Source: Candidatus Magasanikiibacteriota bacterium
GTDB taxonomy: Bacteria; Patescibacteriota; Patescibacteriia; Magasanikbacterales; UBA922
Reading direction: 5' to 3'
Length of the DNA: 58,642 bases
NCBI GenBank assembly: GCA_012800155.1
Contig: JAAZJX010000069.1
Span: 1 to 58,642 of the forward strand
Part shown: positions 1 to 58,642 of the stretch, one piece after another
Layout: the number at the start of each line of letters is the position of its first letter
Numbering within the stretch: position 1 is the first letter of the stretch
Notes under the pieces: model-generated
Databases searched by the model: none
Told to the model about the DNA's origin: nothing
The model's input: only the letters and a program-made list of their open reading frames with translations
Made by a program: the position numbers and the translations under genes

Positions 1-142
1 AATCTTAGACTTAGGTATTTTACCTTCAGATTTTATTCAGTCTGAAGAAGTTAAAGAAATTGCTAAAGAAGGTTTGAGAGAAAGTTTAAAAAATAGTTGG
101 ATAAACGAAGCTAAAGAAATCTTAGACTTAGGTATTTTACCT
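1..142 (+). repeat. Direct repeat of an identical 25-mer (1..25 and 118..142, period 117 nt = 39 codons) inside the 5' end of the large ORF
   Basis: aatcttagacttaggtattttacct occurs at 1..25 and again at 118..142. Both copies encode ILDLGILP in the same frame. Confidence 0.9.
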
Positions 143-2632
143 CCAGAAATAGATCATATTAATTTTTCAATAAATTCTTTTGTAGAAAAATTAAATATAA
201 AAACATGGGAAGAATTATTAAGAGAAAATCAAAATAATTTATCTTATTTAAGTTGGCTTATTGAACATAATTATGAATGTTTTTTTAATAGAGAAGATTT
301 AAATAAAATTGATCAAAGAGTAAAAATAACTTACCCAGAAGCTCATGTAGCTAAACAAAATGGTATTGATATTTTTACAAAAGATGCTGGTAAAAGTATT
401 TATGAAAGTATTATAAATAATGATGAACTTCCTGAATGGCAGGATGAACAAAATGTTTCTATGCCATTTCAGCGTGGAGCTGAGATATTTGGTTATGATA
501 AAATGTTTACTTATTGTCAGCGTCAAGATCTTTCTCGTCATGATGCTTTACACCAACTTGGTTATGTGATTGCGATGTATGAATCTAGTAATCTTTCAGA
601 AAAAGAATTTTTTGGTAATATTCTTTTTCAAGTTAATAAAGATGGCGCTAGATATGATTCTGGTACAGCTCATCATGAATTTAATCATGTGGCTGTGAAT
701 TTTAATTCTAATATTGAAGAAATTTTAGCTCAAGTAAAAAAATATGCTGATGTAGATAAATTGCAACAATTAGCTCAAGATTTGTCTTCACAAGAACAAA
801 TTTTTGCTTCGTGGAAAAACTTATATAAATATTATGAACTTTGTCAATTATTAAAGAAAATTGAAATTTTAAAGGATTTACAAAAACTTAAACAAGAGGG
901 AAAAGCAGAATTATATAAATACATAGAAACTTTGGCTTTTCATCCAAATATTAGCATGCAAGCTGTTTTAGAATTTTGGCGTAGTCCAGCTAAATTTTTA
1001 GAAATTGATGATGGACATTCACAGAGTGCGCATGAAAACAAAAAACCTTCTAATTATGTGGAAATACCTTATTTAGATTTAAATGCAGAGAATTTACGAG
1101 ATGCTTTGGTGGAAGGTAGTTTGGATGAATTACAAGTTTTTCAACCATTTGAAATTGAATATGAACTTCCTTTTGAAAAAAGAAGAGAACAAGAGCCAGA
1201 AAAAACAATTAGAACTATATTAAGAGAGCAATTAGGTTATTTTGATTTAAAACAAAACAAGCGGATTCCTGGAAGTAGAAAAAAACCAGGAGATTTAATT
1301 CGTTTAATTGGAGAATTACTAAAAGAAAATGATATAGATTTTAAAGAATATATACGAAATGAAGAAGAACAGGAATTATCTCCAGAAATACAAAAACAAA
1401 TATTACAGTTTTTGGGAATGGATAATAAAAAACAACAAACAGTTGGTCAGACAATTAAATATCGTGCTAAAATTAATGCTAAATCAGATCCAGAGGGTGT
1501 CGTAGCAGGTAATGATACTTCTTGTTGTATGCCGTTTGGTTCTGGTAAAAATAATATTTATACTTTTAATCCAGATTGCACTATTTTTACTTTACAACAA
1601 CAACGCCCAGATAATACTTGGCGTACCATAGCTCAAAGTGTCTTGACTAAAGATGTAGATATAAAGGAAAATGTTCAAAAAGTTTTTTCAGCCATGCAAG
1701 ATACAAATAAACCAGCTATTCAAGATATTCTTCCTGAAGATATTTTAACTCAGTCAGAATTTATTTTAGCTTGTGATAATGTAGAAGTAACACCTAATGT
1801 AAGAAGTAATGAGTTAATTACAAGACAAATAGAAATGATTTATCAAGATTTTATGTTTGAGTATTTAAGTAGATATGGTGAAAGAGATAATCTTCGACAA
1901 GAACAAGTTGTTATCGGTAAAGGCTTTTCTGATAGTTTGACAAATTTACCTGAAGTAAAAAATACTTATGTTCCAGCTGCTCCTGTAGCTTATACTGATA
2001 AAAGTCATTCTACAGTATATTCTTTAACACCTCAAAAAATTGAAGATGAAATTGTATCTAAAAAAATTATTGAATATGATAGTCAACAAAGAGATTCATA
2101 TCAATCTAGTCAACCGGGTGTTTCTTTACTTACTTTTGAAGATTCTCTCCGAGTAGCTTTTATAGAAGGTAAAGCCTATGCTGACAATAAAACTTTAATA
2201 CAACATATTCATAATATGGAAAATGGTCTTATTGCTAAAGATATTAACAATCAGCAAAAAGATCGACCAAATATGAGTTTTAAATATGAGGATAAAAATA
2301 AAAAAATGCAAGGTTATATTTTTGCTTATGAAGGTGTAGTGGGCAATGAAAAAATGATTTATGTAACAGATATTGCTGTGAATGAAAAAGGTAAGGGTGC
2401 TGGCTTGGCTTTAATGATAGCTTTTTTAGAAAGATATAAAATAGAATATTTAGCGAATAATAATCCTTTACCAATTTATGCTCAAATGCGTGAACAAACA
2501 TCTTATTCTATGATTAAGAGTAAATTATCTGAATTTAGTCGTCTTTTGGGTGTAAAATTAGATTTAGAAGAACATGGTACATACAGACAAGGTGAGGATA
2601 TTATGCATGAAGTTGTAATAAGAGTAAAATAA
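2..2632 (+). CDS. Large multidomain protein, 5'-partial (frame open to window edge); HExxH motif; C-terminal GNAT-like acetyltransferase domain
   Basis: The frame of the 74..2632 ORF has no stop back to nt 2, so the TTG 'start' at 74 is an edge artefact. HEFNH lies at nt 674..688. The C-terminus (about nt 2120..2629) has a GNAT motif-A-like segment, IYVTDIAVNEKGKGAGLALMIAFLE. The remainder has no family I recognise. Confidence 0.7.
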   Translation: MLDLGILPSDFIQSEEVKEIAKEGLRESLKNSWINEAKEILDLGILPPEIDHINFSINSFVEKLNIKTWEELLRENQNNLSYLSWLIEHNYECFFNREDLNKIDQRVKITYPEAHVAKQNGIDIFTKDAGKSIYESIINNDELPEWQDEQNVSMPFQRGAEIFGYDKMFTYCQRQDLSRHDALHQLGYVIAMYESSNLSEKEFFGNILFQVNKDGARYDSGTAHHEFNHVAVNFNSNIEEILAQVKKYADVDKLQQLAQDLSSQEQIFASWKNLYKYYELCQLLKKIEILKDLQKLKQEGKAELYKYIETLAFHPNISMQAVLEFWRSPAKFLEIDDGHSQSAHENKKPSNYVEIPYLDLNAENLRDALVEGSLDELQVFQPFEIEYELPFEKRREQEPEKTIRTILREQLGYFDLKQNKRIPGSRKKPGDLIRLIGELLKENDIDFKEYIRNEEEQELSPEIQKQILQFLGMDNKKQQTVGQTIKYRAKINAKSDPEGVVAGNDTSCCMPFGSGKNNIYTFNPDCTIFTLQQQRPDNTWRTIAQSVLTKDVDIKENVQKVFSAMQDTNKPAIQDILPEDILTQSEFILACDNVEVTPNVRSNELITRQIEMIYQDFMFEYLSRYGERDNLRQEQVVIGKGFSDSLTNLPEVKNTYVPAAPVAYTDKSHSTVYSLTPQKIEDEIVSKKIIEYDSQQRDSYQSSQPGVSLLTFEDSLRVAFIEGKAYADNKTLIQHIHNMENGLIAKDINNQQKDRPNMSFKYEDKNKKMQGYIFAYEGVVGNEKMIYVTDIAVNEKGKGAGLALMIAFLERYKIEYLANNNPLPIYAQMREQTSYSMIKSKLSEFSRLLGVKLDLEEHGTYRQGEDIMHEVVIRVK

Positions 2633-2703
2633 GCTCTGTGATTAATTTTTCTTGACCTTTTTTAAAGTTTGTTATAAAATAATGTTCGAATTTATTTTTA
2701 GTT

Positions 2704-4761
2704 ATGAAAAGAAACAAAACCAATATTCGTTCTAAACTCCGTTGGGGGATAGTAGGTATATTCGTACTTATGATAGTAGCGAGTTTTTTTGATTTTCCAG
2801 TTTATGCCAACAAAGGTTTGGATTTTATAAATGATAATTTACATCTTGGTTTACCTCGTTTACCAGAAAAAAATTTTAATTTAGGATTGGATCTTCAAGG
2901 TGGAGCTCAATTGATTTATCAAGCTGATACTACAAATATTGCTAATAATGAAATAGGAACAGCTGTTGAAGGTGTGAGAGATGTTATTGAACGCCGAATA
3001 AATTCTTTAGGAGTTTCTGAACCAATTGTTCAAACTAATAAAATTGGTGAAGAGTATCGTATTTCAGTAGAATTAGCTGGAGTAACAGATATCAAAGAGG
3101 CTATTGCTATGATTGGTGGTACACCAATTTTGGAATTTAAAGAAATAAATAATGAGCCAGCTCGAGAATTAACTGCTGAAGAAAAGAAAGAAATGGATAA
3201 TTATAATAAAGAAGCAAAAATTAAAGCTAATCAAGCTTTGCAAAAAGTAAAAGCTGGTACAGATTTTGCTTCTGTAGTTGCAGAATATTCTGAAGATATG
3301 ATAAGTAAAAATAATGCTGGTTATATGGGATATTTAAGCAATAATACTATTTATCCAGAAATTTATGCTTGGGCCAGTACTAATGCAGAAGGATCAATTA
3401 GTAAAACTTTATTAGAAACAACTGATGGTTATAATATTTTAAAACGCGGTGGAGAACAAGAAGGAGAAATTGAAGTTAAGGCTAGTCATATTTTGATTTG
3501 TTATCTTGGTTCTCAAGGTTGTGAAAATCCTATTTATACCAAAGAAGAAGCTAGAGCTAAAGCTCAAGAAATTTATAATCAAGCCAATGCTACAAATTTT
3601 GCTCAATTAGCTAAAGAAAATTCATCTGATCCTGGTAGCAAAGATAATGGTGGAGAATTAGGTTGGTTTGGAAAAGGAGTTATGATACCTGAGTTTGAAA
3701 AAGCAATTTTTGATAATACTCAAGTAGGAGAAATTGTTGGTCCGGTTGAAACAGCTTTTGGTTTTCATATAATTTATAAAGTTGATGAGAGAAGAAGTAA
3801 AACTTATGAAGTATCTAGAATTTTAATAAATACTAAAACAGAAACTGATATTATTCCTCCTCAGGATATTTGGAAAAATACTGATTTATCGGGAAAACAA
3901 TTAGAAAAAGCTGAAGTGGTATCTGATCCTCAAACAGGAGCGGTGCAAGTTTCTTTATCTTTTGATAATGAAGGTAAACAATTATTTGCAGATATTACAG
4001 AAAGAAATGTTGGTCAGCCTGTGGCTATTTTCTTAGATGGAGAACCAATCAGCGTACCAACAGTCAATGATGTTATCCGTGATGGTCGGGCTGTGATCAG
4101 TGGTAATTTTAATATCAAAGAAGCACAATTACTTTCTCAAAGATTGAATACTGGTGCTTTGCCAGTACCTATTGAGTTAGTTAGTCAACAAACTGTTGGC
4201 GCTAGTTTAGGTATTCAATCATTACAATTAAGTTTGAGAGCTGGAATAATTGGTATTTTAGCTATTATGTTGTTTATGTTGTTGTATTATCGTTTACCAG
4301 GATTTTTATCAGTAATTGCTTTGACAGTTTATGTATTTACTACTTTGGCTTTATTTAAATTAATTGGAGTAACTTTGACTTTGTCTGGTATTGCTGGTTT
4401 TATTTTGTCAATCGGTATGGCAGTAGATGCGAATGTATTGATTTTTGAACGCATGAAAGAAGAATTAAGAGCTGGAAAAACTTTACGAGTAGCCGTAGAA
4501 GAAGGATTTTTAAGAGCTTGGACTTCTATTCGTGATAGTAATCTTTCTACTTTGATTAGTTGTGTATTGTTGATGTGGATTGGTACTGGATTTGTAAAAG
4601 GTTTTGCTGTTACTTTGTCAATTGGTATTTTAGTTAGCATGTTCACTGCAATCACTGTTAGCAGAACAATGTTGCGTTTTGTTTGTCCATGGTTTAGTGA
4701 ATATGGTAATTGGTTGTTCTTGGGTTCTTGCAAACAAGAAAAAACGGAGGTGAAAAAATAA
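2704..4761 (+). CDS. secD: Protein translocase subunit SecD with inserted parvulin-type PPIase domain(s)
   Basis: N-terminal TM helix. SecD periplasmic motifs are present: LGLDLQGGAQLIYQAD, RINSLGVSEPIVQ, VAIFLDGEPISVPTV, ISGNF..EAQLLSQRLNTGALPVP. The C-terminus is a 6-TM RND-like domain. Immediately followed by secF. Confidence 0.93.
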   Translation: MKRNKTNIRSKLRWGIVGIFVLMIVASFFDFPVYANKGLDFINDNLHLGLPRLPEKNFNLGLDLQGGAQLIYQADTTNIANNEIGTAVEGVRDVIERRINSLGVSEPIVQTNKIGEEYRISVELAGVTDIKEAIAMIGGTPILEFKEINNEPARELTAEEKKEMDNYNKEAKIKANQALQKVKAGTDFASVVAEYSEDMISKNNAGYMGYLSNNTIYPEIYAWASTNAEGSISKTLLETTDGYNILKRGGEQEGEIEVKASHILICYLGSQGCENPIYTKEEARAKAQEIYNQANATNFAQLAKENSSDPGSKDNGGELGWFGKGVMIPEFEKAIFDNTQVGEIVGPVETAFGFHIIYKVDERRSKTYEVSRILINTKTETDIIPPQDIWKNTDLSGKQLEKAEVVSDPQTGAVQVSLSFDNEGKQLFADITERNVGQPVAIFLDGEPISVPTVNDVIRDGRAVISGNFNIKEAQLLSQRLNTGALPVPIELVSQQTVGASLGIQSLQLSLRAGIIGILAIMLFMLLYYRLPGFLSVIALTVYVFTTLALFKLIGVTLTLSGIAGFILSIGMAVDANVLIFERMKEELRAGKTLRVAVEEGFLRAWTSIRDSNLSTLISCVLLMWIGTGFVKGFAVTLSIGILVSMFTAITVSRTMLRFVCPWFSEYGNWLFLGSCKQEKTEVKK
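3472..3789 (+). other. PpiC/parvulin peptidyl-prolyl isomerase domain embedded in the SecD periplasmic region (aa 257-362)
   Basis: KASHILICY...SSDPGSKDNGGELGWFGKGVMIPEFEKAIF...VGEIVGPVETAFGFHIIYKV matches the canonical parvulin pattern (His-strand, S.D..s...GG.LG.f, FG.HII). A degenerate second parvulin-like segment precedes it (aa 172-248, nt 3217..3447). Confidence 0.8.
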
Positions 4762-4762
4762 T

Positions 4763-5680
4763 ATGCAAATTAATTTTATTGGAAAAAGAAATTTTACTTT
4801 TACTATCTCTGGAATTTTGTTTATAACGGCTTTATTCTTTTTGTTTGTTTTTGGTTTAAAACCGGGTATGGATTTTACAGGTGGATCTTTATTAGAAGTT
4901 AGTTTTTCTAATAATCGTCCAGAAGTAACACAAGTTAGAGAGTTAGTTCAAAGTATGAATTTTGGCACAGTTGTAGTACAAACTACAGATAATAATGGAG
5001 TTATTATTAAAACTAAATTTTTAACAGAAGAAGAACATCAAAATTTATTATCTAATTTAAGAACTAATTTTGAAAATGAAGAAAGTAAAGTTTTGGAACA
5101 AAGATTTGAAACTATTGGTTCTTCTGTCAGTTCTTCTTTACGTAATCGTTCGTTTACAGCTATTATTACTGTTTGTATTGGTATTATTTTATTTATTGCT
5201 TATGCATTTAGAAAAGTTTCTCGACCAGTAGCTTCTTGGAAATATGGTGCAGTAGCAGTAGTTGGTTTAGTGCATAATATAGTAATTACAGCAGGAGTTT
5301 TTGCAATTTTAGGTAAATTTGCTGGAGTAGAAGTGGATACAGCTTTTGTAGTGGCTTTATTGACAGTACTTGGTTATTCAGTTAATGATACGATTGTAGT
5401 TTTTGATCGAATTAGAGAAAATCTTATTAAGCATAGTGTGGATGATTTTTCGAGTTTGGTAAATAAAGCTATTAATGATACTATTGCTCGATCTATCAAT
5501 ACTACTTTGACTACTTTATTAGCTTTGTCAGCTTTGTATTTTTTCGGTGGCGTAACAATAAAAAACTTTTCTTTAGCTTTGATAATTGGTATTTTTTTAG
5601 GCGCTTATTCATCTATTTTTGTAGCCAGTCCATTATTAGTAGTTTGGCATAATTGGGATGAAAAAAGAAGAAATAAATAA
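4763..5680 (+). CDS. secF: Protein translocase subunit SecF
   Basis: MDFTGGSLLEV motif and a 6-TM domain containing GYSVNDTIVVFDRIRE. The start lies 1 nt after the secD stop, with a GGAGGTG Shine-Dalgarno inside the secD 3' end. Confidence 0.93.
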   Translation: MQINFIGKRNFTFTISGILFITALFFLFVFGLKPGMDFTGGSLLEVSFSNNRPEVTQVRELVQSMNFGTVVVQTTDNNGVIIKTKFLTEEEHQNLLSNLRTNFENEESKVLEQRFETIGSSVSSSLRNRSFTAIITVCIGIILFIAYAFRKVSRPVASWKYGAVAVVGLVHNIVITAGVFAILGKFAGVEVDTAFVVALLTVLGYSVNDTIVVFDRIRENLIKHSVDDFSSLVNKAINDTIARSINTTLTTLLALSALYFFGGVTIKNFSLALIIGIFLGAYSSIFVASPLLVVWHNWDEKRRNK

Positions 5681-5690
5681 TAATTAAATA

Positions 5691-5720
5691 AAAATCCCCC
5701 TACTGGTGGGGTTTTTTATT
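5691..5720 (+). terminator. Probable intrinsic terminator after secF
   Basis: aaaatcccc-ctactggt-ggggtttttt: a short G/C stem flanked by an A-run and a T-run. Confidence 0.5.
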
Positions 5721-5726
5721 TTTTTG

Positions 5727-5735
5727 TGGTATAAT
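5727..5735 (+). promoter_or_regulatory. Extended -10 promoter element (TGgTATAAT) upstream of the 53-aa/484-aa gene pair
   Basis: tggtataat lies directly downstream of the secF terminator and about 95 nt upstream of the ATG at 5830. Confidence 0.45.
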
Positions 5736-5829
5736 GTTAATAAGTTAAAATTTATAGAATTTGAAAGTCTAAAATTTTGTTTTTTATATTTTATAGACAT
5801 AAGATTTTATAAATCTTAAAATTAATTTT

Positions 5830-5991
5830 ATGTCAGATAATTTTATTCGTCATTTGATATCTTTAGCTGTTACTATTGCTGTTGGTTTAGCTTGGTTGTC
5901 AGGTTATTTTTCTAGTTTAAATGGTTGGTGGTGGACAGTTTTTGGTATCATTATAATTTATGTTATTATTTATAAATTAATAGAAGTCTAA
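5830..5991 (+). CDS. Small hydrophobic membrane protein (53 aa, two predicted TM helices), not in ORF track
   Basis: My translation is MSDNFIRHLISLAVTIAVGLAWLSGYFSSLNGWWWTVFGIIIIYVIIYKLIEV. The stop is at 5989..5991 and the next ATG at 5994 (coupled). No family recognised. Confidence 0.45.
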   Translation: MSDNFIRHLISLAVTIAVGLAWLSGYFSSLNGWWWTVFGIIIIYVIIYKLIEV

Positions 5992-5993
5992 AT

Positions 5994-7448
5994 ATGTTTT
6001 TAGGTCCTTTTTATATTGATTTAGATTTAATATTACAGTTTTTTTTGCGTCCTACTTTTGAAGTAGTTTTTGATGTTGTCATTATTATTGGTTGGGTAGT
6101 GTTAGCTTATTTATTATTTTTTCTTTCAGTTTATTATTGGATAGAATATAAAACTAATCATTATACTGCTGATTGGAAATGGGTTTTATTAGCGATTGAT
6201 GTTCCTTTAGAAAATGTTCAAACTCCAAAAGCTGTAGAACAGTTATTTGCTCATTTAGCTGGAGCTTTTGATAGTTTGAATATAGAAAAAGTTTTCAAAA
6301 ATGGAGTTAGACAACGATGGTTTAGTTTTGAAATTATTAGTATTGAAGGTTATATTCAGTTTTTAGTTCGGACTGAAGAAATTTTTCGTGATTTAATAGA
6401 AGCAGCTATTTATGCGCAATATCCAGATGCAGATATTACTGAAGTAGAAGATTATGTTGATATTGCTCCAGAAATTTATCCAGATCCAGATTATGATGTT
6501 TGGGTAGGAGATTTTTCTTTAGCTGAGAATGATGCTTTTCCAATTAGAACTTATAGATATTTTGAACACAATATATCCAAAGATACAGTTTTAAAAGATC
6601 CAATGAGTGCCTTTTTAGAAAGTTTTTCTAGAATTGGTTCAGGAGAACAAATGTGGTTTCAAATAATTATTGAACCTATTTCTAATAGTTGGAAAGAAGA
6701 TGCTATTAAAAAAATTAAAGAAGTTATTGGAGATGTTAGCACTAAGAAAAAATCTGGTTTTGGTTTACCTTTTGAAAGAGAAGTTGCTAAAACTTGGGAT
6801 GAAATTAGCGCTCAAGTTTTTGGAACTATTAGAGCTGAAAATGGAGAAGAAAAAAGTAAACAATCTGAACCAAATCAACTTAAATATCTTACACCAGGAC
6901 AAACAAAAATAGTTGAAGCTATGGAAGAAAAAATTACTAAAGTTGGATTTAAAACCAAAATGCGAGGAGTTTATTTAGCTAGAAATGAAGTTTTTAAATC
7001 AGAAAGAGGAATCAATGCTTTGGTGGGAGCTATACAACAATTTAATATACCTAGTGCCAATTCTATTGTGCCAAAATTTACTACAAGTGTATTTTATTTT
7101 GGAAAAGAAAAAAAATCTGCTCTCAGAAAAGCTAATTTAATTAAGGCTTATAAAAATAGAAAAATAAAGACTGGTAGTAATCCTTTTGTGTTAAATACAG
7201 AAGAGCTAGCTACTATTTGGCATTTTCCTATGTCTCATGTGAAAACACCTCAAGTACAAAAAACTATTTCTAAACGCTCAGAACCTCCAGTTGGTTTACC
7301 TATAGAATCAATATATAATCAGGTAGTAAGCAATATACAAGATCGAGATGAATCTAAAATAATAAAAAAAGATAAAAATGAGACAACAAAATATCAAACA
7401 GATTCTGGCAGTATTGGTAATGACGATAATATAATAAAATTTGGTTAA
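5994..7448 (+). CDS. Membrane-anchored protein of unknown function (484 aa)
   Basis: N-terminal TM helix or helices (VVIIIGWVVLAYLLFFLSVYYW) followed by a large soluble domain. No Walker A, HExxH or other catalytic motif seen. A conserved-looking segment, EELATIWHFP, lies near the C-terminus. Confidence 0.6.
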   Translation: MFLGPFYIDLDLILQFFLRPTFEVVFDVVIIIGWVVLAYLLFFLSVYYWIEYKTNHYTADWKWVLLAIDVPLENVQTPKAVEQLFAHLAGAFDSLNIEKVFKNGVRQRWFSFEIISIEGYIQFLVRTEEIFRDLIEAAIYAQYPDADITEVEDYVDIAPEIYPDPDYDVWVGDFSLAENDAFPIRTYRYFEHNISKDTVLKDPMSAFLESFSRIGSGEQMWFQIIIEPISNSWKEDAIKKIKEVIGDVSTKKKSGFGLPFEREVAKTWDEISAQVFGTIRAENGEEKSKQSEPNQLKYLTPGQTKIVEAMEEKITKVGFKTKMRGVYLARNEVFKSERGINALVGAIQQFNIPSANSIVPKFTTSVFYFGKEKKSALRKANLIKAYKNRKIKTGSNPFVLNTEELATIWHFPMSHVKTPQVQKTISKRSEPPVGLPIESIYNQVVSNIQDRDESKIIKKDKNETTKYQTDSGSIGNDDNIIKFG

Positions 7449-7472
7449 AACTCACTTTCCAAAGTGAGTTTT
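7447..7472 (+). terminator. Intrinsic terminator after the 484-aa gene
   Basis: aaaactcact-ttccaa-agtgagtttt: a perfect inverted repeat overlapping the stop codon. Confidence 0.6.
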
Positions 7473-7560
7473 AAGACTATTGATTTATTCTTGTTTTTGA
7501 GATAGTCTATAAATATTATTGATTTAAAATTTAAAGATAAATAAAAAAGTTGATTAAATT

Positions 7561-9342
7561 ATGTCAGATGAAATTCAACAAATAAAAGATAAAATTGATG
7601 TAGCAGATTTAATTGGTGAATATATTCAATTAAAACCAGCAGGTGCAAATAAAAAAGGTTTATGTCCTTTTCATAATGAGAAAACTCCATCATTTATGGT
7701 TAGTAGTGAAAGACAAAATTGGCATTGTTTTGGTTGTGGAAAAGGTGGAGATATTTTTTCTTTTATTCAAGAAATGGAAGGTATGGAATTTGTGGAAGCT
7801 TTGCGTTATTTGGCCAATCGAGCGGGAATAGAATTATCAAATCGTCGCAGTGAAGTAGATAATAATCAAAAAAATAGAATTAAACAAATCAATAAAGAAG
7901 CTGCTCGTTTTTTTTATAATTTTTTAATAAAAATGTCTACAGCAAAAGACGCTTTGAAATATTTAGAAGAAAGAGGAATAAAATTAGAAACTATTGATGA
8001 ATGGCAAATTGGTTTTATTCCTGAGCAGTGGGATTTATTAACTCAGTATTTATTAAAAAAAGGTTTTGCAGTTGATGATTTAGTTGCTTCAGGTTTGACT
8101 ATTAGAAAAGAAGGTACTGAATCAGGTGGAGTAAGAGGTTTTTATGATCGTTTTCGTGGTCGGATTATGTTTCCTATTCGTGATGTTCATGGTGAAGTAG
8201 TTGGTTTTACTGGAAGAATTTTGGTAGAAAAAGAAAATTCTGGAGGTAAATATGTAAATACTCCACAAACAATAGTTTATGATAAATCTAGAGTAATATT
8301 TGGTTTAGAAAAAGCAAAACAAGAAGTTAAAACTAAAGATTTAGTAGTAATTGTTGAAGGTCAGATGGATGCAATTGCTTGTCATCAAGCTGGTATGAAA
8401 AATGTAGTAGCTTCTTCTGGTACAGCTTTGACTGAAGAACAAATAAAATTATTACAGCGTTATTCCAAAAATATCAATATGGCTTTTGATGTTGATGACG
8501 CTGGTCAAAATGCAGCTAAGAGAGGAATTGATTTAGCTATTGAAGCGGGAATGAGAGTTCGGGTGATTCGTATTCCTGAAGGAAAAGGAAAAGATCCAGA
8601 TGAATGTTTAAAAAAAAATCCAGATATTTGGTTTGAAGCAGTTAATAATGCTCAAGATGTGATGGATTGGTATTTTTCCAAAGTTTTTTCTAAAAAAGAT
8701 ATTACTAATTATCAAGAAAAACAACAAGCAGTAGATGAAATATTATTAGAAATTGCGCGTATTCCTTATGCAGTAGAAAAAGATCATTGGTTGAGAAAAC
8801 TTTCTGAAATTGTTAGAGTGGATGTTGTGGTATTAAGAGATGATCTAAAAAGAGTAGCTACCAAAAAAAATGTGAATAAATTGAATTCAGCTGAAAAAAA
8901 ATTAGAATCTGAAAAAATTATAAAAAAAGATCCTTTAGCTTTATTATTAGAAAGATTATTAGCTTTAATTTTGAAATATCCTTTTTTAAGAGAAAAGTTA
9001 TTAAAATCAGGATTGGAAAAAATTATTGAAGAAAGTATTTTTAATTCTCTTTACGAATTGATAAAAAAAGAGTATACTTTAGAAGAAATTAAAAATCAGG
9101 TAAAAGCTGAAGATAAAAAAAATTTAGATATTTTACTCTTGCAATCAGAATGGGAGTTTTCTAATTTTTTAGAAGAAGATGCTAAAAAAGAATTAGAAAA
9201 TATTATTGTTTTAATAAAAACAAGGTGGAAAAGAAAAAAAAATGAAGAATTAAAAATAAAAATTGCTCAAGCTGCAAAAAATAATGACAGAGAAAAAGAA
9301 AATGCTTTAATTGCTGAGTGGACTCAAATTAATCAATTATAA
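7561..9342 (+). CDS. dnaG: DNA primase DnaG
   Basis: CHC2 zinc finger ([18 protein letters not shown]), an RNA polymerase core region, and a TOPRIM motif ([16 protein letters not shown]). Classic dnaG-rpoD adjacency. Confidence 0.95.
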
Positions 9343-9371
9343 AAATAAAATTAATTAATAATTATTTTCTC

Positions 9372-10766
9372 ATGCCGAGAAAAAAAGTTCAAAAGAGTGT
9401 TAAAAAAACTCAAAAGAACAAGACAACTAAAACTGTAACTAAAAAATCAGTTACAAAGAAAAAAAAGACAACCCAAAAGGTTGTTTCCAAAGCTCAAAAA
9501 GCTATCAAAAAACCAGTCCGCAAACCATCAAAACGGACTACAAAAACTATTAAGAAAGTTACCAAAAAGAAAACAGTTTCAAAACCAAATAAGAAATTAG
9601 TTTCTCCAAAAAATAAAAAAAATAAGACTTTAACTAAGTCTGGTTTTGTAATTGATCAAGAAATAGTAAATCCACCAGATGAATTAGCCATTAAAAATTT
9701 AGTAGATAAAGGTAGAAGTAGAGGATTTTTAACAGAAGTAGAAGTTTTAAATCTTTTTCCTCGTTTGGAATGTTATTTGGAATATTATGAATTTGCTTTG
9801 GATTTAATGGATAAAAATAGAATTTCTGTAGTGGAAATGCGAGAAGGTTTTTTAGGTAAGAAAAATGATAATGCAGAATTGTTACAAGAATTTCAAGGTG
9901 AACAACCTGATGTAGAAGGAGAATTTGATTTAGGCGCTATTTCTCAAGATTCTATTCAAATGTATTTACGCGAGATTGGTAAGATTCCACTTTTAACTGC
10001 TGATCAAGAAGTTTCTTTGGCTAAAAGAAAAGAAAAAGGGGATAGAGAAGCTGAAAAAAAATTGATTCAAGCTAACTTGCGTTTAGTTGTATCTATTGCC
10101 AAAAAGTTTGTAGGAAAACAACTTTCGCTTTTGGATTTAATTCAAGAAGGAAATATTGGTTTATTTCGAGCTGTTAAAAAATTTGATCATCGAAAAGGTT
10201 ATAAATTTTCTACTTATGCAACTTGGTGGATTCGTCAAGCTATTACTCGTGCTTTAGCTGATCAATCTAGAACAATTCGTATTCCAGTTCATATGGTAGA
10301 AACTATCAATCGTTTTCAACAAATTTCTCGTCGTTTATTACAAGATTTAGGTCGTGATGCGACTCCAGAAGAATTAGCTGCAGAAATGGGAGAAGATTTA
10401 GATAAAATTAAACATATTATTAAAATTTCTCAAGAAACAATTTCTTTGGAAACTTCGGTTGGTGATGATGACGATGACGATTCTTCTTTATCAGATTTTA
10501 TTGAAGATGTAAAAACTGTTAGTCCTTCGCAATCAGCTGGTAGAGAATTATTGCGTGATTATATCAAAGAAGCAATGAAAGATTTATCTCCTCGAGAACA
10601 AAAGATTTTAGAAATGCGTTTTGGATTAGTGGATGGAGTAACGCATACTTTGGAAGAAGTTGGTAAGGAATTTGATGTAACACGCGAGCGTATTCGTCAG
10701 ATTGAAGCAAAAGCTTTAGATAAGATTCAAACTTTTGATATTTCTAGTAAATTGCGTGATTATTAA
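9372..10766 (+). CDS. rpoD: RNA polymerase primary sigma factor (sigma-70 family) with Lys-rich N-terminal extension
   Basis: Region 2 ([36 protein letters not shown]), region 3, and region 4 ([31 protein letters not shown]). Confidence 0.95.
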
Positions 10767-10791
10767 ATACTAATTTATAAATTTAATATAT

Positions 10792-10817
10792 AAAAACCCC
10801 AGTTAAACTGGGGTTTT
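10792..10817. terminator. Bidirectional intrinsic terminator between convergent rpoD and sodA
   Basis: aaaaccccagt-taa-actggggtttt: an 11-bp perfect stem with A/T runs on both sides. Confidence 0.75.
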
Positions 10818-10887
10818 AATTTTTTATTTAAAACTCTTTATAAATAGAAAATAAAAAATAAATTAGTATTTAGTTAATAATTTTATT

Positions 10888-11469
10888 TTAAATTAATTTT
10901 ATTAAATTCCACCAAGCATTAATATAATCAATGCGTTTATTTTTATATTTCAGATAATAAGCATGTTCCCAAACATCAAGAGCTAAGATAGGTTTATGTC
11001 CCAGAGTTAGTGGAGAGTCTTGATTAGGTAATTGATAAATATCCAATTTTCCATCAGATTTTTCTACTAACCAAACCCAACCAGATCCAAATAAAGTAGT
11101 GGCAAGTTGAGTGAATTGTTCTTTGAATTTTTTAATTGAACCAAAATCACGATTTATTTTTTTTATTAAATTTTTATCTTTAGTATTATTAGGATTTAGA
11201 TTGGACCAATAAATATTATGATTTAAATAACCGCCACCCATATTTTTTAATTTTGTTCGGTCTATATTATTTATATTTAATTTTTCTAAATCAGTAAGTA
11301 TTTTTTCAGCTGTCAGATTTTTTAATTCAGGATATTTATCTACTAAAATTTGAAAGTTATCCATATATCCTTGATGATGTTTGGTATAATGTGTTTCTAC
11401 TGTTTGAGCATCTATGTTTGGTTCTAGAGCATCAAAGGTAAAATTAAGTTTTGGAAGTGTAAATTTCAT
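10888..11469 (-). CDS. sodA: Superoxide dismutase, Fe/Mn family (Mn-type signature)
   Basis: HYTKHH, GGGYLNHNIYW, NQDSP and LDVWEHAYYLKYKN motifs. The GG..NH and NQD residues are typical of the Mn class. Confidence 0.9.
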   Translation of the reverse strand: MKFTLPKLNFTFDALEPNIDAQTVETHYTKHHQGYMDNFQILVDKYPELKNLTAEKILTDLEKLNINNIDRTKLKNMGGGYLNHNIYWSNLNPNNTKDKNLIKKINRDFGSIKKFKEQFTQLATTLFGSGWVWLVEKSDGKLDIYQLPNQDSPLTLGHKPILALDVWEHAYYLKYKNKRIDYINAWWNLIKLI

Positions 11470-11553
11470 AAATTTAATTTAATAATTAGTTCTTCTCATA
11501 CTATTATAGTATAATATAATTAGTTTTTTGTCAACTGTTATTAATTATTTAGA

Positions 11554-11582
11554 TTGACCAAAAAAAATAATTGTATTATAAT
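11554..11582 (+). promoter_or_regulatory. Sigma-70-type promoter: TTGACC - 17 nt - TATAAT
   Basis: ttgacc (11554..11559), a 17-nt spacer, then tataat (11577..11582), about 35 nt upstream of the ATG at 11618. Confidence 0.6.
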
Positions 11583-11617
11583 TGTCTTGATAATTTTTTG
11601 TATTATATAAATATTTT

Positions 11618-12814
11618 ATGAAAAGATTTTTTATTTTTTTATTATTAATTTCTTTTTGCTTAAGTATTTTTTCTTTTGTTTCTCCAGTTCAAGCAGAAGA
11701 AATTGCGACGACAAATGAAAATAAAGTAGAATATGTTTTTTTTTATTCAGAAACTTGTCCACATTGCAAAGATCAAATTAAGTTTATCAATACTAAGCTA
11801 ATGAAAGAATATGGTGATTTTATTGATTTAAAAATGTATGAAGTAAGTAAAAGTTCTGAAAATCAACAAATTTTTCAACAATATATAAAATTTTATAATG
11901 TACAAACTAGTGGAGTACCAGTAGCTTTTATAGATGGTGAAGTGGTAGTTGGTTTTGCTAATAATAAAACGACTGGTAATAAAATTATGGGTATTGTGGA
12001 GAATAAATTATTAGAACGCGGTTTATTAGAAAAAGAGGAAAAAATAAATAACAATTCTGAATATATAAATATTCCTTTTTTAGGAGAAATAGATTTAGAA
12101 CAATTTTCTTTACCAGTTTTAACAATAATTATTGGTTTATTAGACGGCTTCAATCCTTGTGCAATGTGGGTTTTGCTTTTTTTAATTACTTTACTTTTGG
12201 GGATGGAAGATAAAAAAAGGATGTGGCTTTTGGGTAGTATTTTTATATTTTCTTCAGCCTTAGTATATTTTATTTTTATGGCTGCTTGGCTTCAATTTTT
12301 GATGTTTATGGGGATGGTTGTTGCTATAAGAATTATAATTGGTTTAGTGGCAGTGGGAGTTGGTGGAAAAAGTTTAAAAGATTTTTGGAAAAGTAGAAAA
12401 ACTGAAGGCGTTGTTTGTGAAGTATCTAGTAAAAAAAATACTCAAAAAATTTTTGCTAAAATTAAAGATATTGTTTATAAAAAAAGTTTATGGTGGTCAA
12501 TATTAGGTATTTTATTATTAGGTTTTTCAGTAAATTTAGTAGAATTAGCTTGTTCTGCTGGTTTTCCAGCAATATTTACACAAGTGTTAGCTTTGAATGA
12601 AATGCCAATTTGGAAGAAATATATGTATATGGTTGGTTATATATTCTTTTATATGTTAGATGATTTATTGGTATTTTTTATTGCGATGTCTACTCTTAAA
12701 TCAAAAGTTTTTGGTACTAAATATGCTAAATATACTAATTTAGTTGGTGGTTTGTTAATATTGATTCTTGGATTGTTATTAATTTTTAAACCAGAATGGT
12801 TAATGTTTAGTTAA
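11618..12814 (+). CDS. Secreted thioredoxin/glutaredoxin-fold domain fused to a DsbD/CcdA-like polytopic membrane domain (thiol:disulfide oxidoreductase)
   Basis: Signal peptide (..SPVQA), then a CxxC redox motif (ETCPHCK) with GVPVAFIDG. A multi-TM domain follows, with membrane-embedded Cys residues (GFNPCAMW, ELACSAGFP). Confidence 0.7.
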   Translation: MKRFFIFLLLISFCLSIFSFVSPVQAEEIATTNENKVEYVFFYSETCPHCKDQIKFINTKLMKEYGDFIDLKMYEVSKSSENQQIFQQYIKFYNVQTSGVPVAFIDGEVVVGFANNKTTGNKIMGIVENKLLERGLLEKEEKINNNSEYINIPFLGEIDLEQFSLPVLTIIIGLLDGFNPCAMWVLLFLITLLLGMEDKKRMWLLGSIFIFSSALVYFIFMAAWLQFLMFMGMVVAIRIIIGLVAVGVGGKSLKDFWKSRKTEGVVCEVSSKKNTQKIFAKIKDIVYKKSLWWSILGILLLGFSVNLVELACSAGFPAIFTQVLALNEMPIWKKYMYMVGYIFFYMLDDLLVFFIAMSTLKSKVFGTKYAKYTNLVGGLLILILGLLLIFKPEWLMFS

Positions 12815-12835
12815 TTAAGATTTAATAAACAAGTA

Positions 12836-12863
12836 AAAAGTGTAAAAATTTGTTACACTTTTT
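12836..12863 (+). terminator. Intrinsic terminator
   Basis: aaaaagtgtaa-aaatttg-ttacacttttt. Confidence 0.6.
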
Positions 12864-12915
12864 ATATTTTAATAAATGTGTTAAAATAATTGCACTTAAA
12901 ATAATTATATAATTT

Positions 12916-13503
12916 ATGTCAAAAGAAGTTGTTTTAGATATTGAAACTATTGGAGATCTTAGAGATCAGGCTAATATGAAAATTACAGTGGTATCTATTT
13001 ATGAATATGAACATGATCAATACCGCTCTTTTGAAGAGCATGAGTTAGGAGATTTATGGCCAATCTTAGAAAAAGCTGAAAGAATAATTGGTTTTAATAG
13101 TGAACATTTTGATTTACCAATTTTGAATAAATATTATGCAGGTGATTTATTAAGTTTTCCTCAATTAGATATTTTAAAAATAATTAAAGAATCTACTGGT
13201 CATCGTTATAAATTAAATGATATTGCTAAAGCAACATTACAGATAGAAAAAAGTGCGGATGGTTTTCAAGCGCAAAAATGGTTTGAAGAAGGAAAATTAG
13301 AAGAAATAAAAAAATATTGTGAACAAGATGTAAAAGTTACCAAAGAGATTTATGAATATGGTAAAAAAAATAAAATGCTTTATTATAATACTTTAGTAGG
13401 AGAATTAGTACCATTTGCTGTTAATTTTGATTTACCAATACAATTACAAAGTATGGATGGTAATCAAACAAATGGAAGTATTAATTTAACTTTACCATTT
13501 TAG
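12916..13503 (+). CDS. DEDD-family 3'-5' exonuclease / RNase H-like fold protein
   Basis: Exo I (VLDIET), Exo II (GFNSEHFDLPIL) and Exo III (KYCEQDVKVT) motifs. Confidence 0.75.
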   Translation: MSKEVVLDIETIGDLRDQANMKITVVSIYEYEHDQYRSFEEHELGDLWPILEKAERIIGFNSEHFDLPILNKYYAGDLLSFPQLDILKIIKESTGHRYKLNDIAKATLQIEKSADGFQAQKWFEEGKLEEIKKYCEQDVKVTKEIYEYGKKNKMLYYNTLVGELVPFAVNFDLPIQLQSMDGNQTNGSINLTLPF

Positions 13504-13573
13504 TTAAAATAAAAAGTAAAGAATAAGAAATAAGGAATAAACTTTTGTGTTTATTTCTTTTTTCTTAATAAAT

Positions 13574-13601
13574 TTGACAAATCATACTTTTGTAGTATAA
13601 T
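13574..13601 (+). promoter_or_regulatory. Sigma-70-type promoter: TTGACA - 16 nt - TATAAT, for the Fe-S operon
   Basis: ttgaca (13574..13579) and tataat (13596..13601), followed by an 8-6-8 inverted repeat, aatttaat-tatctt-attaaatt (13599..13620). Confidence 0.6.
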
Positions 13602-13628
13602 TTAATTATCTTATTAAATTAAAATTTT

Positions 13629-14033
13629 ATGTTACAGTTTAATAAAGAATTGGGTTATAGTTTACAATTTATTTTTGCTTTGTCTAATTTAAATAAAAAT
13701 GAGCTTTTGGGTTTACGAAAGTTTTCTGATGAAAAAAATATTTCTTTTTTATTTTTACAGAGAATTGCTAGAAAATTGCGTCAAGGTGGTATTATTCAAT
13801 CTATTAAAGGAGCAACTGGTGGTTATTATTTAAAAAAAAGTTTAACTAAAATTAGTCTTAAAGATTTACTAGAAGTTTTAGATGGAGAATATGCAGTGAT
13901 TGATTGTTTGAAAAGTGATGTTGTTTGTCCAAAAGAAAAAAATTGTACAGCTCATAAAGTTTTTAAAAAAGTAAATAATTCTTTATTAGATTATTTAGGT
14001 AAAATAAAATTATCAGAATTATTAGAAGATTAA
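13629..14033 (+). CDS. Rrf2-family transcriptional regulator (IscR-like)
   Basis: N-terminal winged-helix region (LQRIARKLRQGGIIQSIKGATGGYYL) and a C-terminal Cys cluster, C-x6-C-x5-C (CLKSDVVCPKEKNC). Sits directly upstream of nifS. Confidence 0.85.
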   Translation: MLQFNKELGYSLQFIFALSNLNKNELLGLRKFSDEKNISFLFLQRIARKLRQGGIIQSIKGATGGYYLKKSLTKISLKDLLEVLDGEYAVIDCLKSDVVCPKEKNCTAHKVFKKVNNSLLDYLGKIKLSELLED

Positions 14034-14034
14034 T

Positions 14035-15273
14035 ATGTTTTTTAATAAAAAGAAAAAATCTTTTGTATATTTAGATCATGCGGCAACAACTTATATAGAT
14101 GAACGAGTTAAACAAGCAATGGAACCTTTTTGGATAAAAGAATTTACCAATCCTTCATCTTTATATGCTCCGGCTTTAAAAGTGAAAGGATTTTTAAGTG
14201 AGGCTAGAAAAAAAGTGGCTAAAATTTTACAGGCTTTACCTGATAATATTATTTTTACTAGTGGAGGAACTGAATCTAATAATTTAGCAATTTTTGGTAT
14301 TGCTAGAAAATATCAAAATCAAGGAAAACATATTGTAACTAGTAAAATTGAACATCAGGCAGTACTTCGTTGTTGTGAACAATTAGAAAAAGAAGGATTT
14401 ACAGTAACTTATTTAGAACCAGATAGTGAAGGTTTTATTTCTCCTAAAAAAGTTTTATCAGCTATTACTCCAGAAACAATTTTAGTAACAATTATGTATG
14501 CTAATAATGAGATCGGTACTATTGAACCAATTGTTGAAATTGGTAAAGAAATTTTGAAATGGAGAAAAGAAAAAAATACTGTTTTTCCTTATTTTCATAC
14601 AGATGCTTGTCAGGCAGCTGGTGCTTTGGAATTAGCTGTAGAAAAATTACATGTAGATCTTTTGACTTTTAATGGAAGTAAGATTTATGGTCCTAAAGGT
14701 GTGGGAGTTTTATATAAGCGTCGTGGAGTAGAAATTCAACCTTTGTTTTTTGGAGGAGGACAAGAAATGGGTCAAAGAAGTGGTACAGAAAATATTTCTG
14801 GAATTATTGGTTTAACTAAAGCTTTGGAATTAGTTCAAGATAATCGTCTTGCAGAAAATAAAAGATTATTTAATTTAAGAAATTATTTTTGGGAACAAGT
14901 ACAAACAAAAATTAATAAAGTTAAACTTAATGGTCCTAAATTAGAAGATGAATTATTGCGTTTGCCTAATAATTTGAATTTTTCTATTTTGGATGTAGAA
15001 GGAGAAGCTTTGTTATTATATTTGGATAATTATGGTATTTGCTGTTCAACTGGTTCAGCTTGCACATCTGCTTCACTTGAACCATCTCATGTTTTATCTG
15101 CTTGTGGTTTACCGTATGAATATTCTCATGGTAGTTTGCGTTTTAGTTTAGGACATTGTAATACCAAAGCAGATATTGATTATGTAATGGAATATTTACC
15201 TGAAATAGTAGAAAAATTAAGAAAAATTAGTCCAGTTAATTTAGGAGTTGTTCAACATGCTAAATATAAATAA
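14035..15273 (+). CDS. nifS: Cysteine desulfurase (NifS/IscS class I, PLP-dependent)
   Basis: YLDHAATT, HTDACQA, the PLP-lysine region FNGSKIYGPKGVG, and the catalytic loop STGSACTSASLEPSHVL. Confidence 0.93.
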   Translation: MFFNKKKKSFVYLDHAATTYIDERVKQAMEPFWIKEFTNPSSLYAPALKVKGFLSEARKKVAKILQALPDNIIFTSGGTESNNLAIFGIARKYQNQGKHIVTSKIEHQAVLRCCEQLEKEGFTVTYLEPDSEGFISPKKVLSAITPETILVTIMYANNEIGTIEPIVEIGKEILKWRKEKNTVFPYFHTDACQAAGALELAVEKLHVDLLTFNGSKIYGPKGVGVLYKRRGVEIQPLFFGGGQEMGQRSGTENISGIIGLTKALELVQDNRLAENKRLFNLRNYFWEQVQTKINKVKLNGPKLEDELLRLPNNLNFSILDVEGEALLLYLDNYGICCSTGSACTSASLEPSHVLSACGLPYEYSHGSLRFSLGHCNTKADIDYVMEYLPEIVEKLRKISPVNLGVVQHAKYK

Positions 15274-15318
15274 AATATTAAAATTAAAATTTTAAATTAA
15301 CTATTTAAAATTATAGTT

Positions 15319-15972
15319 ATGAAAATAAATAAAAAAATTGATGGAAGAGATGCACAAGGTAATACTTGGTTATATAGTGATATAGTTAAAGATCATTTTT
15401 TTAATCCGCGAAATATTCTTTTTTATGGCGAAGAAGAAATTTATGAAGCAGATGCTAGCGGAAGAGTTGGATCTCCTGCTTGTGGTGATGAAATGGTTGT
15501 TTGGTTAAAAATTGATCCAAAAACAGAAAAAATAAAAGAATGTAAATGGCAAACTTTTGGTTGTGGTTCAGCTATTGCTTCAACTAGCGTTATGAGTGAA
15601 ATAGTAACAGAAAATAATGGATTGACAATTGATCAAGCTTTAAAAATTAAACCTCAAGATATTATGGAAAGATTGGGTGGTTTACCAGCTCAAAAAGTAC
15701 ATTGTTCAGTATTAGGAGATAAGGCTTTGCGAATGGCTATTAATGATTGGTTTCGTAAAACAGGACAACATCAGCGAATTGTTGTTGAAGGAGCCAAAAT
15801 TATTGATGAAAAATTAAGGATTACTGATCGAGATATTGAGGAAGCTGTTTTGGAAGGAGCTAGAAATTTAGAAGATATACAGAAAAAATTAAAAGTAGGT
15901 GTGGCTAGTCCGGAAGCTATTCCTGAAATTGAACAATTAATAAGATTTTATACTGAAAAGTATTATGGTTAA
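15319..15972 (+). CDS. nifU: Fe-S cluster assembly scaffold, NifU/IscU-like N-terminal domain plus a Cys-less C-terminal extension
   Basis: Three scaffold Cys residues (SPACGD, FGCGSAIAS, KVHCSVL). The C-terminal roughly 70 aa resemble a BFD-like domain but lack cysteines. Confidence 0.88.
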   Translation: MKINKKIDGRDAQGNTWLYSDIVKDHFFNPRNILFYGEEEIYEADASGRVGSPACGDEMVVWLKIDPKTEKIKECKWQTFGCGSAIASTSVMSEIVTENNGLTIDQALKIKPQDIMERLGGLPAQKVHCSVLGDKALRMAINDWFRKTGQHQRIVVEGAKIIDEKLRITDRDIEEAVLEGARNLEDIQKKLKVGVASPEAIPEIEQLIRFYTEKYYG

Positions 15973-16023
15973 AAATTTTAAAAATAATTTTAAAAATAAT
16001 ATTTAATTTTTTAAATAAAAAAT

Positions 16024-16212
16024 ATGTCAAAAATTAAAATTGATCAAGAAAAGTGTGTTGGTTGTGGAAGTTGTAGTTATATTTGGGAAGAAAATATAAA
16101 AATGAATGAAGAAAATAAAGCAGAGATAATTGATTCTAGTTTAGAATTAGAAGAAGATAAGATTCAAGATTTAATAGATAGTTGTCCAGTAGGAGTAATT
16201 GAAAAAGAATAA
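16024..16212 (+). CDS. Small ferredoxin (single Fe-S cluster)
   Basis: CVGCGSC ... CPVGVI: a Cx2Cx2C...CP pattern in a 62-aa acidic protein. Confidence 0.85.
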   Translation: MSKIKIDQEKCVGCGSCSYIWEENIKMNEENKAEIIDSSLELEEDKIQDLIDSCPVGVIEKE

Positions 16213-16243
16213 AAAATCCCGCCAAAATGGCGGGTTTATTTTT
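16211..16243. terminator. Bidirectional intrinsic terminator
   Basis: aaaaaat-cccgcca-aaa-tggcggg-tttattttt lies between the convergent ferredoxin gene and the 61-aa ORF. A second hairpin, ttgtcaaca-gaaa-tgttgacaa, is at 16249..16270. Confidence 0.8.
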
Positions 16244-16290
16244 GGGGGTTGTCAACAGAAATGTTGACAAAGAAAAGAATTTGATTGGTC

Positions 16291-16476
16291 TTATAGCAGA
16301 TTGCGGAAAGGATCGGTTGAACGAAGAAAATTTTCAGTAAGAAAATCTACTTCATTAGGTAGGCGGGGACAAATTTTTGGATCCCTTGTTGAATTTTTTT
16401 GGTTACCGTCATTTGGATAAGACGGTATTCCTTTTTTAACTTGGCTCAATGTGAGCTTAGACCAATATCTTCTCAT
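16291..16476 (-). CDS. Hypothetical small protein (61 aa)
   Basis: Strong Shine-Dalgarno (AGGAGG, 8 nt before the ATG) and an extended -10 (TGaTATACT) upstream on the minus strand. No recognisable family. Confidence 0.5.
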   Translation of the reverse strand: MRRYWSKLTLSQVKKGIPSYPNDGNQKNSTRDPKICPRLPNEVDFLTENFLRSTDPFRNLL

Positions 16477-16520
16477 GTATTTATCCTCCTGTAAAATACT
16501 TTTTTAGTATATCATATTTT

Positions 16521-16550
16521 GAGAAAAAAGCAAGAAATTGCTTTTTTCTC
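16521..16550. promoter_or_regulatory. Perfect 13-bp stem / GAAA-loop hairpin in the divergent intergenic region
   Basis: gagaaaaaagcaa-gaaa-ttgcttttttctc, followed on the + strand by ttattttt. It lies 26 nt upstream of the rsmI ATG. Confidence 0.4.
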
Positions 16551-16575
16551 TTATTTTTGATAAGATTTATTTATT

Positions 16576-17304
16576 ATGAATGAAAAAGGTAAATTATATA
16601 TAGTAGCTACACCAATTGGCAATCTTGGTGATATTACTTTACGCGCTTTAGAAACTTTAAAAAAAGTAGATTTTATTTTATGTGAAGATACTAGAAATAC
16701 TCAAAAACTTTTGAATTATTTTGAAATAAAAACTAAGACAATTTCTTATCATCAACATAGTGAAATTAAAAAATTATTAGAAATTAAAAAATTATTAGTA
16801 AGTGGTAAAAATTTAGCTTTAGTAACTGATGCTGGTACACCGGGAATTAGTGATCCGGGAAATAAATTGATTGACATGATTTTGGATGAAGTTCAAGTAG
16901 AAAATTCAAAATATTTCGTTAACAAAAAAGATTCATCAATGATTGTTCAGTCTGATAATATAATACCAATTCCAGGTCCTTCGGCAGTTATTACAGCTTT
17001 GAGTATTTCAGGATTTCCCGCAGATAAGTTTTTGTTTCTTGGTTTTCCTCCACACAAAAAAGGACGACAAGCATTTTTTAAAGAAATAGCTGAAAGTAAA
17101 TATACAATAGTTTTTTATGAATCTAGTCATAGAATAAAAAAATGTTTATTAGAATTAGTAAAAGTTTTGAATGAAAAACAACAACTTTGTATTGGCAGAG
17201 AGTTGACTAAGAAATTTGAAACAATTTATCGTGGCACAATTCAAGAAATTTTAAAAATGAATATTAGTGAAAAAGGTGAGTTTGTAGTGGTTGTTAGTAA
17301 GTGA
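16576..17304 (+). CDS. rsmI: 16S rRNA (cytidine1402-2'-O)-methyltransferase RsmI
   Basis: Tetrapyrrole-methylase fold motifs: LYIVATPIGNLGDITLRALETLKKVDFILCEDTR, DAGTPGISDPG, IPGPSA, ESSHRI. Ends in a TGA stop. Confidence 0.88.
   Translation: MNEKGKLYIVATPIGNLGDITLRALETLKKVDFILCEDTRNTQKLLNYFEIKTKTISYHQHSEIKKLLEIKKLLVSGKNLALVTDAGTPGISDPGNKLIDMILDEVQVENSKYFVNKKDSSMIVQSDNIIPIPGPSAVITALSISGFPADKFLFLGFPPHKKGRQAFFKEIAESKYTIVFYESSHRIKKCLLELVKVLNEKQQLCIGRELTKKFETIYRGTIQEILKMNISEKGEFVVVVSK
16762..16797 (+). repeat. Perfect in-frame 18-bp tandem duplication (EIKKLL x2) inside rsmI
   Basis: gaaattaaaaaattatta occurs at 16762..16779 and again at 16780..16797. Confidence 0.9.
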
Positions 17305-17452
17305 TAATTAGTAACTAATAATTACTAATTTTTAATATGATAAATTTTTTATGATTTGAATACTTGGAAAAAATTATTTGTTTATATGAGAAATTTACAA
17401 AATGATAAATAGTTTCACTAAAAGAGAAATTAAATAGATTTATTAGTTAATT

Positions 17453-18940
17453 ATGAAAAACTATTATATTACCACTACTTTGCCGTATGTAAATGCTGAA
17501 CCACACATTGGTTTTGCTTTGGAAATTATTCAGGCAGATGTTTTGGCTCGCTATCATCGTTTATTAGGAAAAAATGTAGTATTTAATTTTGGCACTGATG
17601 AACATGGTTTGAAAATTTATCGAAAGGCTTTGGAATTAGGAATTGAGCCACAAAAATATTGTGATGAATACGCTGTTAAATTTGATGCTTTGAAACAAGC
17701 GCTTAATTTAAGTTACACTCATTTTATTCGGACAACTGATAAGTATCATAAAAAAGCAGCTCAAGAATTTTGGAAATTATGTGAAAAAAATGGTGATATT
17801 TATAAAAAAAATTATAGTGTTAAATATTGTGTAGGTTGTGAATTAGAAAAAACTGATTCTGAGTTAGTTGATGGTAAATGTCCAGTTCATCCTAATTTAG
17901 TTTTAGAATTAATTGAAGAAGAAAATTATTTTTTTAAATTTTCTAAATATCAAAAATCTTTATTAAAATTATACAAAGATAATCCAAATTTTATTATACC
18001 TCAGAATAGACAATTAGAAATTAAAAATTTTGTGGAACGAGGTTTAGAAGATTTTAGTATTTCTCGTTTGAAAAATAAGATGCCTTGGGGTGTGGAAGTT
18101 CCAGGAGATGAAAGTCAAGTAATGTATGTTTGGTTTGACGCTTTAATAAATTATATTTCAACTCTTGGTTGGCCAGAAAATAAAAATAATTTTGAAAAAA
18201 ATTGGCCAGGAGTACAAGTGGCGGGAAAAGATAATCTTCGTCAGCAAGCAGCTATGTGGCAAGCTATGCTTATCTCAGCTGGTTTACCAAATTCAAAACA
18301 AATTTTTATTCATGGGTTTATTACTGCTGAAGGAAAAAAGATGAGTAAAAGTTTAGGTAATGTGATAGAGCCATATAAAATTGTAGAAAAATATGGTACT
18401 GATGCTGTGCGTTATTATTTACTTGGCGCTATGCCAGCTTATGAAGACGGTGATTTTAGTATTCAAAGATTTGAAGAATTTTATACTGCTCATCTTGTAA
18501 ATGGTATAGGTAATTTAACTAGTAGAATTTTAACAATGTTAGAAAAGTATTCAGAATCAAAAATTCCTCAAGTGGAAAATGTGAATTGGGAAATAGAAAA
18601 TTTTTGGATAAAATATAATAAATATTTAAGTGAATATAAATTTGAAGAAGTGGTTAATTTAATAAATAAATTTGTTGCAGAATTAGACAGTTTTATTTCT
18701 ACACAAAAACCTTGGGAAAAAGTAAAAGCTGGTGAAGATATTTCTGGTTTACTTTATCAATTAGCCGAAGGTTTGCGTCAGATTGCCGTAGCATTATTGC
18801 CAATTATTCCTGAAACTGCGGAAAAGATTTTGAAACAGTTAAACACAACTGAATTGTCTCATGACTGGGGAAAATTGTCAGAAGGTGGTATAATAAATAA
18901 AGGAGGAATATTATTTTCAAGATTAGAAAATAATATATAA
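17453..18940 (+). CDS. metG: Methionine--tRNA ligase (short form, no C-terminal tRNA-binding appendage)
   Basis: A HIGH-like motif (NAEPHIGF), a zinc knuckle (CVGCE..CPVH), and KMSKS. Confidence 0.95.
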   Translation: MKNYYITTTLPYVNAEPHIGFALEIIQADVLARYHRLLGKNVVFNFGTDEHGLKIYRKALELGIEPQKYCDEYAVKFDALKQALNLSYTHFIRTTDKYHKKAAQEFWKLCEKNGDIYKKNYSVKYCVGCELEKTDSELVDGKCPVHPNLVLELIEEENYFFKFSKYQKSLLKLYKDNPNFIIPQNRQLEIKNFVERGLEDFSISRLKNKMPWGVEVPGDESQVMYVWFDALINYISTLGWPENKNNFEKNWPGVQVAGKDNLRQQAAMWQAMLISAGLPNSKQIFIHGFITAEGKKMSKSLGNVIEPYKIVEKYGTDAVRYYLLGAMPAYEDGDFSIQRFEEFYTAHLVNGIGNLTSRILTMLEKYSESKIPQVENVNWEIENFWIKYNKYLSEYKFEEVVNLINKFVAELDSFISTQKPWEKVKAGEDISGLLYQLAEGLRQIAVALLPIIPETAEKILKQLNTTELSHDWGKLSEGGIINKGGILFSRLENNI

Positions 18941-18965
18941 TTTTAAATTTTAAATTATAAGACAT

Positions 18966-19511
18966 ATGTCTTTATTTGATATCATTCTTCTCATAATTAT
19001 TAGTGGGTTTGCAATGTTTGGTTTTTGGTTTGGTTTAGTTCATACTATTGGATCTTTGGTTGGAACAATTATTGGAGCTTATGTGGCTAGCAGATATTAT
19101 GAACCAATGGCAAGTTGGTTAGTAAATATTACAGGTTGGGAAAGTAATTTTTCCAAAGTTCTTATGTTTATTATTACTTTTGTAGTGGTAAATAGATTGA
19201 TAGGTTTTGGATTTTGGATTTTAGATAAGGCAACTAGTTTTATTACAAAAATGCCATTTTTAAATTCACTTAATAGATTTTTAGGTATTATTATTGGTTT
19301 ATTTGAAGGAGTGATTACATTAGGTTTAATATTTTATTTTATAGAACGTATTCCATTATCTGATCAATTTATGGGATGGATGGCTGCTTCTAAGTTTGTT
19401 CCTTTTTTAGTTAATTCTGCAGCAATTTTAATTCCACTTTTGCCCGAAGCTTTAAAAATGCTTCGTTCTACTGTAGATTATGTTCAAGATATTGTTGTTT
19501 CTAATTTATGA
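18966..19511 (+). CDS. cvpA: CvpA-family integral membrane protein
   Basis: A 4-TM protein with the typical N-terminus DIILLIIISGFAMFGFWFGLV. Overlaps tatD by 4 nt (ATGA). Confidence 0.65.
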   Translation: MSLFDIILLIIISGFAMFGFWFGLVHTIGSLVGTIIGAYVASRYYEPMASWLVNITGWESNFSKVLMFIITFVVVNRLIGFGFWILDKATSFITKMPFLNSLNRFLGIIIGLFEGVITLGLIFYFIERIPLSDQFMGWMAASKFVPFLVNSAAILIPLLPEALKMLRSTVDYVQDIVVSNL

Positions 19512-20377
19512 TTGATACCCATTGTCATATACAATTTCAAGGATATAAGGATGACCGTGATGAGGTCATTCTTCGTTGTATAAAAAAAGGATTGATCATG
19601 AATACGATTGGCACACAAAAAGAAACTAGTAGATTAGCAGTAGAAATAGCAGAAAAATATAATAATATTTATGCAACAATTGGACTTCATCCTGTGCATC
19701 TTTTTGCTACTCAGGTTGATGAAGAAGAATCAAAATTTTTGTCTCATGAAGAAGATTTTGATGAAAAATATTATTTAAATTTAGCAAAATCAAAAAAAGT
19801 AATTGGAGTGGGGGAATGCGGTTTAGATTTTTTTCATTTACCAAATAATATAGATTTTAAAATTATTTTAGAAAAACAAAAAAAAGTTTTTATTCAACAA
19901 TTTAAATTTGCTCAAAAAAATAATTTAACTTTGGTAGTTCATACTAGAGATTCTGAGCCGGATAAAAATTTACCAAAAGCTTATGATGAAATGGCAAAAT
20001 TATTAGCAAAACTTATAAAAAAATATGGTAAGATAAAAGGAGTGATTCATTGTTATTCTGGAAATTGGATACAAGCTAAAAAATTTTTAGATTTAGGATT
20101 TTATCTTGGTTTTACTGGAATAATTACTTTTCCACCGCGTAAAACTAATCCTCAACCAACTTTGGATTTATTAGAAGTAGTAAAAAATTGTCCATTGGAT
20201 AAAATAGTGGTAGAAACAGATGCTCCTTATCTAGCTCCTCAATTATATCGTGGTAAAAAATGTGAACCTTGGATGGTAGAAGAAGTAGTTAAAGAAATAG
20301 CTAAAATAAGAGGAAAAAGTGTTGAAGAAATAATTAAAATTACAGATGATAATGCCAAAAAATTATTTAATATTTAA
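19508..20377 (+). CDS. tatD: TatD-family metal-dependent hydrolase/DNase
   Basis: IDTHCHI, GECGLD, VVHTRD, HCYSG and ETDAPYL motifs. Confidence 0.9.
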   Translation: MIDTHCHIQFQGYKDDRDEVILRCIKKGLIMNTIGTQKETSRLAVEIAEKYNNIYATIGLHPVHLFATQVDEEESKFLSHEEDFDEKYYLNLAKSKKVIGVGECGLDFFHLPNNIDFKIILEKQKKVFIQQFKFAQKNNLTLVVHTRDSEPDKNLPKAYDEMAKLLAKLIKKYGKIKGVIHCYSGNWIQAKKFLDLGFYLGFTGIITFPPRKTNPQPTLDLLEVVKNCPLDKIVVETDAPYLAPQLYRGKKCEPWMVEEVVKEIAKIRGKSVEEIIKITDDNAKKLFNI

Positions 20378-20404
20378 AAAAGAGCTTAAAAAAGCTCTTT
20401 TTTA
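20376..20404 (+). terminator. Intrinsic terminator after tatD
   Basis: aaaaagagctt-aaaa-aagctcttttt. Confidence 0.7.
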
Positions 20405-20436
20405 TATTTTTATGCACAATCTAAATAAAAAAATAG

Positions 20437-20465
20437 TTGACGAAAGTCTAATAATCAGTTAAAAT
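20437..20465 (+). promoter_or_regulatory. Sigma-70-type promoter of the atp operon: TTGACG - 17 nt - TAAAAT
   Basis: ttgacg (20437..20442), a 17-nt spacer, then taaaat (20460..20465). Confidence 0.6.
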
Positions 20466-20502
20466 ATTGTCGTTAATCAAATATCTTTTTAAATTTTAAA
20501 AT

Positions 20503-20769
20503 ATGGCTTTATTGCCTTCTAATCCTAGAGAAAGAAAATACATGTTGATGGGTTTTAGAATAGTGGGAGATTTTGGGGCGAGTATTGCTATTCCTGTGGT
20601 AGTGTTTGTTATTATTGGTCAGTGGTTGGATGGAAAATATCAGACTCAGCCATATTTTACGATTGGAGCTTTTGTTTTAGCAGCGTTAGTTTCTGGAAGA
20701 CTTATTTATAAAAAAGCTAAAAATTACGGAAAAGAATATCATGAATTAGGTAAAGAAAAAAATAAATAA
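20503..20769 (+). CDS. AtpZ/AtpI-like small membrane protein of the ATP synthase operon
   Basis: An 88-aa 2-TM protein, first gene of the atp operon. Confidence 0.7.
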   Translation: MALLPSNPRERKYMLMGFRIVGDFGASIAIPVVVFVIIGQWLDGKYQTQPYFTIGAFVLAALVSGRLIYKKAKNYGKEYHELGKEKNK

Positions 20770-20774
20770 TAATT

Positions 20775-21605
20775 ATGAGTGGCGAAATTCACATTCCAAC
20801 TTTAGCACCAGAGACCTTGTTTCATATAGGAAATATTAGTATTACCAATACAATGATAAATGCTTGGATTGCTATAATTATTTTTTTAATATTAGGTATT
20901 TTAATAAAAAGAAAAATAGCTCTTCGACCGGGAAAATTACAAAATTGGTGTGAATATTTTTTAGATTTAATATTAGGTTATTTTGATCAGGTTACAGGAG
21001 ACAGAAAAAAAACTATTAAATTTTTACCAATAGTTGGATCTGTCTTCTTTTTTATTTTACTTTCTAATTGGATTGGTCTTTTACCAGGGACTGGAAGTAT
21101 TACTTATGGTCACAATATGTTGCTTCGTCCAGCTAATACTGATTTAAATTTAACTTTGGCAATGTCTTTAGTAGCAGTACTTTCTTCACATATTTTTGCT
21201 TTTTTTAGTATTGGATTTTTTACCCAAATTGGAAAATTTATTCAAATTAAAAATATTATCAAAAGTATACCAAAAGGTCCAATTGCTATTTTTACTGCTC
21301 TAATTGAGTTTATGGTTGGTATTATAGAAATTGCCTCAGAAGTTGCTAAAGTTTTATCTTTATCTCTTCGTTTGTTTGGTAATATTTTTGCAGGAGAGGT
21401 TTTGATTACAGTAATTTCTGCTTTGATAGCTGCTGTTGTTCCAACACCATTTATGTTATTAGAATTATTAGTTGGATTAATTCAAGCTTCAGTATTTGCA
21501 ATGCTGACTATTGTTTATTTAACAGTTGCTGGTTCAGCTCCTCATGGCGAGGAACATCATGAAGAAGTTCATGAAGTTTTAAAAGAACCTGTAAAGGTAA
21601 AATAA
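20775..21605 (+). CDS. atpB: F0F1 ATP synthase subunit a
   Basis: The conserved LSLRLFGNIFAGE segment with the essential Arg, in a polytopic protein. His/Glu-rich C-terminal tail. Confidence 0.95.
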   Translation: MSGEIHIPTLAPETLFHIGNISITNTMINAWIAIIIFLILGILIKRKIALRPGKLQNWCEYFLDLILGYFDQVTGDRKKTIKFLPIVGSVFFFILLSNWIGLLPGTGSITYGHNMLLRPANTDLNLTLAMSLVAVLSSHIFAFFSIGFFTQIGKFIQIKNIIKSIPKGPIAIFTALIEFMVGIIEIASEVAKVLSLSLRLFGNIFAGEVLITVISALIAAVVPTPFMLLELLVGLIQASVFAMLTIVYLTVAGSAPHGEEHHEEVHEVLKEPVKVK

Positions 21606-21683
21606 GTAGTAAAGAATAAAAAGTAAATTTTATTTTTTATTCTTTACTCCTTGTGAAGAGTAGAGGTATTCAAGGTGAGGTAA

Positions 21684-21977
<294 letters not shown>

Positions 21978-22036
21978 TTTCTTACACTGGGTCAATTTTG
22001 GTCCAGTGAATAGATATTATTTTAAAATTTATAATT

Positions 22037-22633
22037 ATGAATATAATAAACACAGTTTATGCTAGCAATGAATCAGTTTCAGAAACTGAAGTTTTAGCTA
22101 CGGAAACTTATACAACCACAGGACATGGAGAAGAAACAAGTGGAGTAGTAGCTTCTTTGGGTATTAATGCTCAACTTTTTGTATTTCAGCTTTTGAATTT
22201 TGCTATCGTAGCTGCTATTTTGTGGTTTTTAATTTTAAAACCATTAACTAAAAAGTTAGAGGATAGAAAGAAAATTATTAATGATAGTTTGGATAAAGCT
22301 CAAGAAGTAGAAACAAACTTAACAATGAGCCAACAAAAATTTCAAGAAAAGATTGATGAAGCCAAAGTTGAAGCCAATAAAATTATTGAAAAAGCTTATG
22401 CTGATAGTGAAAAATTGAGTGAAGAAATGAAAAATAAAGCTAAAAAAGAAATTGAACTATTAGTTGATCAAGCTAAGCGTAATATTCAAATTGAGAAAGA
22501 AGAGACTATTCAAGGTTTAAAAAATGAAACTGTAAATTTAATTATAGCCGTTGTAGAAAAAGTTTTGAATGAAAAAATTACAGATAAAAAAGATCGAGAA
22601 TTGATTGAAGATTCATTGAAAAATATTAAATAA
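22037..22633 (+). CDS. atpF: F0F1 ATP synthase subunit b
   Basis: A single TM helix (LLNFAIVAAILWFLILKPL) followed by a long charged coiled coil. Operon position fits. Confidence 0.9.
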   Translation: MNIINTVYASNESVSETEVLATETYTTTGHGEETSGVVASLGINAQLFVFQLLNFAIVAAILWFLILKPLTKKLEDRKKIINDSLDKAQEVETNLTMSQQKFQEKIDEAKVEANKIIEKAYADSEKLSEEMKNKAKKEIELLVDQAKRNIQIEKEETIQGLKNETVNLIIAVVEKVLNEKITDKKDRELIEDSLKNIK

Positions 22634-22638
22634 TTTTT

Positions 22639-23019
22639 ATGAAAAAAAGCAATAAACAATTTGCTGAAGCTTTGTATAAGGTTACTAAAAGTTTAAAAGA
22701 TAAAGATTTAGAAAGAGTTTTATTTAATTTTGCAAAATTATTAGTTCGTTCTCATAAATTAAAGCAAGCGGAGAGGATTATAGAAGAATATATAAAATAT
22801 GCAAAAAAACAAGAAGGTGTGAAAGAAATAGAAATTACTTCTGCTCATAAATTAGATCAAGAAACTATTGACAAGATAAAACAAGTTTTTGGAGATAAAG
22901 TTAATGAACAACAAATTATTGATAAAAATATTTTAGGTGGAGTGAGTATTAAGCTAGAAGACAAGATTTTGGATGCAACTATTAAAACTCAATTAAAACA
23001 ATTAAAAAATGCATTATAA
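22639..23019 (+). CDS. atpH: F0F1 ATP synthase subunit delta (short, 126 aa)
   Basis: Positioned between atpF and atpA. The C-terminal LGGVSIKLEDKILDATIKTQL matches the delta/OSCP C-terminus. Confidence 0.8.
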   Translation: MKKSNKQFAEALYKVTKSLKDKDLERVLFNFAKLLVRSHKLKQAERIIEEYIKYAKKQEGVKEIEITSAHKLDQETIDKIKQVFGDKVNEQQIIDKNILGGVSIKLEDKILDATIKTQLKQLKNAL

Positions 23020-23043
23020 TTAATAATCAAATTTTATAAACAT

Positions 23044-24531
23044 ATGTCTACAAATCAGATAGTTGAAGAATTAAAAAAACATATTTCTCAATTTGAAAAA
23101 GTTATTGAGGTGGAGGAAATTGGTACAGTCGTAGAAGTTGGCGATGGTATTGCTCGTATGACTGGATTGACCAAAAGTCAATATCAAGAAATGTTGGAAT
23201 TTTCAAATGGAGTTTTTGGAGTAGTTTTGAATTTAGAAGAAGAAACTGTTGGAGCGGTTATTCTTGGTGATTACAAAGGTATTAAAGAAGGGGACACAGT
23301 AAAAAGAACTGGTCGTATTTTGTCAGTTCCAGTTGGAGAGCAAATGATCGGTAGAGTAGTAAATGCTTTAGGTCAAGCTATTGATGGAAAAGATGAAATT
23401 AAAACTGATAAATTTTATCCAGTAGAAAAAATTGCTCCTGGTGTTATGACTCGTCAATCAGTTGATCAGCCAGTACAAACAGGTATTAAAGCTATTGATG
23501 CAATGATTCCAATTGGTCGTGGTCAGCGCGAACTTATTATTGGTGATCGTCAAACTGGTAAAACCGCGATTGCGATTGATACCATTATCAATCAAAAAGG
23601 TCAAAACATGAAATGTATTTATGTAGCAGTTGGTCAAAAAGAATCTAAAATCGCTCGTATTGTAGCTAAATTAGAAGAAACTGGAGCTATGGAATATACC
23701 ACAGTTGTTGTTGCTGGCGCTTCTGATCCTGCTTCTATGTCTATGTTTGCACCTTATTCAGGAGTAGCAATGGCTGAATATTTTGCTGATCAAGGTCAAG
23801 ATGTTTTAATTGTTTATGATGATTTAACTAAACAAGCTTGGGCTTATCGTGAAATTTCTTTGCTACTTCGTCGTCCGCCAGGAAGAGAAGCTTATCCGGG
23901 CGATGTATTTTATTTACATTCACGCTTACTAGAACGCGCTTGTCGTCTAAATAAAGAAAATGGTGGTGGTTCAATTACAGCTTTACCAATTATTGAAACT
24001 CAAGCTGGAGATGTAACTGCTTATATTCCAACTAATGTAATTTCTATTACTGATGGACAGATTTTTTTGGAAACAGATTTGTTTTATCGCGGTGTTCGTC
24101 CAGCTTTAAATGTAGGTATTTCTGTGTCTCGTGTAGGTGGTTCTGCTCAAATTAAACCAATGAAAAAAGTAGCAGGTAAATTAAAATTGGCTATGGCTCA
24201 ATTTCGTGAATTAGAAGCTTTTGCTCAATTATCGTCAGATTTGGATCCAGAAACAAAGAAACAAATTGATTTAGGAAGAAGAATGACAGAATTGTTAAAA
24301 CAAGGTCAATATTCTCCAATGTCTGTGGAAGATCAGGTAGCAATTATTTATGCTGTCAGTAATGAATATTTTAATAAATTTGAAGTAAATGCAATTAAAG
24401 AAGCTGAAAAACAATTTCTTGATTTTATGCATAAAAATAAAAAAATTTTATTGGATAAAATTGCTAAAGGAGAATGGGATGAAGTTATTGAATCAGAACT
24501 TAAATCTGCTTGTGAAGAATTTATTAAGTAA
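23044..24531 (+). CDS. atpA: F0F1 ATP synthase subunit alpha
   Basis: Walker A (GDRQTGKT), plus [42 protein letters not shown]. Confidence 0.98.
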
Positions 24532-24595
24532 ATTAAAATTATTAAATAAAATTTAATTTTCAATATTAAAAATTATAAATTGAAAATTCATTATT

Positions 24596-25567
24596 ATGTC
24601 AGTTAATACCAAAGCGATAAAACGAAGAATAAAATCTGTTGGCTCAACTCATAAAATTACTAAGGCTATGCAAATGATTTCGGCTGTAAAAATGAGAAAA
24701 GCAGTTGATTCAGCTATAAATACTCGTACTTATGCTACATTAGCTTGGGATTTATTAGTAAAATTATCAAAAACTAAAAAGAAAGAACTTCCTTTATTAG
24801 ATGCTAGACAAGTAAAAAAATTATTAATAATAATGATCACCTCTAATCGTGGTTTGTGTGGAAGTTTTAATGCTAATATTATCAAAAAAACAGCTGAACA
24901 ACTGAATAATCCAATAAATATTGGTCGACAGAGAGTAGAAAATACTTTTTTAGAACCAAGTTCTGAAATGATAGTTGATGTAATTGGAATTGGTAAAAAA
25001 GGTGCTGATTTTGCCAAAAAAATGAATTATAATTTAATTGCTTCTTTTTCTGATTTTTCTGATACTCCAACTTTAAATGATGTTTTGCCGATTAGTCGAA
25101 TGGTAATTGAAGCTTATGAAAAAAAACAATATGATAAAGTAGTAGCAGCTTATACAGATTTTAAATCTACTATCAATCAAGTAGCAAAATTTAGACAAGT
25201 ATTGCCAATTTCTGAATTTGATTTAGAAAAAATGTTATTAAGTTTAGGTGATCAAGAACAAGAAAAGCAAAATAAAAAAATGACCAAAGAGCGTGCAGAA
25301 TTTGAATTAGATAATTATCTTTTTGAACCAAACCAAGATCAAGTTTTACAAATCATTTTGCCTAAATTAGTAGAAACTCAAATTTATCAAGCCGTTTTAG
25401 AATCATCAGCTTCTGAACACAGTGCTCGTATGATGGCAATGCAAAATGCTAGTGAGGCTGCTTCGGAAATGATTGGAGAATTAAATTTAATCTATAACAA
25501 AGCTCGTCAGGCTGGTATTACGCAAGAAATTGCGGAAATTGCTGGTGGTGCGGCTGCTTTAGAATAA
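24596..25567 (+). CDS. atpG: F0F1 ATP synthase subunit gamma
   Basis: N-terminal IKRRIKSV..T.KITKAMQMISAVKMRKA and C-terminal ARQAGITQEIAEI.GGAAAL. Confidence 0.95.
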   Translation: MSVNTKAIKRRIKSVGSTHKITKAMQMISAVKMRKAVDSAINTRTYATLAWDLLVKLSKTKKKELPLLDARQVKKLLIIMITSNRGLCGSFNANIIKKTAEQLNNPINIGRQRVENTFLEPSSEMIVDVIGIGKKGADFAKKMNYNLIASFSDFSDTPTLNDVLPISRMVIEAYEKKQYDKVVAAYTDFKSTINQVAKFRQVLPISEFDLEKMLLSLGDQEQEKQNKKMTKERAEFELDNYLFEPNQDQVLQIILPKLVETQIYQAVLESSASEHSARMMAMQNASEAASEMIGELNLIYNKARQAGITQEIAEIAGGAAALE

Positions 25568-25578
25568 TTTATAAATAA

Positions 25579-26970
<1,392 letters not shown>

Positions 26971-26975
26971 TATTT

Positions 26976-27410
26976 ATGAATACTATTCATTTTAAAATTG
27001 CTACTCCAGAAAAAATTATTTATGAAAATGATGTTTTTAAAATTTCTATTCCAACTACTACTGGAGAAATTACTATTTTACCACATCATATTCCTTTAGT
27101 ATCAATTGTTCAGGCAGGTGAATTAAAAGTAACTAGTAAGATGGGAGAACAAATAATTGCTGTTTCTAGTGGGTTTGTAGAAATAAAAGCTAATAATGAA
27201 GTAATTATTTTAGCTGATAATGCTGAACGCGCTGAATTGATTGATATTGAAAGAGCAGAAAAAGCCAGAAAAAGAGCTGAGGAAGAAATGGCTAAGGCTA
27301 GAAGTCAGGAAAATGTTGATTATGCTAAATTACAAGCTGTTATTGATCGCGAGATGAATAGAATTAAAATTGGTAAAAAATATAAAAAAATAAATATTAA
27401 GAATAATTAA
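26976..27410 (+). CDS. atpC: F0F1 ATP synthase subunit epsilon
   Basis: An N-terminal beta-sandwich (TILPHHIPL) and a C-terminal helical hairpin. Last gene of the operon. Confidence 0.9.
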   Translation: MNTIHFKIATPEKIIYENDVFKISIPTTTGEITILPHHIPLVSIVQAGELKVTSKMGEQIIAVSSGFVEIKANNEVIILADNAERAELIDIERAEKARKRAEEEMAKARSQENVDYAKLQAVIDREMNRIKIGKKYKKINIKNN

Positions 27411-27602
27411 TTTTGTTTGAATTATTTTTAAATCTGCATAATATTAAACTTTTTATTTTAGATATTACATAAATTGTGATGTTTATGAAAAGTATAAAAT
27501 TTTTCTAATTTTAATAAAAAACAATTAATATAATCGATTGTTTTTTATTTTAATTATTTATAAATTCTTAAATCATTATAATTAAAATTATAATGTAATT
27601 AA

Positions 27603-28940
27603 ATGATTTTATTAATTAATCTATATATGAAAAAATTAAAATCGTTAATAATTCTTATTTTACAAGTAGTTGTTGTTTCTATAGGTTTGCATTATCTAAG
27701 AAATGCTTTACAAGCTTCAGATAATCATGAAATTAGTTTTGTAATGGTAATGCTTATAGATATTGCATTTTTGGCTGTTTATGCTTCTATGGGTGGTCGT
27801 TTAGCAAGATTATTAGGTTTTGCTCCAATGGCTGGTAAAATAATTATGGGTATTGTAGCTGGTCCAGCTGTTTTAGGTGTTTTACAACCTTATTCTGAGG
27901 GAGTAGAATTAGCTCGTTTAGCAGGTGTTTTATTTATTTTATTTGAAGCAGGTCTTCATTTTGATATGGAATTATTAAAAAAGAATTGGTTTATTTCTAC
28001 TGTCATTGCTTGTGTAGGTGTTTTTATTCCACTTGTTAGTATTGCTTTACTTGGACATTATGTCTTTTCTTTGGCTTGGATGCCAGCAATTTTTTTAGGA
28101 GGTGTTTTTACTGCAACTTCTGTTGGATTGTCAGTTGAAGCTTTAAAAAGAGCTGGTAAATTGGAAACTAATGTAGGTAATAAAATTATTGGCGCAGCAG
28201 TAATTGATGATATTTTAGGTGTTTTAGTTTTGACAATATTGGCAAAATTATCAAATGGTAATTTGGAAATGATGAGTATTGTGTGGATTTTTGTAGCTGT
28301 GGTTGTTTTTTTTGGCGGAGCTTATATACTTTGGAGTTGGGGAGTGGCTGATAAAATTGTTAAATATTTAGAAAGAAATTATGTTGGAAATTCAGAATCA
28401 ATCACTGGTCCTTCAACTCGTTTTTTCTTTGGTGCTTTGATGTTGACAGGCGCTTTAGCTGGGGTAATTGGTTTAGAACCAGTTTTAGGAGCTTTTGGTA
28501 TAGGAGTTGTTTTGTCAAAAGTAGATAATGAAATTAAAGATGAAACTTGGAAAAAAATAGAAGGTTATATGCATATTTTTGTAGGTGGATTTTTAGTAAG
28601 TATTGGTACAATGTTACCACGAGAATCTTTACTTGCTCCAAAAGCTTGGTTTTGGGCAATTATTTTAACATTATTAGCTTTTATTGGAAAATATCTTACA
28701 CGGTATGTTTTAAAAGATAAAGAAGAAGGTAAATTAGTTGGGCTTGCGATGTCAATTCGTGGTGAAGTTGGTTTAGTATTTATTGCTGTAGCTTTAGCTA
28801 ATCATGTTTTAGATGAAGTTACTGCTGCAGCTGGTTTGTTAGCAGTAATTTTGGTTACTGTTTTAGGTGCTATTCTTTTTGAAAAAGAAGTTATGAAACA
28901 AAGTGGGGTAAAAATTGTAAAATCAAAAGATCTTATTTAA
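27603..28940 (+). CDS. Cation:proton antiporter (CPA2 / Kef-NapA type)
   Basis: A protein with about 12 TM helices and the motifs GKIIMGIVAGPAVLG, LFILFEAGLHFD, ATSVGLSV and AAVIDDILGVLVL. The true start may be the ATG at 27627 (MKKLKSL). Confidence 0.85.
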   Translation: MILLINLYMKKLKSLIILILQVVVVSIGLHYLRNALQASDNHEISFVMVMLIDIAFLAVYASMGGRLARLLGFAPMAGKIIMGIVAGPAVLGVLQPYSEGVELARLAGVLFILFEAGLHFDMELLKKNWFISTVIACVGVFIPLVSIALLGHYVFSLAWMPAIFLGGVFTATSVGLSVEALKRAGKLETNVGNKIIGAAVIDDILGVLVLTILAKLSNGNLEMMSIVWIFVAVVVFFGGAYILWSWGVADKIVKYLERNYVGNSESITGPSTRFFFGALMLTGALAGVIGLEPVLGAFGIGVVLSKVDNEIKDETWKKIEGYMHIFVGGFLVSIGTMLPRESLLAPKAWFWAIILTLLAFIGKYLTRYVLKDKEEGKLVGLAMSIRGEVGLVFIAVALANHVLDEVTAAAGLLAVILVTVLGAILFEKEVMKQSGVKIVKSKDLI

Positions 28941-29054
28941 AAGAATAATAAATTAATATTTTTTTGAAGCTATTTTATTGTGTATAATTATTATTTATTT
29001 TCTAGTTAATTTAGCCAAAAAATATCTTGTTAAAAATATTTTTTAAAAAAATAC

Positions 29055-29083
29055 TTGACTAAAAAATTATTTTTTAAGATAAT
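29055..29083 (+). promoter_or_regulatory. Candidate promoter: TTGACT - 17 nt - GATAAT, upstream of the 43-aa ORF
   Basis: ttgact (29055..29060) and gataat (29078..29083). The context is AT-rich, so a chance match is possible. Confidence 0.4.
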
Positions 29084-29172
29084 ATAGATATTAATTAAAT
29101 AATTTTAAAATTTAAAAATTTTTGATTATTGATATAATTATTAGATAATAATTTTTTATAAATTAAATAAAT

Positions 29173-29304
29173 ATGTTTTGTCCATATTGTGACGCAGTAT
29201 TATTAGAAGATGAAATTTGTCCAAAATGTGGAGGTTGTGCTGATTGTTGTGTTTGTTATGAAAATGAAGATGATGAAGAAAAAGATGATTTAGATGAACA
29301 ATAA
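29173..29304 (+). CDS. Small Cys-rich zinc-ribbon-like protein with acidic tail (43 aa), not in ORF track
   Basis: My translation is MFCPYCDAVLLEDEICPKCGGCADCCVCYENEDDEEKDDLDEQ*. It has 8 Cys in the first 28 residues, including CPxC..CPxC. The stop is followed 1 nt later by a terminator hairpin. Confidence 0.5.
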   Translation: MFCPYCDAVLLEDEICPKCGGCADCCVCYENEDDEEKDDLDEQ

Positions 29305-29305
29305 T

Positions 29306-29337
29306 AAAAACAACCGACATTAATGTCGGTTGTTTTT
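29306..29337. terminator. Intrinsic-terminator-like hairpin that carries the palindrome axis
   Basis: aaaaa-caaccgaca-ttaa-tgtcggttg-ttttt: a 9-bp G/C-containing stem and a self-complementary TTAA loop, flanked by A5 and T5. The axis lies between 29321 and 29322. Confidence 0.7.
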
Positions 29338-29338
29338 A

Positions 29339-29470
29339 TTATTGTTCATCTAAATCATCTTTTTCTTCATCATCTTCATTTTCATAACAAACACAACAAT
29401 CAGCACAACCTCCACATTTTGGACAAATTTCATCTTCTAATAATACTGCGTCACAATATGGACAAAACAT
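29339..29470 (-). CDS. Small Cys-rich zinc-ribbon-like protein (mirror copy)
   Basis: Exact mirror twin of 29173..29304 (coordinates sum to 58643). Confidence 0.5.
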   Translation of the reverse strand: MFCPYCDAVLLEDEICPKCGGCADCCVCYENEDDEEKDDLDEQ

Positions 29471-29702
29471 ATTTATTTAATTTATAAAAAATTATTATCT
29501 AATAATTATATCAATAATCAAAAATTTTTAAATTTTAAAATTATTTAATTAATATCTATATTATCTTAAAAAATAATTTTTTAGTCAAGTATTTTTTTAA
29601 AAAATATTTTTAACAAGATATTTTTTGGCTAAATTAACTAGAAAATAAATAATAATTATACACAATAAAATAGCTTCAAAAAAATATTAATTTATTATTC
29701 TT

Positions 29703-31040
29703 TTAAATAAGATCTTTTGATTTTACAATTTTTACCCCACTTTGTTTCATAACTTCTTTTTCAAAAAGAATAGCACCTAAAACAGTAACCAAAATTACTG
29801 CTAACAAACCAGCTGCAGCAGTAACTTCATCTAAAACATGATTAGCTAAAGCTACAGCAATAAATACTAAACCAACTTCACCACGAATTGACATCGCAAG
29901 CCCAACTAATTTACCTTCTTCTTTATCTTTTAAAACATACCGTGTAAGATATTTTCCAATAAAAGCTAATAATGTTAAAATAATTGCCCAAAACCAAGCT
30001 TTTGGAGCAAGTAAAGATTCTCGTGGTAACATTGTACCAATACTTACTAAAAATCCACCTACAAAAATATGCATATAACCTTCTATTTTTTTCCAAGTTT
30101 CATCTTTAATTTCATTATCTACTTTTGACAAAACAACTCCTATACCAAAAGCTCCTAAAACTGGTTCTAAACCAATTACCCCAGCTAAAGCGCCTGTCAA
30201 CATCAAAGCACCAAAGAAAAAACGAGTTGAAGGACCAGTGATTGATTCTGAATTTCCAACATAATTTCTTTCTAAATATTTAACAATTTTATCAGCCACT
30301 CCCCAACTCCAAAGTATATAAGCTCCGCCAAAAAAAACAACCACAGCTACAAAAATCCACACAATACTCATCATTTCCAAATTACCATTTGATAATTTTG
30401 CCAATATTGTCAAAACTAAAACACCTAAAATATCATCAATTACTGCTGCGCCAATAATTTTATTACCTACATTAGTTTCCAATTTACCAGCTCTTTTTAA
30501 AGCTTCAACTGACAATCCAACAGAAGTTGCAGTAAAAACACCTCCTAAAAAAATTGCTGGCATCCAAGCCAAAGAAAAGACATAATGTCCAAGTAAAGCA
30601 ATACTAACAAGTGGAATAAAAACACCTACACAAGCAATGACAGTAGAAATAAACCAATTCTTTTTTAATAATTCCATATCAAAATGAAGACCTGCTTCAA
30701 ATAAAATAAATAAAACACCTGCTAAACGAGCTAATTCTACTCCCTCAGAATAAGGTTGTAAAACACCTAAAACAGCTGGACCAGCTACAATACCCATAAT
30801 TATTTTACCAGCCATTGGAGCAAAACCTAATAATCTTGCTAAACGACCACCCATAGAAGCATAAACAGCCAAAAATGCAATATCTATAAGCATTACCATT
30901 ACAAAACTAATTTCATGATTATCTGAAGCTTGTAAAGCATTTCTTAGATAATGCAAACCTATAGAAACAACAACTACTTGTAAAATAAGAATTATTAACG
31001 ATTTTAATTTTTTCATATATAGATTAATTAATAAAATCAT
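29703..31040 (-). CDS. Cation:proton antiporter, CPA2 type (mirror copy)
   Basis: Exact mirror twin of 27603..28940, with an identical 445-aa translation. Confidence 0.85.
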   Translation of the reverse strand: MILLINLYMKKLKSLIILILQVVVVSIGLHYLRNALQASDNHEISFVMVMLIDIAFLAVYASMGGRLARLLGFAPMAGKIIMGIVAGPAVLGVLQPYSEGVELARLAGVLFILFEAGLHFDMELLKKNWFISTVIACVGVFIPLVSIALLGHYVFSLAWMPAIFLGGVFTATSVGLSVEALKRAGKLETNVGNKIIGAAVIDDILGVLVLTILAKLSNGNLEMMSIVWIFVAVVVFFGGAYILWSWGVADKIVKYLERNYVGNSESITGPSTRFFFGALMLTGALAGVIGLEPVLGAFGIGVVLSKVDNEIKDETWKKIEGYMHIFVGGFLVSIGTMLPRESLLAPKAWFWAIILTLLAFIGKYLTRYVLKDKEEGKLVGLAMSIRGEVGLVFIAVALANHVLDEVTAAAGLLAVILVTVLGAILFEKEVMKQSGVKIVKSKDLI

Positions 31041-31232
31041 TTAATTACATTATAATTTTAATTATAATGATTTAAGAATTTATAAATAATTAAAATAAAA
31101 AACAATCGATTATATTAATTGTTTTTTATTAAAATTAGAAAAATTTTATACTTTTCATAAACATCACAATTTATGTAATATCTAAAATAAAAAGTTTAAT
31201 ATTATGCAGATTTAAAAATAATTCAAACAAAA

Positions 31233-31667
31233 TTAATTATTCTTAATATTTATTTTTTTATATTTTTTACCAATTTTAATTCTATTCATCTCGCGATCAA
31301 TAACAGCTTGTAATTTAGCATAATCAACATTTTCCTGACTTCTAGCCTTAGCCATTTCTTCCTCAGCTCTTTTTCTGGCTTTTTCTGCTCTTTCAATATC
31401 AATCAATTCAGCGCGTTCAGCATTATCAGCTAAAATAATTACTTCATTATTAGCTTTTATTTCTACAAACCCACTAGAAACAGCAATTATTTGTTCTCCC
31501 ATCTTACTAGTTACTTTTAATTCACCTGCCTGAACAATTGATACTAAAGGAATATGATGTGGTAAAATAGTAATTTCTCCAGTAGTAGTTGGAATAGAAA
31601 TTTTAAAAACATCATTTTCATAAATAATTTTTTCTGGAGTAGCAATTTTAAAATGAATAGTATTCAT
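31233..31667 (-). CDS. atpC: F0F1 ATP synthase subunit epsilon (mirror copy)
   Basis: Exact mirror twin of 26976..27410. Confidence 0.9.
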   Translation of the reverse strand: MNTIHFKIATPEKIIYENDVFKISIPTTTGEITILPHHIPLVSIVQAGELKVTSKMGEQIIAVSSGFVEIKANNEVIILADNAERAELIDIERAEKARKRAEEEMAKARSQENVDYAKLQAVIDREMNRIKIGKKYKKINIKNN

Positions 31668-31672
31668 AAATA

Positions 31673-33064
<1,392 letters not shown>

Positions 33065-33075
33065 TTATTTATAAA

Positions 33076-34047
33076 TTATTCTAAAGCAGCCGCACCACCA
33101 GCAATTTCCGCAATTTCTTGCGTAATACCAGCCTGACGAGCTTTGTTATAGATTAAATTTAATTCTCCAATCATTTCCGAAGCAGCCTCACTAGCATTTT
33201 GCATTGCCATCATACGAGCACTGTGTTCAGAAGCTGATGATTCTAAAACGGCTTGATAAATTTGAGTTTCTACTAATTTAGGCAAAATGATTTGTAAAAC
33301 TTGATCTTGGTTTGGTTCAAAAAGATAATTATCTAATTCAAATTCTGCACGCTCTTTGGTCATTTTTTTATTTTGCTTTTCTTGTTCTTGATCACCTAAA
33401 CTTAATAACATTTTTTCTAAATCAAATTCAGAAATTGGCAATACTTGTCTAAATTTTGCTACTTGATTGATAGTAGATTTAAAATCTGTATAAGCTGCTA
33501 CTACTTTATCATATTGTTTTTTTTCATAAGCTTCAATTACCATTCGACTAATCGGCAAAACATCATTTAAAGTTGGAGTATCAGAAAAATCAGAAAAAGA
33601 AGCAATTAAATTATAATTCATTTTTTTGGCAAAATCAGCACCTTTTTTACCAATTCCAATTACATCAACTATCATTTCAGAACTTGGTTCTAAAAAAGTA
33701 TTTTCTACTCTCTGTCGACCAATATTTATTGGATTATTCAGTTGTTCAGCTGTTTTTTTGATAATATTAGCATTAAAACTTCCACACAAACCACGATTAG
33801 AGGTGATCATTATTATTAATAATTTTTTTACTTGTCTAGCATCTAATAAAGGAAGTTCTTTCTTTTTAGTTTTTGATAATTTTACTAATAAATCCCAAGC
33901 TAATGTAGCATAAGTACGAGTATTTATAGCTGAATCAACTGCTTTTCTCATTTTTACAGCCGAAATCATTTGCATAGCCTTAGTAATTTTATGAGTTGAG
34001 CCAACAGATTTTATTCTTCGTTTTATCGCTTTGGTATTAACTGACAT
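33076..34047 (-). CDS. atpG: F0F1 ATP synthase subunit gamma (mirror copy)
   Basis: Exact mirror twin of 24596..25567. Confidence 0.95.
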   Translation of the reverse strand: MSVNTKAIKRRIKSVGSTHKITKAMQMISAVKMRKAVDSAINTRTYATLAWDLLVKLSKTKKKELPLLDARQVKKLLIIMITSNRGLCGSFNANIIKKTAEQLNNPINIGRQRVENTFLEPSSEMIVDVIGIGKKGADFAKKMNYNLIASFSDFSDTPTLNDVLPISRMVIEAYEKKQYDKVVAAYTDFKSTINQVAKFRQVLPISEFDLEKMLLSLGDQEQEKQNKKMTKERAEFELDNYLFEPNQDQVLQIILPKLVETQIYQAVLESSASEHSARMMAMQNASEAASEMIGELNLIYNKARQAGITQEIAEIAGGAAALE

Positions 34048-34111
34048 AATAATGAATTTTCAATTTATAATTTTTAATATTGAAAATTAAATTTTATTTA
34101 ATAATTTTAAT

Positions 34112-35599
34112 TTACTTAATAAATTCTTCACAAGCAGATTTAAGTTCTGATTCAATAACTTCATCCCATTCTCCTTTAGCAATTTTATCCAATAAAATTT
34201 TTTTATTTTTATGCATAAAATCAAGAAATTGTTTTTCAGCTTCTTTAATTGCATTTACTTCAAATTTATTAAAATATTCATTACTGACAGCATAAATAAT
34301 TGCTACCTGATCTTCCACAGACATTGGAGAATATTGACCTTGTTTTAACAATTCTGTCATTCTTCTTCCTAAATCAATTTGTTTCTTTGTTTCTGGATCC
34401 AAATCTGACGATAATTGAGCAAAAGCTTCTAATTCACGAAATTGAGCCATAGCCAATTTTAATTTACCTGCTACTTTTTTCATTGGTTTAATTTGAGCAG
34501 AACCACCTACACGAGACACAGAAATACCTACATTTAAAGCTGGACGAACACCGCGATAAAACAAATCTGTTTCCAAAAAAATCTGTCCATCAGTAATAGA
34601 AATTACATTAGTTGGAATATAAGCAGTTACATCTCCAGCTTGAGTTTCAATAATTGGTAAAGCTGTAATTGAACCACCACCATTTTCTTTATTTAGACGA
34701 CAAGCGCGTTCTAGTAAGCGTGAATGTAAATAAAATACATCGCCCGGATAAGCTTCTCTTCCTGGCGGACGACGAAGTAGCAAAGAAATTTCACGATAAG
34801 CCCAAGCTTGTTTAGTTAAATCATCATAAACAATTAAAACATCTTGACCTTGATCAGCAAAATATTCAGCCATTGCTACTCCTGAATAAGGTGCAAACAT
34901 AGACATAGAAGCAGGATCAGAAGCGCCAGCAACAACAACTGTGGTATATTCCATAGCTCCAGTTTCTTCTAATTTAGCTACAATACGAGCGATTTTAGAT
35001 TCTTTTTGACCAACTGCTACATAAATACATTTCATGTTTTGACCTTTTTGATTGATAATGGTATCAATCGCAATCGCGGTTTTACCAGTTTGACGATCAC
35101 CAATAATAAGTTCGCGCTGACCACGACCAATTGGAATCATTGCATCAATAGCTTTAATACCTGTTTGTACTGGCTGATCAACTGATTGACGAGTCATAAC
35201 ACCAGGAGCAATTTTTTCTACTGGATAAAATTTATCAGTTTTAATTTCATCTTTTCCATCAATAGCTTGACCTAAAGCATTTACTACTCTACCGATCATT
35301 TGCTCTCCAACTGGAACTGACAAAATACGACCAGTTCTTTTTACTGTGTCCCCTTCTTTAATACCTTTGTAATCACCAAGAATAACCGCTCCAACAGTTT
35401 CTTCTTCTAAATTCAAAACTACTCCAAAAACTCCATTTGAAAATTCCAACATTTCTTGATATTGACTTTTGGTCAATCCAGTCATACGAGCAATACCATC
35501 GCCAACTTCTACGACTGTACCAATTTCCTCCACCTCAATAACTTTTTCAAATTGAGAAATATGTTTTTTTAATTCTTCAACTATCTGATTTGTAGACAT
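34112..35599 (-). CDS. atpA: F0F1 ATP synthase subunit alpha (mirror copy)
   Basis: Exact mirror twin of 23044..24531. Confidence 0.98.
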
Positions 35600-35623
35600 A
35601 TGTTTATAAAATTTGATTATTAA

Positions 35624-36004
35624 TTATAATGCATTTTTTAATTGTTTTAATTGAGTTTTAATAGTTGCATCCAAAATCTTGTCTTCTAGCTTAATACTCA
35701 CTCCACCTAAAATATTTTTATCAATAATTTGTTGTTCATTAACTTTATCTCCAAAAACTTGTTTTATCTTGTCAATAGTTTCTTGATCTAATTTATGAGC
35801 AGAAGTAATTTCTATTTCTTTCACACCTTCTTGTTTTTTTGCATATTTTATATATTCTTCTATAATCCTCTCCGCTTGCTTTAATTTATGAGAACGAACT
35901 AATAATTTTGCAAAATTAAATAAAACTCTTTCTAAATCTTTATCTTTTAAACTTTTAGTAACCTTATACAAAGCTTCAGCAAATTGTTTATTGCTTTTTT
36001 TCAT
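35624..36004 (-). CDS. atpH: F0F1 ATP synthase subunit delta, short (mirror copy)
   Basis: Exact mirror twin of 22639..23019. Confidence 0.8.
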   Translation of the reverse strand: MKKSNKQFAEALYKVTKSLKDKDLERVLFNFAKLLVRSHKLKQAERIIEEYIKYAKKQEGVKEIEITSAHKLDQETIDKIKQVFGDKVNEQQIIDKNILGGVSIKLEDKILDATIKTQLKQLKNAL

Positions 36005-36009
36005 AAAAA

Positions 36010-36606
36010 TTATTTAATATTTTTCAATGAATCTTCAATCAATTCTCGATCTTTTTTATCTGTAATTTTTTCATTCAAAACTTTTTCTACAACGGCTATA
36101 ATTAAATTTACAGTTTCATTTTTTAAACCTTGAATAGTCTCTTCTTTCTCAATTTGAATATTACGCTTAGCTTGATCAACTAATAGTTCAATTTCTTTTT
36201 TAGCTTTATTTTTCATTTCTTCACTCAATTTTTCACTATCAGCATAAGCTTTTTCAATAATTTTATTGGCTTCAACTTTGGCTTCATCAATCTTTTCTTG
36301 AAATTTTTGTTGGCTCATTGTTAAGTTTGTTTCTACTTCTTGAGCTTTATCCAAACTATCATTAATAATTTTCTTTCTATCCTCTAACTTTTTAGTTAAT
36401 GGTTTTAAAATTAAAAACCACAAAATAGCAGCTACGATAGCAAAATTCAAAAGCTGAAATACAAAAAGTTGAGCATTAATACCCAAAGAAGCTACTACTC
36501 CACTTGTTTCTTCTCCATGTCCTGTGGTTGTATAAGTTTCCGTAGCTAAAACTTCAGTTTCTGAAACTGATTCATTGCTAGCATAAACTGTGTTTATTAT
36601 ATTCAT
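36010..36606 (-). CDS. atpF: F0F1 ATP synthase subunit b (mirror copy)
   Basis: Exact mirror twin of 22037..22633. Confidence 0.9.
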   Translation of the reverse strand: MNIINTVYASNESVSETEVLATETYTTTGHGEETSGVVASLGINAQLFVFQLLNFAIVAAILWFLILKPLTKKLEDRKKIINDSLDKAQEVETNLTMSQQKFQEKIDEAKVEANKIIEKAYADSEKLSEEMKNKAKKEIELLVDQAKRNIQIEKEETIQGLKNETVNLIIAVVEKVLNEKITDKKDRELIEDSLKNIK

Positions 36607-36665
36607 AATTATAAATTTTAAAATAATATCTATTCACTGGACCAAAATTGACCCAGTGTAAGAAA

Positions 36666-36959
<294 letters not shown>

Positions 36960-37037
36960 TTACCTCACCTTGAATACCTCTACTCTTCACAAGGAGTAAA
37001 GAATAAAAAATAAAATTTACTTTTTATTCTTTACTAC

Positions 37038-37868
37038 TTATTTTACCTTTACAGGTTCTTTTAAAACTTCATGAACTTCTTCATGATGTTCCTCGCCATG
37101 AGGAGCTGAACCAGCAACTGTTAAATAAACAATAGTCAGCATTGCAAATACTGAAGCTTGAATTAATCCAACTAATAATTCTAATAACATAAATGGTGTT
37201 GGAACAACAGCAGCTATCAAAGCAGAAATTACTGTAATCAAAACCTCTCCTGCAAAAATATTACCAAACAAACGAAGAGATAAAGATAAAACTTTAGCAA
37301 CTTCTGAGGCAATTTCTATAATACCAACCATAAACTCAATTAGAGCAGTAAAAATAGCAATTGGACCTTTTGGTATACTTTTGATAATATTTTTAATTTG
37401 AATAAATTTTCCAATTTGGGTAAAAAATCCAATACTAAAAAAAGCAAAAATATGTGAAGAAAGTACTGCTACTAAAGACATTGCCAAAGTTAAATTTAAA
37501 TCAGTATTAGCTGGACGAAGCAACATATTGTGACCATAAGTAATACTTCCAGTCCCTGGTAAAAGACCAATCCAATTAGAAAGTAAAATAAAAAAGAAGA
37601 CAGATCCAACTATTGGTAAAAATTTAATAGTTTTTTTTCTGTCTCCTGTAACCTGATCAAAATAACCTAATATTAAATCTAAAAAATATTCACACCAATT
37701 TTGTAATTTTCCCGGTCGAAGAGCTATTTTTCTTTTTATTAAAATACCTAATATTAAAAAAATAATTATAGCAATCCAAGCATTTATCATTGTATTGGTA
37801 ATACTAATATTTCCTATATGAAACAAGGTCTCTGGTGCTAAAGTTGGAATGTGAATTTCGCCACTCAT
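37038..37868 (-). CDS. atpB: F0F1 ATP synthase subunit a (mirror copy)
   Basis: Exact mirror twin of 20775..21605. Confidence 0.95.
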   Translation of the reverse strand: MSGEIHIPTLAPETLFHIGNISITNTMINAWIAIIIFLILGILIKRKIALRPGKLQNWCEYFLDLILGYFDQVTGDRKKTIKFLPIVGSVFFFILLSNWIGLLPGTGSITYGHNMLLRPANTDLNLTLAMSLVAVLSSHIFAFFSIGFFTQIGKFIQIKNIIKSIPKGPIAIFTALIEFMVGIIEIASEVAKVLSLSLRLFGNIFAGEVLITVISALIAAVVPTPFMLLELLVGLIQASVFAMLTIVYLTVAGSAPHGEEHHEEVHEVLKEPVKVK

Positions 37869-37873
37869 AATTA

Positions 37874-38140
37874 TTATTTATTTTTTTCTTTACCTAATTC
37901 ATGATATTCTTTTCCGTAATTTTTAGCTTTTTTATAAATAAGTCTTCCAGAAACTAACGCTGCTAAAACAAAAGCTCCAATCGTAAAATATGGCTGAGTC
38001 TGATATTTTCCATCCAACCACTGACCAATAATAACAAACACTACCACAGGAATAGCAATACTCGCCCCAAAATCTCCCACTATTCTAAAACCCATCAACA
38101 TGTATTTTCTTTCTCTAGGATTAGAAGGCAATAAAGCCAT
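37874..38140 (-). CDS. AtpZ/AtpI-like small membrane protein (mirror copy)
   Basis: Exact mirror twin of 20503..20769. Confidence 0.7.
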   Translation of the reverse strand: MALLPSNPRERKYMLMGFRIVGDFGASIAIPVVVFVIIGQWLDGKYQTQPYFTIGAFVLAALVSGRLIYKKAKNYGKEYHELGKEKNK

Positions 38141-38265
38141 ATTTTAAAATTTAAAAAGATATTTGATTAACGACAATATTTTAACTGATTATTAGACTTT
38201 CGTCAACTATTTTTTTATTTAGATTGTGCATAAAAATATAAAAAAGAGCTTTTTTAAGCTCTTTT

Positions 38266-39135
38266 TTAAATATTAAATAATTTTTTGGCATTATCATCTG
38301 TAATTTTAATTATTTCTTCAACACTTTTTCCTCTTATTTTAGCTATTTCTTTAACTACTTCTTCTACCATCCAAGGTTCACATTTTTTACCACGATATAA
38401 TTGAGGAGCTAGATAAGGAGCATCTGTTTCTACCACTATTTTATCCAATGGACAATTTTTTACTACTTCTAATAAATCCAAAGTTGGTTGAGGATTAGTT
38501 TTACGCGGTGGAAAAGTAATTATTCCAGTAAAACCAAGATAAAATCCTAAATCTAAAAATTTTTTAGCTTGTATCCAATTTCCAGAATAACAATGAATCA
38601 CTCCTTTTATCTTACCATATTTTTTTATAAGTTTTGCTAATAATTTTGCCATTTCATCATAAGCTTTTGGTAAATTTTTATCCGGCTCAGAATCTCTAGT
38701 ATGAACTACCAAAGTTAAATTATTTTTTTGAGCAAATTTAAATTGTTGAATAAAAACTTTTTTTTGTTTTTCTAAAATAATTTTAAAATCTATATTATTT
38801 GGTAAATGAAAAAAATCTAAACCGCATTCCCCCACTCCAATTACTTTTTTTGATTTTGCTAAATTTAAATAATATTTTTCATCAAAATCTTCTTCATGAG
38901 ACAAAAATTTTGATTCTTCTTCATCAACCTGAGTAGCAAAAAGATGCACAGGATGAAGTCCAATTGTTGCATAAATATTATTATATTTTTCTGCTATTTC
39001 TACTGCTAATCTACTAGTTTCTTTTTGTGTGCCAATCGTATTCATGATCAATCCTTTTTTTATACAACGAAGAATGACCTCATCACGGTCATCCTTATAT
39101 CCTTGAAATTGTATATGACAATGGGTATCAATCAT
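38266..39135 (-). CDS. tatD: TatD-family hydrolase (mirror copy)
   Basis: Exact mirror twin of 19508..20377. Confidence 0.9.
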   Translation of the reverse strand: MIDTHCHIQFQGYKDDRDEVILRCIKKGLIMNTIGTQKETSRLAVEIAEKYNNIYATIGLHPVHLFATQVDEEESKFLSHEEDFDEKYYLNLAKSKKVIGVGECGLDFFHLPNNIDFKIILEKQKKVFIQQFKFAQKNNLTLVVHTRDSEPDKNLPKAYDEMAKLLAKLIKKYGKIKGVIHCYSGNWIQAKKFLDLGFYLGFTGIITFPPRKTNPQPTLDLLEVVKNCPLDKIVVETDAPYLAPQLYRGKKCEPWMVEEVVKEIAKIRGKSVEEIIKITDDNAKKLFNI

Positions 39136-39677
39136 AAATTAGAAACAACAATATCTTGAACATAATCTACAGTAGAACGAAGCATTTTTAAAGCTTCGGG
39201 CAAAAGTGGAATTAAAATTGCTGCAGAATTAACTAAAAAAGGAACAAACTTAGAAGCAGCCATCCATCCCATAAATTGATCAGATAATGGAATACGTTCT
39301 ATAAAATAAAATATTAAACCTAATGTAATCACTCCTTCAAATAAACCAATAATAATACCTAAAAATCTATTAAGTGAATTTAAAAATGGCATTTTTGTAA
39401 TAAAACTAGTTGCCTTATCTAAAATCCAAAATCCAAAACCTATCAATCTATTTACCACTACAAAAGTAATAATAAACATAAGAACTTTGGAAAAATTACT
39501 TTCCCAACCTGTAATATTTACTAACCAACTTGCCATTGGTTCATAATATCTGCTAGCCACATAAGCTCCAATAATTGTTCCAACCAAAGATCCAATAGTA
39601 TGAACTAAACCAAACCAAAAACCAAACATTGCAAACCCACTAATAATTATGAGAAGAATGATATCAAATAAAGACAT
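39132..39677 (-). CDS. cvpA: CvpA-family membrane protein (mirror copy)
   Basis: Exact mirror twin of 18966..19511. Confidence 0.65.
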   Translation of the reverse strand: MSLFDIILLIIISGFAMFGFWFGLVHTIGSLVGTIIGAYVASRYYEPMASWLVNITGWESNFSKVLMFIITFVVVNRLIGFGFWILDKATSFITKMPFLNSLNRFLGIIIGLFEGVITLGLIFYFIERIPLSDQFMGWMAASKFVPFLVNSAAILIPLLPEALKMLRSTVDYVQDIVVSNL

Positions 39678-39702
39678 ATGTCTTATAATTTAAAATTTAA
39701 AA

Positions 39703-41190
39703 TTATATATTATTTTCTAATCTTGAAAATAATATTCCTCCTTTATTTATTATACCACCTTCTGACAATTTTCCCCAGTCATGAGACAATTCAGTTGTGT
39801 TTAACTGTTTCAAAATCTTTTCCGCAGTTTCAGGAATAATTGGCAATAATGCTACGGCAATCTGACGCAAACCTTCGGCTAATTGATAAAGTAAACCAGA
39901 AATATCTTCACCAGCTTTTACTTTTTCCCAAGGTTTTTGTGTAGAAATAAAACTGTCTAATTCTGCAACAAATTTATTTATTAAATTAACCACTTCTTCA
40001 AATTTATATTCACTTAAATATTTATTATATTTTATCCAAAAATTTTCTATTTCCCAATTCACATTTTCCACTTGAGGAATTTTTGATTCTGAATACTTTT
40101 CTAACATTGTTAAAATTCTACTAGTTAAATTACCTATACCATTTACAAGATGAGCAGTATAAAATTCTTCAAATCTTTGAATACTAAAATCACCGTCTTC
40201 ATAAGCTGGCATAGCGCCAAGTAAATAATAACGCACAGCATCAGTACCATATTTTTCTACAATTTTATATGGCTCTATCACATTACCTAAACTTTTACTC
40301 ATCTTTTTTCCTTCAGCAGTAATAAACCCATGAATAAAAATTTGTTTTGAATTTGGTAAACCAGCTGAGATAAGCATAGCTTGCCACATAGCTGCTTGCT
40401 GACGAAGATTATCTTTTCCCGCCACTTGTACTCCTGGCCAATTTTTTTCAAAATTATTTTTATTTTCTGGCCAACCAAGAGTTGAAATATAATTTATTAA
40501 AGCGTCAAACCAAACATACATTACTTGACTTTCATCTCCTGGAACTTCCACACCCCAAGGCATCTTATTTTTCAAACGAGAAATACTAAAATCTTCTAAA
40601 CCTCGTTCCACAAAATTTTTAATTTCTAATTGTCTATTCTGAGGTATAATAAAATTTGGATTATCTTTGTATAATTTTAATAAAGATTTTTGATATTTAG
40701 AAAATTTAAAAAAATAATTTTCTTCTTCAATTAATTCTAAAACTAAATTAGGATGAACTGGACATTTACCATCAACTAACTCAGAATCAGTTTTTTCTAA
40801 TTCACAACCTACACAATATTTAACACTATAATTTTTTTTATAAATATCACCATTTTTTTCACATAATTTCCAAAATTCTTGAGCTGCTTTTTTATGATAC
40901 TTATCAGTTGTCCGAATAAAATGAGTGTAACTTAAATTAAGCGCTTGTTTCAAAGCATCAAATTTAACAGCGTATTCATCACAATATTTTTGTGGCTCAA
41001 TTCCTAATTCCAAAGCCTTTCGATAAATTTTCAAACCATGTTCATCAGTGCCAAAATTAAATACTACATTTTTTCCTAATAAACGATGATAGCGAGCCAA
41101 AACATCTGCCTGAATAATTTCCAAAGCAAAACCAATGTGTGGTTCAGCATTTACATACGGCAAAGTAGTGGTAATATAATAGTTTTTCAT
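39703..41190 (-). CDS. metG: Methionine--tRNA ligase (mirror copy)
   Basis: Exact mirror twin of 17453..18940. Confidence 0.95.
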   Translation of the reverse strand: MKNYYITTTLPYVNAEPHIGFALEIIQADVLARYHRLLGKNVVFNFGTDEHGLKIYRKALELGIEPQKYCDEYAVKFDALKQALNLSYTHFIRTTDKYHKKAAQEFWKLCEKNGDIYKKNYSVKYCVGCELEKTDSELVDGKCPVHPNLVLELIEEENYFFKFSKYQKSLLKLYKDNPNFIIPQNRQLEIKNFVERGLEDFSISRLKNKMPWGVEVPGDESQVMYVWFDALINYISTLGWPENKNNFEKNWPGVQVAGKDNLRQQAAMWQAMLISAGLPNSKQIFIHGFITAEGKKMSKSLGNVIEPYKIVEKYGTDAVRYYLLGAMPAYEDGDFSIQRFEEFYTAHLVNGIGNLTSRILTMLEKYSESKIPQVENVNWEIENFWIKYNKYLSEYKFEEVVNLINKFVAELDSFISTQKPWEKVKAGEDISGLLYQLAEGLRQIAVALLPIIPETAEKILKQLNTTELSHDWGKLSEGGIINKGGILFSRLENNI

Positions 41191-41338
41191 AATTAACTAA
41201 TAAATCTATTTAATTTCTCTTTTAGTGAAACTATTTATCATTTTGTAAATTTCTCATATAAACAAATAATTTTTTCCAAGTATTCAAATCATAAAAAATT
41301 TATCATATTAAAAATTAGTAATTATTAGTTACTAATTA

Positions 41339-42067
41339 TCACTTACTAACAACCACTACAAACTCACCTTTTTCACTAATATTCATTTTTAAAATTTCTT
41401 GAATTGTGCCACGATAAATTGTTTCAAATTTCTTAGTCAACTCTCTGCCAATACAAAGTTGTTGTTTTTCATTCAAAACTTTTACTAATTCTAATAAACA
41501 TTTTTTTATTCTATGACTAGATTCATAAAAAACTATTGTATATTTACTTTCAGCTATTTCTTTAAAAAATGCTTGTCGTCCTTTTTTGTGTGGAGGAAAA
41601 CCAAGAAACAAAAACTTATCTGCGGGAAATCCTGAAATACTCAAAGCTGTAATAACTGCCGAAGGACCTGGAATTGGTATTATATTATCAGACTGAACAA
41701 TCATTGATGAATCTTTTTTGTTAACGAAATATTTTGAATTTTCTACTTGAACTTCATCCAAAATCATGTCAATCAATTTATTTCCCGGATCACTAATTCC
41801 CGGTGTACCAGCATCAGTTACTAAAGCTAAATTTTTACCACTTACTAATAATTTTTTAATTTCTAATAATTTTTTAATTTCACTATGTTGATGATAAGAA
41901 ATTGTCTTAGTTTTTATTTCAAAATAATTCAAAAGTTTTTGAGTATTTCTAGTATCTTCACATAAAATAAAATCTACTTTTTTTAAAGTTTCTAAAGCGC
42001 GTAAAGTAATATCACCAAGATTGCCAATTGGTGTAGCTACTATATATAATTTACCTTTTTCATTCAT
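41339..42067 (-). CDS. rsmI: 16S rRNA 2'-O-methyltransferase RsmI (mirror copy)
   Basis: Exact mirror twin of 16576..17304. Confidence 0.88.
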   Translation of the reverse strand: MNEKGKLYIVATPIGNLGDITLRALETLKKVDFILCEDTRNTQKLLNYFEIKTKTISYHQHSEIKKLLEIKKLLVSGKNLALVTDAGTPGISDPGNKLIDMILDEVQVENSKYFVNKKDSSMIVQSDNIIPIPGPSAVITALSISGFPADKFLFLGFPPHKKGRQAFFKEIAESKYTIVFYESSHRIKKCLLELVKVLNEKQQLCIGRELTKKFETIYRGTIQEILKMNISEKGEFVVVVSK

Positions 42068-42166
42068 AATAAATAAATCTTATCAAAAATAAGAGAAAAA
42101 AGCAATTTCTTGCTTTTTTCTCAAAATATGATATACTAAAAAAGTATTTTACAGGAGGATAAATAC

Positions 42167-42352
42167 ATGAGAAGATATTGGTCTAAGCTCACATTGAGCC
42201 AAGTTAAAAAAGGAATACCGTCTTATCCAAATGACGGTAACCAAAAAAATTCAACAAGGGATCCAAAAATTTGTCCCCGCCTACCTAATGAAGTAGATTT
42301 TCTTACTGAAAATTTTCTTCGTTCAACCGATCCTTTCCGCAATCTGCTATAA
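42167..42352 (+). CDS. Hypothetical small protein, 61 aa (mirror copy)
   Basis: Exact mirror twin of 16291..16476. An AGGAGG Shine-Dalgarno is visible at 42154..42159. Confidence 0.5.
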   Translation: MRRYWSKLTLSQVKKGIPSYPNDGNQKNSTRDPKICPRLPNEVDFLTENFLRSTDPFRNLL

Positions 42353-42430
42353 GACCAATCAAATTCTTTTCTTTGTCAACATTTCTGTTGACAACCCCCA
42401 AAAATAAACCCGCCATTTTGGCGGGATTTT

Positions 42431-42619
42431 TTATTCTTTTTCAATTACTCCTACTGGACAACTATCTATTAAATCTTGAATCTTATCTTCTTCTAATTCT
42501 AAACTAGAATCAATTATCTCTGCTTTATTTTCTTCATTCATTTTTATATTTTCTTCCCAAATATAACTACAACTTCCACAACCAACACACTTTTCTTGAT
42601 CAATTTTAATTTTTGACAT
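42431..42619 (-). CDS. Small ferredoxin (mirror copy)
   Basis: Exact mirror twin of 16024..16212. Confidence 0.85.
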   Translation of the reverse strand: MSKIKIDQEKCVGCGSCSYIWEENIKMNEENKAEIIDSSLELEEDKIQDLIDSCPVGVIEKE

Positions 42620-42670
42620 ATTTTTTATTTAAAAAATTAAATATTATTTTTAAAATTATTTTTAAAATTT

Positions 42671-43324
42671 TTAACCATAATACTTTTCAGTATAAAATCT
42701 TATTAATTGTTCAATTTCAGGAATAGCTTCCGGACTAGCCACACCTACTTTTAATTTTTTCTGTATATCTTCTAAATTTCTAGCTCCTTCCAAAACAGCT
42801 TCCTCAATATCTCGATCAGTAATCCTTAATTTTTCATCAATAATTTTGGCTCCTTCAACAACAATTCGCTGATGTTGTCCTGTTTTACGAAACCAATCAT
42901 TAATAGCCATTCGCAAAGCCTTATCTCCTAATACTGAACAATGTACTTTTTGAGCTGGTAAACCACCCAATCTTTCCATAATATCTTGAGGTTTAATTTT
43001 TAAAGCTTGATCAATTGTCAATCCATTATTTTCTGTTACTATTTCACTCATAACGCTAGTTGAAGCAATAGCTGAACCACAACCAAAAGTTTGCCATTTA
43101 CATTCTTTTATTTTTTCTGTTTTTGGATCAATTTTTAACCAAACAACCATTTCATCACCACAAGCAGGAGATCCAACTCTTCCGCTAGCATCTGCTTCAT
43201 AAATTTCTTCTTCGCCATAAAAAAGAATATTTCGCGGATTAAAAAAATGATCTTTAACTATATCACTATATAACCAAGTATTACCTTGTGCATCTCTTCC
43301 ATCAATTTTTTTATTTATTTTCAT
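42671..43324 (-). CDS. nifU: NifU/IscU-like Fe-S scaffold (mirror copy)
   Basis: Exact mirror twin of 15319..15972. Confidence 0.88.
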   Translation of the reverse strand: MKINKKIDGRDAQGNTWLYSDIVKDHFFNPRNILFYGEEEIYEADASGRVGSPACGDEMVVWLKIDPKTEKIKECKWQTFGCGSAIASTSVMSEIVTENNGLTIDQALKIKPQDIMERLGGLPAQKVHCSVLGDKALRMAINDWFRKTGQHQRIVVEGAKIIDEKLRITDRDIEEAVLEGARNLEDIQKKLKVGVASPEAIPEIEQLIRFYTEKYYG

Positions 43325-43369
43325 AACTATAATTTTAAATAGTTAATTTAAAATTTTAATTTTAATATT

Positions 43370-44608
43370 TTATTTATATTTAGCATGTTGAACAACTCCT
43401 AAATTAACTGGACTAATTTTTCTTAATTTTTCTACTATTTCAGGTAAATATTCCATTACATAATCAATATCTGCTTTGGTATTACAATGTCCTAAACTAA
43501 AACGCAAACTACCATGAGAATATTCATACGGTAAACCACAAGCAGATAAAACATGAGATGGTTCAAGTGAAGCAGATGTGCAAGCTGAACCAGTTGAACA
43601 GCAAATACCATAATTATCCAAATATAATAACAAAGCTTCTCCTTCTACATCCAAAATAGAAAAATTCAAATTATTAGGCAAACGCAATAATTCATCTTCT
43701 AATTTAGGACCATTAAGTTTAACTTTATTAATTTTTGTTTGTACTTGTTCCCAAAAATAATTTCTTAAATTAAATAATCTTTTATTTTCTGCAAGACGAT
43801 TATCTTGAACTAATTCCAAAGCTTTAGTTAAACCAATAATTCCAGAAATATTTTCTGTACCACTTCTTTGACCCATTTCTTGTCCTCCTCCAAAAAACAA
43901 AGGTTGAATTTCTACTCCACGACGCTTATATAAAACTCCCACACCTTTAGGACCATAAATCTTACTTCCATTAAAAGTCAAAAGATCTACATGTAATTTT
44001 TCTACAGCTAATTCCAAAGCACCAGCTGCCTGACAAGCATCTGTATGAAAATAAGGAAAAACAGTATTTTTTTCTTTTCTCCATTTCAAAATTTCTTTAC
44101 CAATTTCAACAATTGGTTCAATAGTACCGATCTCATTATTAGCATACATAATTGTTACTAAAATTGTTTCTGGAGTAATAGCTGATAAAACTTTTTTAGG
44201 AGAAATAAAACCTTCACTATCTGGTTCTAAATAAGTTACTGTAAATCCTTCTTTTTCTAATTGTTCACAACAACGAAGTACTGCCTGATGTTCAATTTTA
44301 CTAGTTACAATATGTTTTCCTTGATTTTGATATTTTCTAGCAATACCAAAAATTGCTAAATTATTAGATTCAGTTCCTCCACTAGTAAAAATAATATTAT
44401 CAGGTAAAGCCTGTAAAATTTTAGCCACTTTTTTTCTAGCCTCACTTAAAAATCCTTTCACTTTTAAAGCCGGAGCATATAAAGATGAAGGATTGGTAAA
44501 TTCTTTTATCCAAAAAGGTTCCATTGCTTGTTTAACTCGTTCATCTATATAAGTTGTTGCCGCATGATCTAAATATACAAAAGATTTTTTCTTTTTATTA
44601 AAAAACAT
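43370..44608 (-). CDS. nifS: Cysteine desulfurase NifS/IscS (mirror copy)
   Basis: Exact mirror twin of 14035..15273. Confidence 0.93.
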   Translation of the reverse strand: MFFNKKKKSFVYLDHAATTYIDERVKQAMEPFWIKEFTNPSSLYAPALKVKGFLSEARKKVAKILQALPDNIIFTSGGTESNNLAIFGIARKYQNQGKHIVTSKIEHQAVLRCCEQLEKEGFTVTYLEPDSEGFISPKKVLSAITPETILVTIMYANNEIGTIEPIVEIGKEILKWRKEKNTVFPYFHTDACQAAGALELAVEKLHVDLLTFNGSKIYGPKGVGVLYKRRGVEIQPLFFGGGQEMGQRSGTENISGIIGLTKALELVQDNRLAENKRLFNLRNYFWEQVQTKINKVKLNGPKLEDELLRLPNNLNFSILDVEGEALLLYLDNYGICCSTGSACTSASLEPSHVLSACGLPYEYSHGSLRFSLGHCNTKADIDYVMEYLPEIVEKLRKISPVNLGVVQHAKYK

Positions 44609-44609
44609 A

Positions 44610-45014
44610 TTAATCTTCTAATAATTCTGATAATTTTATTTTACCTAAATAATCTAATAAAGAATTATTTACTTTTTTAAAAACTTTATGAGCTGTACAA
44701 TTTTTTTCTTTTGGACAAACAACATCACTTTTCAAACAATCAATCACTGCATATTCTCCATCTAAAACTTCTAGTAAATCTTTAAGACTAATTTTAGTTA
44801 AACTTTTTTTTAAATAATAACCACCAGTTGCTCCTTTAATAGATTGAATAATACCACCTTGACGCAATTTTCTAGCAATTCTCTGTAAAAATAAAAAAGA
44901 AATATTTTTTTCATCAGAAAACTTTCGTAAACCCAAAAGCTCATTTTTATTTAAATTAGACAAAGCAAAAATAAATTGTAAACTATAACCCAATTCTTTA
45001 TTAAACTGTAACAT
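44610..45014 (-). CDS. Rrf2-family regulator (mirror copy)
   Basis: Exact mirror twin of 13629..14033. Confidence 0.85.
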   Translation of the reverse strand: MLQFNKELGYSLQFIFALSNLNKNELLGLRKFSDEKNISFLFLQRIARKLRQGGIIQSIKGATGGYYLKKSLTKISLKDLLEVLDGEYAVIDCLKSDVVCPKEKNCTAHKVFKKVNNSLLDYLGKIKLSELLED

Positions 45015-45139
45015 AAAATTTTAATTTAATAAGATAATTAAATTATACTACAAAAGTATGATTTGTCAAATTTATTAAGAAAAAAGAAATAAACACAAAA
45101 GTTTATTCCTTATTTCTTATTCTTTACTTTTTATTTTAA

Positions 45140-45727
45140 CTAAAATGGTAAAGTTAAATTAATACTTCCATTTGTTTGATTACCATCCATACTTTGTAAT
45201 TGTATTGGTAAATCAAAATTAACAGCAAATGGTACTAATTCTCCTACTAAAGTATTATAATAAAGCATTTTATTTTTTTTACCATATTCATAAATCTCTT
45301 TGGTAACTTTTACATCTTGTTCACAATATTTTTTTATTTCTTCTAATTTTCCTTCTTCAAACCATTTTTGCGCTTGAAAACCATCCGCACTTTTTTCTAT
45401 CTGTAATGTTGCTTTAGCAATATCATTTAATTTATAACGATGACCAGTAGATTCTTTAATTATTTTTAAAATATCTAATTGAGGAAAACTTAATAAATCA
45501 CCTGCATAATATTTATTCAAAATTGGTAAATCAAAATGTTCACTATTAAAACCAATTATTCTTTCAGCTTTTTCTAAGATTGGCCATAAATCTCCTAACT
45601 CATGCTCTTCAAAAGAGCGGTATTGATCATGTTCATATTCATAAATAGATACCACTGTAATTTTCATATTAGCCTGATCTCTAAGATCTCCAATAGTTTC
45701 AATATCTAAAACAACTTCTTTTGACAT
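45140..45727 (-). CDS. DEDD-family 3'-5' exonuclease-like protein (mirror copy)
   Basis: Exact mirror twin of 12916..13503. Confidence 0.75.
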   Translation of the reverse strand: MSKEVVLDIETIGDLRDQANMKITVVSIYEYEHDQYRSFEEHELGDLWPILEKAERIIGFNSEHFDLPILNKYYAGDLLSFPQLDILKIIKESTGHRYKLNDIAKATLQIEKSADGFQAQKWFEEGKLEEIKKYCEQDVKVTKEIYEYGKKNKMLYYNTLVGELVPFAVNFDLPIQLQSMDGNQTNGSINLTLPF

Positions 45728-45828
45728 AAATTATATAATTATTTTAAGTGCAATTATTTTAACACATTTATTAAAATATAAAAAGTGTAACAAATTTTTA
45801 CACTTTTTACTTGTTTATTAAATCTTAA

Positions 45829-47025
45829 TTAACTAAACATTAACCATTCTGGTTTAAAAATTAATAACAATCCAAGAATCAATATTAACAAACCACCAAC
45901 TAAATTAGTATATTTAGCATATTTAGTACCAAAAACTTTTGATTTAAGAGTAGACATCGCAATAAAAAATACCAATAAATCATCTAACATATAAAAGAAT
46001 ATATAACCAACCATATACATATATTTCTTCCAAATTGGCATTTCATTCAAAGCTAACACTTGTGTAAATATTGCTGGAAAACCAGCAGAACAAGCTAATT
46101 CTACTAAATTTACTGAAAAACCTAATAATAAAATACCTAATATTGACCACCATAAACTTTTTTTATAAACAATATCTTTAATTTTAGCAAAAATTTTTTG
46201 AGTATTTTTTTTACTAGATACTTCACAAACAACGCCTTCAGTTTTTCTACTTTTCCAAAAATCTTTTAAACTTTTTCCACCAACTCCCACTGCCACTAAA
46301 CCAATTATAATTCTTATAGCAACAACCATCCCCATAAACATCAAAAATTGAAGCCAAGCAGCCATAAAAATAAAATATACTAAGGCTGAAGAAAATATAA
46401 AAATACTACCCAAAAGCCACATCCTTTTTTTATCTTCCATCCCCAAAAGTAAAGTAATTAAAAAAAGCAAAACCCACATTGCACAAGGATTGAAGCCGTC
46501 TAATAAACCAATAATTATTGTTAAAACTGGTAAAGAAAATTGTTCTAAATCTATTTCTCCTAAAAAAGGAATATTTATATATTCAGAATTGTTATTTATT
46601 TTTTCCTCTTTTTCTAATAAACCGCGTTCTAATAATTTATTCTCCACAATACCCATAATTTTATTACCAGTCGTTTTATTATTAGCAAAACCAACTACCA
46701 CTTCACCATCTATAAAAGCTACTGGTACTCCACTAGTTTGTACATTATAAAATTTTATATATTGTTGAAAAATTTGTTGATTTTCAGAACTTTTACTTAC
46801 TTCATACATTTTTAAATCAATAAAATCACCATATTCTTTCATTAGCTTAGTATTGATAAACTTAATTTGATCTTTGCAATGTGGACAAGTTTCTGAATAA
46901 AAAAAAACATATTCTACTTTATTTTCATTTGTCGTCGCAATTTCTTCTGCTTGAACTGGAGAAACAAAAGAAAAAATACTTAAGCAAAAAGAAATTAATA
47001 ATAAAAAAATAAAAAATCTTTTCAT
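45829..47025 (-). CDS. Thioredoxin-fold / DsbD-CcdA-like membrane fusion (mirror copy)
   Basis: Exact mirror twin of 11618..12814. Confidence 0.7.
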   Translation of the reverse strand: MKRFFIFLLLISFCLSIFSFVSPVQAEEIATTNENKVEYVFFYSETCPHCKDQIKFINTKLMKEYGDFIDLKMYEVSKSSENQQIFQQYIKFYNVQTSGVPVAFIDGEVVVGFANNKTTGNKIMGIVENKLLERGLLEKEEKINNNSEYINIPFLGEIDLEQFSLPVLTIIIGLLDGFNPCAMWVLLFLITLLLGMEDKKRMWLLGSIFIFSSALVYFIFMAAWLQFLMFMGMVVAIRIIIGLVAVGVGGKSLKDFWKSRKTEGVVCEVSSKKNTQKIFAKIKDIVYKKSLWWSILGILLLGFSVNLVELACSAGFPAIFTQVLALNEMPIWKKYMYMVGYIFFYMLDDLLVFFIAMSTLKSKVFGTKYAKYTNLVGGLLILILGLLLIFKPEWLMFS

Positions 47026-47173
47026 AAAATATTTATATAATACAAAAAATTATCAAGACAATTATAATACAATTATTTTTTTTGGTCAATCTAAATAATT
47101 AATAACAGTTGACAAAAAACTAATTATATTATACTATAATAGTATGAGAAGAACTAATTATTAAATTAAATTT

Positions 47174-47755
47174 ATGAAATTTACACTTCCAAAACTTAAT
47201 TTTACCTTTGATGCTCTAGAACCAAACATAGATGCTCAAACAGTAGAAACACATTATACCAAACATCATCAAGGATATATGGATAACTTTCAAATTTTAG
47301 TAGATAAATATCCTGAATTAAAAAATCTGACAGCTGAAAAAATACTTACTGATTTAGAAAAATTAAATATAAATAATATAGACCGAACAAAATTAAAAAA
47401 TATGGGTGGCGGTTATTTAAATCATAATATTTATTGGTCCAATCTAAATCCTAATAATACTAAAGATAAAAATTTAATAAAAAAAATAAATCGTGATTTT
47501 GGTTCAATTAAAAAATTCAAAGAACAATTCACTCAACTTGCCACTACTTTATTTGGATCTGGTTGGGTTTGGTTAGTAGAAAAATCTGATGGAAAATTGG
47601 ATATTTATCAATTACCTAATCAAGACTCTCCACTAACTCTGGGACATAAACCTATCTTAGCTCTTGATGTTTGGGAACATGCTTATTATCTGAAATATAA
47701 AAATAAACGCATTGATTATATTAATGCTTGGTGGAATTTAATAAAATTAATTTAA
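47174..47755 (+). CDS. sodA: Superoxide dismutase, Mn-type signature (mirror copy)
   Basis: Exact mirror twin of 10888..11469. Confidence 0.9.
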   Translation: MKFTLPKLNFTFDALEPNIDAQTVETHYTKHHQGYMDNFQILVDKYPELKNLTAEKILTDLEKLNINNIDRTKLKNMGGGYLNHNIYWSNLNPNNTKDKNLIKKINRDFGSIKKFKEQFTQLATTLFGSGWVWLVEKSDGKLDIYQLPNQDSPLTLGHKPILALDVWEHAYYLKYKNKRIDYINAWWNLIKLI

Positions 47756-47876
47756 AATAAAATTATTAACTAAATACTAATTTATTTTTTATTTTCTATT
47801 TATAAAGAGTTTTAAATAAAAAATTAAAACCCCAGTTTAACTGGGGTTTTTATATATTAAATTTATAAATTAGTAT

Positions 47877-49271
47877 TTAATAATCACGCAATTTACTAGA
47901 AATATCAAAAGTTTGAATCTTATCTAAAGCTTTTGCTTCAATCTGACGAATACGCTCGCGTGTTACATCAAATTCCTTACCAACTTCTTCCAAAGTATGC
48001 GTTACTCCATCCACTAATCCAAAACGCATTTCTAAAATCTTTTGTTCTCGAGGAGATAAATCTTTCATTGCTTCTTTGATATAATCACGCAATAATTCTC
48101 TACCAGCTGATTGCGAAGGACTAACAGTTTTTACATCTTCAATAAAATCTGATAAAGAAGAATCGTCATCGTCATCATCACCAACCGAAGTTTCCAAAGA
48201 AATTGTTTCTTGAGAAATTTTAATAATATGTTTAATTTTATCTAAATCTTCTCCCATTTCTGCAGCTAATTCTTCTGGAGTCGCATCACGACCTAAATCT
48301 TGTAATAAACGACGAGAAATTTGTTGAAAACGATTGATAGTTTCTACCATATGAACTGGAATACGAATTGTTCTAGATTGATCAGCTAAAGCACGAGTAA
48401 TAGCTTGACGAATCCACCAAGTTGCATAAGTAGAAAATTTATAACCTTTTCGATGATCAAATTTTTTAACAGCTCGAAATAAACCAATATTTCCTTCTTG
48501 AATTAAATCCAAAAGCGAAAGTTGTTTTCCTACAAACTTTTTGGCAATAGATACAACTAAACGCAAGTTAGCTTGAATCAATTTTTTTTCAGCTTCTCTA
48601 TCCCCTTTTTCTTTTCTTTTAGCCAAAGAAACTTCTTGATCAGCAGTTAAAAGTGGAATCTTACCAATCTCGCGTAAATACATTTGAATAGAATCTTGAG
48701 AAATAGCGCCTAAATCAAATTCTCCTTCTACATCAGGTTGTTCACCTTGAAATTCTTGTAACAATTCTGCATTATCATTTTTCTTACCTAAAAAACCTTC
48801 TCGCATTTCCACTACAGAAATTCTATTTTTATCCATTAAATCCAAAGCAAATTCATAATATTCCAAATAACATTCCAAACGAGGAAAAAGATTTAAAACT
48901 TCTACTTCTGTTAAAAATCCTCTACTTCTACCTTTATCTACTAAATTTTTAATGGCTAATTCATCTGGTGGATTTACTATTTCTTGATCAATTACAAAAC
49001 CAGACTTAGTTAAAGTCTTATTTTTTTTATTTTTTGGAGAAACTAATTTCTTATTTGGTTTTGAAACTGTTTTCTTTTTGGTAACTTTCTTAATAGTTTT
49101 TGTAGTCCGTTTTGATGGTTTGCGGACTGGTTTTTTGATAGCTTTTTGAGCTTTGGAAACAACCTTTTGGGTTGTCTTTTTTTTCTTTGTAACTGATTTT
49201 TTAGTTACAGTTTTAGTTGTCTTGTTCTTTTGAGTTTTTTTAACACTCTTTTGAACTTTTTTTCTCGGCAT
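47877..49271 (-). CDS. rpoD: Primary sigma-70 factor (mirror copy)
   Basis: Exact mirror twin of 9372..10766. Confidence 0.95.
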
Positions 49272-49300
49272 GAGAAAATAATTATTAATTAATTTTATTT

Positions 49301-51082
49301 TTATAATTGATTAATTTGAGTCCACTCAGCAATTAAAGCATTTTCTTTTTCTCTGTCATTATTTTTTGCAGCTTGAGCAATTTTTATTTTTAATTCTTCA
49401 TTTTTTTTTCTTTTCCACCTTGTTTTTATTAAAACAATAATATTTTCTAATTCTTTTTTAGCATCTTCTTCTAAAAAATTAGAAAACTCCCATTCTGATT
49501 GCAAGAGTAAAATATCTAAATTTTTTTTATCTTCAGCTTTTACCTGATTTTTAATTTCTTCTAAAGTATACTCTTTTTTTATCAATTCGTAAAGAGAATT
49601 AAAAATACTTTCTTCAATAATTTTTTCCAATCCTGATTTTAATAACTTTTCTCTTAAAAAAGGATATTTCAAAATTAAAGCTAATAATCTTTCTAATAAT
49701 AAAGCTAAAGGATCTTTTTTTATAATTTTTTCAGATTCTAATTTTTTTTCAGCTGAATTCAATTTATTCACATTTTTTTTGGTAGCTACTCTTTTTAGAT
49801 CATCTCTTAATACCACAACATCCACTCTAACAATTTCAGAAAGTTTTCTCAACCAATGATCTTTTTCTACTGCATAAGGAATACGCGCAATTTCTAATAA
49901 TATTTCATCTACTGCTTGTTGTTTTTCTTGATAATTAGTAATATCTTTTTTAGAAAAAACTTTGGAAAAATACCAATCCATCACATCTTGAGCATTATTA
50001 ACTGCTTCAAACCAAATATCTGGATTTTTTTTTAAACATTCATCTGGATCTTTTCCTTTTCCTTCAGGAATACGAATCACCCGAACTCTCATTCCCGCTT
50101 CAATAGCTAAATCAATTCCTCTCTTAGCTGCATTTTGACCAGCGTCATCAACATCAAAAGCCATATTGATATTTTTGGAATAACGCTGTAATAATTTTAT
50201 TTGTTCTTCAGTCAAAGCTGTACCAGAAGAAGCTACTACATTTTTCATACCAGCTTGATGACAAGCAATTGCATCCATCTGACCTTCAACAATTACTACT
50301 AAATCTTTAGTTTTAACTTCTTGTTTTGCTTTTTCTAAACCAAATATTACTCTAGATTTATCATAAACTATTGTTTGTGGAGTATTTACATATTTACCTC
50401 CAGAATTTTCTTTTTCTACCAAAATTCTTCCAGTAAAACCAACTACTTCACCATGAACATCACGAATAGGAAACATAATCCGACCACGAAAACGATCATA
50501 AAAACCTCTTACTCCACCTGATTCAGTACCTTCTTTTCTAATAGTCAAACCTGAAGCAACTAAATCATCAACTGCAAAACCTTTTTTTAATAAATACTGA
50601 GTTAATAAATCCCACTGCTCAGGAATAAAACCAATTTGCCATTCATCAATAGTTTCTAATTTTATTCCTCTTTCTTCTAAATATTTCAAAGCGTCTTTTG
50701 CTGTAGACATTTTTATTAAAAAATTATAAAAAAAACGAGCAGCTTCTTTATTGATTTGTTTAATTCTATTTTTTTGATTATTATCTACTTCACTGCGACG
50801 ATTTGATAATTCTATTCCCGCTCGATTGGCCAAATAACGCAAAGCTTCCACAAATTCCATACCTTCCATTTCTTGAATAAAAGAAAAAATATCTCCACCT
50901 TTTCCACAACCAAAACAATGCCAATTTTGTCTTTCACTACTAACCATAAATGATGGAGTTTTCTCATTATGAAAAGGACATAAACCTTTTTTATTTGCAC
51001 CTGCTGGTTTTAATTGAATATATTCACCAATTAAATCTGCTACATCAATTTTATCTTTTATTTGTTGAATTTCATCTGACAT
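49301..51082 (-). CDS. dnaG: DNA primase (mirror copy)
   Basis: Exact mirror twin of 7561..9342. Confidence 0.95.
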
Positions 51083-51194
51083 AATTTAATCAACTTTTTT
51101 ATTTATCTTTAAATTTTAAATCAATAATATTTATAGACTATCTCAAAAACAAGAATAAATCAATAGTCTTAAAACTCACTTTGGAAAGTGAGTT

Positions 51195-52649
51195 TTAACC
51201 AAATTTTATTATATTATCGTCATTACCAATACTGCCAGAATCTGTTTGATATTTTGTTGTCTCATTTTTATCTTTTTTTATTATTTTAGATTCATCTCGA
51301 TCTTGTATATTGCTTACTACCTGATTATATATTGATTCTATAGGTAAACCAACTGGAGGTTCTGAGCGTTTAGAAATAGTTTTTTGTACTTGAGGTGTTT
51401 TCACATGAGACATAGGAAAATGCCAAATAGTAGCTAGCTCTTCTGTATTTAACACAAAAGGATTACTACCAGTCTTTATTTTTCTATTTTTATAAGCCTT
51501 AATTAAATTAGCTTTTCTGAGAGCAGATTTTTTTTCTTTTCCAAAATAAAATACACTTGTAGTAAATTTTGGCACAATAGAATTGGCACTAGGTATATTA
51601 AATTGTTGTATAGCTCCCACCAAAGCATTGATTCCTCTTTCTGATTTAAAAACTTCATTTCTAGCTAAATAAACTCCTCGCATTTTGGTTTTAAATCCAA
51701 CTTTAGTAATTTTTTCTTCCATAGCTTCAACTATTTTTGTTTGTCCTGGTGTAAGATATTTAAGTTGATTTGGTTCAGATTGTTTACTTTTTTCTTCTCC
51801 ATTTTCAGCTCTAATAGTTCCAAAAACTTGAGCGCTAATTTCATCCCAAGTTTTAGCAACTTCTCTTTCAAAAGGTAAACCAAAACCAGATTTTTTCTTA
51901 GTGCTAACATCTCCAATAACTTCTTTAATTTTTTTAATAGCATCTTCTTTCCAACTATTAGAAATAGGTTCAATAATTATTTGAAACCACATTTGTTCTC
52001 CTGAACCAATTCTAGAAAAACTTTCTAAAAAGGCACTCATTGGATCTTTTAAAACTGTATCTTTGGATATATTGTGTTCAAAATATCTATAAGTTCTAAT
52101 TGGAAAAGCATCATTCTCAGCTAAAGAAAAATCTCCTACCCAAACATCATAATCTGGATCTGGATAAATTTCTGGAGCAATATCAACATAATCTTCTACT
52201 TCAGTAATATCTGCATCTGGATATTGCGCATAAATAGCTGCTTCTATTAAATCACGAAAAATTTCTTCAGTCCGAACTAAAAACTGAATATAACCTTCAA
52301 TACTAATAATTTCAAAACTAAACCATCGTTGTCTAACTCCATTTTTGAAAACTTTTTCTATATTCAAACTATCAAAAGCTCCAGCTAAATGAGCAAATAA
52401 CTGTTCTACAGCTTTTGGAGTTTGAACATTTTCTAAAGGAACATCAATCGCTAATAAAACCCATTTCCAATCAGCAGTATAATGATTAGTTTTATATTCT
52501 ATCCAATAATAAACTGAAAGAAAAAATAATAAATAAGCTAACACTACCCAACCAATAATAATGACAACATCAAAAACTACTTCAAAAGTAGGACGCAAAA
52601 AAAACTGTAATATTAAATCTAAATCAATATAAAAAGGACCTAAAAACAT
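51195..52649 (-). CDS. Membrane-anchored protein of unknown function, 484 aa (mirror copy)
   Basis: Exact mirror twin of 5994..7448. Confidence 0.6.
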   Translation of the reverse strand: MFLGPFYIDLDLILQFFLRPTFEVVFDVVIIIGWVVLAYLLFFLSVYYWIEYKTNHYTADWKWVLLAIDVPLENVQTPKAVEQLFAHLAGAFDSLNIEKVFKNGVRQRWFSFEIISIEGYIQFLVRTEEIFRDLIEAAIYAQYPDADITEVEDYVDIAPEIYPDPDYDVWVGDFSLAENDAFPIRTYRYFEHNISKDTVLKDPMSAFLESFSRIGSGEQMWFQIIIEPISNSWKEDAIKKIKEVIGDVSTKKKSGFGLPFEREVAKTWDEISAQVFGTIRAENGEEKSKQSEPNQLKYLTPGQTKIVEAMEEKITKVGFKTKMRGVYLARNEVFKSERGINALVGAIQQFNIPSANSIVPKFTTSVFYFGKEKKSALRKANLIKAYKNRKIKTGSNPFVLNTEELATIWHFPMSHVKTPQVQKTISKRSEPPVGLPIESIYNQVVSNIQDRDESKIIKKDKNETTKYQTDSGSIGNDDNIIKFG

Positions 52650-52651
52650 AT

Positions 52652-52813
52652 TTAGACTTCTATTAATTTATAAATAATAACATAAATTATAATGATACCA
52701 AAAACTGTCCACCACCAACCATTTAAACTAGAAAAATAACCTGACAACCAAGCTAAACCAACAGCAATAGTAACAGCTAAAGATATCAAATGACGAATAA
52801 AATTATCTGACAT
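52652..52813 (-). CDS. Small hydrophobic membrane protein, 53 aa (mirror copy)
   Basis: Exact mirror twin of 5830..5991. The complement of the start codon, CAT, is at 52811..52813. Confidence 0.45.
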   Translation of the reverse strand: MSDNFIRHLISLAVTIAVGLAWLSGYFSSLNGWWWTVFGIIIIYVIIYKLIEV

Positions 52814-52962
52814 AAAATTAATTTTAAGATTTATAAAATCTTATGTCTATAAAATATAAAAAACAAAATTTTAGACTTTCAAATTCTATAAATTTTAACT
52901 TATTAACATTATACCACAAAAAAATAAAAAACCCCACCAGTAGGGGGATTTTTATTTAATTA

Positions 52963-53880
52963 TTATTTATTTCTTCTTTTTTCATCCCAATTATGCCAAA
53001 CTACTAATAATGGACTGGCTACAAAAATAGATGAATAAGCGCCTAAAAAAATACCAATTATCAAAGCTAAAGAAAAGTTTTTTATTGTTACGCCACCGAA
53101 AAAATACAAAGCTGACAAAGCTAATAAAGTAGTCAAAGTAGTATTGATAGATCGAGCAATAGTATCATTAATAGCTTTATTTACCAAACTCGAAAAATCA
53201 TCCACACTATGCTTAATAAGATTTTCTCTAATTCGATCAAAAACTACAATCGTATCATTAACTGAATAACCAAGTACTGTCAATAAAGCCACTACAAAAG
53301 CTGTATCCACTTCTACTCCAGCAAATTTACCTAAAATTGCAAAAACTCCTGCTGTAATTACTATATTATGCACTAAACCAACTACTGCTACTGCACCATA
53401 TTTCCAAGAAGCTACTGGTCGAGAAACTTTTCTAAATGCATAAGCAATAAATAAAATAATACCAATACAAACAGTAATAATAGCTGTAAACGAACGATTA
53501 CGTAAAGAAGAACTGACAGAAGAACCAATAGTTTCAAATCTTTGTTCCAAAACTTTACTTTCTTCATTTTCAAAATTAGTTCTTAAATTAGATAATAAAT
53601 TTTGATGTTCTTCTTCTGTTAAAAATTTAGTTTTAATAATAACTCCATTATTATCTGTAGTTTGTACTACAACTGTGCCAAAATTCATACTTTGAACTAA
53701 CTCTCTAACTTGTGTTACTTCTGGACGATTATTAGAAAAACTAACTTCTAATAAAGATCCACCTGTAAAATCCATACCCGGTTTTAAACCAAAAACAAAC
53801 AAAAAGAATAAAGCCGTTATAAACAAAATTCCAGAGATAGTAAAAGTAAAATTTCTTTTTCCAATAAAATTAATTTGCAT
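52963..53880 (-). CDS. secF: Protein translocase subunit SecF (mirror copy)
   Basis: Exact mirror twin of 4763..5680. Confidence 0.93.
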   Translation of the reverse strand: MQINFIGKRNFTFTISGILFITALFFLFVFGLKPGMDFTGGSLLEVSFSNNRPEVTQVRELVQSMNFGTVVVQTTDNNGVIIKTKFLTEEEHQNLLSNLRTNFENEESKVLEQRFETIGSSVSSSLRNRSFTAIITVCIGIILFIAYAFRKVSRPVASWKYGAVAVVGLVHNIVITAGVFAILGKFAGVEVDTAFVVALLTVLGYSVNDTIVVFDRIRENLIKHSVDDFSSLVNKAINDTIARSINTTLTTLLALSALYFFGGVTIKNFSLALIIGIFLGAYSSIFVASPLLVVWHNWDEKRRNK

Positions 53881-53881
53881 A

Positions 53882-55939
53882 TTATTTTTTCACCTCCGTT
53901 TTTTCTTGTTTGCAAGAACCCAAGAACAACCAATTACCATATTCACTAAACCATGGACAAACAAAACGCAACATTGTTCTGCTAACAGTGATTGCAGTGA
54001 ACATGCTAACTAAAATACCAATTGACAAAGTAACAGCAAAACCTTTTACAAATCCAGTACCAATCCACATCAACAATACACAACTAATCAAAGTAGAAAG
54101 ATTACTATCACGAATAGAAGTCCAAGCTCTTAAAAATCCTTCTTCTACGGCTACTCGTAAAGTTTTTCCAGCTCTTAATTCTTCTTTCATGCGTTCAAAA
54201 ATCAATACATTCGCATCTACTGCCATACCGATTGACAAAATAAAACCAGCAATACCAGACAAAGTCAAAGTTACTCCAATTAATTTAAATAAAGCCAAAG
54301 TAGTAAATACATAAACTGTCAAAGCAATTACTGATAAAAATCCTGGTAAACGATAATACAACAACATAAACAACATAATAGCTAAAATACCAATTATTCC
54401 AGCTCTCAAACTTAATTGTAATGATTGAATACCTAAACTAGCGCCAACAGTTTGTTGACTAACTAACTCAATAGGTACTGGCAAAGCACCAGTATTCAAT
54501 CTTTGAGAAAGTAATTGTGCTTCTTTGATATTAAAATTACCACTGATCACAGCCCGACCATCACGGATAACATCATTGACTGTTGGTACGCTGATTGGTT
54601 CTCCATCTAAGAAAATAGCCACAGGCTGACCAACATTTCTTTCTGTAATATCTGCAAATAATTGTTTACCTTCATTATCAAAAGATAAAGAAACTTGCAC
54701 CGCTCCTGTTTGAGGATCAGATACCACTTCAGCTTTTTCTAATTGTTTTCCCGATAAATCAGTATTTTTCCAAATATCCTGAGGAGGAATAATATCAGTT
54801 TCTGTTTTAGTATTTATTAAAATTCTAGATACTTCATAAGTTTTACTTCTTCTCTCATCAACTTTATAAATTATATGAAAACCAAAAGCTGTTTCAACCG
54901 GACCAACAATTTCTCCTACTTGAGTATTATCAAAAATTGCTTTTTCAAACTCAGGTATCATAACTCCTTTTCCAAACCAACCTAATTCTCCACCATTATC
55001 TTTGCTACCAGGATCAGATGAATTTTCTTTAGCTAATTGAGCAAAATTTGTAGCATTGGCTTGATTATAAATTTCTTGAGCTTTAGCTCTAGCTTCTTCT
55101 TTGGTATAAATAGGATTTTCACAACCTTGAGAACCAAGATAACAAATCAAAATATGACTAGCCTTAACTTCAATTTCTCCTTCTTGTTCTCCACCGCGTT
55201 TTAAAATATTATAACCATCAGTTGTTTCTAATAAAGTTTTACTAATTGATCCTTCTGCATTAGTACTGGCCCAAGCATAAATTTCTGGATAAATAGTATT
55301 ATTGCTTAAATATCCCATATAACCAGCATTATTTTTACTTATCATATCTTCAGAATATTCTGCAACTACAGAAGCAAAATCTGTACCAGCTTTTACTTTT
55401 TGCAAAGCTTGATTAGCTTTAATTTTTGCTTCTTTATTATAATTATCCATTTCTTTCTTTTCTTCAGCAGTTAATTCTCGAGCTGGCTCATTATTTATTT
55501 CTTTAAATTCCAAAATTGGTGTACCACCAATCATAGCAATAGCCTCTTTGATATCTGTTACTCCAGCTAATTCTACTGAAATACGATACTCTTCACCAAT
55601 TTTATTAGTTTGAACAATTGGTTCAGAAACTCCTAAAGAATTTATTCGGCGTTCAATAACATCTCTCACACCTTCAACAGCTGTTCCTATTTCATTATTA
55701 GCAATATTTGTAGTATCAGCTTGATAAATCAATTGAGCTCCACCTTGAAGATCCAATCCTAAATTAAAATTTTTTTCTGGTAAACGAGGTAAACCAAGAT
55801 GTAAATTATCATTTATAAAATCCAAACCTTTGTTGGCATAAACTGGAAAATCAAAAAAACTCGCTACTATCATAAGTACGAATATACCTACTATCCCCCA
55901 ACGGAGTTTAGAACGAATATTGGTTTTGTTTCTTTTCAT
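53882..55939 (-). CDS. secD: SecD with parvulin insertion (mirror copy)
   Basis: Exact mirror twin of 2704..4761. Confidence 0.93.
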   Translation of the reverse strand: MKRNKTNIRSKLRWGIVGIFVLMIVASFFDFPVYANKGLDFINDNLHLGLPRLPEKNFNLGLDLQGGAQLIYQADTTNIANNEIGTAVEGVRDVIERRINSLGVSEPIVQTNKIGEEYRISVELAGVTDIKEAIAMIGGTPILEFKEINNEPARELTAEEKKEMDNYNKEAKIKANQALQKVKAGTDFASVVAEYSEDMISKNNAGYMGYLSNNTIYPEIYAWASTNAEGSISKTLLETTDGYNILKRGGEQEGEIEVKASHILICYLGSQGCENPIYTKEEARAKAQEIYNQANATNFAQLAKENSSDPGSKDNGGELGWFGKGVMIPEFEKAIFDNTQVGEIVGPVETAFGFHIIYKVDERRSKTYEVSRILINTKTETDIIPPQDIWKNTDLSGKQLEKAEVVSDPQTGAVQVSLSFDNEGKQLFADITERNVGQPVAIFLDGEPISVPTVNDVIRDGRAVISGNFNIKEAQLLSQRLNTGALPVPIELVSQQTVGASLGIQSLQLSLRAGIIGILAIMLFMLLYYRLPGFLSVIALTVYVFTTLALFKLIGVTLTLSGIAGFILSIGMAVDANVLIFERMKEELRAGKTLRVAVEEGFLRAWTSIRDSNLSTLISCVLLMWIGTGFVKGFAVTLSIGILVSMFTAITVSRTMLRFVCPWFSEYGNWLFLGSCKQEKTEVKK

Positions 55940-56010
55940 AACTAAAAATAAATTCGAACATTATTTTATAACAAACTTTAAAAAAGGTCAAGAAAAATTA
56001 ATCACAGAGC

Positions 56011-58641
56011 TTATTTTACTCTTATTACAACTTCATGCATAATATCCTCACCTTGTCTGTATGTACCATGTTCTTCTAAATCTAATTTTACACCCAAAAG
56101 ACGACTAAATTCAGATAATTTACTCTTAATCATAGAATAAGATGTTTGTTCACGCATTTGAGCATAAATTGGTAAAGGATTATTATTCGCTAAATATTCT
56201 ATTTTATATCTTTCTAAAAAAGCTATCATTAAAGCCAAGCCAGCACCCTTACCTTTTTCATTCACAGCAATATCTGTTACATAAATCATTTTTTCATTGC
56301 CCACTACACCTTCATAAGCAAAAATATAACCTTGCATTTTTTTATTTTTATCCTCATATTTAAAACTCATATTTGGTCGATCTTTTTGCTGATTGTTAAT
56401 ATCTTTAGCAATAAGACCATTTTCCATATTATGAATATGTTGTATTAAAGTTTTATTGTCAGCATAGGCTTTACCTTCTATAAAAGCTACTCGGAGAGAA
56501 TCTTCAAAAGTAAGTAAAGAAACACCCGGTTGACTAGATTGATATGAATCTCTTTGTTGACTATCATATTCAATAATTTTTTTAGATACAATTTCATCTT
56601 CAATTTTTTGAGGTGTTAAAGAATATACTGTAGAATGACTTTTATCAGTATAAGCTACAGGAGCAGCTGGAACATAAGTATTTTTTACTTCAGGTAAATT
56701 TGTCAAACTATCAGAAAAGCCTTTACCGATAACAACTTGTTCTTGTCGAAGATTATCTCTTTCACCATATCTACTTAAATACTCAAACATAAAATCTTGA
56801 TAAATCATTTCTATTTGTCTTGTAATTAACTCATTACTTCTTACATTAGGTGTTACTTCTACATTATCACAAGCTAAAATAAATTCTGACTGAGTTAAAA
56901 TATCTTCAGGAAGAATATCTTGAATAGCTGGTTTATTTGTATCTTGCATGGCTGAAAAAACTTTTTGAACATTTTCCTTTATATCTACATCTTTAGTCAA
57001 GACACTTTGAGCTATGGTACGCCAAGTATTATCTGGGCGTTGTTGTTGTAAAGTAAAAATAGTGCAATCTGGATTAAAAGTATAAATATTATTTTTACCA
57101 GAACCAAACGGCATACAACAAGAAGTATCATTACCTGCTACGACACCCTCTGGATCTGATTTAGCATTAATTTTAGCACGATATTTAATTGTCTGACCAA
57201 CTGTTTGTTGTTTTTTATTATCCATTCCCAAAAACTGTAATATTTGTTTTTGTATTTCTGGAGATAATTCCTGTTCTTCTTCATTTCGTATATATTCTTT
57301 AAAATCTATATCATTTTCTTTTAGTAATTCTCCAATTAAACGAATTAAATCTCCTGGTTTTTTTCTACTTCCAGGAATCCGCTTGTTTTGTTTTAAATCA
57401 AAATAACCTAATTGCTCTCTTAATATAGTTCTAATTGTTTTTTCTGGCTCTTGTTCTCTTCTTTTTTCAAAAGGAAGTTCATATTCAATTTCAAATGGTT
57501 GAAAAACTTGTAATTCATCCAAACTACCTTCCACCAAAGCATCTCGTAAATTCTCTGCATTTAAATCTAAATAAGGTATTTCCACATAATTAGAAGGTTT
57601 TTTGTTTTCATGCGCACTCTGTGAATGTCCATCATCAATTTCTAAAAATTTAGCTGGACTACGCCAAAATTCTAAAACAGCTTGCATGCTAATATTTGGA
57701 TGAAAAGCCAAAGTTTCTATGTATTTATATAATTCTGCTTTTCCCTCTTGTTTAAGTTTTTGTAAATCCTTTAAAATTTCAATTTTCTTTAATAATTGAC
57801 AAAGTTCATAATATTTATATAAGTTTTTCCACGAAGCAAAAATTTGTTCTTGTGAAGACAAATCTTGAGCTAATTGTTGCAATTTATCTACATCAGCATA
57901 TTTTTTTACTTGAGCTAAAATTTCTTCAATATTAGAATTAAAATTCACAGCCACATGATTAAATTCATGATGAGCTGTACCAGAATCATATCTAGCGCCA
58001 TCTTTATTAACTTGAAAAAGAATATTACCAAAAAATTCTTTTTCTGAAAGATTACTAGATTCATACATCGCAATCACATAACCAAGTTGGTGTAAAGCAT
58101 CATGACGAGAAAGATCTTGACGCTGACAATAAGTAAACATTTTATCATAACCAAATATCTCAGCTCCACGCTGAAATGGCATAGAAACATTTTGTTCATC
58201 CTGCCATTCAGGAAGTTCATCATTATTTATAATACTTTCATAAATACTTTTACCAGCATCTTTTGTAAAAATATCAATACCATTTTGTTTAGCTACATGA
58301 GCTTCTGGGTAAGTTATTTTTACTCTTTGATCAATTTTATTTAAATCTTCTCTATTAAAAAAACATTCATAATTATGTTCAATAAGCCAACTTAAATAAG
58401 ATAAATTATTTTGATTTTCTCTTAATAATTCTTCCCATGTTTTTATATTTAATTTTTCTACAAAAGAATTTATTGAAAAATTAATATGATCTATTTCTGG
58501 AGGTAAAATACCTAAGTCTAAGATTTCTTTAGCTTCGTTTATCCAACTATTTTTTAAACTTTCTCTCAAACCTTCTTTAGCAATTTCTTTAACTTCTTCA
58601 GACTGAATAAAATCTGAAGGTAAAATACCTAAGTCTAAGAT
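56011..58641 (-). CDS. Large HExxH/GNAT multidomain protein, 5'-partial at window edge (mirror copy)
   Basis: Exact mirror twin of 2..2632. The frame stays open to the right-hand window edge. Confidence 0.7.
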   Translation of the reverse strand: MLDLGILPSDFIQSEEVKEIAKEGLRESLKNSWINEAKEILDLGILPPEIDHINFSINSFVEKLNIKTWEELLRENQNNLSYLSWLIEHNYECFFNREDLNKIDQRVKITYPEAHVAKQNGIDIFTKDAGKSIYESIINNDELPEWQDEQNVSMPFQRGAEIFGYDKMFTYCQRQDLSRHDALHQLGYVIAMYESSNLSEKEFFGNILFQVNKDGARYDSGTAHHEFNHVAVNFNSNIEEILAQVKKYADVDKLQQLAQDLSSQEQIFASWKNLYKYYELCQLLKKIEILKDLQKLKQEGKAELYKYIETLAFHPNISMQAVLEFWRSPAKFLEIDDGHSQSAHENKKPSNYVEIPYLDLNAENLRDALVEGSLDELQVFQPFEIEYELPFEKRREQEPEKTIRTILREQLGYFDLKQNKRIPGSRKKPGDLIRLIGELLKENDIDFKEYIRNEEEQELSPEIQKQILQFLGMDNKKQQTVGQTIKYRAKINAKSDPEGVVAGNDTSCCMPFGSGKNNIYTFNPDCTIFTLQQQRPDNTWRTIAQSVLTKDVDIKENVQKVFSAMQDTNKPAIQDILPEDILTQSEFILACDNVEVTPNVRSNELITRQIEMIYQDFMFEYLSRYGERDNLRQEQVVIGKGFSDSLTNLPEVKNTYVPAAPVAYTDKSHSTVYSLTPQKIEDEIVSKKIIEYDSQQRDSYQSSQPGVSLLTFEDSLRVAFIEGKAYADNKTLIQHIHNMENGLIAKDINNQQKDRPNMSFKYEDKNKKMQGYIFAYEGVVGNEKMIYVTDIAVNEKGKGAGLALMIAFLERYKIEYLANNNPLPIYAQMREQTSYSMIKSKLSEFSRLLGVKLDLEEHGTYRQGEDIMHEVVIRVK

Positions 58642-58642
58642 T

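Follow-up and report, generated by a model that had tools for sequence, protein, structure and literature searches.

The window, by which we mean the whole 58,642-nt stretch of DNA analysed here, is an exact palindrome that almost certainly arose as a fold-back or assembly artefact and is not a feature of the genome. Its probable origin, a mechanism that the evidence favours but that was missing from the candidates listed in the first-pass annotation of this DNA, is a walk of the assembler into an inverted loop of the de Bruijn graph and out again by the edge on which it had come.

The first-pass annotation had described a perfect, spacer-less palindrome of 58.6 kb, and a full self-comparison bears this out. 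The window matches its own reverse complement at 58,642 of 58,642 positions, and the check named in that annotation, a search for any base x not complementary to the base at 58643-x, found none. Base composition is correspondingly balanced (A = T = 20,950; C = G = 8,371). The axis falls at 29321|29322, without a spacer, and the central TTAA is itself self-complementary. The two arms show no differences over 29,321 bp, and the two ends of the window are one mirrored base. When 39 kb of native sequence were shuffled 20 times, the longest palindromes without a spacer measured only 14-22 bp, so a palindrome of 58.6 kb is not attributable to chance. The mirrored gene pairs and intergenic regions reported earlier are indeed present, as a trivial consequence of the exact palindrome, and it also holds that only 29.3 kb are unique and that gene and marker counts are inflated. 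The window thus divides into two parts:

1..29321, + strand: unique arm, 29.3 kb of Patescibacteria (Candidatus Magasanikbacteria-like) chromosome, 99.1-100% identical to native contigs.
29322..58642, - strand: exact reverse-complement copy of the arm, artefactual from 29341 on, where it displaces the true downstream DNA.

The arm carries, in order, the C-terminal part of a repeat protein, secD (with PPIase domains), secF, a DUF8128 protein, dnaG, rpoD, sodA, a glutaredoxin-like protein, an RNase H-like exonuclease, an Rrf2 regulator, nifS, nifU, a ferredoxin-like ORF, rsmI, metG, a cvpA-like gene, tatD and the three features listed below. All genes are on the + strand except sodA. NCBIfam matches on the left arm agree with the gene content named earlier (secD, secF, dnaG, rpoD, metG and atp) and also cover sodA, the Rrf2 regulator, nifS, nifU, rsmI, tatD and the CPA2 antiporter; among the atp genes they cover the 88-aa ATPase_gene1-like protein and subunits a, b, delta, alpha, gamma, beta and epsilon. 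Scans of the arm for tRNAs and Rfam families found nothing.

20503..27410, + strand: F-type ATP synthase operon, encoding an 88-aa ATPase_gene1-like protein and subunits a, c, b, delta, alpha, gamma, beta and epsilon.
27603..28940, + strand: CPA2 cation:proton antiporter, whose protein was the query used to find native contigs.
29173..29304, + strand: 43-aa Cys-rich, zinc-ribbon-like ORF with an acidic tail; mirror copy at 29339..29470, - strand.

The atp operon is truly single-copy and is doubled in the window solely through the mirror; its 73-aa c subunit is called in native contigs. The 43-aa ORF, which has a weak Zn_ribbon_3 match (E = 0.0011, under the Pfam threshold), is the last real gene ahead of the axis and is likewise called as a gene in native contigs.

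We compared the window with native contigs from independent assemblies of the same species (L001-L011 and L019-L035; 99.1-100% identical to the arm). Fourteen of these cross the axis (L001-L005, L011 and L019-L026), and they comprise JGI records, ENA MEGAHIT contigs (k141/k127 names) and a SPAdes contig (NODE_ name). In all 14, the palindrome has a half-length of 19, giving 38 bp in total, and is followed by unique DNA; none folds back. The native contigs part from the window at 29341, with differing bases at 29341, 29342, 29344 and 29346 (first non-native stretch 29341..29346), and after the 38-bp palindrome they continue with TGTATAAAAG. The first-pass annotation had placed the native exit at about 29337; the divergence at the hairpin is confirmed and the position was nearly right, the actual one being 29341.

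Beyond the hairpin, the native chromosome encodes (EamA, CmpB,) an AddA-like helicase, DciA, a class II aaRS, MreB, MreC and PBP2, an order that is kept in three other Patescibacteria species (L012, L013 and L018). On the far side of the hairpin the DNA is AT-rich, and within about 45 nt of the axis at least three strain variants part ways, among them variants with and without EamA and CmpB. The continuation of the native chromosome across the axis in 14 of 14 contigs and in the three other species strongly supports the main conclusion of the first-pass annotation, that the palindrome is a fold-back artefact. A hairpin-core search of metagenome contigs, GTDB genomes and IMG/VR viral contigs returned one native match and no second fold-back contig at the site, and no other hairpin-core match in the public collections searched had mirrored flanks. 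Exact-protein look-ups gave no record of the SecD variant encoded in the window, and of two contigs of 50-200 kb that encode its variant of the 43-aa ORF, neither is the palindromic contig. The artefact is therefore not systematic.

Native GC skew is +0.16 to +0.39 across the site and does not change through the hairpin. The switch from positive to negative skew at the axis of the window is thus a mirror effect only, and a replication origin or terminus at the axis, which was also considered, is rejected on the same values.

The fold-back pivots on a short native element:

29303..29340: native 38-bp spacer-less perfect palindrome, AATAAAAACAACCGACATT to the left of the axis and AATGTCGGTTGTTTTTATT to the right.

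This hairpin consists of an A-tract, a GC-containing stem and a T-tract, and it overlaps the stop codon of the 43-aa ORF. The native RNA fold has a free energy of -22.2 kcal/mol (z = -6.9). A terminator scan of native DNA called it terminator-like on the - strand, with 17 pairs, 5 GC pairs and a 4-nt loop; on the + strand the scan took the T-run into an extended stem. Given how it is built and that it follows a stop codon, the element is a putative intrinsic terminator. It is not listed when the window itself is scanned, probably because the artificial stem runs on indefinitely. Within 39 kb of native DNA it is the sole spacer-less palindrome longer than 16 bp, so no other site there could give rise to an inverted loop at k >= 21.

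The k-mer content of the junction is consistent with a graph origin at small k. For k <= 39, the native genome contains the full set of fold-back junction k-mers. From k = 40 upwards, the number of novel junction k-mers is k-39, and the only k-mers absent from the native genome are those that span both 29302 and 29341. The hairpin also affects real assemblers. Four Logan contigs (k = 31; L007-L010) extend as far as the hairpin, and each of them breaks off at 29332, the very position of the first branching in the k = 31 graph, the k-mer 29303-29333 having two left extensions. We also built a toy doubled de Bruijn graph on the native contig L019, without running a real assembler. With nothing but the exit past the palindrome removed, this graph gave, at k = 21-39, a unitig that passes through the axis and returns along the entire left arm to the dead end of that arm; at k >= 41 no such mirror unitig was produced.

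The outer limits of the window are also positioned by the graph. Its left end lies in a tandem repeat:

1..147, + strand: last ~1.25 units of a 117-120-nt tandem repeat within a large hypothetical gene; mirrored at 58496..58642.

The array has 5.8 copies in the native contig L028, which carries the opening 83 nt of the window at two places with different preceding bases. Base 1 of the window is the exact base at which native sequence splits into two upstream sequences, reading ...TTTTAAAAA in L030 and L031 and ...GTTAAAGC in L028, L032 and L035. The repeat-bearing hypothetical gene varies by strain, encoding 1057 aa or 1096 aa or being absent, and two other short-read contigs start close by, a SPAdes contig (L032) 30 nt and a MEGAHIT contig (L035) 102 nt upstream of base 1. 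Base 1 is an in-branch of the graph, so a contig would end there, whereas a physical molecule or a long read would have no reason to do so. The exact identity of the arms and their shared end base are as expected if one graph edge had been spelled twice.

These observations suggest the following course of events. At k <= 39, the 38-bp palindrome would form an inverted loop in the de Bruijn graph, and a walk entering the loop from the left would find two exits, the true downstream DNA and the reverse-complement twin of the edge by which it had arrived. The true exit is weak here, leading into AT-rich, strain-split DNA at a k-mer coverage that, in the names of SPAdes contigs for this organism, is only about 4-8x. 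If that exit were missing or pruned, the assembler would spell the edge followed by its reverse complement. The product would be an exact palindrome with both ends at one graph vertex, here the branch point in a tandem repeat of variable copy number. We infer a short-read de Bruijn graph as the source assembly, with its true exit pruned; if the assembler worked with several values of k, intermediate contigs would have passed the fold-back from a small-k round on to larger k. Most current metagenome pipelines finish at k > 39, at which the junction needs k-39 non-native k-mers; an origin purely in the graph therefore requires either a small-k assembler or such a carry-over from small k.

Doubled de Bruijn graphs are known to contain palindromic maximal unitigs, and SPAdes and MEGAHIT contigs covered synthetic exact palindromes in full, without splitting them (Rahman & Medvedev, Genome Res 2022, PMC9528984). 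The same study reports that imperfect coverage makes unitigs unsafe. Exactly mirrored palindromic contigs were removed as assembly artefacts from Yellowstone cyanobacterial single-cell genomes (bioRxiv 10.1101/2023.06.06.543983). The window shares with these palindromic unitigs and contigs an exact mirror, a pivot on the scale of a k-mer and both ends at one vertex. Like them, it depends on the true exit being pruned or coverage being imperfect, and its behaviour is reproduced by the toy doubled graph. It differs from the case treated by Rahman and Medvedev, in which passing through a true long palindrome is correct and splitting it is the artefact, in that the true palindrome is just 38 bp and passing through it wrongly extends it to 58.6 kb.

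The same junction could have been made in vitro, which we regard as possible but rather unlikely. A single-stranded 3' end terminating in the 38-nt palindrome would snap back and be extended by a polymerase, during phi29 multiple-displacement amplification (MDA) or during the end repair or fill-in of library preparation, and the resulting chimeric fragments would supply fold-back k-mers that the assembler followed where the true exit was weak; the junction would then be in the reads and still be an artefact. Chimeric fold-back fragments at the hairpin would yield an identical contig. A strong hairpin (-22 kcal/mol), ideal for self-priming, is centred precisely on the axis, and such fragments would also account for a fold-back made at k > 39, for which the k-mers of the native genome are insufficient. 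Inverted joins make up 85% of MDA chimeras (PMC1855051), palindromic MDA reads are reported to disturb assemblies (PMC13265396), and ligation-based nanopore preparation is reported to give inverted-repeat chimeras as well (PMC13141652). The window resembles these amplification and library-preparation chimeras in being an inverted self-join nucleated by short complementarity. However, typical MDA chimeras carry an intervening deletion and are primed by 2-21 nt of complementarity, and self-priming by hairpins was judged minor (Lasken & Stockwell 2007, PMC1855051), whereas the join in the window is inverted, perfectly symmetric at 38 bp and free of any deletion, fitting that minor variant, and its ends are at graph branch points. 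Judging by record names, the related samples appear to be bulk biogas or digester metagenomes, for which amplification is not normally needed. Snap-back would in any case explain the junction alone, the 58.6-kb extent and both ends still being set by the graph. We give very little credence to a single long read, either a PacBio read with a missed SMRTbell adapter or a nanopore template-complement fold-back, having become or seeded the contig. Both ends at one mirrored base would fit such a read, and 2 x 29 kb is a plausible read length, but its axis should be a random fragment end and instead centres to the base on the sole long palindrome in 39 kb. Raw long reads would not be expected to show 0 differences over 29 kb, and they would span the short tandem repeat in which the left end falls on a graph branch base. 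There is no adapter remnant at the axis and no room for one, all bases up to 29340 being native; in a blastn-short search with adapter sequences, no match exceeded 15 nt or the level of chance, and the axis and the ends had none. The missed hairpin adapter proposed in the first-pass annotation is refuted by the native sequence up to 29340, the position of the axis at the exact centre of a native palindrome and the lack of an above-chance adapter match.

Large palindromes are known to form in vivo, in E. coli, yeast and tumour cells, by fold-back inversion or short-inverted-repeat-primed duplication, and the window resembles such duplications in having a short perfect inverted repeat as its pivot, as the mechanism requires, and a giant spacer-less product. 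A stalled fork or a break at the hairpin could have left some members of the population with a hairpin-capped end that was replicated into a giant palindromic (inverted-dimer) arm. If this were true of a subpopulation, it would represent natural inverted-repeat-primed palindrome formation in an uncultured, reduced-genome bacterium, and the assembler would have taken genuine junction reads. We consider it highly improbable, because, unlike known in-vivo duplications, the fold-back finds no support in other samples, being present in 0 of the 14 other contigs that cross the site in many samples. A chromosome without the AddA-like helicase, class II aaRS, MreB, MreC and PBP2 would presumably be inviable and unlikely to reach an abundance at which it is assembled. 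Moreover, it is branch points of the graph, and not a molecule, that fix where the contig stops, and the continuous native GC skew offers no origin or terminus that would favour a symmetric inversion. A head-to-head replication intermediate and short-inverted-repeat-primed amplification, both raised in the first-pass annotation, are very unlikely as sources. Vanishingly unlikely is its further suggestion of read-through at the covalently closed hairpin telomere of a linear replicon. Like the telomeres of Borrelia, phage N15 and poxviruses, the window combines a spacer-less palindrome with a GC-skew flip at the axis, as when reading around a telomere. Unlike at a telomere, the native chromosome runs on, in 14 of 14 contigs and in three other species, into conserved housekeeping genes, and this continuation refutes the proposal. 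Native skew remains positive through the hairpin, no telomere-resolvase-like protein (protelomerase) is present among the proteins encoded in the window, and the element at the axis is an ordinary terminator-like hairpin directly 3' of a stop codon.

The relevance of the fold-back is a matter of data hygiene only. About 28 genes are doubled, including the single-copy markers rpoD, dnaG, metG, secD, secF and the atp operon, so contamination and duplication estimates would be inflated for any bin that holds the contig. The false GC-skew switch resembles a replication terminus, and the perfect 'inverted terminal repeats' could mislead tools that detect linear viral or plasmid genomes. A general screen would ask whether a contig equals its own reverse complement and, if so, cut it at the axis, where one should find a short native palindrome with a length of >= k-1, typically a terminator whose loop is self-complementary. 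For this organism, the fold-back conceals the true downstream neighbourhood of the arm, in which the AddA-like helicase, DciA, MreB, MreC and PBP2 are encoded.

We compared the window with its own reverse complement and found no mismatches over 58,642 bases, with equal counts of A and T and of C and G. The axis falls between positions 29321 and 29322 with no spacer, and the perfect, spacer-less palindrome described in the first-pass annotation is therefore confirmed in full. The GC content is 28.5%, and the GC skew is strongly positive over the left arm and changes sign at the axis. The genes of the left arm are ordinary housekeeping genes and, sodA excepted, lie on the + strand.

Features of the left arm
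Left arm, + strand except sodA (- strand): C-terminal part of a repeat protein, secD, secF, DUF8128 protein, dnaG, rpoD, sodA
Left arm, + strand: glutaredoxin-like protein, RNase H-like exonuclease, Rrf2 regulator, nifS, nifU
Left arm, + strand: small ferredoxin-like ORF, rsmI, metG, CvpA-like protein, tatD
Left arm, + strand: F-type ATP synthase operon, CPA2 antiporter
29173..29304, + strand: 43-aa Cys-rich ORF

In the N-terminal periplasmic part of SecD (685 aa, 2704-4761, mirrored at 53882-55939), two parvulin-type rotamase (PpiC/SurA/PrsA-like) domains precede the P1-head and membrane domains; every strain of this Patescibacteria species has this SecD-PPIase fusion. The ATP synthase delta subunit (22639-23019) has only 126 aa and matches positions 52-172 of its 172-position profile, approximately the C-terminal two-thirds; it may be N-terminally truncated or have a miscalled start. 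A 360-nt gap of higher GC than its surroundings (16213-16575) separates the 62-aa ferredoxin-like ORF (16024-16212) from rsmI. It contains a terminator-like hairpin at about 16216-16240, 3' of the ferredoxin-like ORF. On its - strand it holds a 61-aa ORF (16291-16476) that has an AGGAGG Shine-Dalgarno sequence, and a search for Rfam families gave none above threshold in the gap. The 43-aa ORF encodes a zinc-ribbon-like mini-protein with an acidic tail, and has eight nucleotide differences between strain groups within 63 nt (29221-29283), against about 0.4% divergence elsewhere.

Searching for exact matches to three proteins (the antiporter, the 43-aa ORF and SecF) retrieved many independent contigs of the same species (99.1-100% DNA identity) from JGI metagenomes, ENA MEGAHIT assemblies (k141_ and k127_ names), ENA SPAdes assemblies (NODE_ names) and Logan; ENA record names suggest biogas fermenter samples. 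Fourteen of these native contigs (L001-L005, L011 and L019-L026) cross the axis, and all of them show a perfect palindrome of half-length 19 (window 29303..29340). From 29341 on they continue into unique DNA, TGTATAAAAGTAAAAAAAATGGTAA, beyond which strains differ: EamA and CmpB genes follow in L001-L005 and L011, and are absent from L019-L026. This EamA-family transporter/CmpB-like indel lies directly 3' of the hairpin (L001 11791-12898 versus L019 10133-10240). All 14 then encode an AddA/UvrD-like helicase-nuclease, DciA, a hypothetical protein, a class II aminoacyl-tRNA synthetase, MreB, MreC and PBP2. Because all 14 run on past the axis, the 58.6-kb palindrome does not reflect how this genome is built; its native part amounts to just 38 bp. 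A search of metagenome, GTDB genome and IMG/VR collections with the hairpin core found no other fold-back contig.

In a native contig the GC skew stays between +0.16 and +0.39 through the hairpin without changing sign, so the flip in the window is produced by the mirror alone, and an origin or terminus at the axis is ruled out. This very strong skew (2-kb windows) extends across window 1-29321 and L019 1-20132, and all genes but sodA share one orientation over the unique arm and 10 kb of native downstream DNA.

The order atpD-atpC-CPA2-...-AddA-DciA-...-MreB-MreC is also kept in contigs of three other species, L012, L018 and L013, the last from Candidatus Magasanikbacteria RIFOXYD2_FULL_41_14; this common order identifies the organism as a Patescibacteria (CPR) bacterium. 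L012 (CAZQHU010000002.1) and L018 (CAZRZS010000019.1) are titled 'uncultured Gammaproteobacteria'. Their best-conserved proteins have 82-91% amino-acid identity and, judged by this identity and the gene order shared with the Patescibacteria locus, both MAGs are probably mislabelled.

The sequence around the axis reads TAA TAAAAACAACCGACATT to the left and AATGTCGGTTGTTTTTATT to the right, and forms a hairpin that starts within the 43-aa ORF's stop codon and consists of an A-tract, a GC-containing stem, a self-complementary TTAA loop and a T-tract. In native context its RNA folds at -22.2 kcal/mol (z = -6.9), and a terminator scan of native DNA scored it as terminator-like on the - strand. Its anatomy and position suggest an ordinary intrinsic terminator that probably works in both directions. 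No other spacer-less palindrome in 39 kb of native sequence exceeds 16 bp, which makes this hairpin the sole site where an inverted loop can arise at k >= 21.

The uniqueness of this palindrome is one of five results that favour the assembly graph over a molecule as the origin of the fold-back. The only k-mers foreign to the native genome are those that start at or before 29302 and end at or after 29341; direct counting gave 0 novel junction k-mers for k <= 39 and k-39 for k >= 40, so that at k <= 39 the entire window is a legal walk in the native de Bruijn graph. All four Logan (k=31) contigs that reach the hairpin (L007-L010) end at window 29332, the break predicted from the graph: two left extensions first occur at 31-mer 29303-29333, and the unitig of the toy graph described below ends 11 nt beyond the axis. 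These four independent assemblies indicate that k=31 contigs break systematically at terminators that are short perfect palindromes. We also built a toy doubled de Bruijn graph of native contig L019, deleting only the right-exit palindrome k-mers. At k = 21, 29, 31, 33 and 39 a unitig crossed the axis and retraced the whole left arm to a dead end, giving an exact palindrome with mirrored ends; at k = 41 and 55 there was no fold-back. The true exit is plausibly weak, being AT-rich and diverging, no more than about 45 nt past the axis, into three or more strain variants, in an organism with only ~4-8x coverage according to SPAdes contig names. Palindromic maximal unitigs occur in doubled de Bruijn graphs, SPAdes and MEGAHIT contigs covered synthetic exact palindromes fully and unsplit, and imperfect coverage makes unitigs unsafe (PMC9528984). 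Exactly mirrored contigs reported elsewhere were discarded as assembly artefacts (bioRxiv 10.1101/2023.06.06.543983).

The left end of the window is a graph vertex. Positions 1-147 form the end of a tandem array with 117-120-nt units (5.8 copies in native contig L028, where the window's first 83 nt appear twice), and base 1 marks the precise point of divergence between native contigs, being preceded by ...TTTTAAAAA in L030/L031 versus ...GTTAAAGC in L028/L032/L035. Contigs from other samples start 30 nt (SPAdes) and 102 nt (MEGAHIT) upstream. An end at exactly this base is not what one would expect of a sheared molecule or a long read. The array sits in a large hypothetical gene (window 2-2632; L028 4580-7870) encoding, by strain, 1057 aa or 1096 aa (one additional 39-aa unit), and absent from strains L027, L029, L033 and L034. 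The product, with 39-aa (117-nt) tandem repeats in strain-dependent copy number and no Pfam/NCBIfam match, is possibly a variable surface protein.

The window is almost certainly an artefact of some kind, be it from the graph, an in-vitro chimera or a long read. That part of the first-pass annotation stands; the mechanism is best described as an assembler walk through the native 38-bp palindromic terminator, an explanation we consider likely. The assembler would enter the hairpin from the left, pass the palindrome and return along the same arm. Multi-k assemblers reuse small-k contigs in later rounds. Had the final k exceeded 39, the junction k-mers would have come from small-k contigs carried over in this way or from real chimeric fragments that snap-back priming at the hairpin had produced in vitro (PMC1855051, PMC13141652, PMC13265396), a source that we regard as possible but rather unlikely.

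A missed hairpin adapter in a long read, proposed in the first-pass annotation, is very improbable: the axis is, to the base, the centre of the only long native palindrome, the window contains no adapter sequence and has no room for one, no read errors distinguish the arms, and the contig's left end falls on a graph branch. The hairpin telomere raised there is rejected, because all 14 contigs and three other species show the chromosome continuing beyond the site, the window encodes no telomere resolvase, and the native GC skew does not change there. An in-vivo palindromic duplication, present as a rare molecule, is very unlikely, as it has no support from any other sample, would lack essential downstream genes and leaves the graph-defined contig ends unexplained. 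The 58.6-kb palindrome is not a real biological feature of this organism, and its value is for quality control only: the contig should be cut at 29321, or better at 29340, and the mirror half dropped.

Follow-up and report, generated by a model that had tools for sequence, protein, structure and literature searches.

We found that a 685-aa SecD encoded in the tiny genome of a Magasanikbacteria-like bacterium (Patescibacteria) contains two parvulin domains within its periplasmic P1 domain, in the connector between the P1 base and the P1 head. We consider it probable that the protein works as a SecD and has acquired, in the base-head connector of P1, a rigid foldase module of two parvulins. Export motor and folding helper, which model bacteria keep on separate proteins, are apparently joined here in one chain. 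The original prediction held that such a fusion was not known to have been characterised, and we likewise found no paper in the literature describing a SecD with built-in parvulins.

The gene lies in a window of 58,642 nucleotides, which is the whole stretch of DNA that was analysed. The features discussed below are as follows (positions in the window, strand).

2704..4761, +: secD with the parvulin module in P1 (685 aa; TIGR01129; best Foldseek matches SecDF 5YHF, 5XAN and 3AQP)
2725..2793, +: N-terminal transmembrane helix, aa 8-30 (helix 8-30 of the AF2 model)
2875..3150, +: N-terminal part of the P1 base, Sec_GG and SecD_1st, aa 58-149 (Pfam; terminates at the conserved TPILEFK strand)
3175..3453, +: outer parvulin, helix alpha1 (aa 158-183) and body (aa 186-250) (Rotamase 2.1e-13; N244)
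3469..3789, +: inner parvulin, standard strand order, aa 256-362 (Rotamase_3 8.2e-32; Pin1 alignment; PrsA TM 0.84)
3799..3831, +: strand KTYEVSRILIN, aa 366-376, proposed to be the outer parvulin's first strand in a displaced position (R372 where His would be)
3874..4167, +: SecDF_P1_head match (P1 head and adjoining P1 sequence), aa 391-488 (Pfam 6.1e-28; 3AQO)
4171..4677, +: SecD transmembrane domain, aa 490-658, with the invariant GMAVDANVLIFER motif (SecD_SecF_C)
4763..5680, +: secF, 305 aa (TIGR00966, 283.6 bits; cut-off 160)
53882..55939, -: mirror copy of secD, an assembly artefact and not a second gene (the window is palindromic)

SecD core domains and the insertion in P1

Profile matches and structural models support the conclusion that the protein is a bona fide SecD in which P1 base, P1 head and transmembrane domain appear intact. 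It scored 395 bits against the NCBIfam secD model (TIGR01129; cut-off 244.4). Pfam placed Sec_GG at aa 58-77, SecD_1st at aa 89-149 (57.4 bits), SecDF_P1_head at aa 391-488 (97.4 bits; cut-off 27 for each of these two; profile positions 17-114 of 114) and SecD_SecF_C at aa 490-658 (52.9 bits; cut-off 20.5). The start of secF is two bases past the secD stop codon. Residues D575 and N577 of GMAVDANVLIFER were invariant in 54 SecD sequences; they are candidates for the charged proton-path residue and may be the counterpart of the essential Asp in Thermus or E. coli SecD. The AF2 model of the full-length protein (pLDDT 80.6, pTM 0.43) has a P1 base strand at aa 143-148. In Foldseek it matched 5YHF (E value 3.6e-22) and the P1 crystal structure 3AQO (TM 0.62-0.65, target-normalised). 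Because its pTM is 0.43, this model does not predict where the module sits with respect to head and membrane.

Canonical SecD and SecDF led the Foldseek matches (3AQP and 5YHF from Thermus thermophilus, 5XAN and 5XAP from Deinococcus radiodurans, 5MG3 from E. coli). Like these proteins, the SecD analysed here has an N-terminal transmembrane helix, a P1 base and head, a C-terminal transmembrane bundle, the MAVDANV motif and an adjacent secF. In contrast to them, it has extra residues that make up two parvulins in the base-head connector. Among the solved SecDF structures that Foldseek returned, none matched the two-domain module.

The extra residues (aa ~150-385) lie between SecD_1st and SecDF_P1_head. 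We put their number at ~210 because only some 30 residues separate these landmarks in a canonical relative, a Patescibacteria SecD of 449 aa (L045). The original prediction had proposed a parvulin insertion of about 200 aa in the periplasmic domain of SecD, at 3217-3789. This proposal holds. Pfam, NCBIfam, two AlphaFold models and Foldseek agree on the insertion, its span corresponds to aa 172-362 (both parvulin bodies), and the motifs quoted in its favor are all present. Profile searches found both Rotamase and Rotamase_3 in aa 170-365: the Pfam scan gave two Rotamase matches inside the insert (aa ~160-247 and aa 244-361), and in the scan of the whole SecD two stretches matched Rotamase_3 (2.4e-43). 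It had also been left open whether the parvulin replaces or decorates the P1 head. Since the P1 base and head are both retained, the insert is a decoration of the arm and not a substitute for it.

The module was also modelled alone (AlphaFold; pLDDT 96.4, pTM 0.82), with continuous strands at aa 242-265 and aa 353-376. The model predicts with high confidence that the module alone folds as one rigid unit. In Foldseek it matched the PPIase domain of S. aureus PrsA (2JZV; TM 0.84, rmsd 2.8), 6XD8 (TM 0.84), SurA P2 (4G2P; TM 0.83) and the PPIase domain of Pin1 (0.78). SurA was the leading two-domain match. No SurA_N family match was detected in this SecD at E <= 0.1 in the Pfam scan, and, judged by its sequence, the module is made of parvulin domains only. 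Thus, the description of the insertion as PrsA/SurA-type is apt for the parvulin domains but not for a SurA_N- or PrsA-type chaperone domain, which the module lacks.

The inner parvulin is predicted to be catalytic

Scanned alone, aa 249-369 matched Rotamase_3 over profile positions 12-113 of 116 (8.2e-32, 110.6 bits). In the scan of the full SecD, the inner parvulin matched positions 2-113, that is, in the beta1-first order. Its best sequence match was P2, the second, C-terminal parvulin of SurA (5e-26). The active-site set of Pin1 consists of H59, C113, T152 and H157, and an end-anchored alignment to Pin1 54-162 placed H262 on H59 and H355 on H157. H262, H355 and S307 were each present in 54 of 54 sequences, as were C266 and C273, which form a Cys pair in the loop between beta1 and alpha1. 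Position 309 was D in 48 of the 54 and E in 6; position 350 was T (51 sequences) or S (3 sequences). The inner parvulin is apparently complete, with H262, D309, T350 and H355 intact, and we predict that it is catalytic. A complete parvulin at aa 257-362 had been anticipated, and the Rotamase_3 match and the intact active-site set bear this out.

The outer parvulin is degenerate and probably permuted

When aa 142-252 were scanned alone, they matched Rotamase (51.5 bits; cut-off 21.7) over profile positions 9-94 of 97, indicating that the first strand is missing from the outer body. D198, T239 and S196 are retained. The active-site set is incomplete: N244 occupies the last-strand His position (50 of 54 sequences) and R372 replaces the other His. 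E197, D198, N203, N204, G206, Y207, N244 and R372 were each found in at least 50 of the 54 sequences.

The original prediction described this domain as a degenerate parvulin lacking the first His strand. That is correct for the linear order of the body, but a first-strand motif, YEVSRILIN (aa 367-376), stands after the inner parvulin. KTYEVSRILIN aligns to the His-bearing KEVKASHILI strand of SecDs that contain a single parvulin, and in both AlphaFold models aa 366-376 form a beta strand continuous with aa 353-361. Parvulin profile matches to the outer domain and to the single-parvulin SecDs begin at positions 7-13, and in both of them the beta1 motif comes after beta4. Based on these results we infer that the outer parvulin is circularly permuted, with helix and body first and the first strand (aa 366-376) last. 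The inner parvulin is apparently nested in the beta4-beta1 hairpin of the outer one, and the two domains would share a spine of two long antiparallel strands, aa 242-265 and aa 353-376. Evidence for the strand pairing and the nesting comes from DSSP strings, from homology of motifs, from co-variation of residues and from the deletion variants. The co-variation, which is confounded by common ancestry, is that R372 accompanies N244 in 8 of 9 sequences with N244 and is absent from 7 of 8 without it. We found no paper in the literature describing a naturally circularly permuted parvulin topology.

Variants of the insertion

The order in single-parvulin SecDs is helix, body (..FGYHII..), loop, KEVKASHILI and head. 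By its sequence, this form is circularly permuted: the His-bearing first strand stands after the last strand. When that strand was moved to the front, 8 of 9 sequences gained 4-12 bits against a model built from 107 stand-alone parvulins, and coverage was extended to model positions 6-8. The same move of the degenerate R372 strand gained just 0-2 bits. His was present at both positions in 9 of 9 single-parvulin SecDs.

Four relatives from the same order lack exactly the inner domain and keep the first body and an ARIFI strand. They fall within a tandem clade of the SecD core tree (support 100/99), and a stand-alone parvulin protein is encoded in 4 of 4 of these genomes. The existence of these variants indicates that the catalytic inner domain can be lost. 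Other Patescibacteria SecDs have inserts of ~100 aa in the same connector, for which there was no Pfam match. In SecD, the base-head connector is a hot spot at which domains are gained and lost, with tandem, single, His-less only and other inserts. The tandem form could have come either from internal duplication of a permuted unit or from insertion of a second parvulin. The backbone of the SecD core tree is an open polytomy that does not resolve descent of the tandem form from the single form, and one sequence (L020) is on a very long branch.

Within its class of Patescibacteria, the fusion is the norm

The best 120 homologue clusters (62-100% identity; NCBI, JGI, ENA and Logan) all had the same Pfam set. 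In a sample of 121 genomes from the same class, including the source genome, the whole module was present in SecD-sized frames of 40 of the 120 other genomes, and the second half only, as a single parvulin in frames of ~550-690 aa, in about 64 of the 120. The SecD-parvulin design is the norm in this class. Current databases label such fusion proteins simply SecD.

In a search with the module, SecD fusions accounted for 25 among the best 150 clusters at 50% identity. A single-sequence search of contigs returned 11 loci, among which there was no verified example of the fusion outside Patescibacteria-type genomes, because the loci labelled as outsiders encode stand-alone parvulins without SecD parts (those labelled Ignavibacteria and Chloroflexi, and L056, one of two labelled Gammaproteobacteria). 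The exception is L050, the other locus labelled Gammaproteobacteria, which encodes a tandem SecD.

The fusion does not replace a stand-alone foldase in this genome. Contig 56 encodes a separate 362-aa PpiD/PrsA-like protein with a transmembrane segment, SurA_N_2/SurA_N_3 and a parvulin. The suggestion that the fusion is an economy for a reduced genome, in the sense of a replacement, therefore fails here, since a membrane-anchored SurA_N-plus-parvulin protein is kept. Many relatives in the class, though, show no parvulin beyond that of SecD itself.

Comparison with known foldases

Like SurA of E. coli (1M5Y; P1 inactive, P2 active), the module combines a His-less parvulin and a catalytic parvulin in one chain, and the NCBIfam SurA model spans both SecD parvulins (aa 168-366). 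Unlike SurA, the module has no SurA_N-type chaperone domain and is covalently within SecD. The two domains are also oriented differently to each other (rmsd about 14 A across 222 columns), and where the SurA domains are arranged as beads on a string, the outer parvulin of SecD would be permuted, with the inner one nested inside it. AlphaFold has placed the P1 and P2 parvulins of SurA on the P1 head of SecDF (PMC9987972).

The module shares with PrsA (Bacillus, Staphylococcus; 4WO7, 2JZV, 6XD8) and PpiD (8ZHT) a parvulin PPIase domain with a non-Pin1 active-site loop, S-x-D-x-G-S-K...GG-x-LG, and an extracytoplasmic position beside the translocon. PrsA and PpiD differ from the SecD module in that they are membrane-tethered proteins in their own right at the Sec exit, each with an anchor and a chaperone domain. 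In Mycoplasma pneumoniae, a dome of PrsA-like lipoproteins (Mpn444/436/489) surrounds the Sec translocon; substrate density touches the active PPIC domain, and crosslinks connect Mpn444 with SecD (10.1101/2024.09.05.611430; 10.1101/2025.04.25.650208). There, too, a reduced-genome bacterium sets parvulins directly over SecDF/SecYEG, but the dome is non-covalent and is made of large separate lipoproteins.

Possible functions of the module

In the prevailing view, the proton-motive force lets SecDF swing its P1 head and so draw the emerging chain out of SecYEG. A foldase module in the connector would hold a prolyl isomerase (the inner parvulin) and a peptide-binding or scaffold surface (the outer parvulin) beside the head. 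Chains could be captured there, with isomerisation of their prolyl bonds during exit from the channel. The fusion would hard-wire a contact between SecDF and chaperone for which E. coli (SurA, PpiD) and Mycoplasma (the PrsA-like dome) use separate proteins. The PPIase activity of the module is predicted from sequence and models.

It is possible, although on balance unlikely, that the module acts chiefly as a holdase or as a substrate-binding addition to the P1 head. It would then provide more surface for gripping unfolded chains, and isomerisation would be incidental or dispensable, much as SurA and PpiD do not need PPIase activity for their chaperone function. The strong conservation of the His-less outer parvulin (eight residues in at least 50 of 54 sequences) is consistent with a holdase, as is the two-domain structural match to SurA. 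So are the four genomes of the same order in which the catalytic inner domain has been lost and the outer parvulin retained, all of which have a stand-alone parvulin. However, the catalytic set of the inner parvulin is invariant or nearly so in the tandem family, and the single-parvulin variants all have both His residues. This conservation is otherwise hard to explain and argues for selection on catalysis.

We consider it very improbable that the module has a role apart from the folding of Sec substrates, for example as a spacer, or in contact with cell wall, S-layer or host cell (these bacteria are episymbionts) through a permissive loop of SecD. Such a role would fit with the ~100-aa inserts without a Pfam match that the same connector takes in other Patescibacteria, and with the lack of a fixed position for the module in the full-length model. 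Against it, the active-site residues are conserved, the same domain type is at the same site across the whole class, and model bacteria recruit this domain type to SecDF or the translocon.

The window is its own reverse complement with 0 mismatches, and independent contigs diverge at its centre. That is, the window is a fold-back assembly artefact; the gene is unaffected. The chance that a foldase gene and secD were merged by a frameshift or a chimeric assembly is negligible: this assembly does hold an artefact, but the fold-back point is 24.5 kb from secD, the frame is open with no stops, the parvulins are inside SecD, between P1 base and head and never terminal, independent contigs of up to 260 kb carry identical or near-identical proteins, and the architecture recurs in relatives (40-60% identity) whose genomes are complete on one contig. 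Together with the class sample, this conservation in hundreds of independent assemblies (at least 120 clusters share the architecture) rules out a frameshift and disposes of the concern, raised in the original prediction, that two adjacent genes had been read as one.

Implications

The reading that we favor, a SecD with a built-in foldase module, bears on the open question of how chains exiting SecYEG are handed over to extracytoplasmic chaperones. It is conceivable, if decidedly speculative, that on the proton-driven arm of SecDF the proton-motive force cycles the isomerase and the binding surface of a nested double parvulin along the chain. If true, this would be an extracytoplasmic foldase with energy coupling, at work in a compartment where chaperones are thought to lack an energy source. 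The module would also add a naturally permuted, nested topology to the parvulins, and it offers a compact, rigid construct with which to study the coupling of SecDF and foldase structurally and biochemically. So far, contacts of SecDF with SurA, PpiD and PrsA-like proteins come from low-resolution EM, crosslinks and AlphaFold models. A natural covalent fusion found across a class is independent evolutionary evidence that parvulin foldases act at the P1 head of SecDF.

A SecD with two in-line parvulin domains

We found that the 685-aa SecD encoded in the window contains two parvulin-like stretches, and that secF starts directly downstream. The features of the locus are as follows.

2704..4761, + strand: secD, open frame, 685 aa
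4763..5680, + strand: secF, 305-aa frame, starting two bases past the end of secD
aa 58-77 of SecD: Sec_GG (Pfam)
aa 89-149 of SecD: SecD_1st (Pfam)
between SecD_1st and SecDF_P1_head: Rotamase/Rotamase_3, two stretches (Pfam)
aa 391-488 of SecD: SecDF_P1_head (Pfam), profile positions 17-114
aa 490-658 of SecD: SecD_SecF_C (Pfam)

Both proteins scored well above the NCBIfam cut-offs: 395 bits for SecD (TIGR01129; cut-off 244) and 283.6 bits for SecF (TIGR00966; cut-off 160). The original prediction of a SecD with an in-line parvulin at 3217-3789 (aa 172-362) was correct, as the Pfam scan placed SecD families on both sides of two Rotamase stretches. Scanned alone, aa 142-252 matched Rotamase (2.1e-13) over profile positions 9-94 only, and aa 249-369 matched Rotamase_3 (8.2e-32) over positions 12-113. 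According to Pfam, aa 244-361 make up a complete standard parvulin (profile positions 2-113 of 116). In L045, a canonical 449-aa SecD from the same phylum, ~30 residues separate the LEF(K/R) strand from the start of the head match, so the insert in the window SecD is ~210 aa.

Two ORFs flanking secDF had no Pfam match at E <= 0.01: one of 876 aa (2-2632, +), open at its 5' end, and one of 484 aa (5994-7448, +) with N-terminal TM segments. Genes for ATP synthase gamma, beta and epsilon and then a Na+/H+ exchanger (445 aa, 27603-28940, +) lie at ~24600-28940 (+), a reading based on Pfam families given for near-identical contigs.

The fusion is genuine and the second half of the contig is a fold-back

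The window is its own reverse complement, with 0 mismatches over 1-58642, a perfect palindrome centred at 29321/29322. Independent metagenome contigs were 99.5-99.7% identical to it up to this centre and diverged directly past a terminator-like hairpin, AAAAACAACCGACATTAATGTCGGTTGTTTTT, beyond which they have a 43-aa ORF and genes for EamA, CmpB and a UvrD-like helicase. Because of the palindrome and the other genes that independent contigs carry past its centre, we conclude that the second half of the window is a fold-back assembly artefact and that the unique DNA is only 29,321 bp. The mirror image of secD (53882-55939, -) is part of this artefact. The fold-back point is 24.5 kb from secD and leaves the gene untouched.

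That the fusion itself might be an artefact, a possibility raised with the original prediction, is rejected. The 120 best homologue clusters (62-100% identity), drawn from independent NCBI, JGI, ENA and Logan assemblies with contigs up to 743 kb, all had the same Pfam set as the window SecD. Where names were given, these were SecD of Candidatus Magasanikbacteria, Patescibacteria or Parcubacteria. Among named species genomes, the closest module (65-71% identity) was from Candidatus Magasanikbacteria.

Permuted and probably nested parvulins

The module that connects the P1 base and P1 head of the window SecD has the following elements.

aa 158-183: helix, the first element
aa 186-250: body 1 (..DGYNILKR)
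aa 256-264: strand VKASHILI, then a Cys-containing loop and helix
aa 297-362: body 2 (..FGFHIIYK)
aa 367-376: strand YEVSRILIN, then the head

Other SecDs have a single parvulin with both histidines. In an alignment of 26 SecD connectors, the order in this single form was LEFK, helix (N.EAKKKAE..LK.A), body (DF..LAK.YSEDPGS...GGDLGW...FGYHIIKK), short loop, KEVKASHILIKTK, and head. Because the His-bearing first strand comes behind the last strand, the single-form parvulin is, judged from its sequence, a circular permutation. We scored these domains with a model of 107 stand-alone parvulin domains, all in standard order. Placing the C-terminal strand first added 4-12 bits in 8 of 9 single-form sequences and shifted the start of model coverage from 24-33 to 6-8. 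All nine had His at both positions.

In the 26-SecD alignment, the strand at aa 367-376 of the window SecD lined up with the single forms' displaced first strand. Both AlphaFold models had unbroken 24-residue strands (242-265 and 353-376), as would be expected if beta4 of one domain continues into beta1 of the other and the long strands pair antiparallel. H262 and H355 were invariant together. Residues 244/372 were N/R together in 8 of the 9 sequences with N244, and R372 was absent from 7 of the 8 without N244; this co-variation is no more than suggestive of nesting, because the sequences share ancestry. Based on positional homology, the long continuous strands, the matched conservation and clean deletion variants, we infer that the last strand pairs with body 1 and that an inner domain (aa 256-362) is nested in an outer one. 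The first parvulin had been described as degenerate and missing its first His strand. Its body does begin past that strand; the probable first strand, however, comes after the inner domain (aa 367-376).

Active-site residues

The inner domain has the residues of an active parvulin site. Across 54 family members, H262, H355 and S307 were invariant, position 309 was D in 48 and E in 6, position 350 was T in 51 and S in 3, and M327 and F331 were each present in at least 50. In a phmmer alignment (query 8-111 on Pin1 54-162), H262 corresponded to H59 and H355 to H157. D309 lies in S-S-D-P-G-S-K..GG-E-LG, with spacing equal to that of the stand-alone consensus SDDPSSKKNGGDLG. In the active PrsA of B. 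subtilis, the Asp has been described one residue away from the position of Pin1 C113 (10.1101/2024.09.05.611430).

The beta1-alpha1 loop of the inner parvulin has two cysteines, C266 and C273 (window 3499-3522), seven positions apart. Both were invariant in the close family; in a wider set both were present in nine sequences and neither in four, and never just one, which suggests an extracytoplasmic disulfide.

The outer domain has kept D198, T239 and S196, and has N244 and R372 where the histidines would be. We call it histidine-less rather than inactive for two reasons. Pin1 His-to-Asn variants are reported to be functional. Mpn444, with Arg at the first His position, is still active (10.1101/2024.09.05.611430; 10.1101/2025.04.25.650208).

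The module decorates P1

AlphaFold predicted the module alone (aa 150-385) with pLDDT 96.4 and pTM 0.82, indicating a rigid two-domain body in the model. By Foldseek, single module domains resembled the PPIase domain of PrsA (2JZV, 6XD8; TM 0.84), SurA P2 (4G2P; 0.83) and the PPIase domain of Pin1 (0.78). The top two-domain match was SurA (1M5Y), but with an rmsd of ~14 A, and Foldseek with the module model found no solved structure with the same two-domain arrangement.

Whether the parvulins replace or decorate P1 had been left as a question. Pfam detected both P1 base and head, the T. thermophilus P1 crystal structure matched with TM 0.62-0.65 (normalised to target), and full-length SecDF structures were the top Foldseek matches of the window SecD model. 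Thus, the insert decorates P1, in the base-head connector, and does not replace it. The full-length model had pTM 0.43 and so does not predict where the module lies within SecD; this would fit a mobile arm.

Distribution of SecD architectures

Across the phylum (401 genomes sampled), the majority of SecD frames were 430-460 aa and matched the query only from ~aa 385 on. We retrieved 40 SecD loci; scored with models of the window family, they fell into five architectures.

SecD architectures among the 40 scored loci
Tandem, ~680 aa: 4/4 genomes of the window's family, some of its order and class, one distant genome
Outer domain alone, ~582 aa: four genomes from the window's order
Single parvulin with both His, ~570 aa
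Other insert, ~100 aa, no Pfam match
Canonical, no insert

We also queried 121 genomes of the class with the 261-aa module and counted by hand among the matches listed. The whole module matched in SecD-sized frames of 40 other genomes. Only the second half (from ~aa 141-160 of the query) matched in ~64 genomes, in frames of ~550-690 aa, and most of these matches reached the query end, including the SecD junction. Two genomes matched the first half only, and the remainder weakly or not at all. A Pfam Rotamase search of the same sample gave the same three frame-size classes: matches mostly started at profile positions 7-13 in frames of ~550-640 aa, and most started at position 1 in frames of ~660-760 aa.

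Among all 1.84 billion cluster representatives, 83 proteins matched the module at E <= 1e-30, and 25 of the best 150 matches had SecD parts. Loci labelled Ignavibacteria or Chloroflexi, and L056 (labelled Gammaproteobacteria), were stand-alone parvulins. Locus L050 (CAZHUL010000029.1; 'uncultured Gammaproteobacteria') had a full tandem Patescibacteria-type SecD, as did protein P0105 ('Candidatus Kapabacteria'), both at ~59-64% identity; these labels are probably binning or labelling errors. Two proteins, P0171 (297 aa) and P0189 (281 aa), had a P1-head-like segment before the parvulin, the reverse of the SecD order; they may represent a different architecture or be pieces of contigs folded back in a similar way.

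Six loci from other families of the phylum (L034-L038 and L043) had a ~100-aa insert at the same connector, partly acidic, of low complexity and with no Pfam match. The base-head connector seems generally to be an insertion hot spot.

Loss of the inner domain and presence of stand-alone foldases

Four relatives of the same order (L021, L024, L026 and L029, from genomes G192, G018, G158 and G071) have a SecD of ~582 aa with only the histidine-less outer parvulin. Exactly beta1, helix and body 2 are gone; body 1 and an ARIFI strand are kept. These SecDs sit within a clade of tandem forms in a SecD-core tree (support 100/100 and 100/99), so the inner domain was lost secondarily. Each of the four genomes encodes a stand-alone parvulin protein. 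The outer-only variants argue for an independent binding or scaffold role of the outer domain.

The window genome (911,617 bp, 100 contigs) also encodes a stand-alone foldase of 362 aa on its contig 56 (L001 1330-2418, -). Its N-terminal TM segment, SurA_N_2/SurA_N_3 domains and complete parvulin (VRASHILF ... FGYHIVKL) make it PpiD/PrsA-like. Since the genome encodes both, the SecD fusion is no replacement for a stand-alone foldase here. The possibility that fusion genomes lack such a protein failed for this genome and for all six others of the order that were checked (G018, G071, G158, G192, G347, G373), and in the class sample a third Rotamase match, or a parvulin in a frame of 300-480 aa, was present in at least 14 of 40 tandem genomes. 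It may hold elsewhere: many class genomes, single-form ones above all, had exactly one Rotamase match, in a SecD-sized frame, and the Pfam Rotamase search found no second parvulin in them, although this does not prove absence.

Implications for the Sec translocon

A full-text literature search gave no paper describing a fusion of SecD with a parvulin, a permuted parvulin, or any parvulin from the candidate phyla radiation, and in source records the fusion proteins carry just the label 'SecD'. New here are the class-wide counts, the loss of the catalytic domain inside the tandem clade, the 244/372 co-variation, the co-occurrence of the two cysteines and the mixed picture of stand-alone foldases.

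The Thermus and Deinococcus structures of SecDF have established a P1 head that captures the emerging chain and, driven by the proton-motive force, swings from one form to another. A rigid module beside this head would be placed to meet chains as they leave the channel, with one parvulin that is catalytic and one that is conserved and lacks the histidines. For SurA, which binds to the holo-translocon, AlphaFold puts the P1 and P2 parvulins on the SecDF P1 head (PMC9987972). PpiD associates with SecYEG (PMC9643414). The Sec translocon of M. pneumoniae is enclosed by a dome of PrsA-like proteins; substrate density touches the active PPIC domain, and crosslinks join Mpn444 to SecD (10.1101/2024.09.05.611430; 10.1101/2025.04.25.650208). 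Contact is non-covalent in each of these systems, whereas in the window SecD the parvulins are in the same chain. By analogy, the module would correspond to the contacts that other bacteria make non-covalently.
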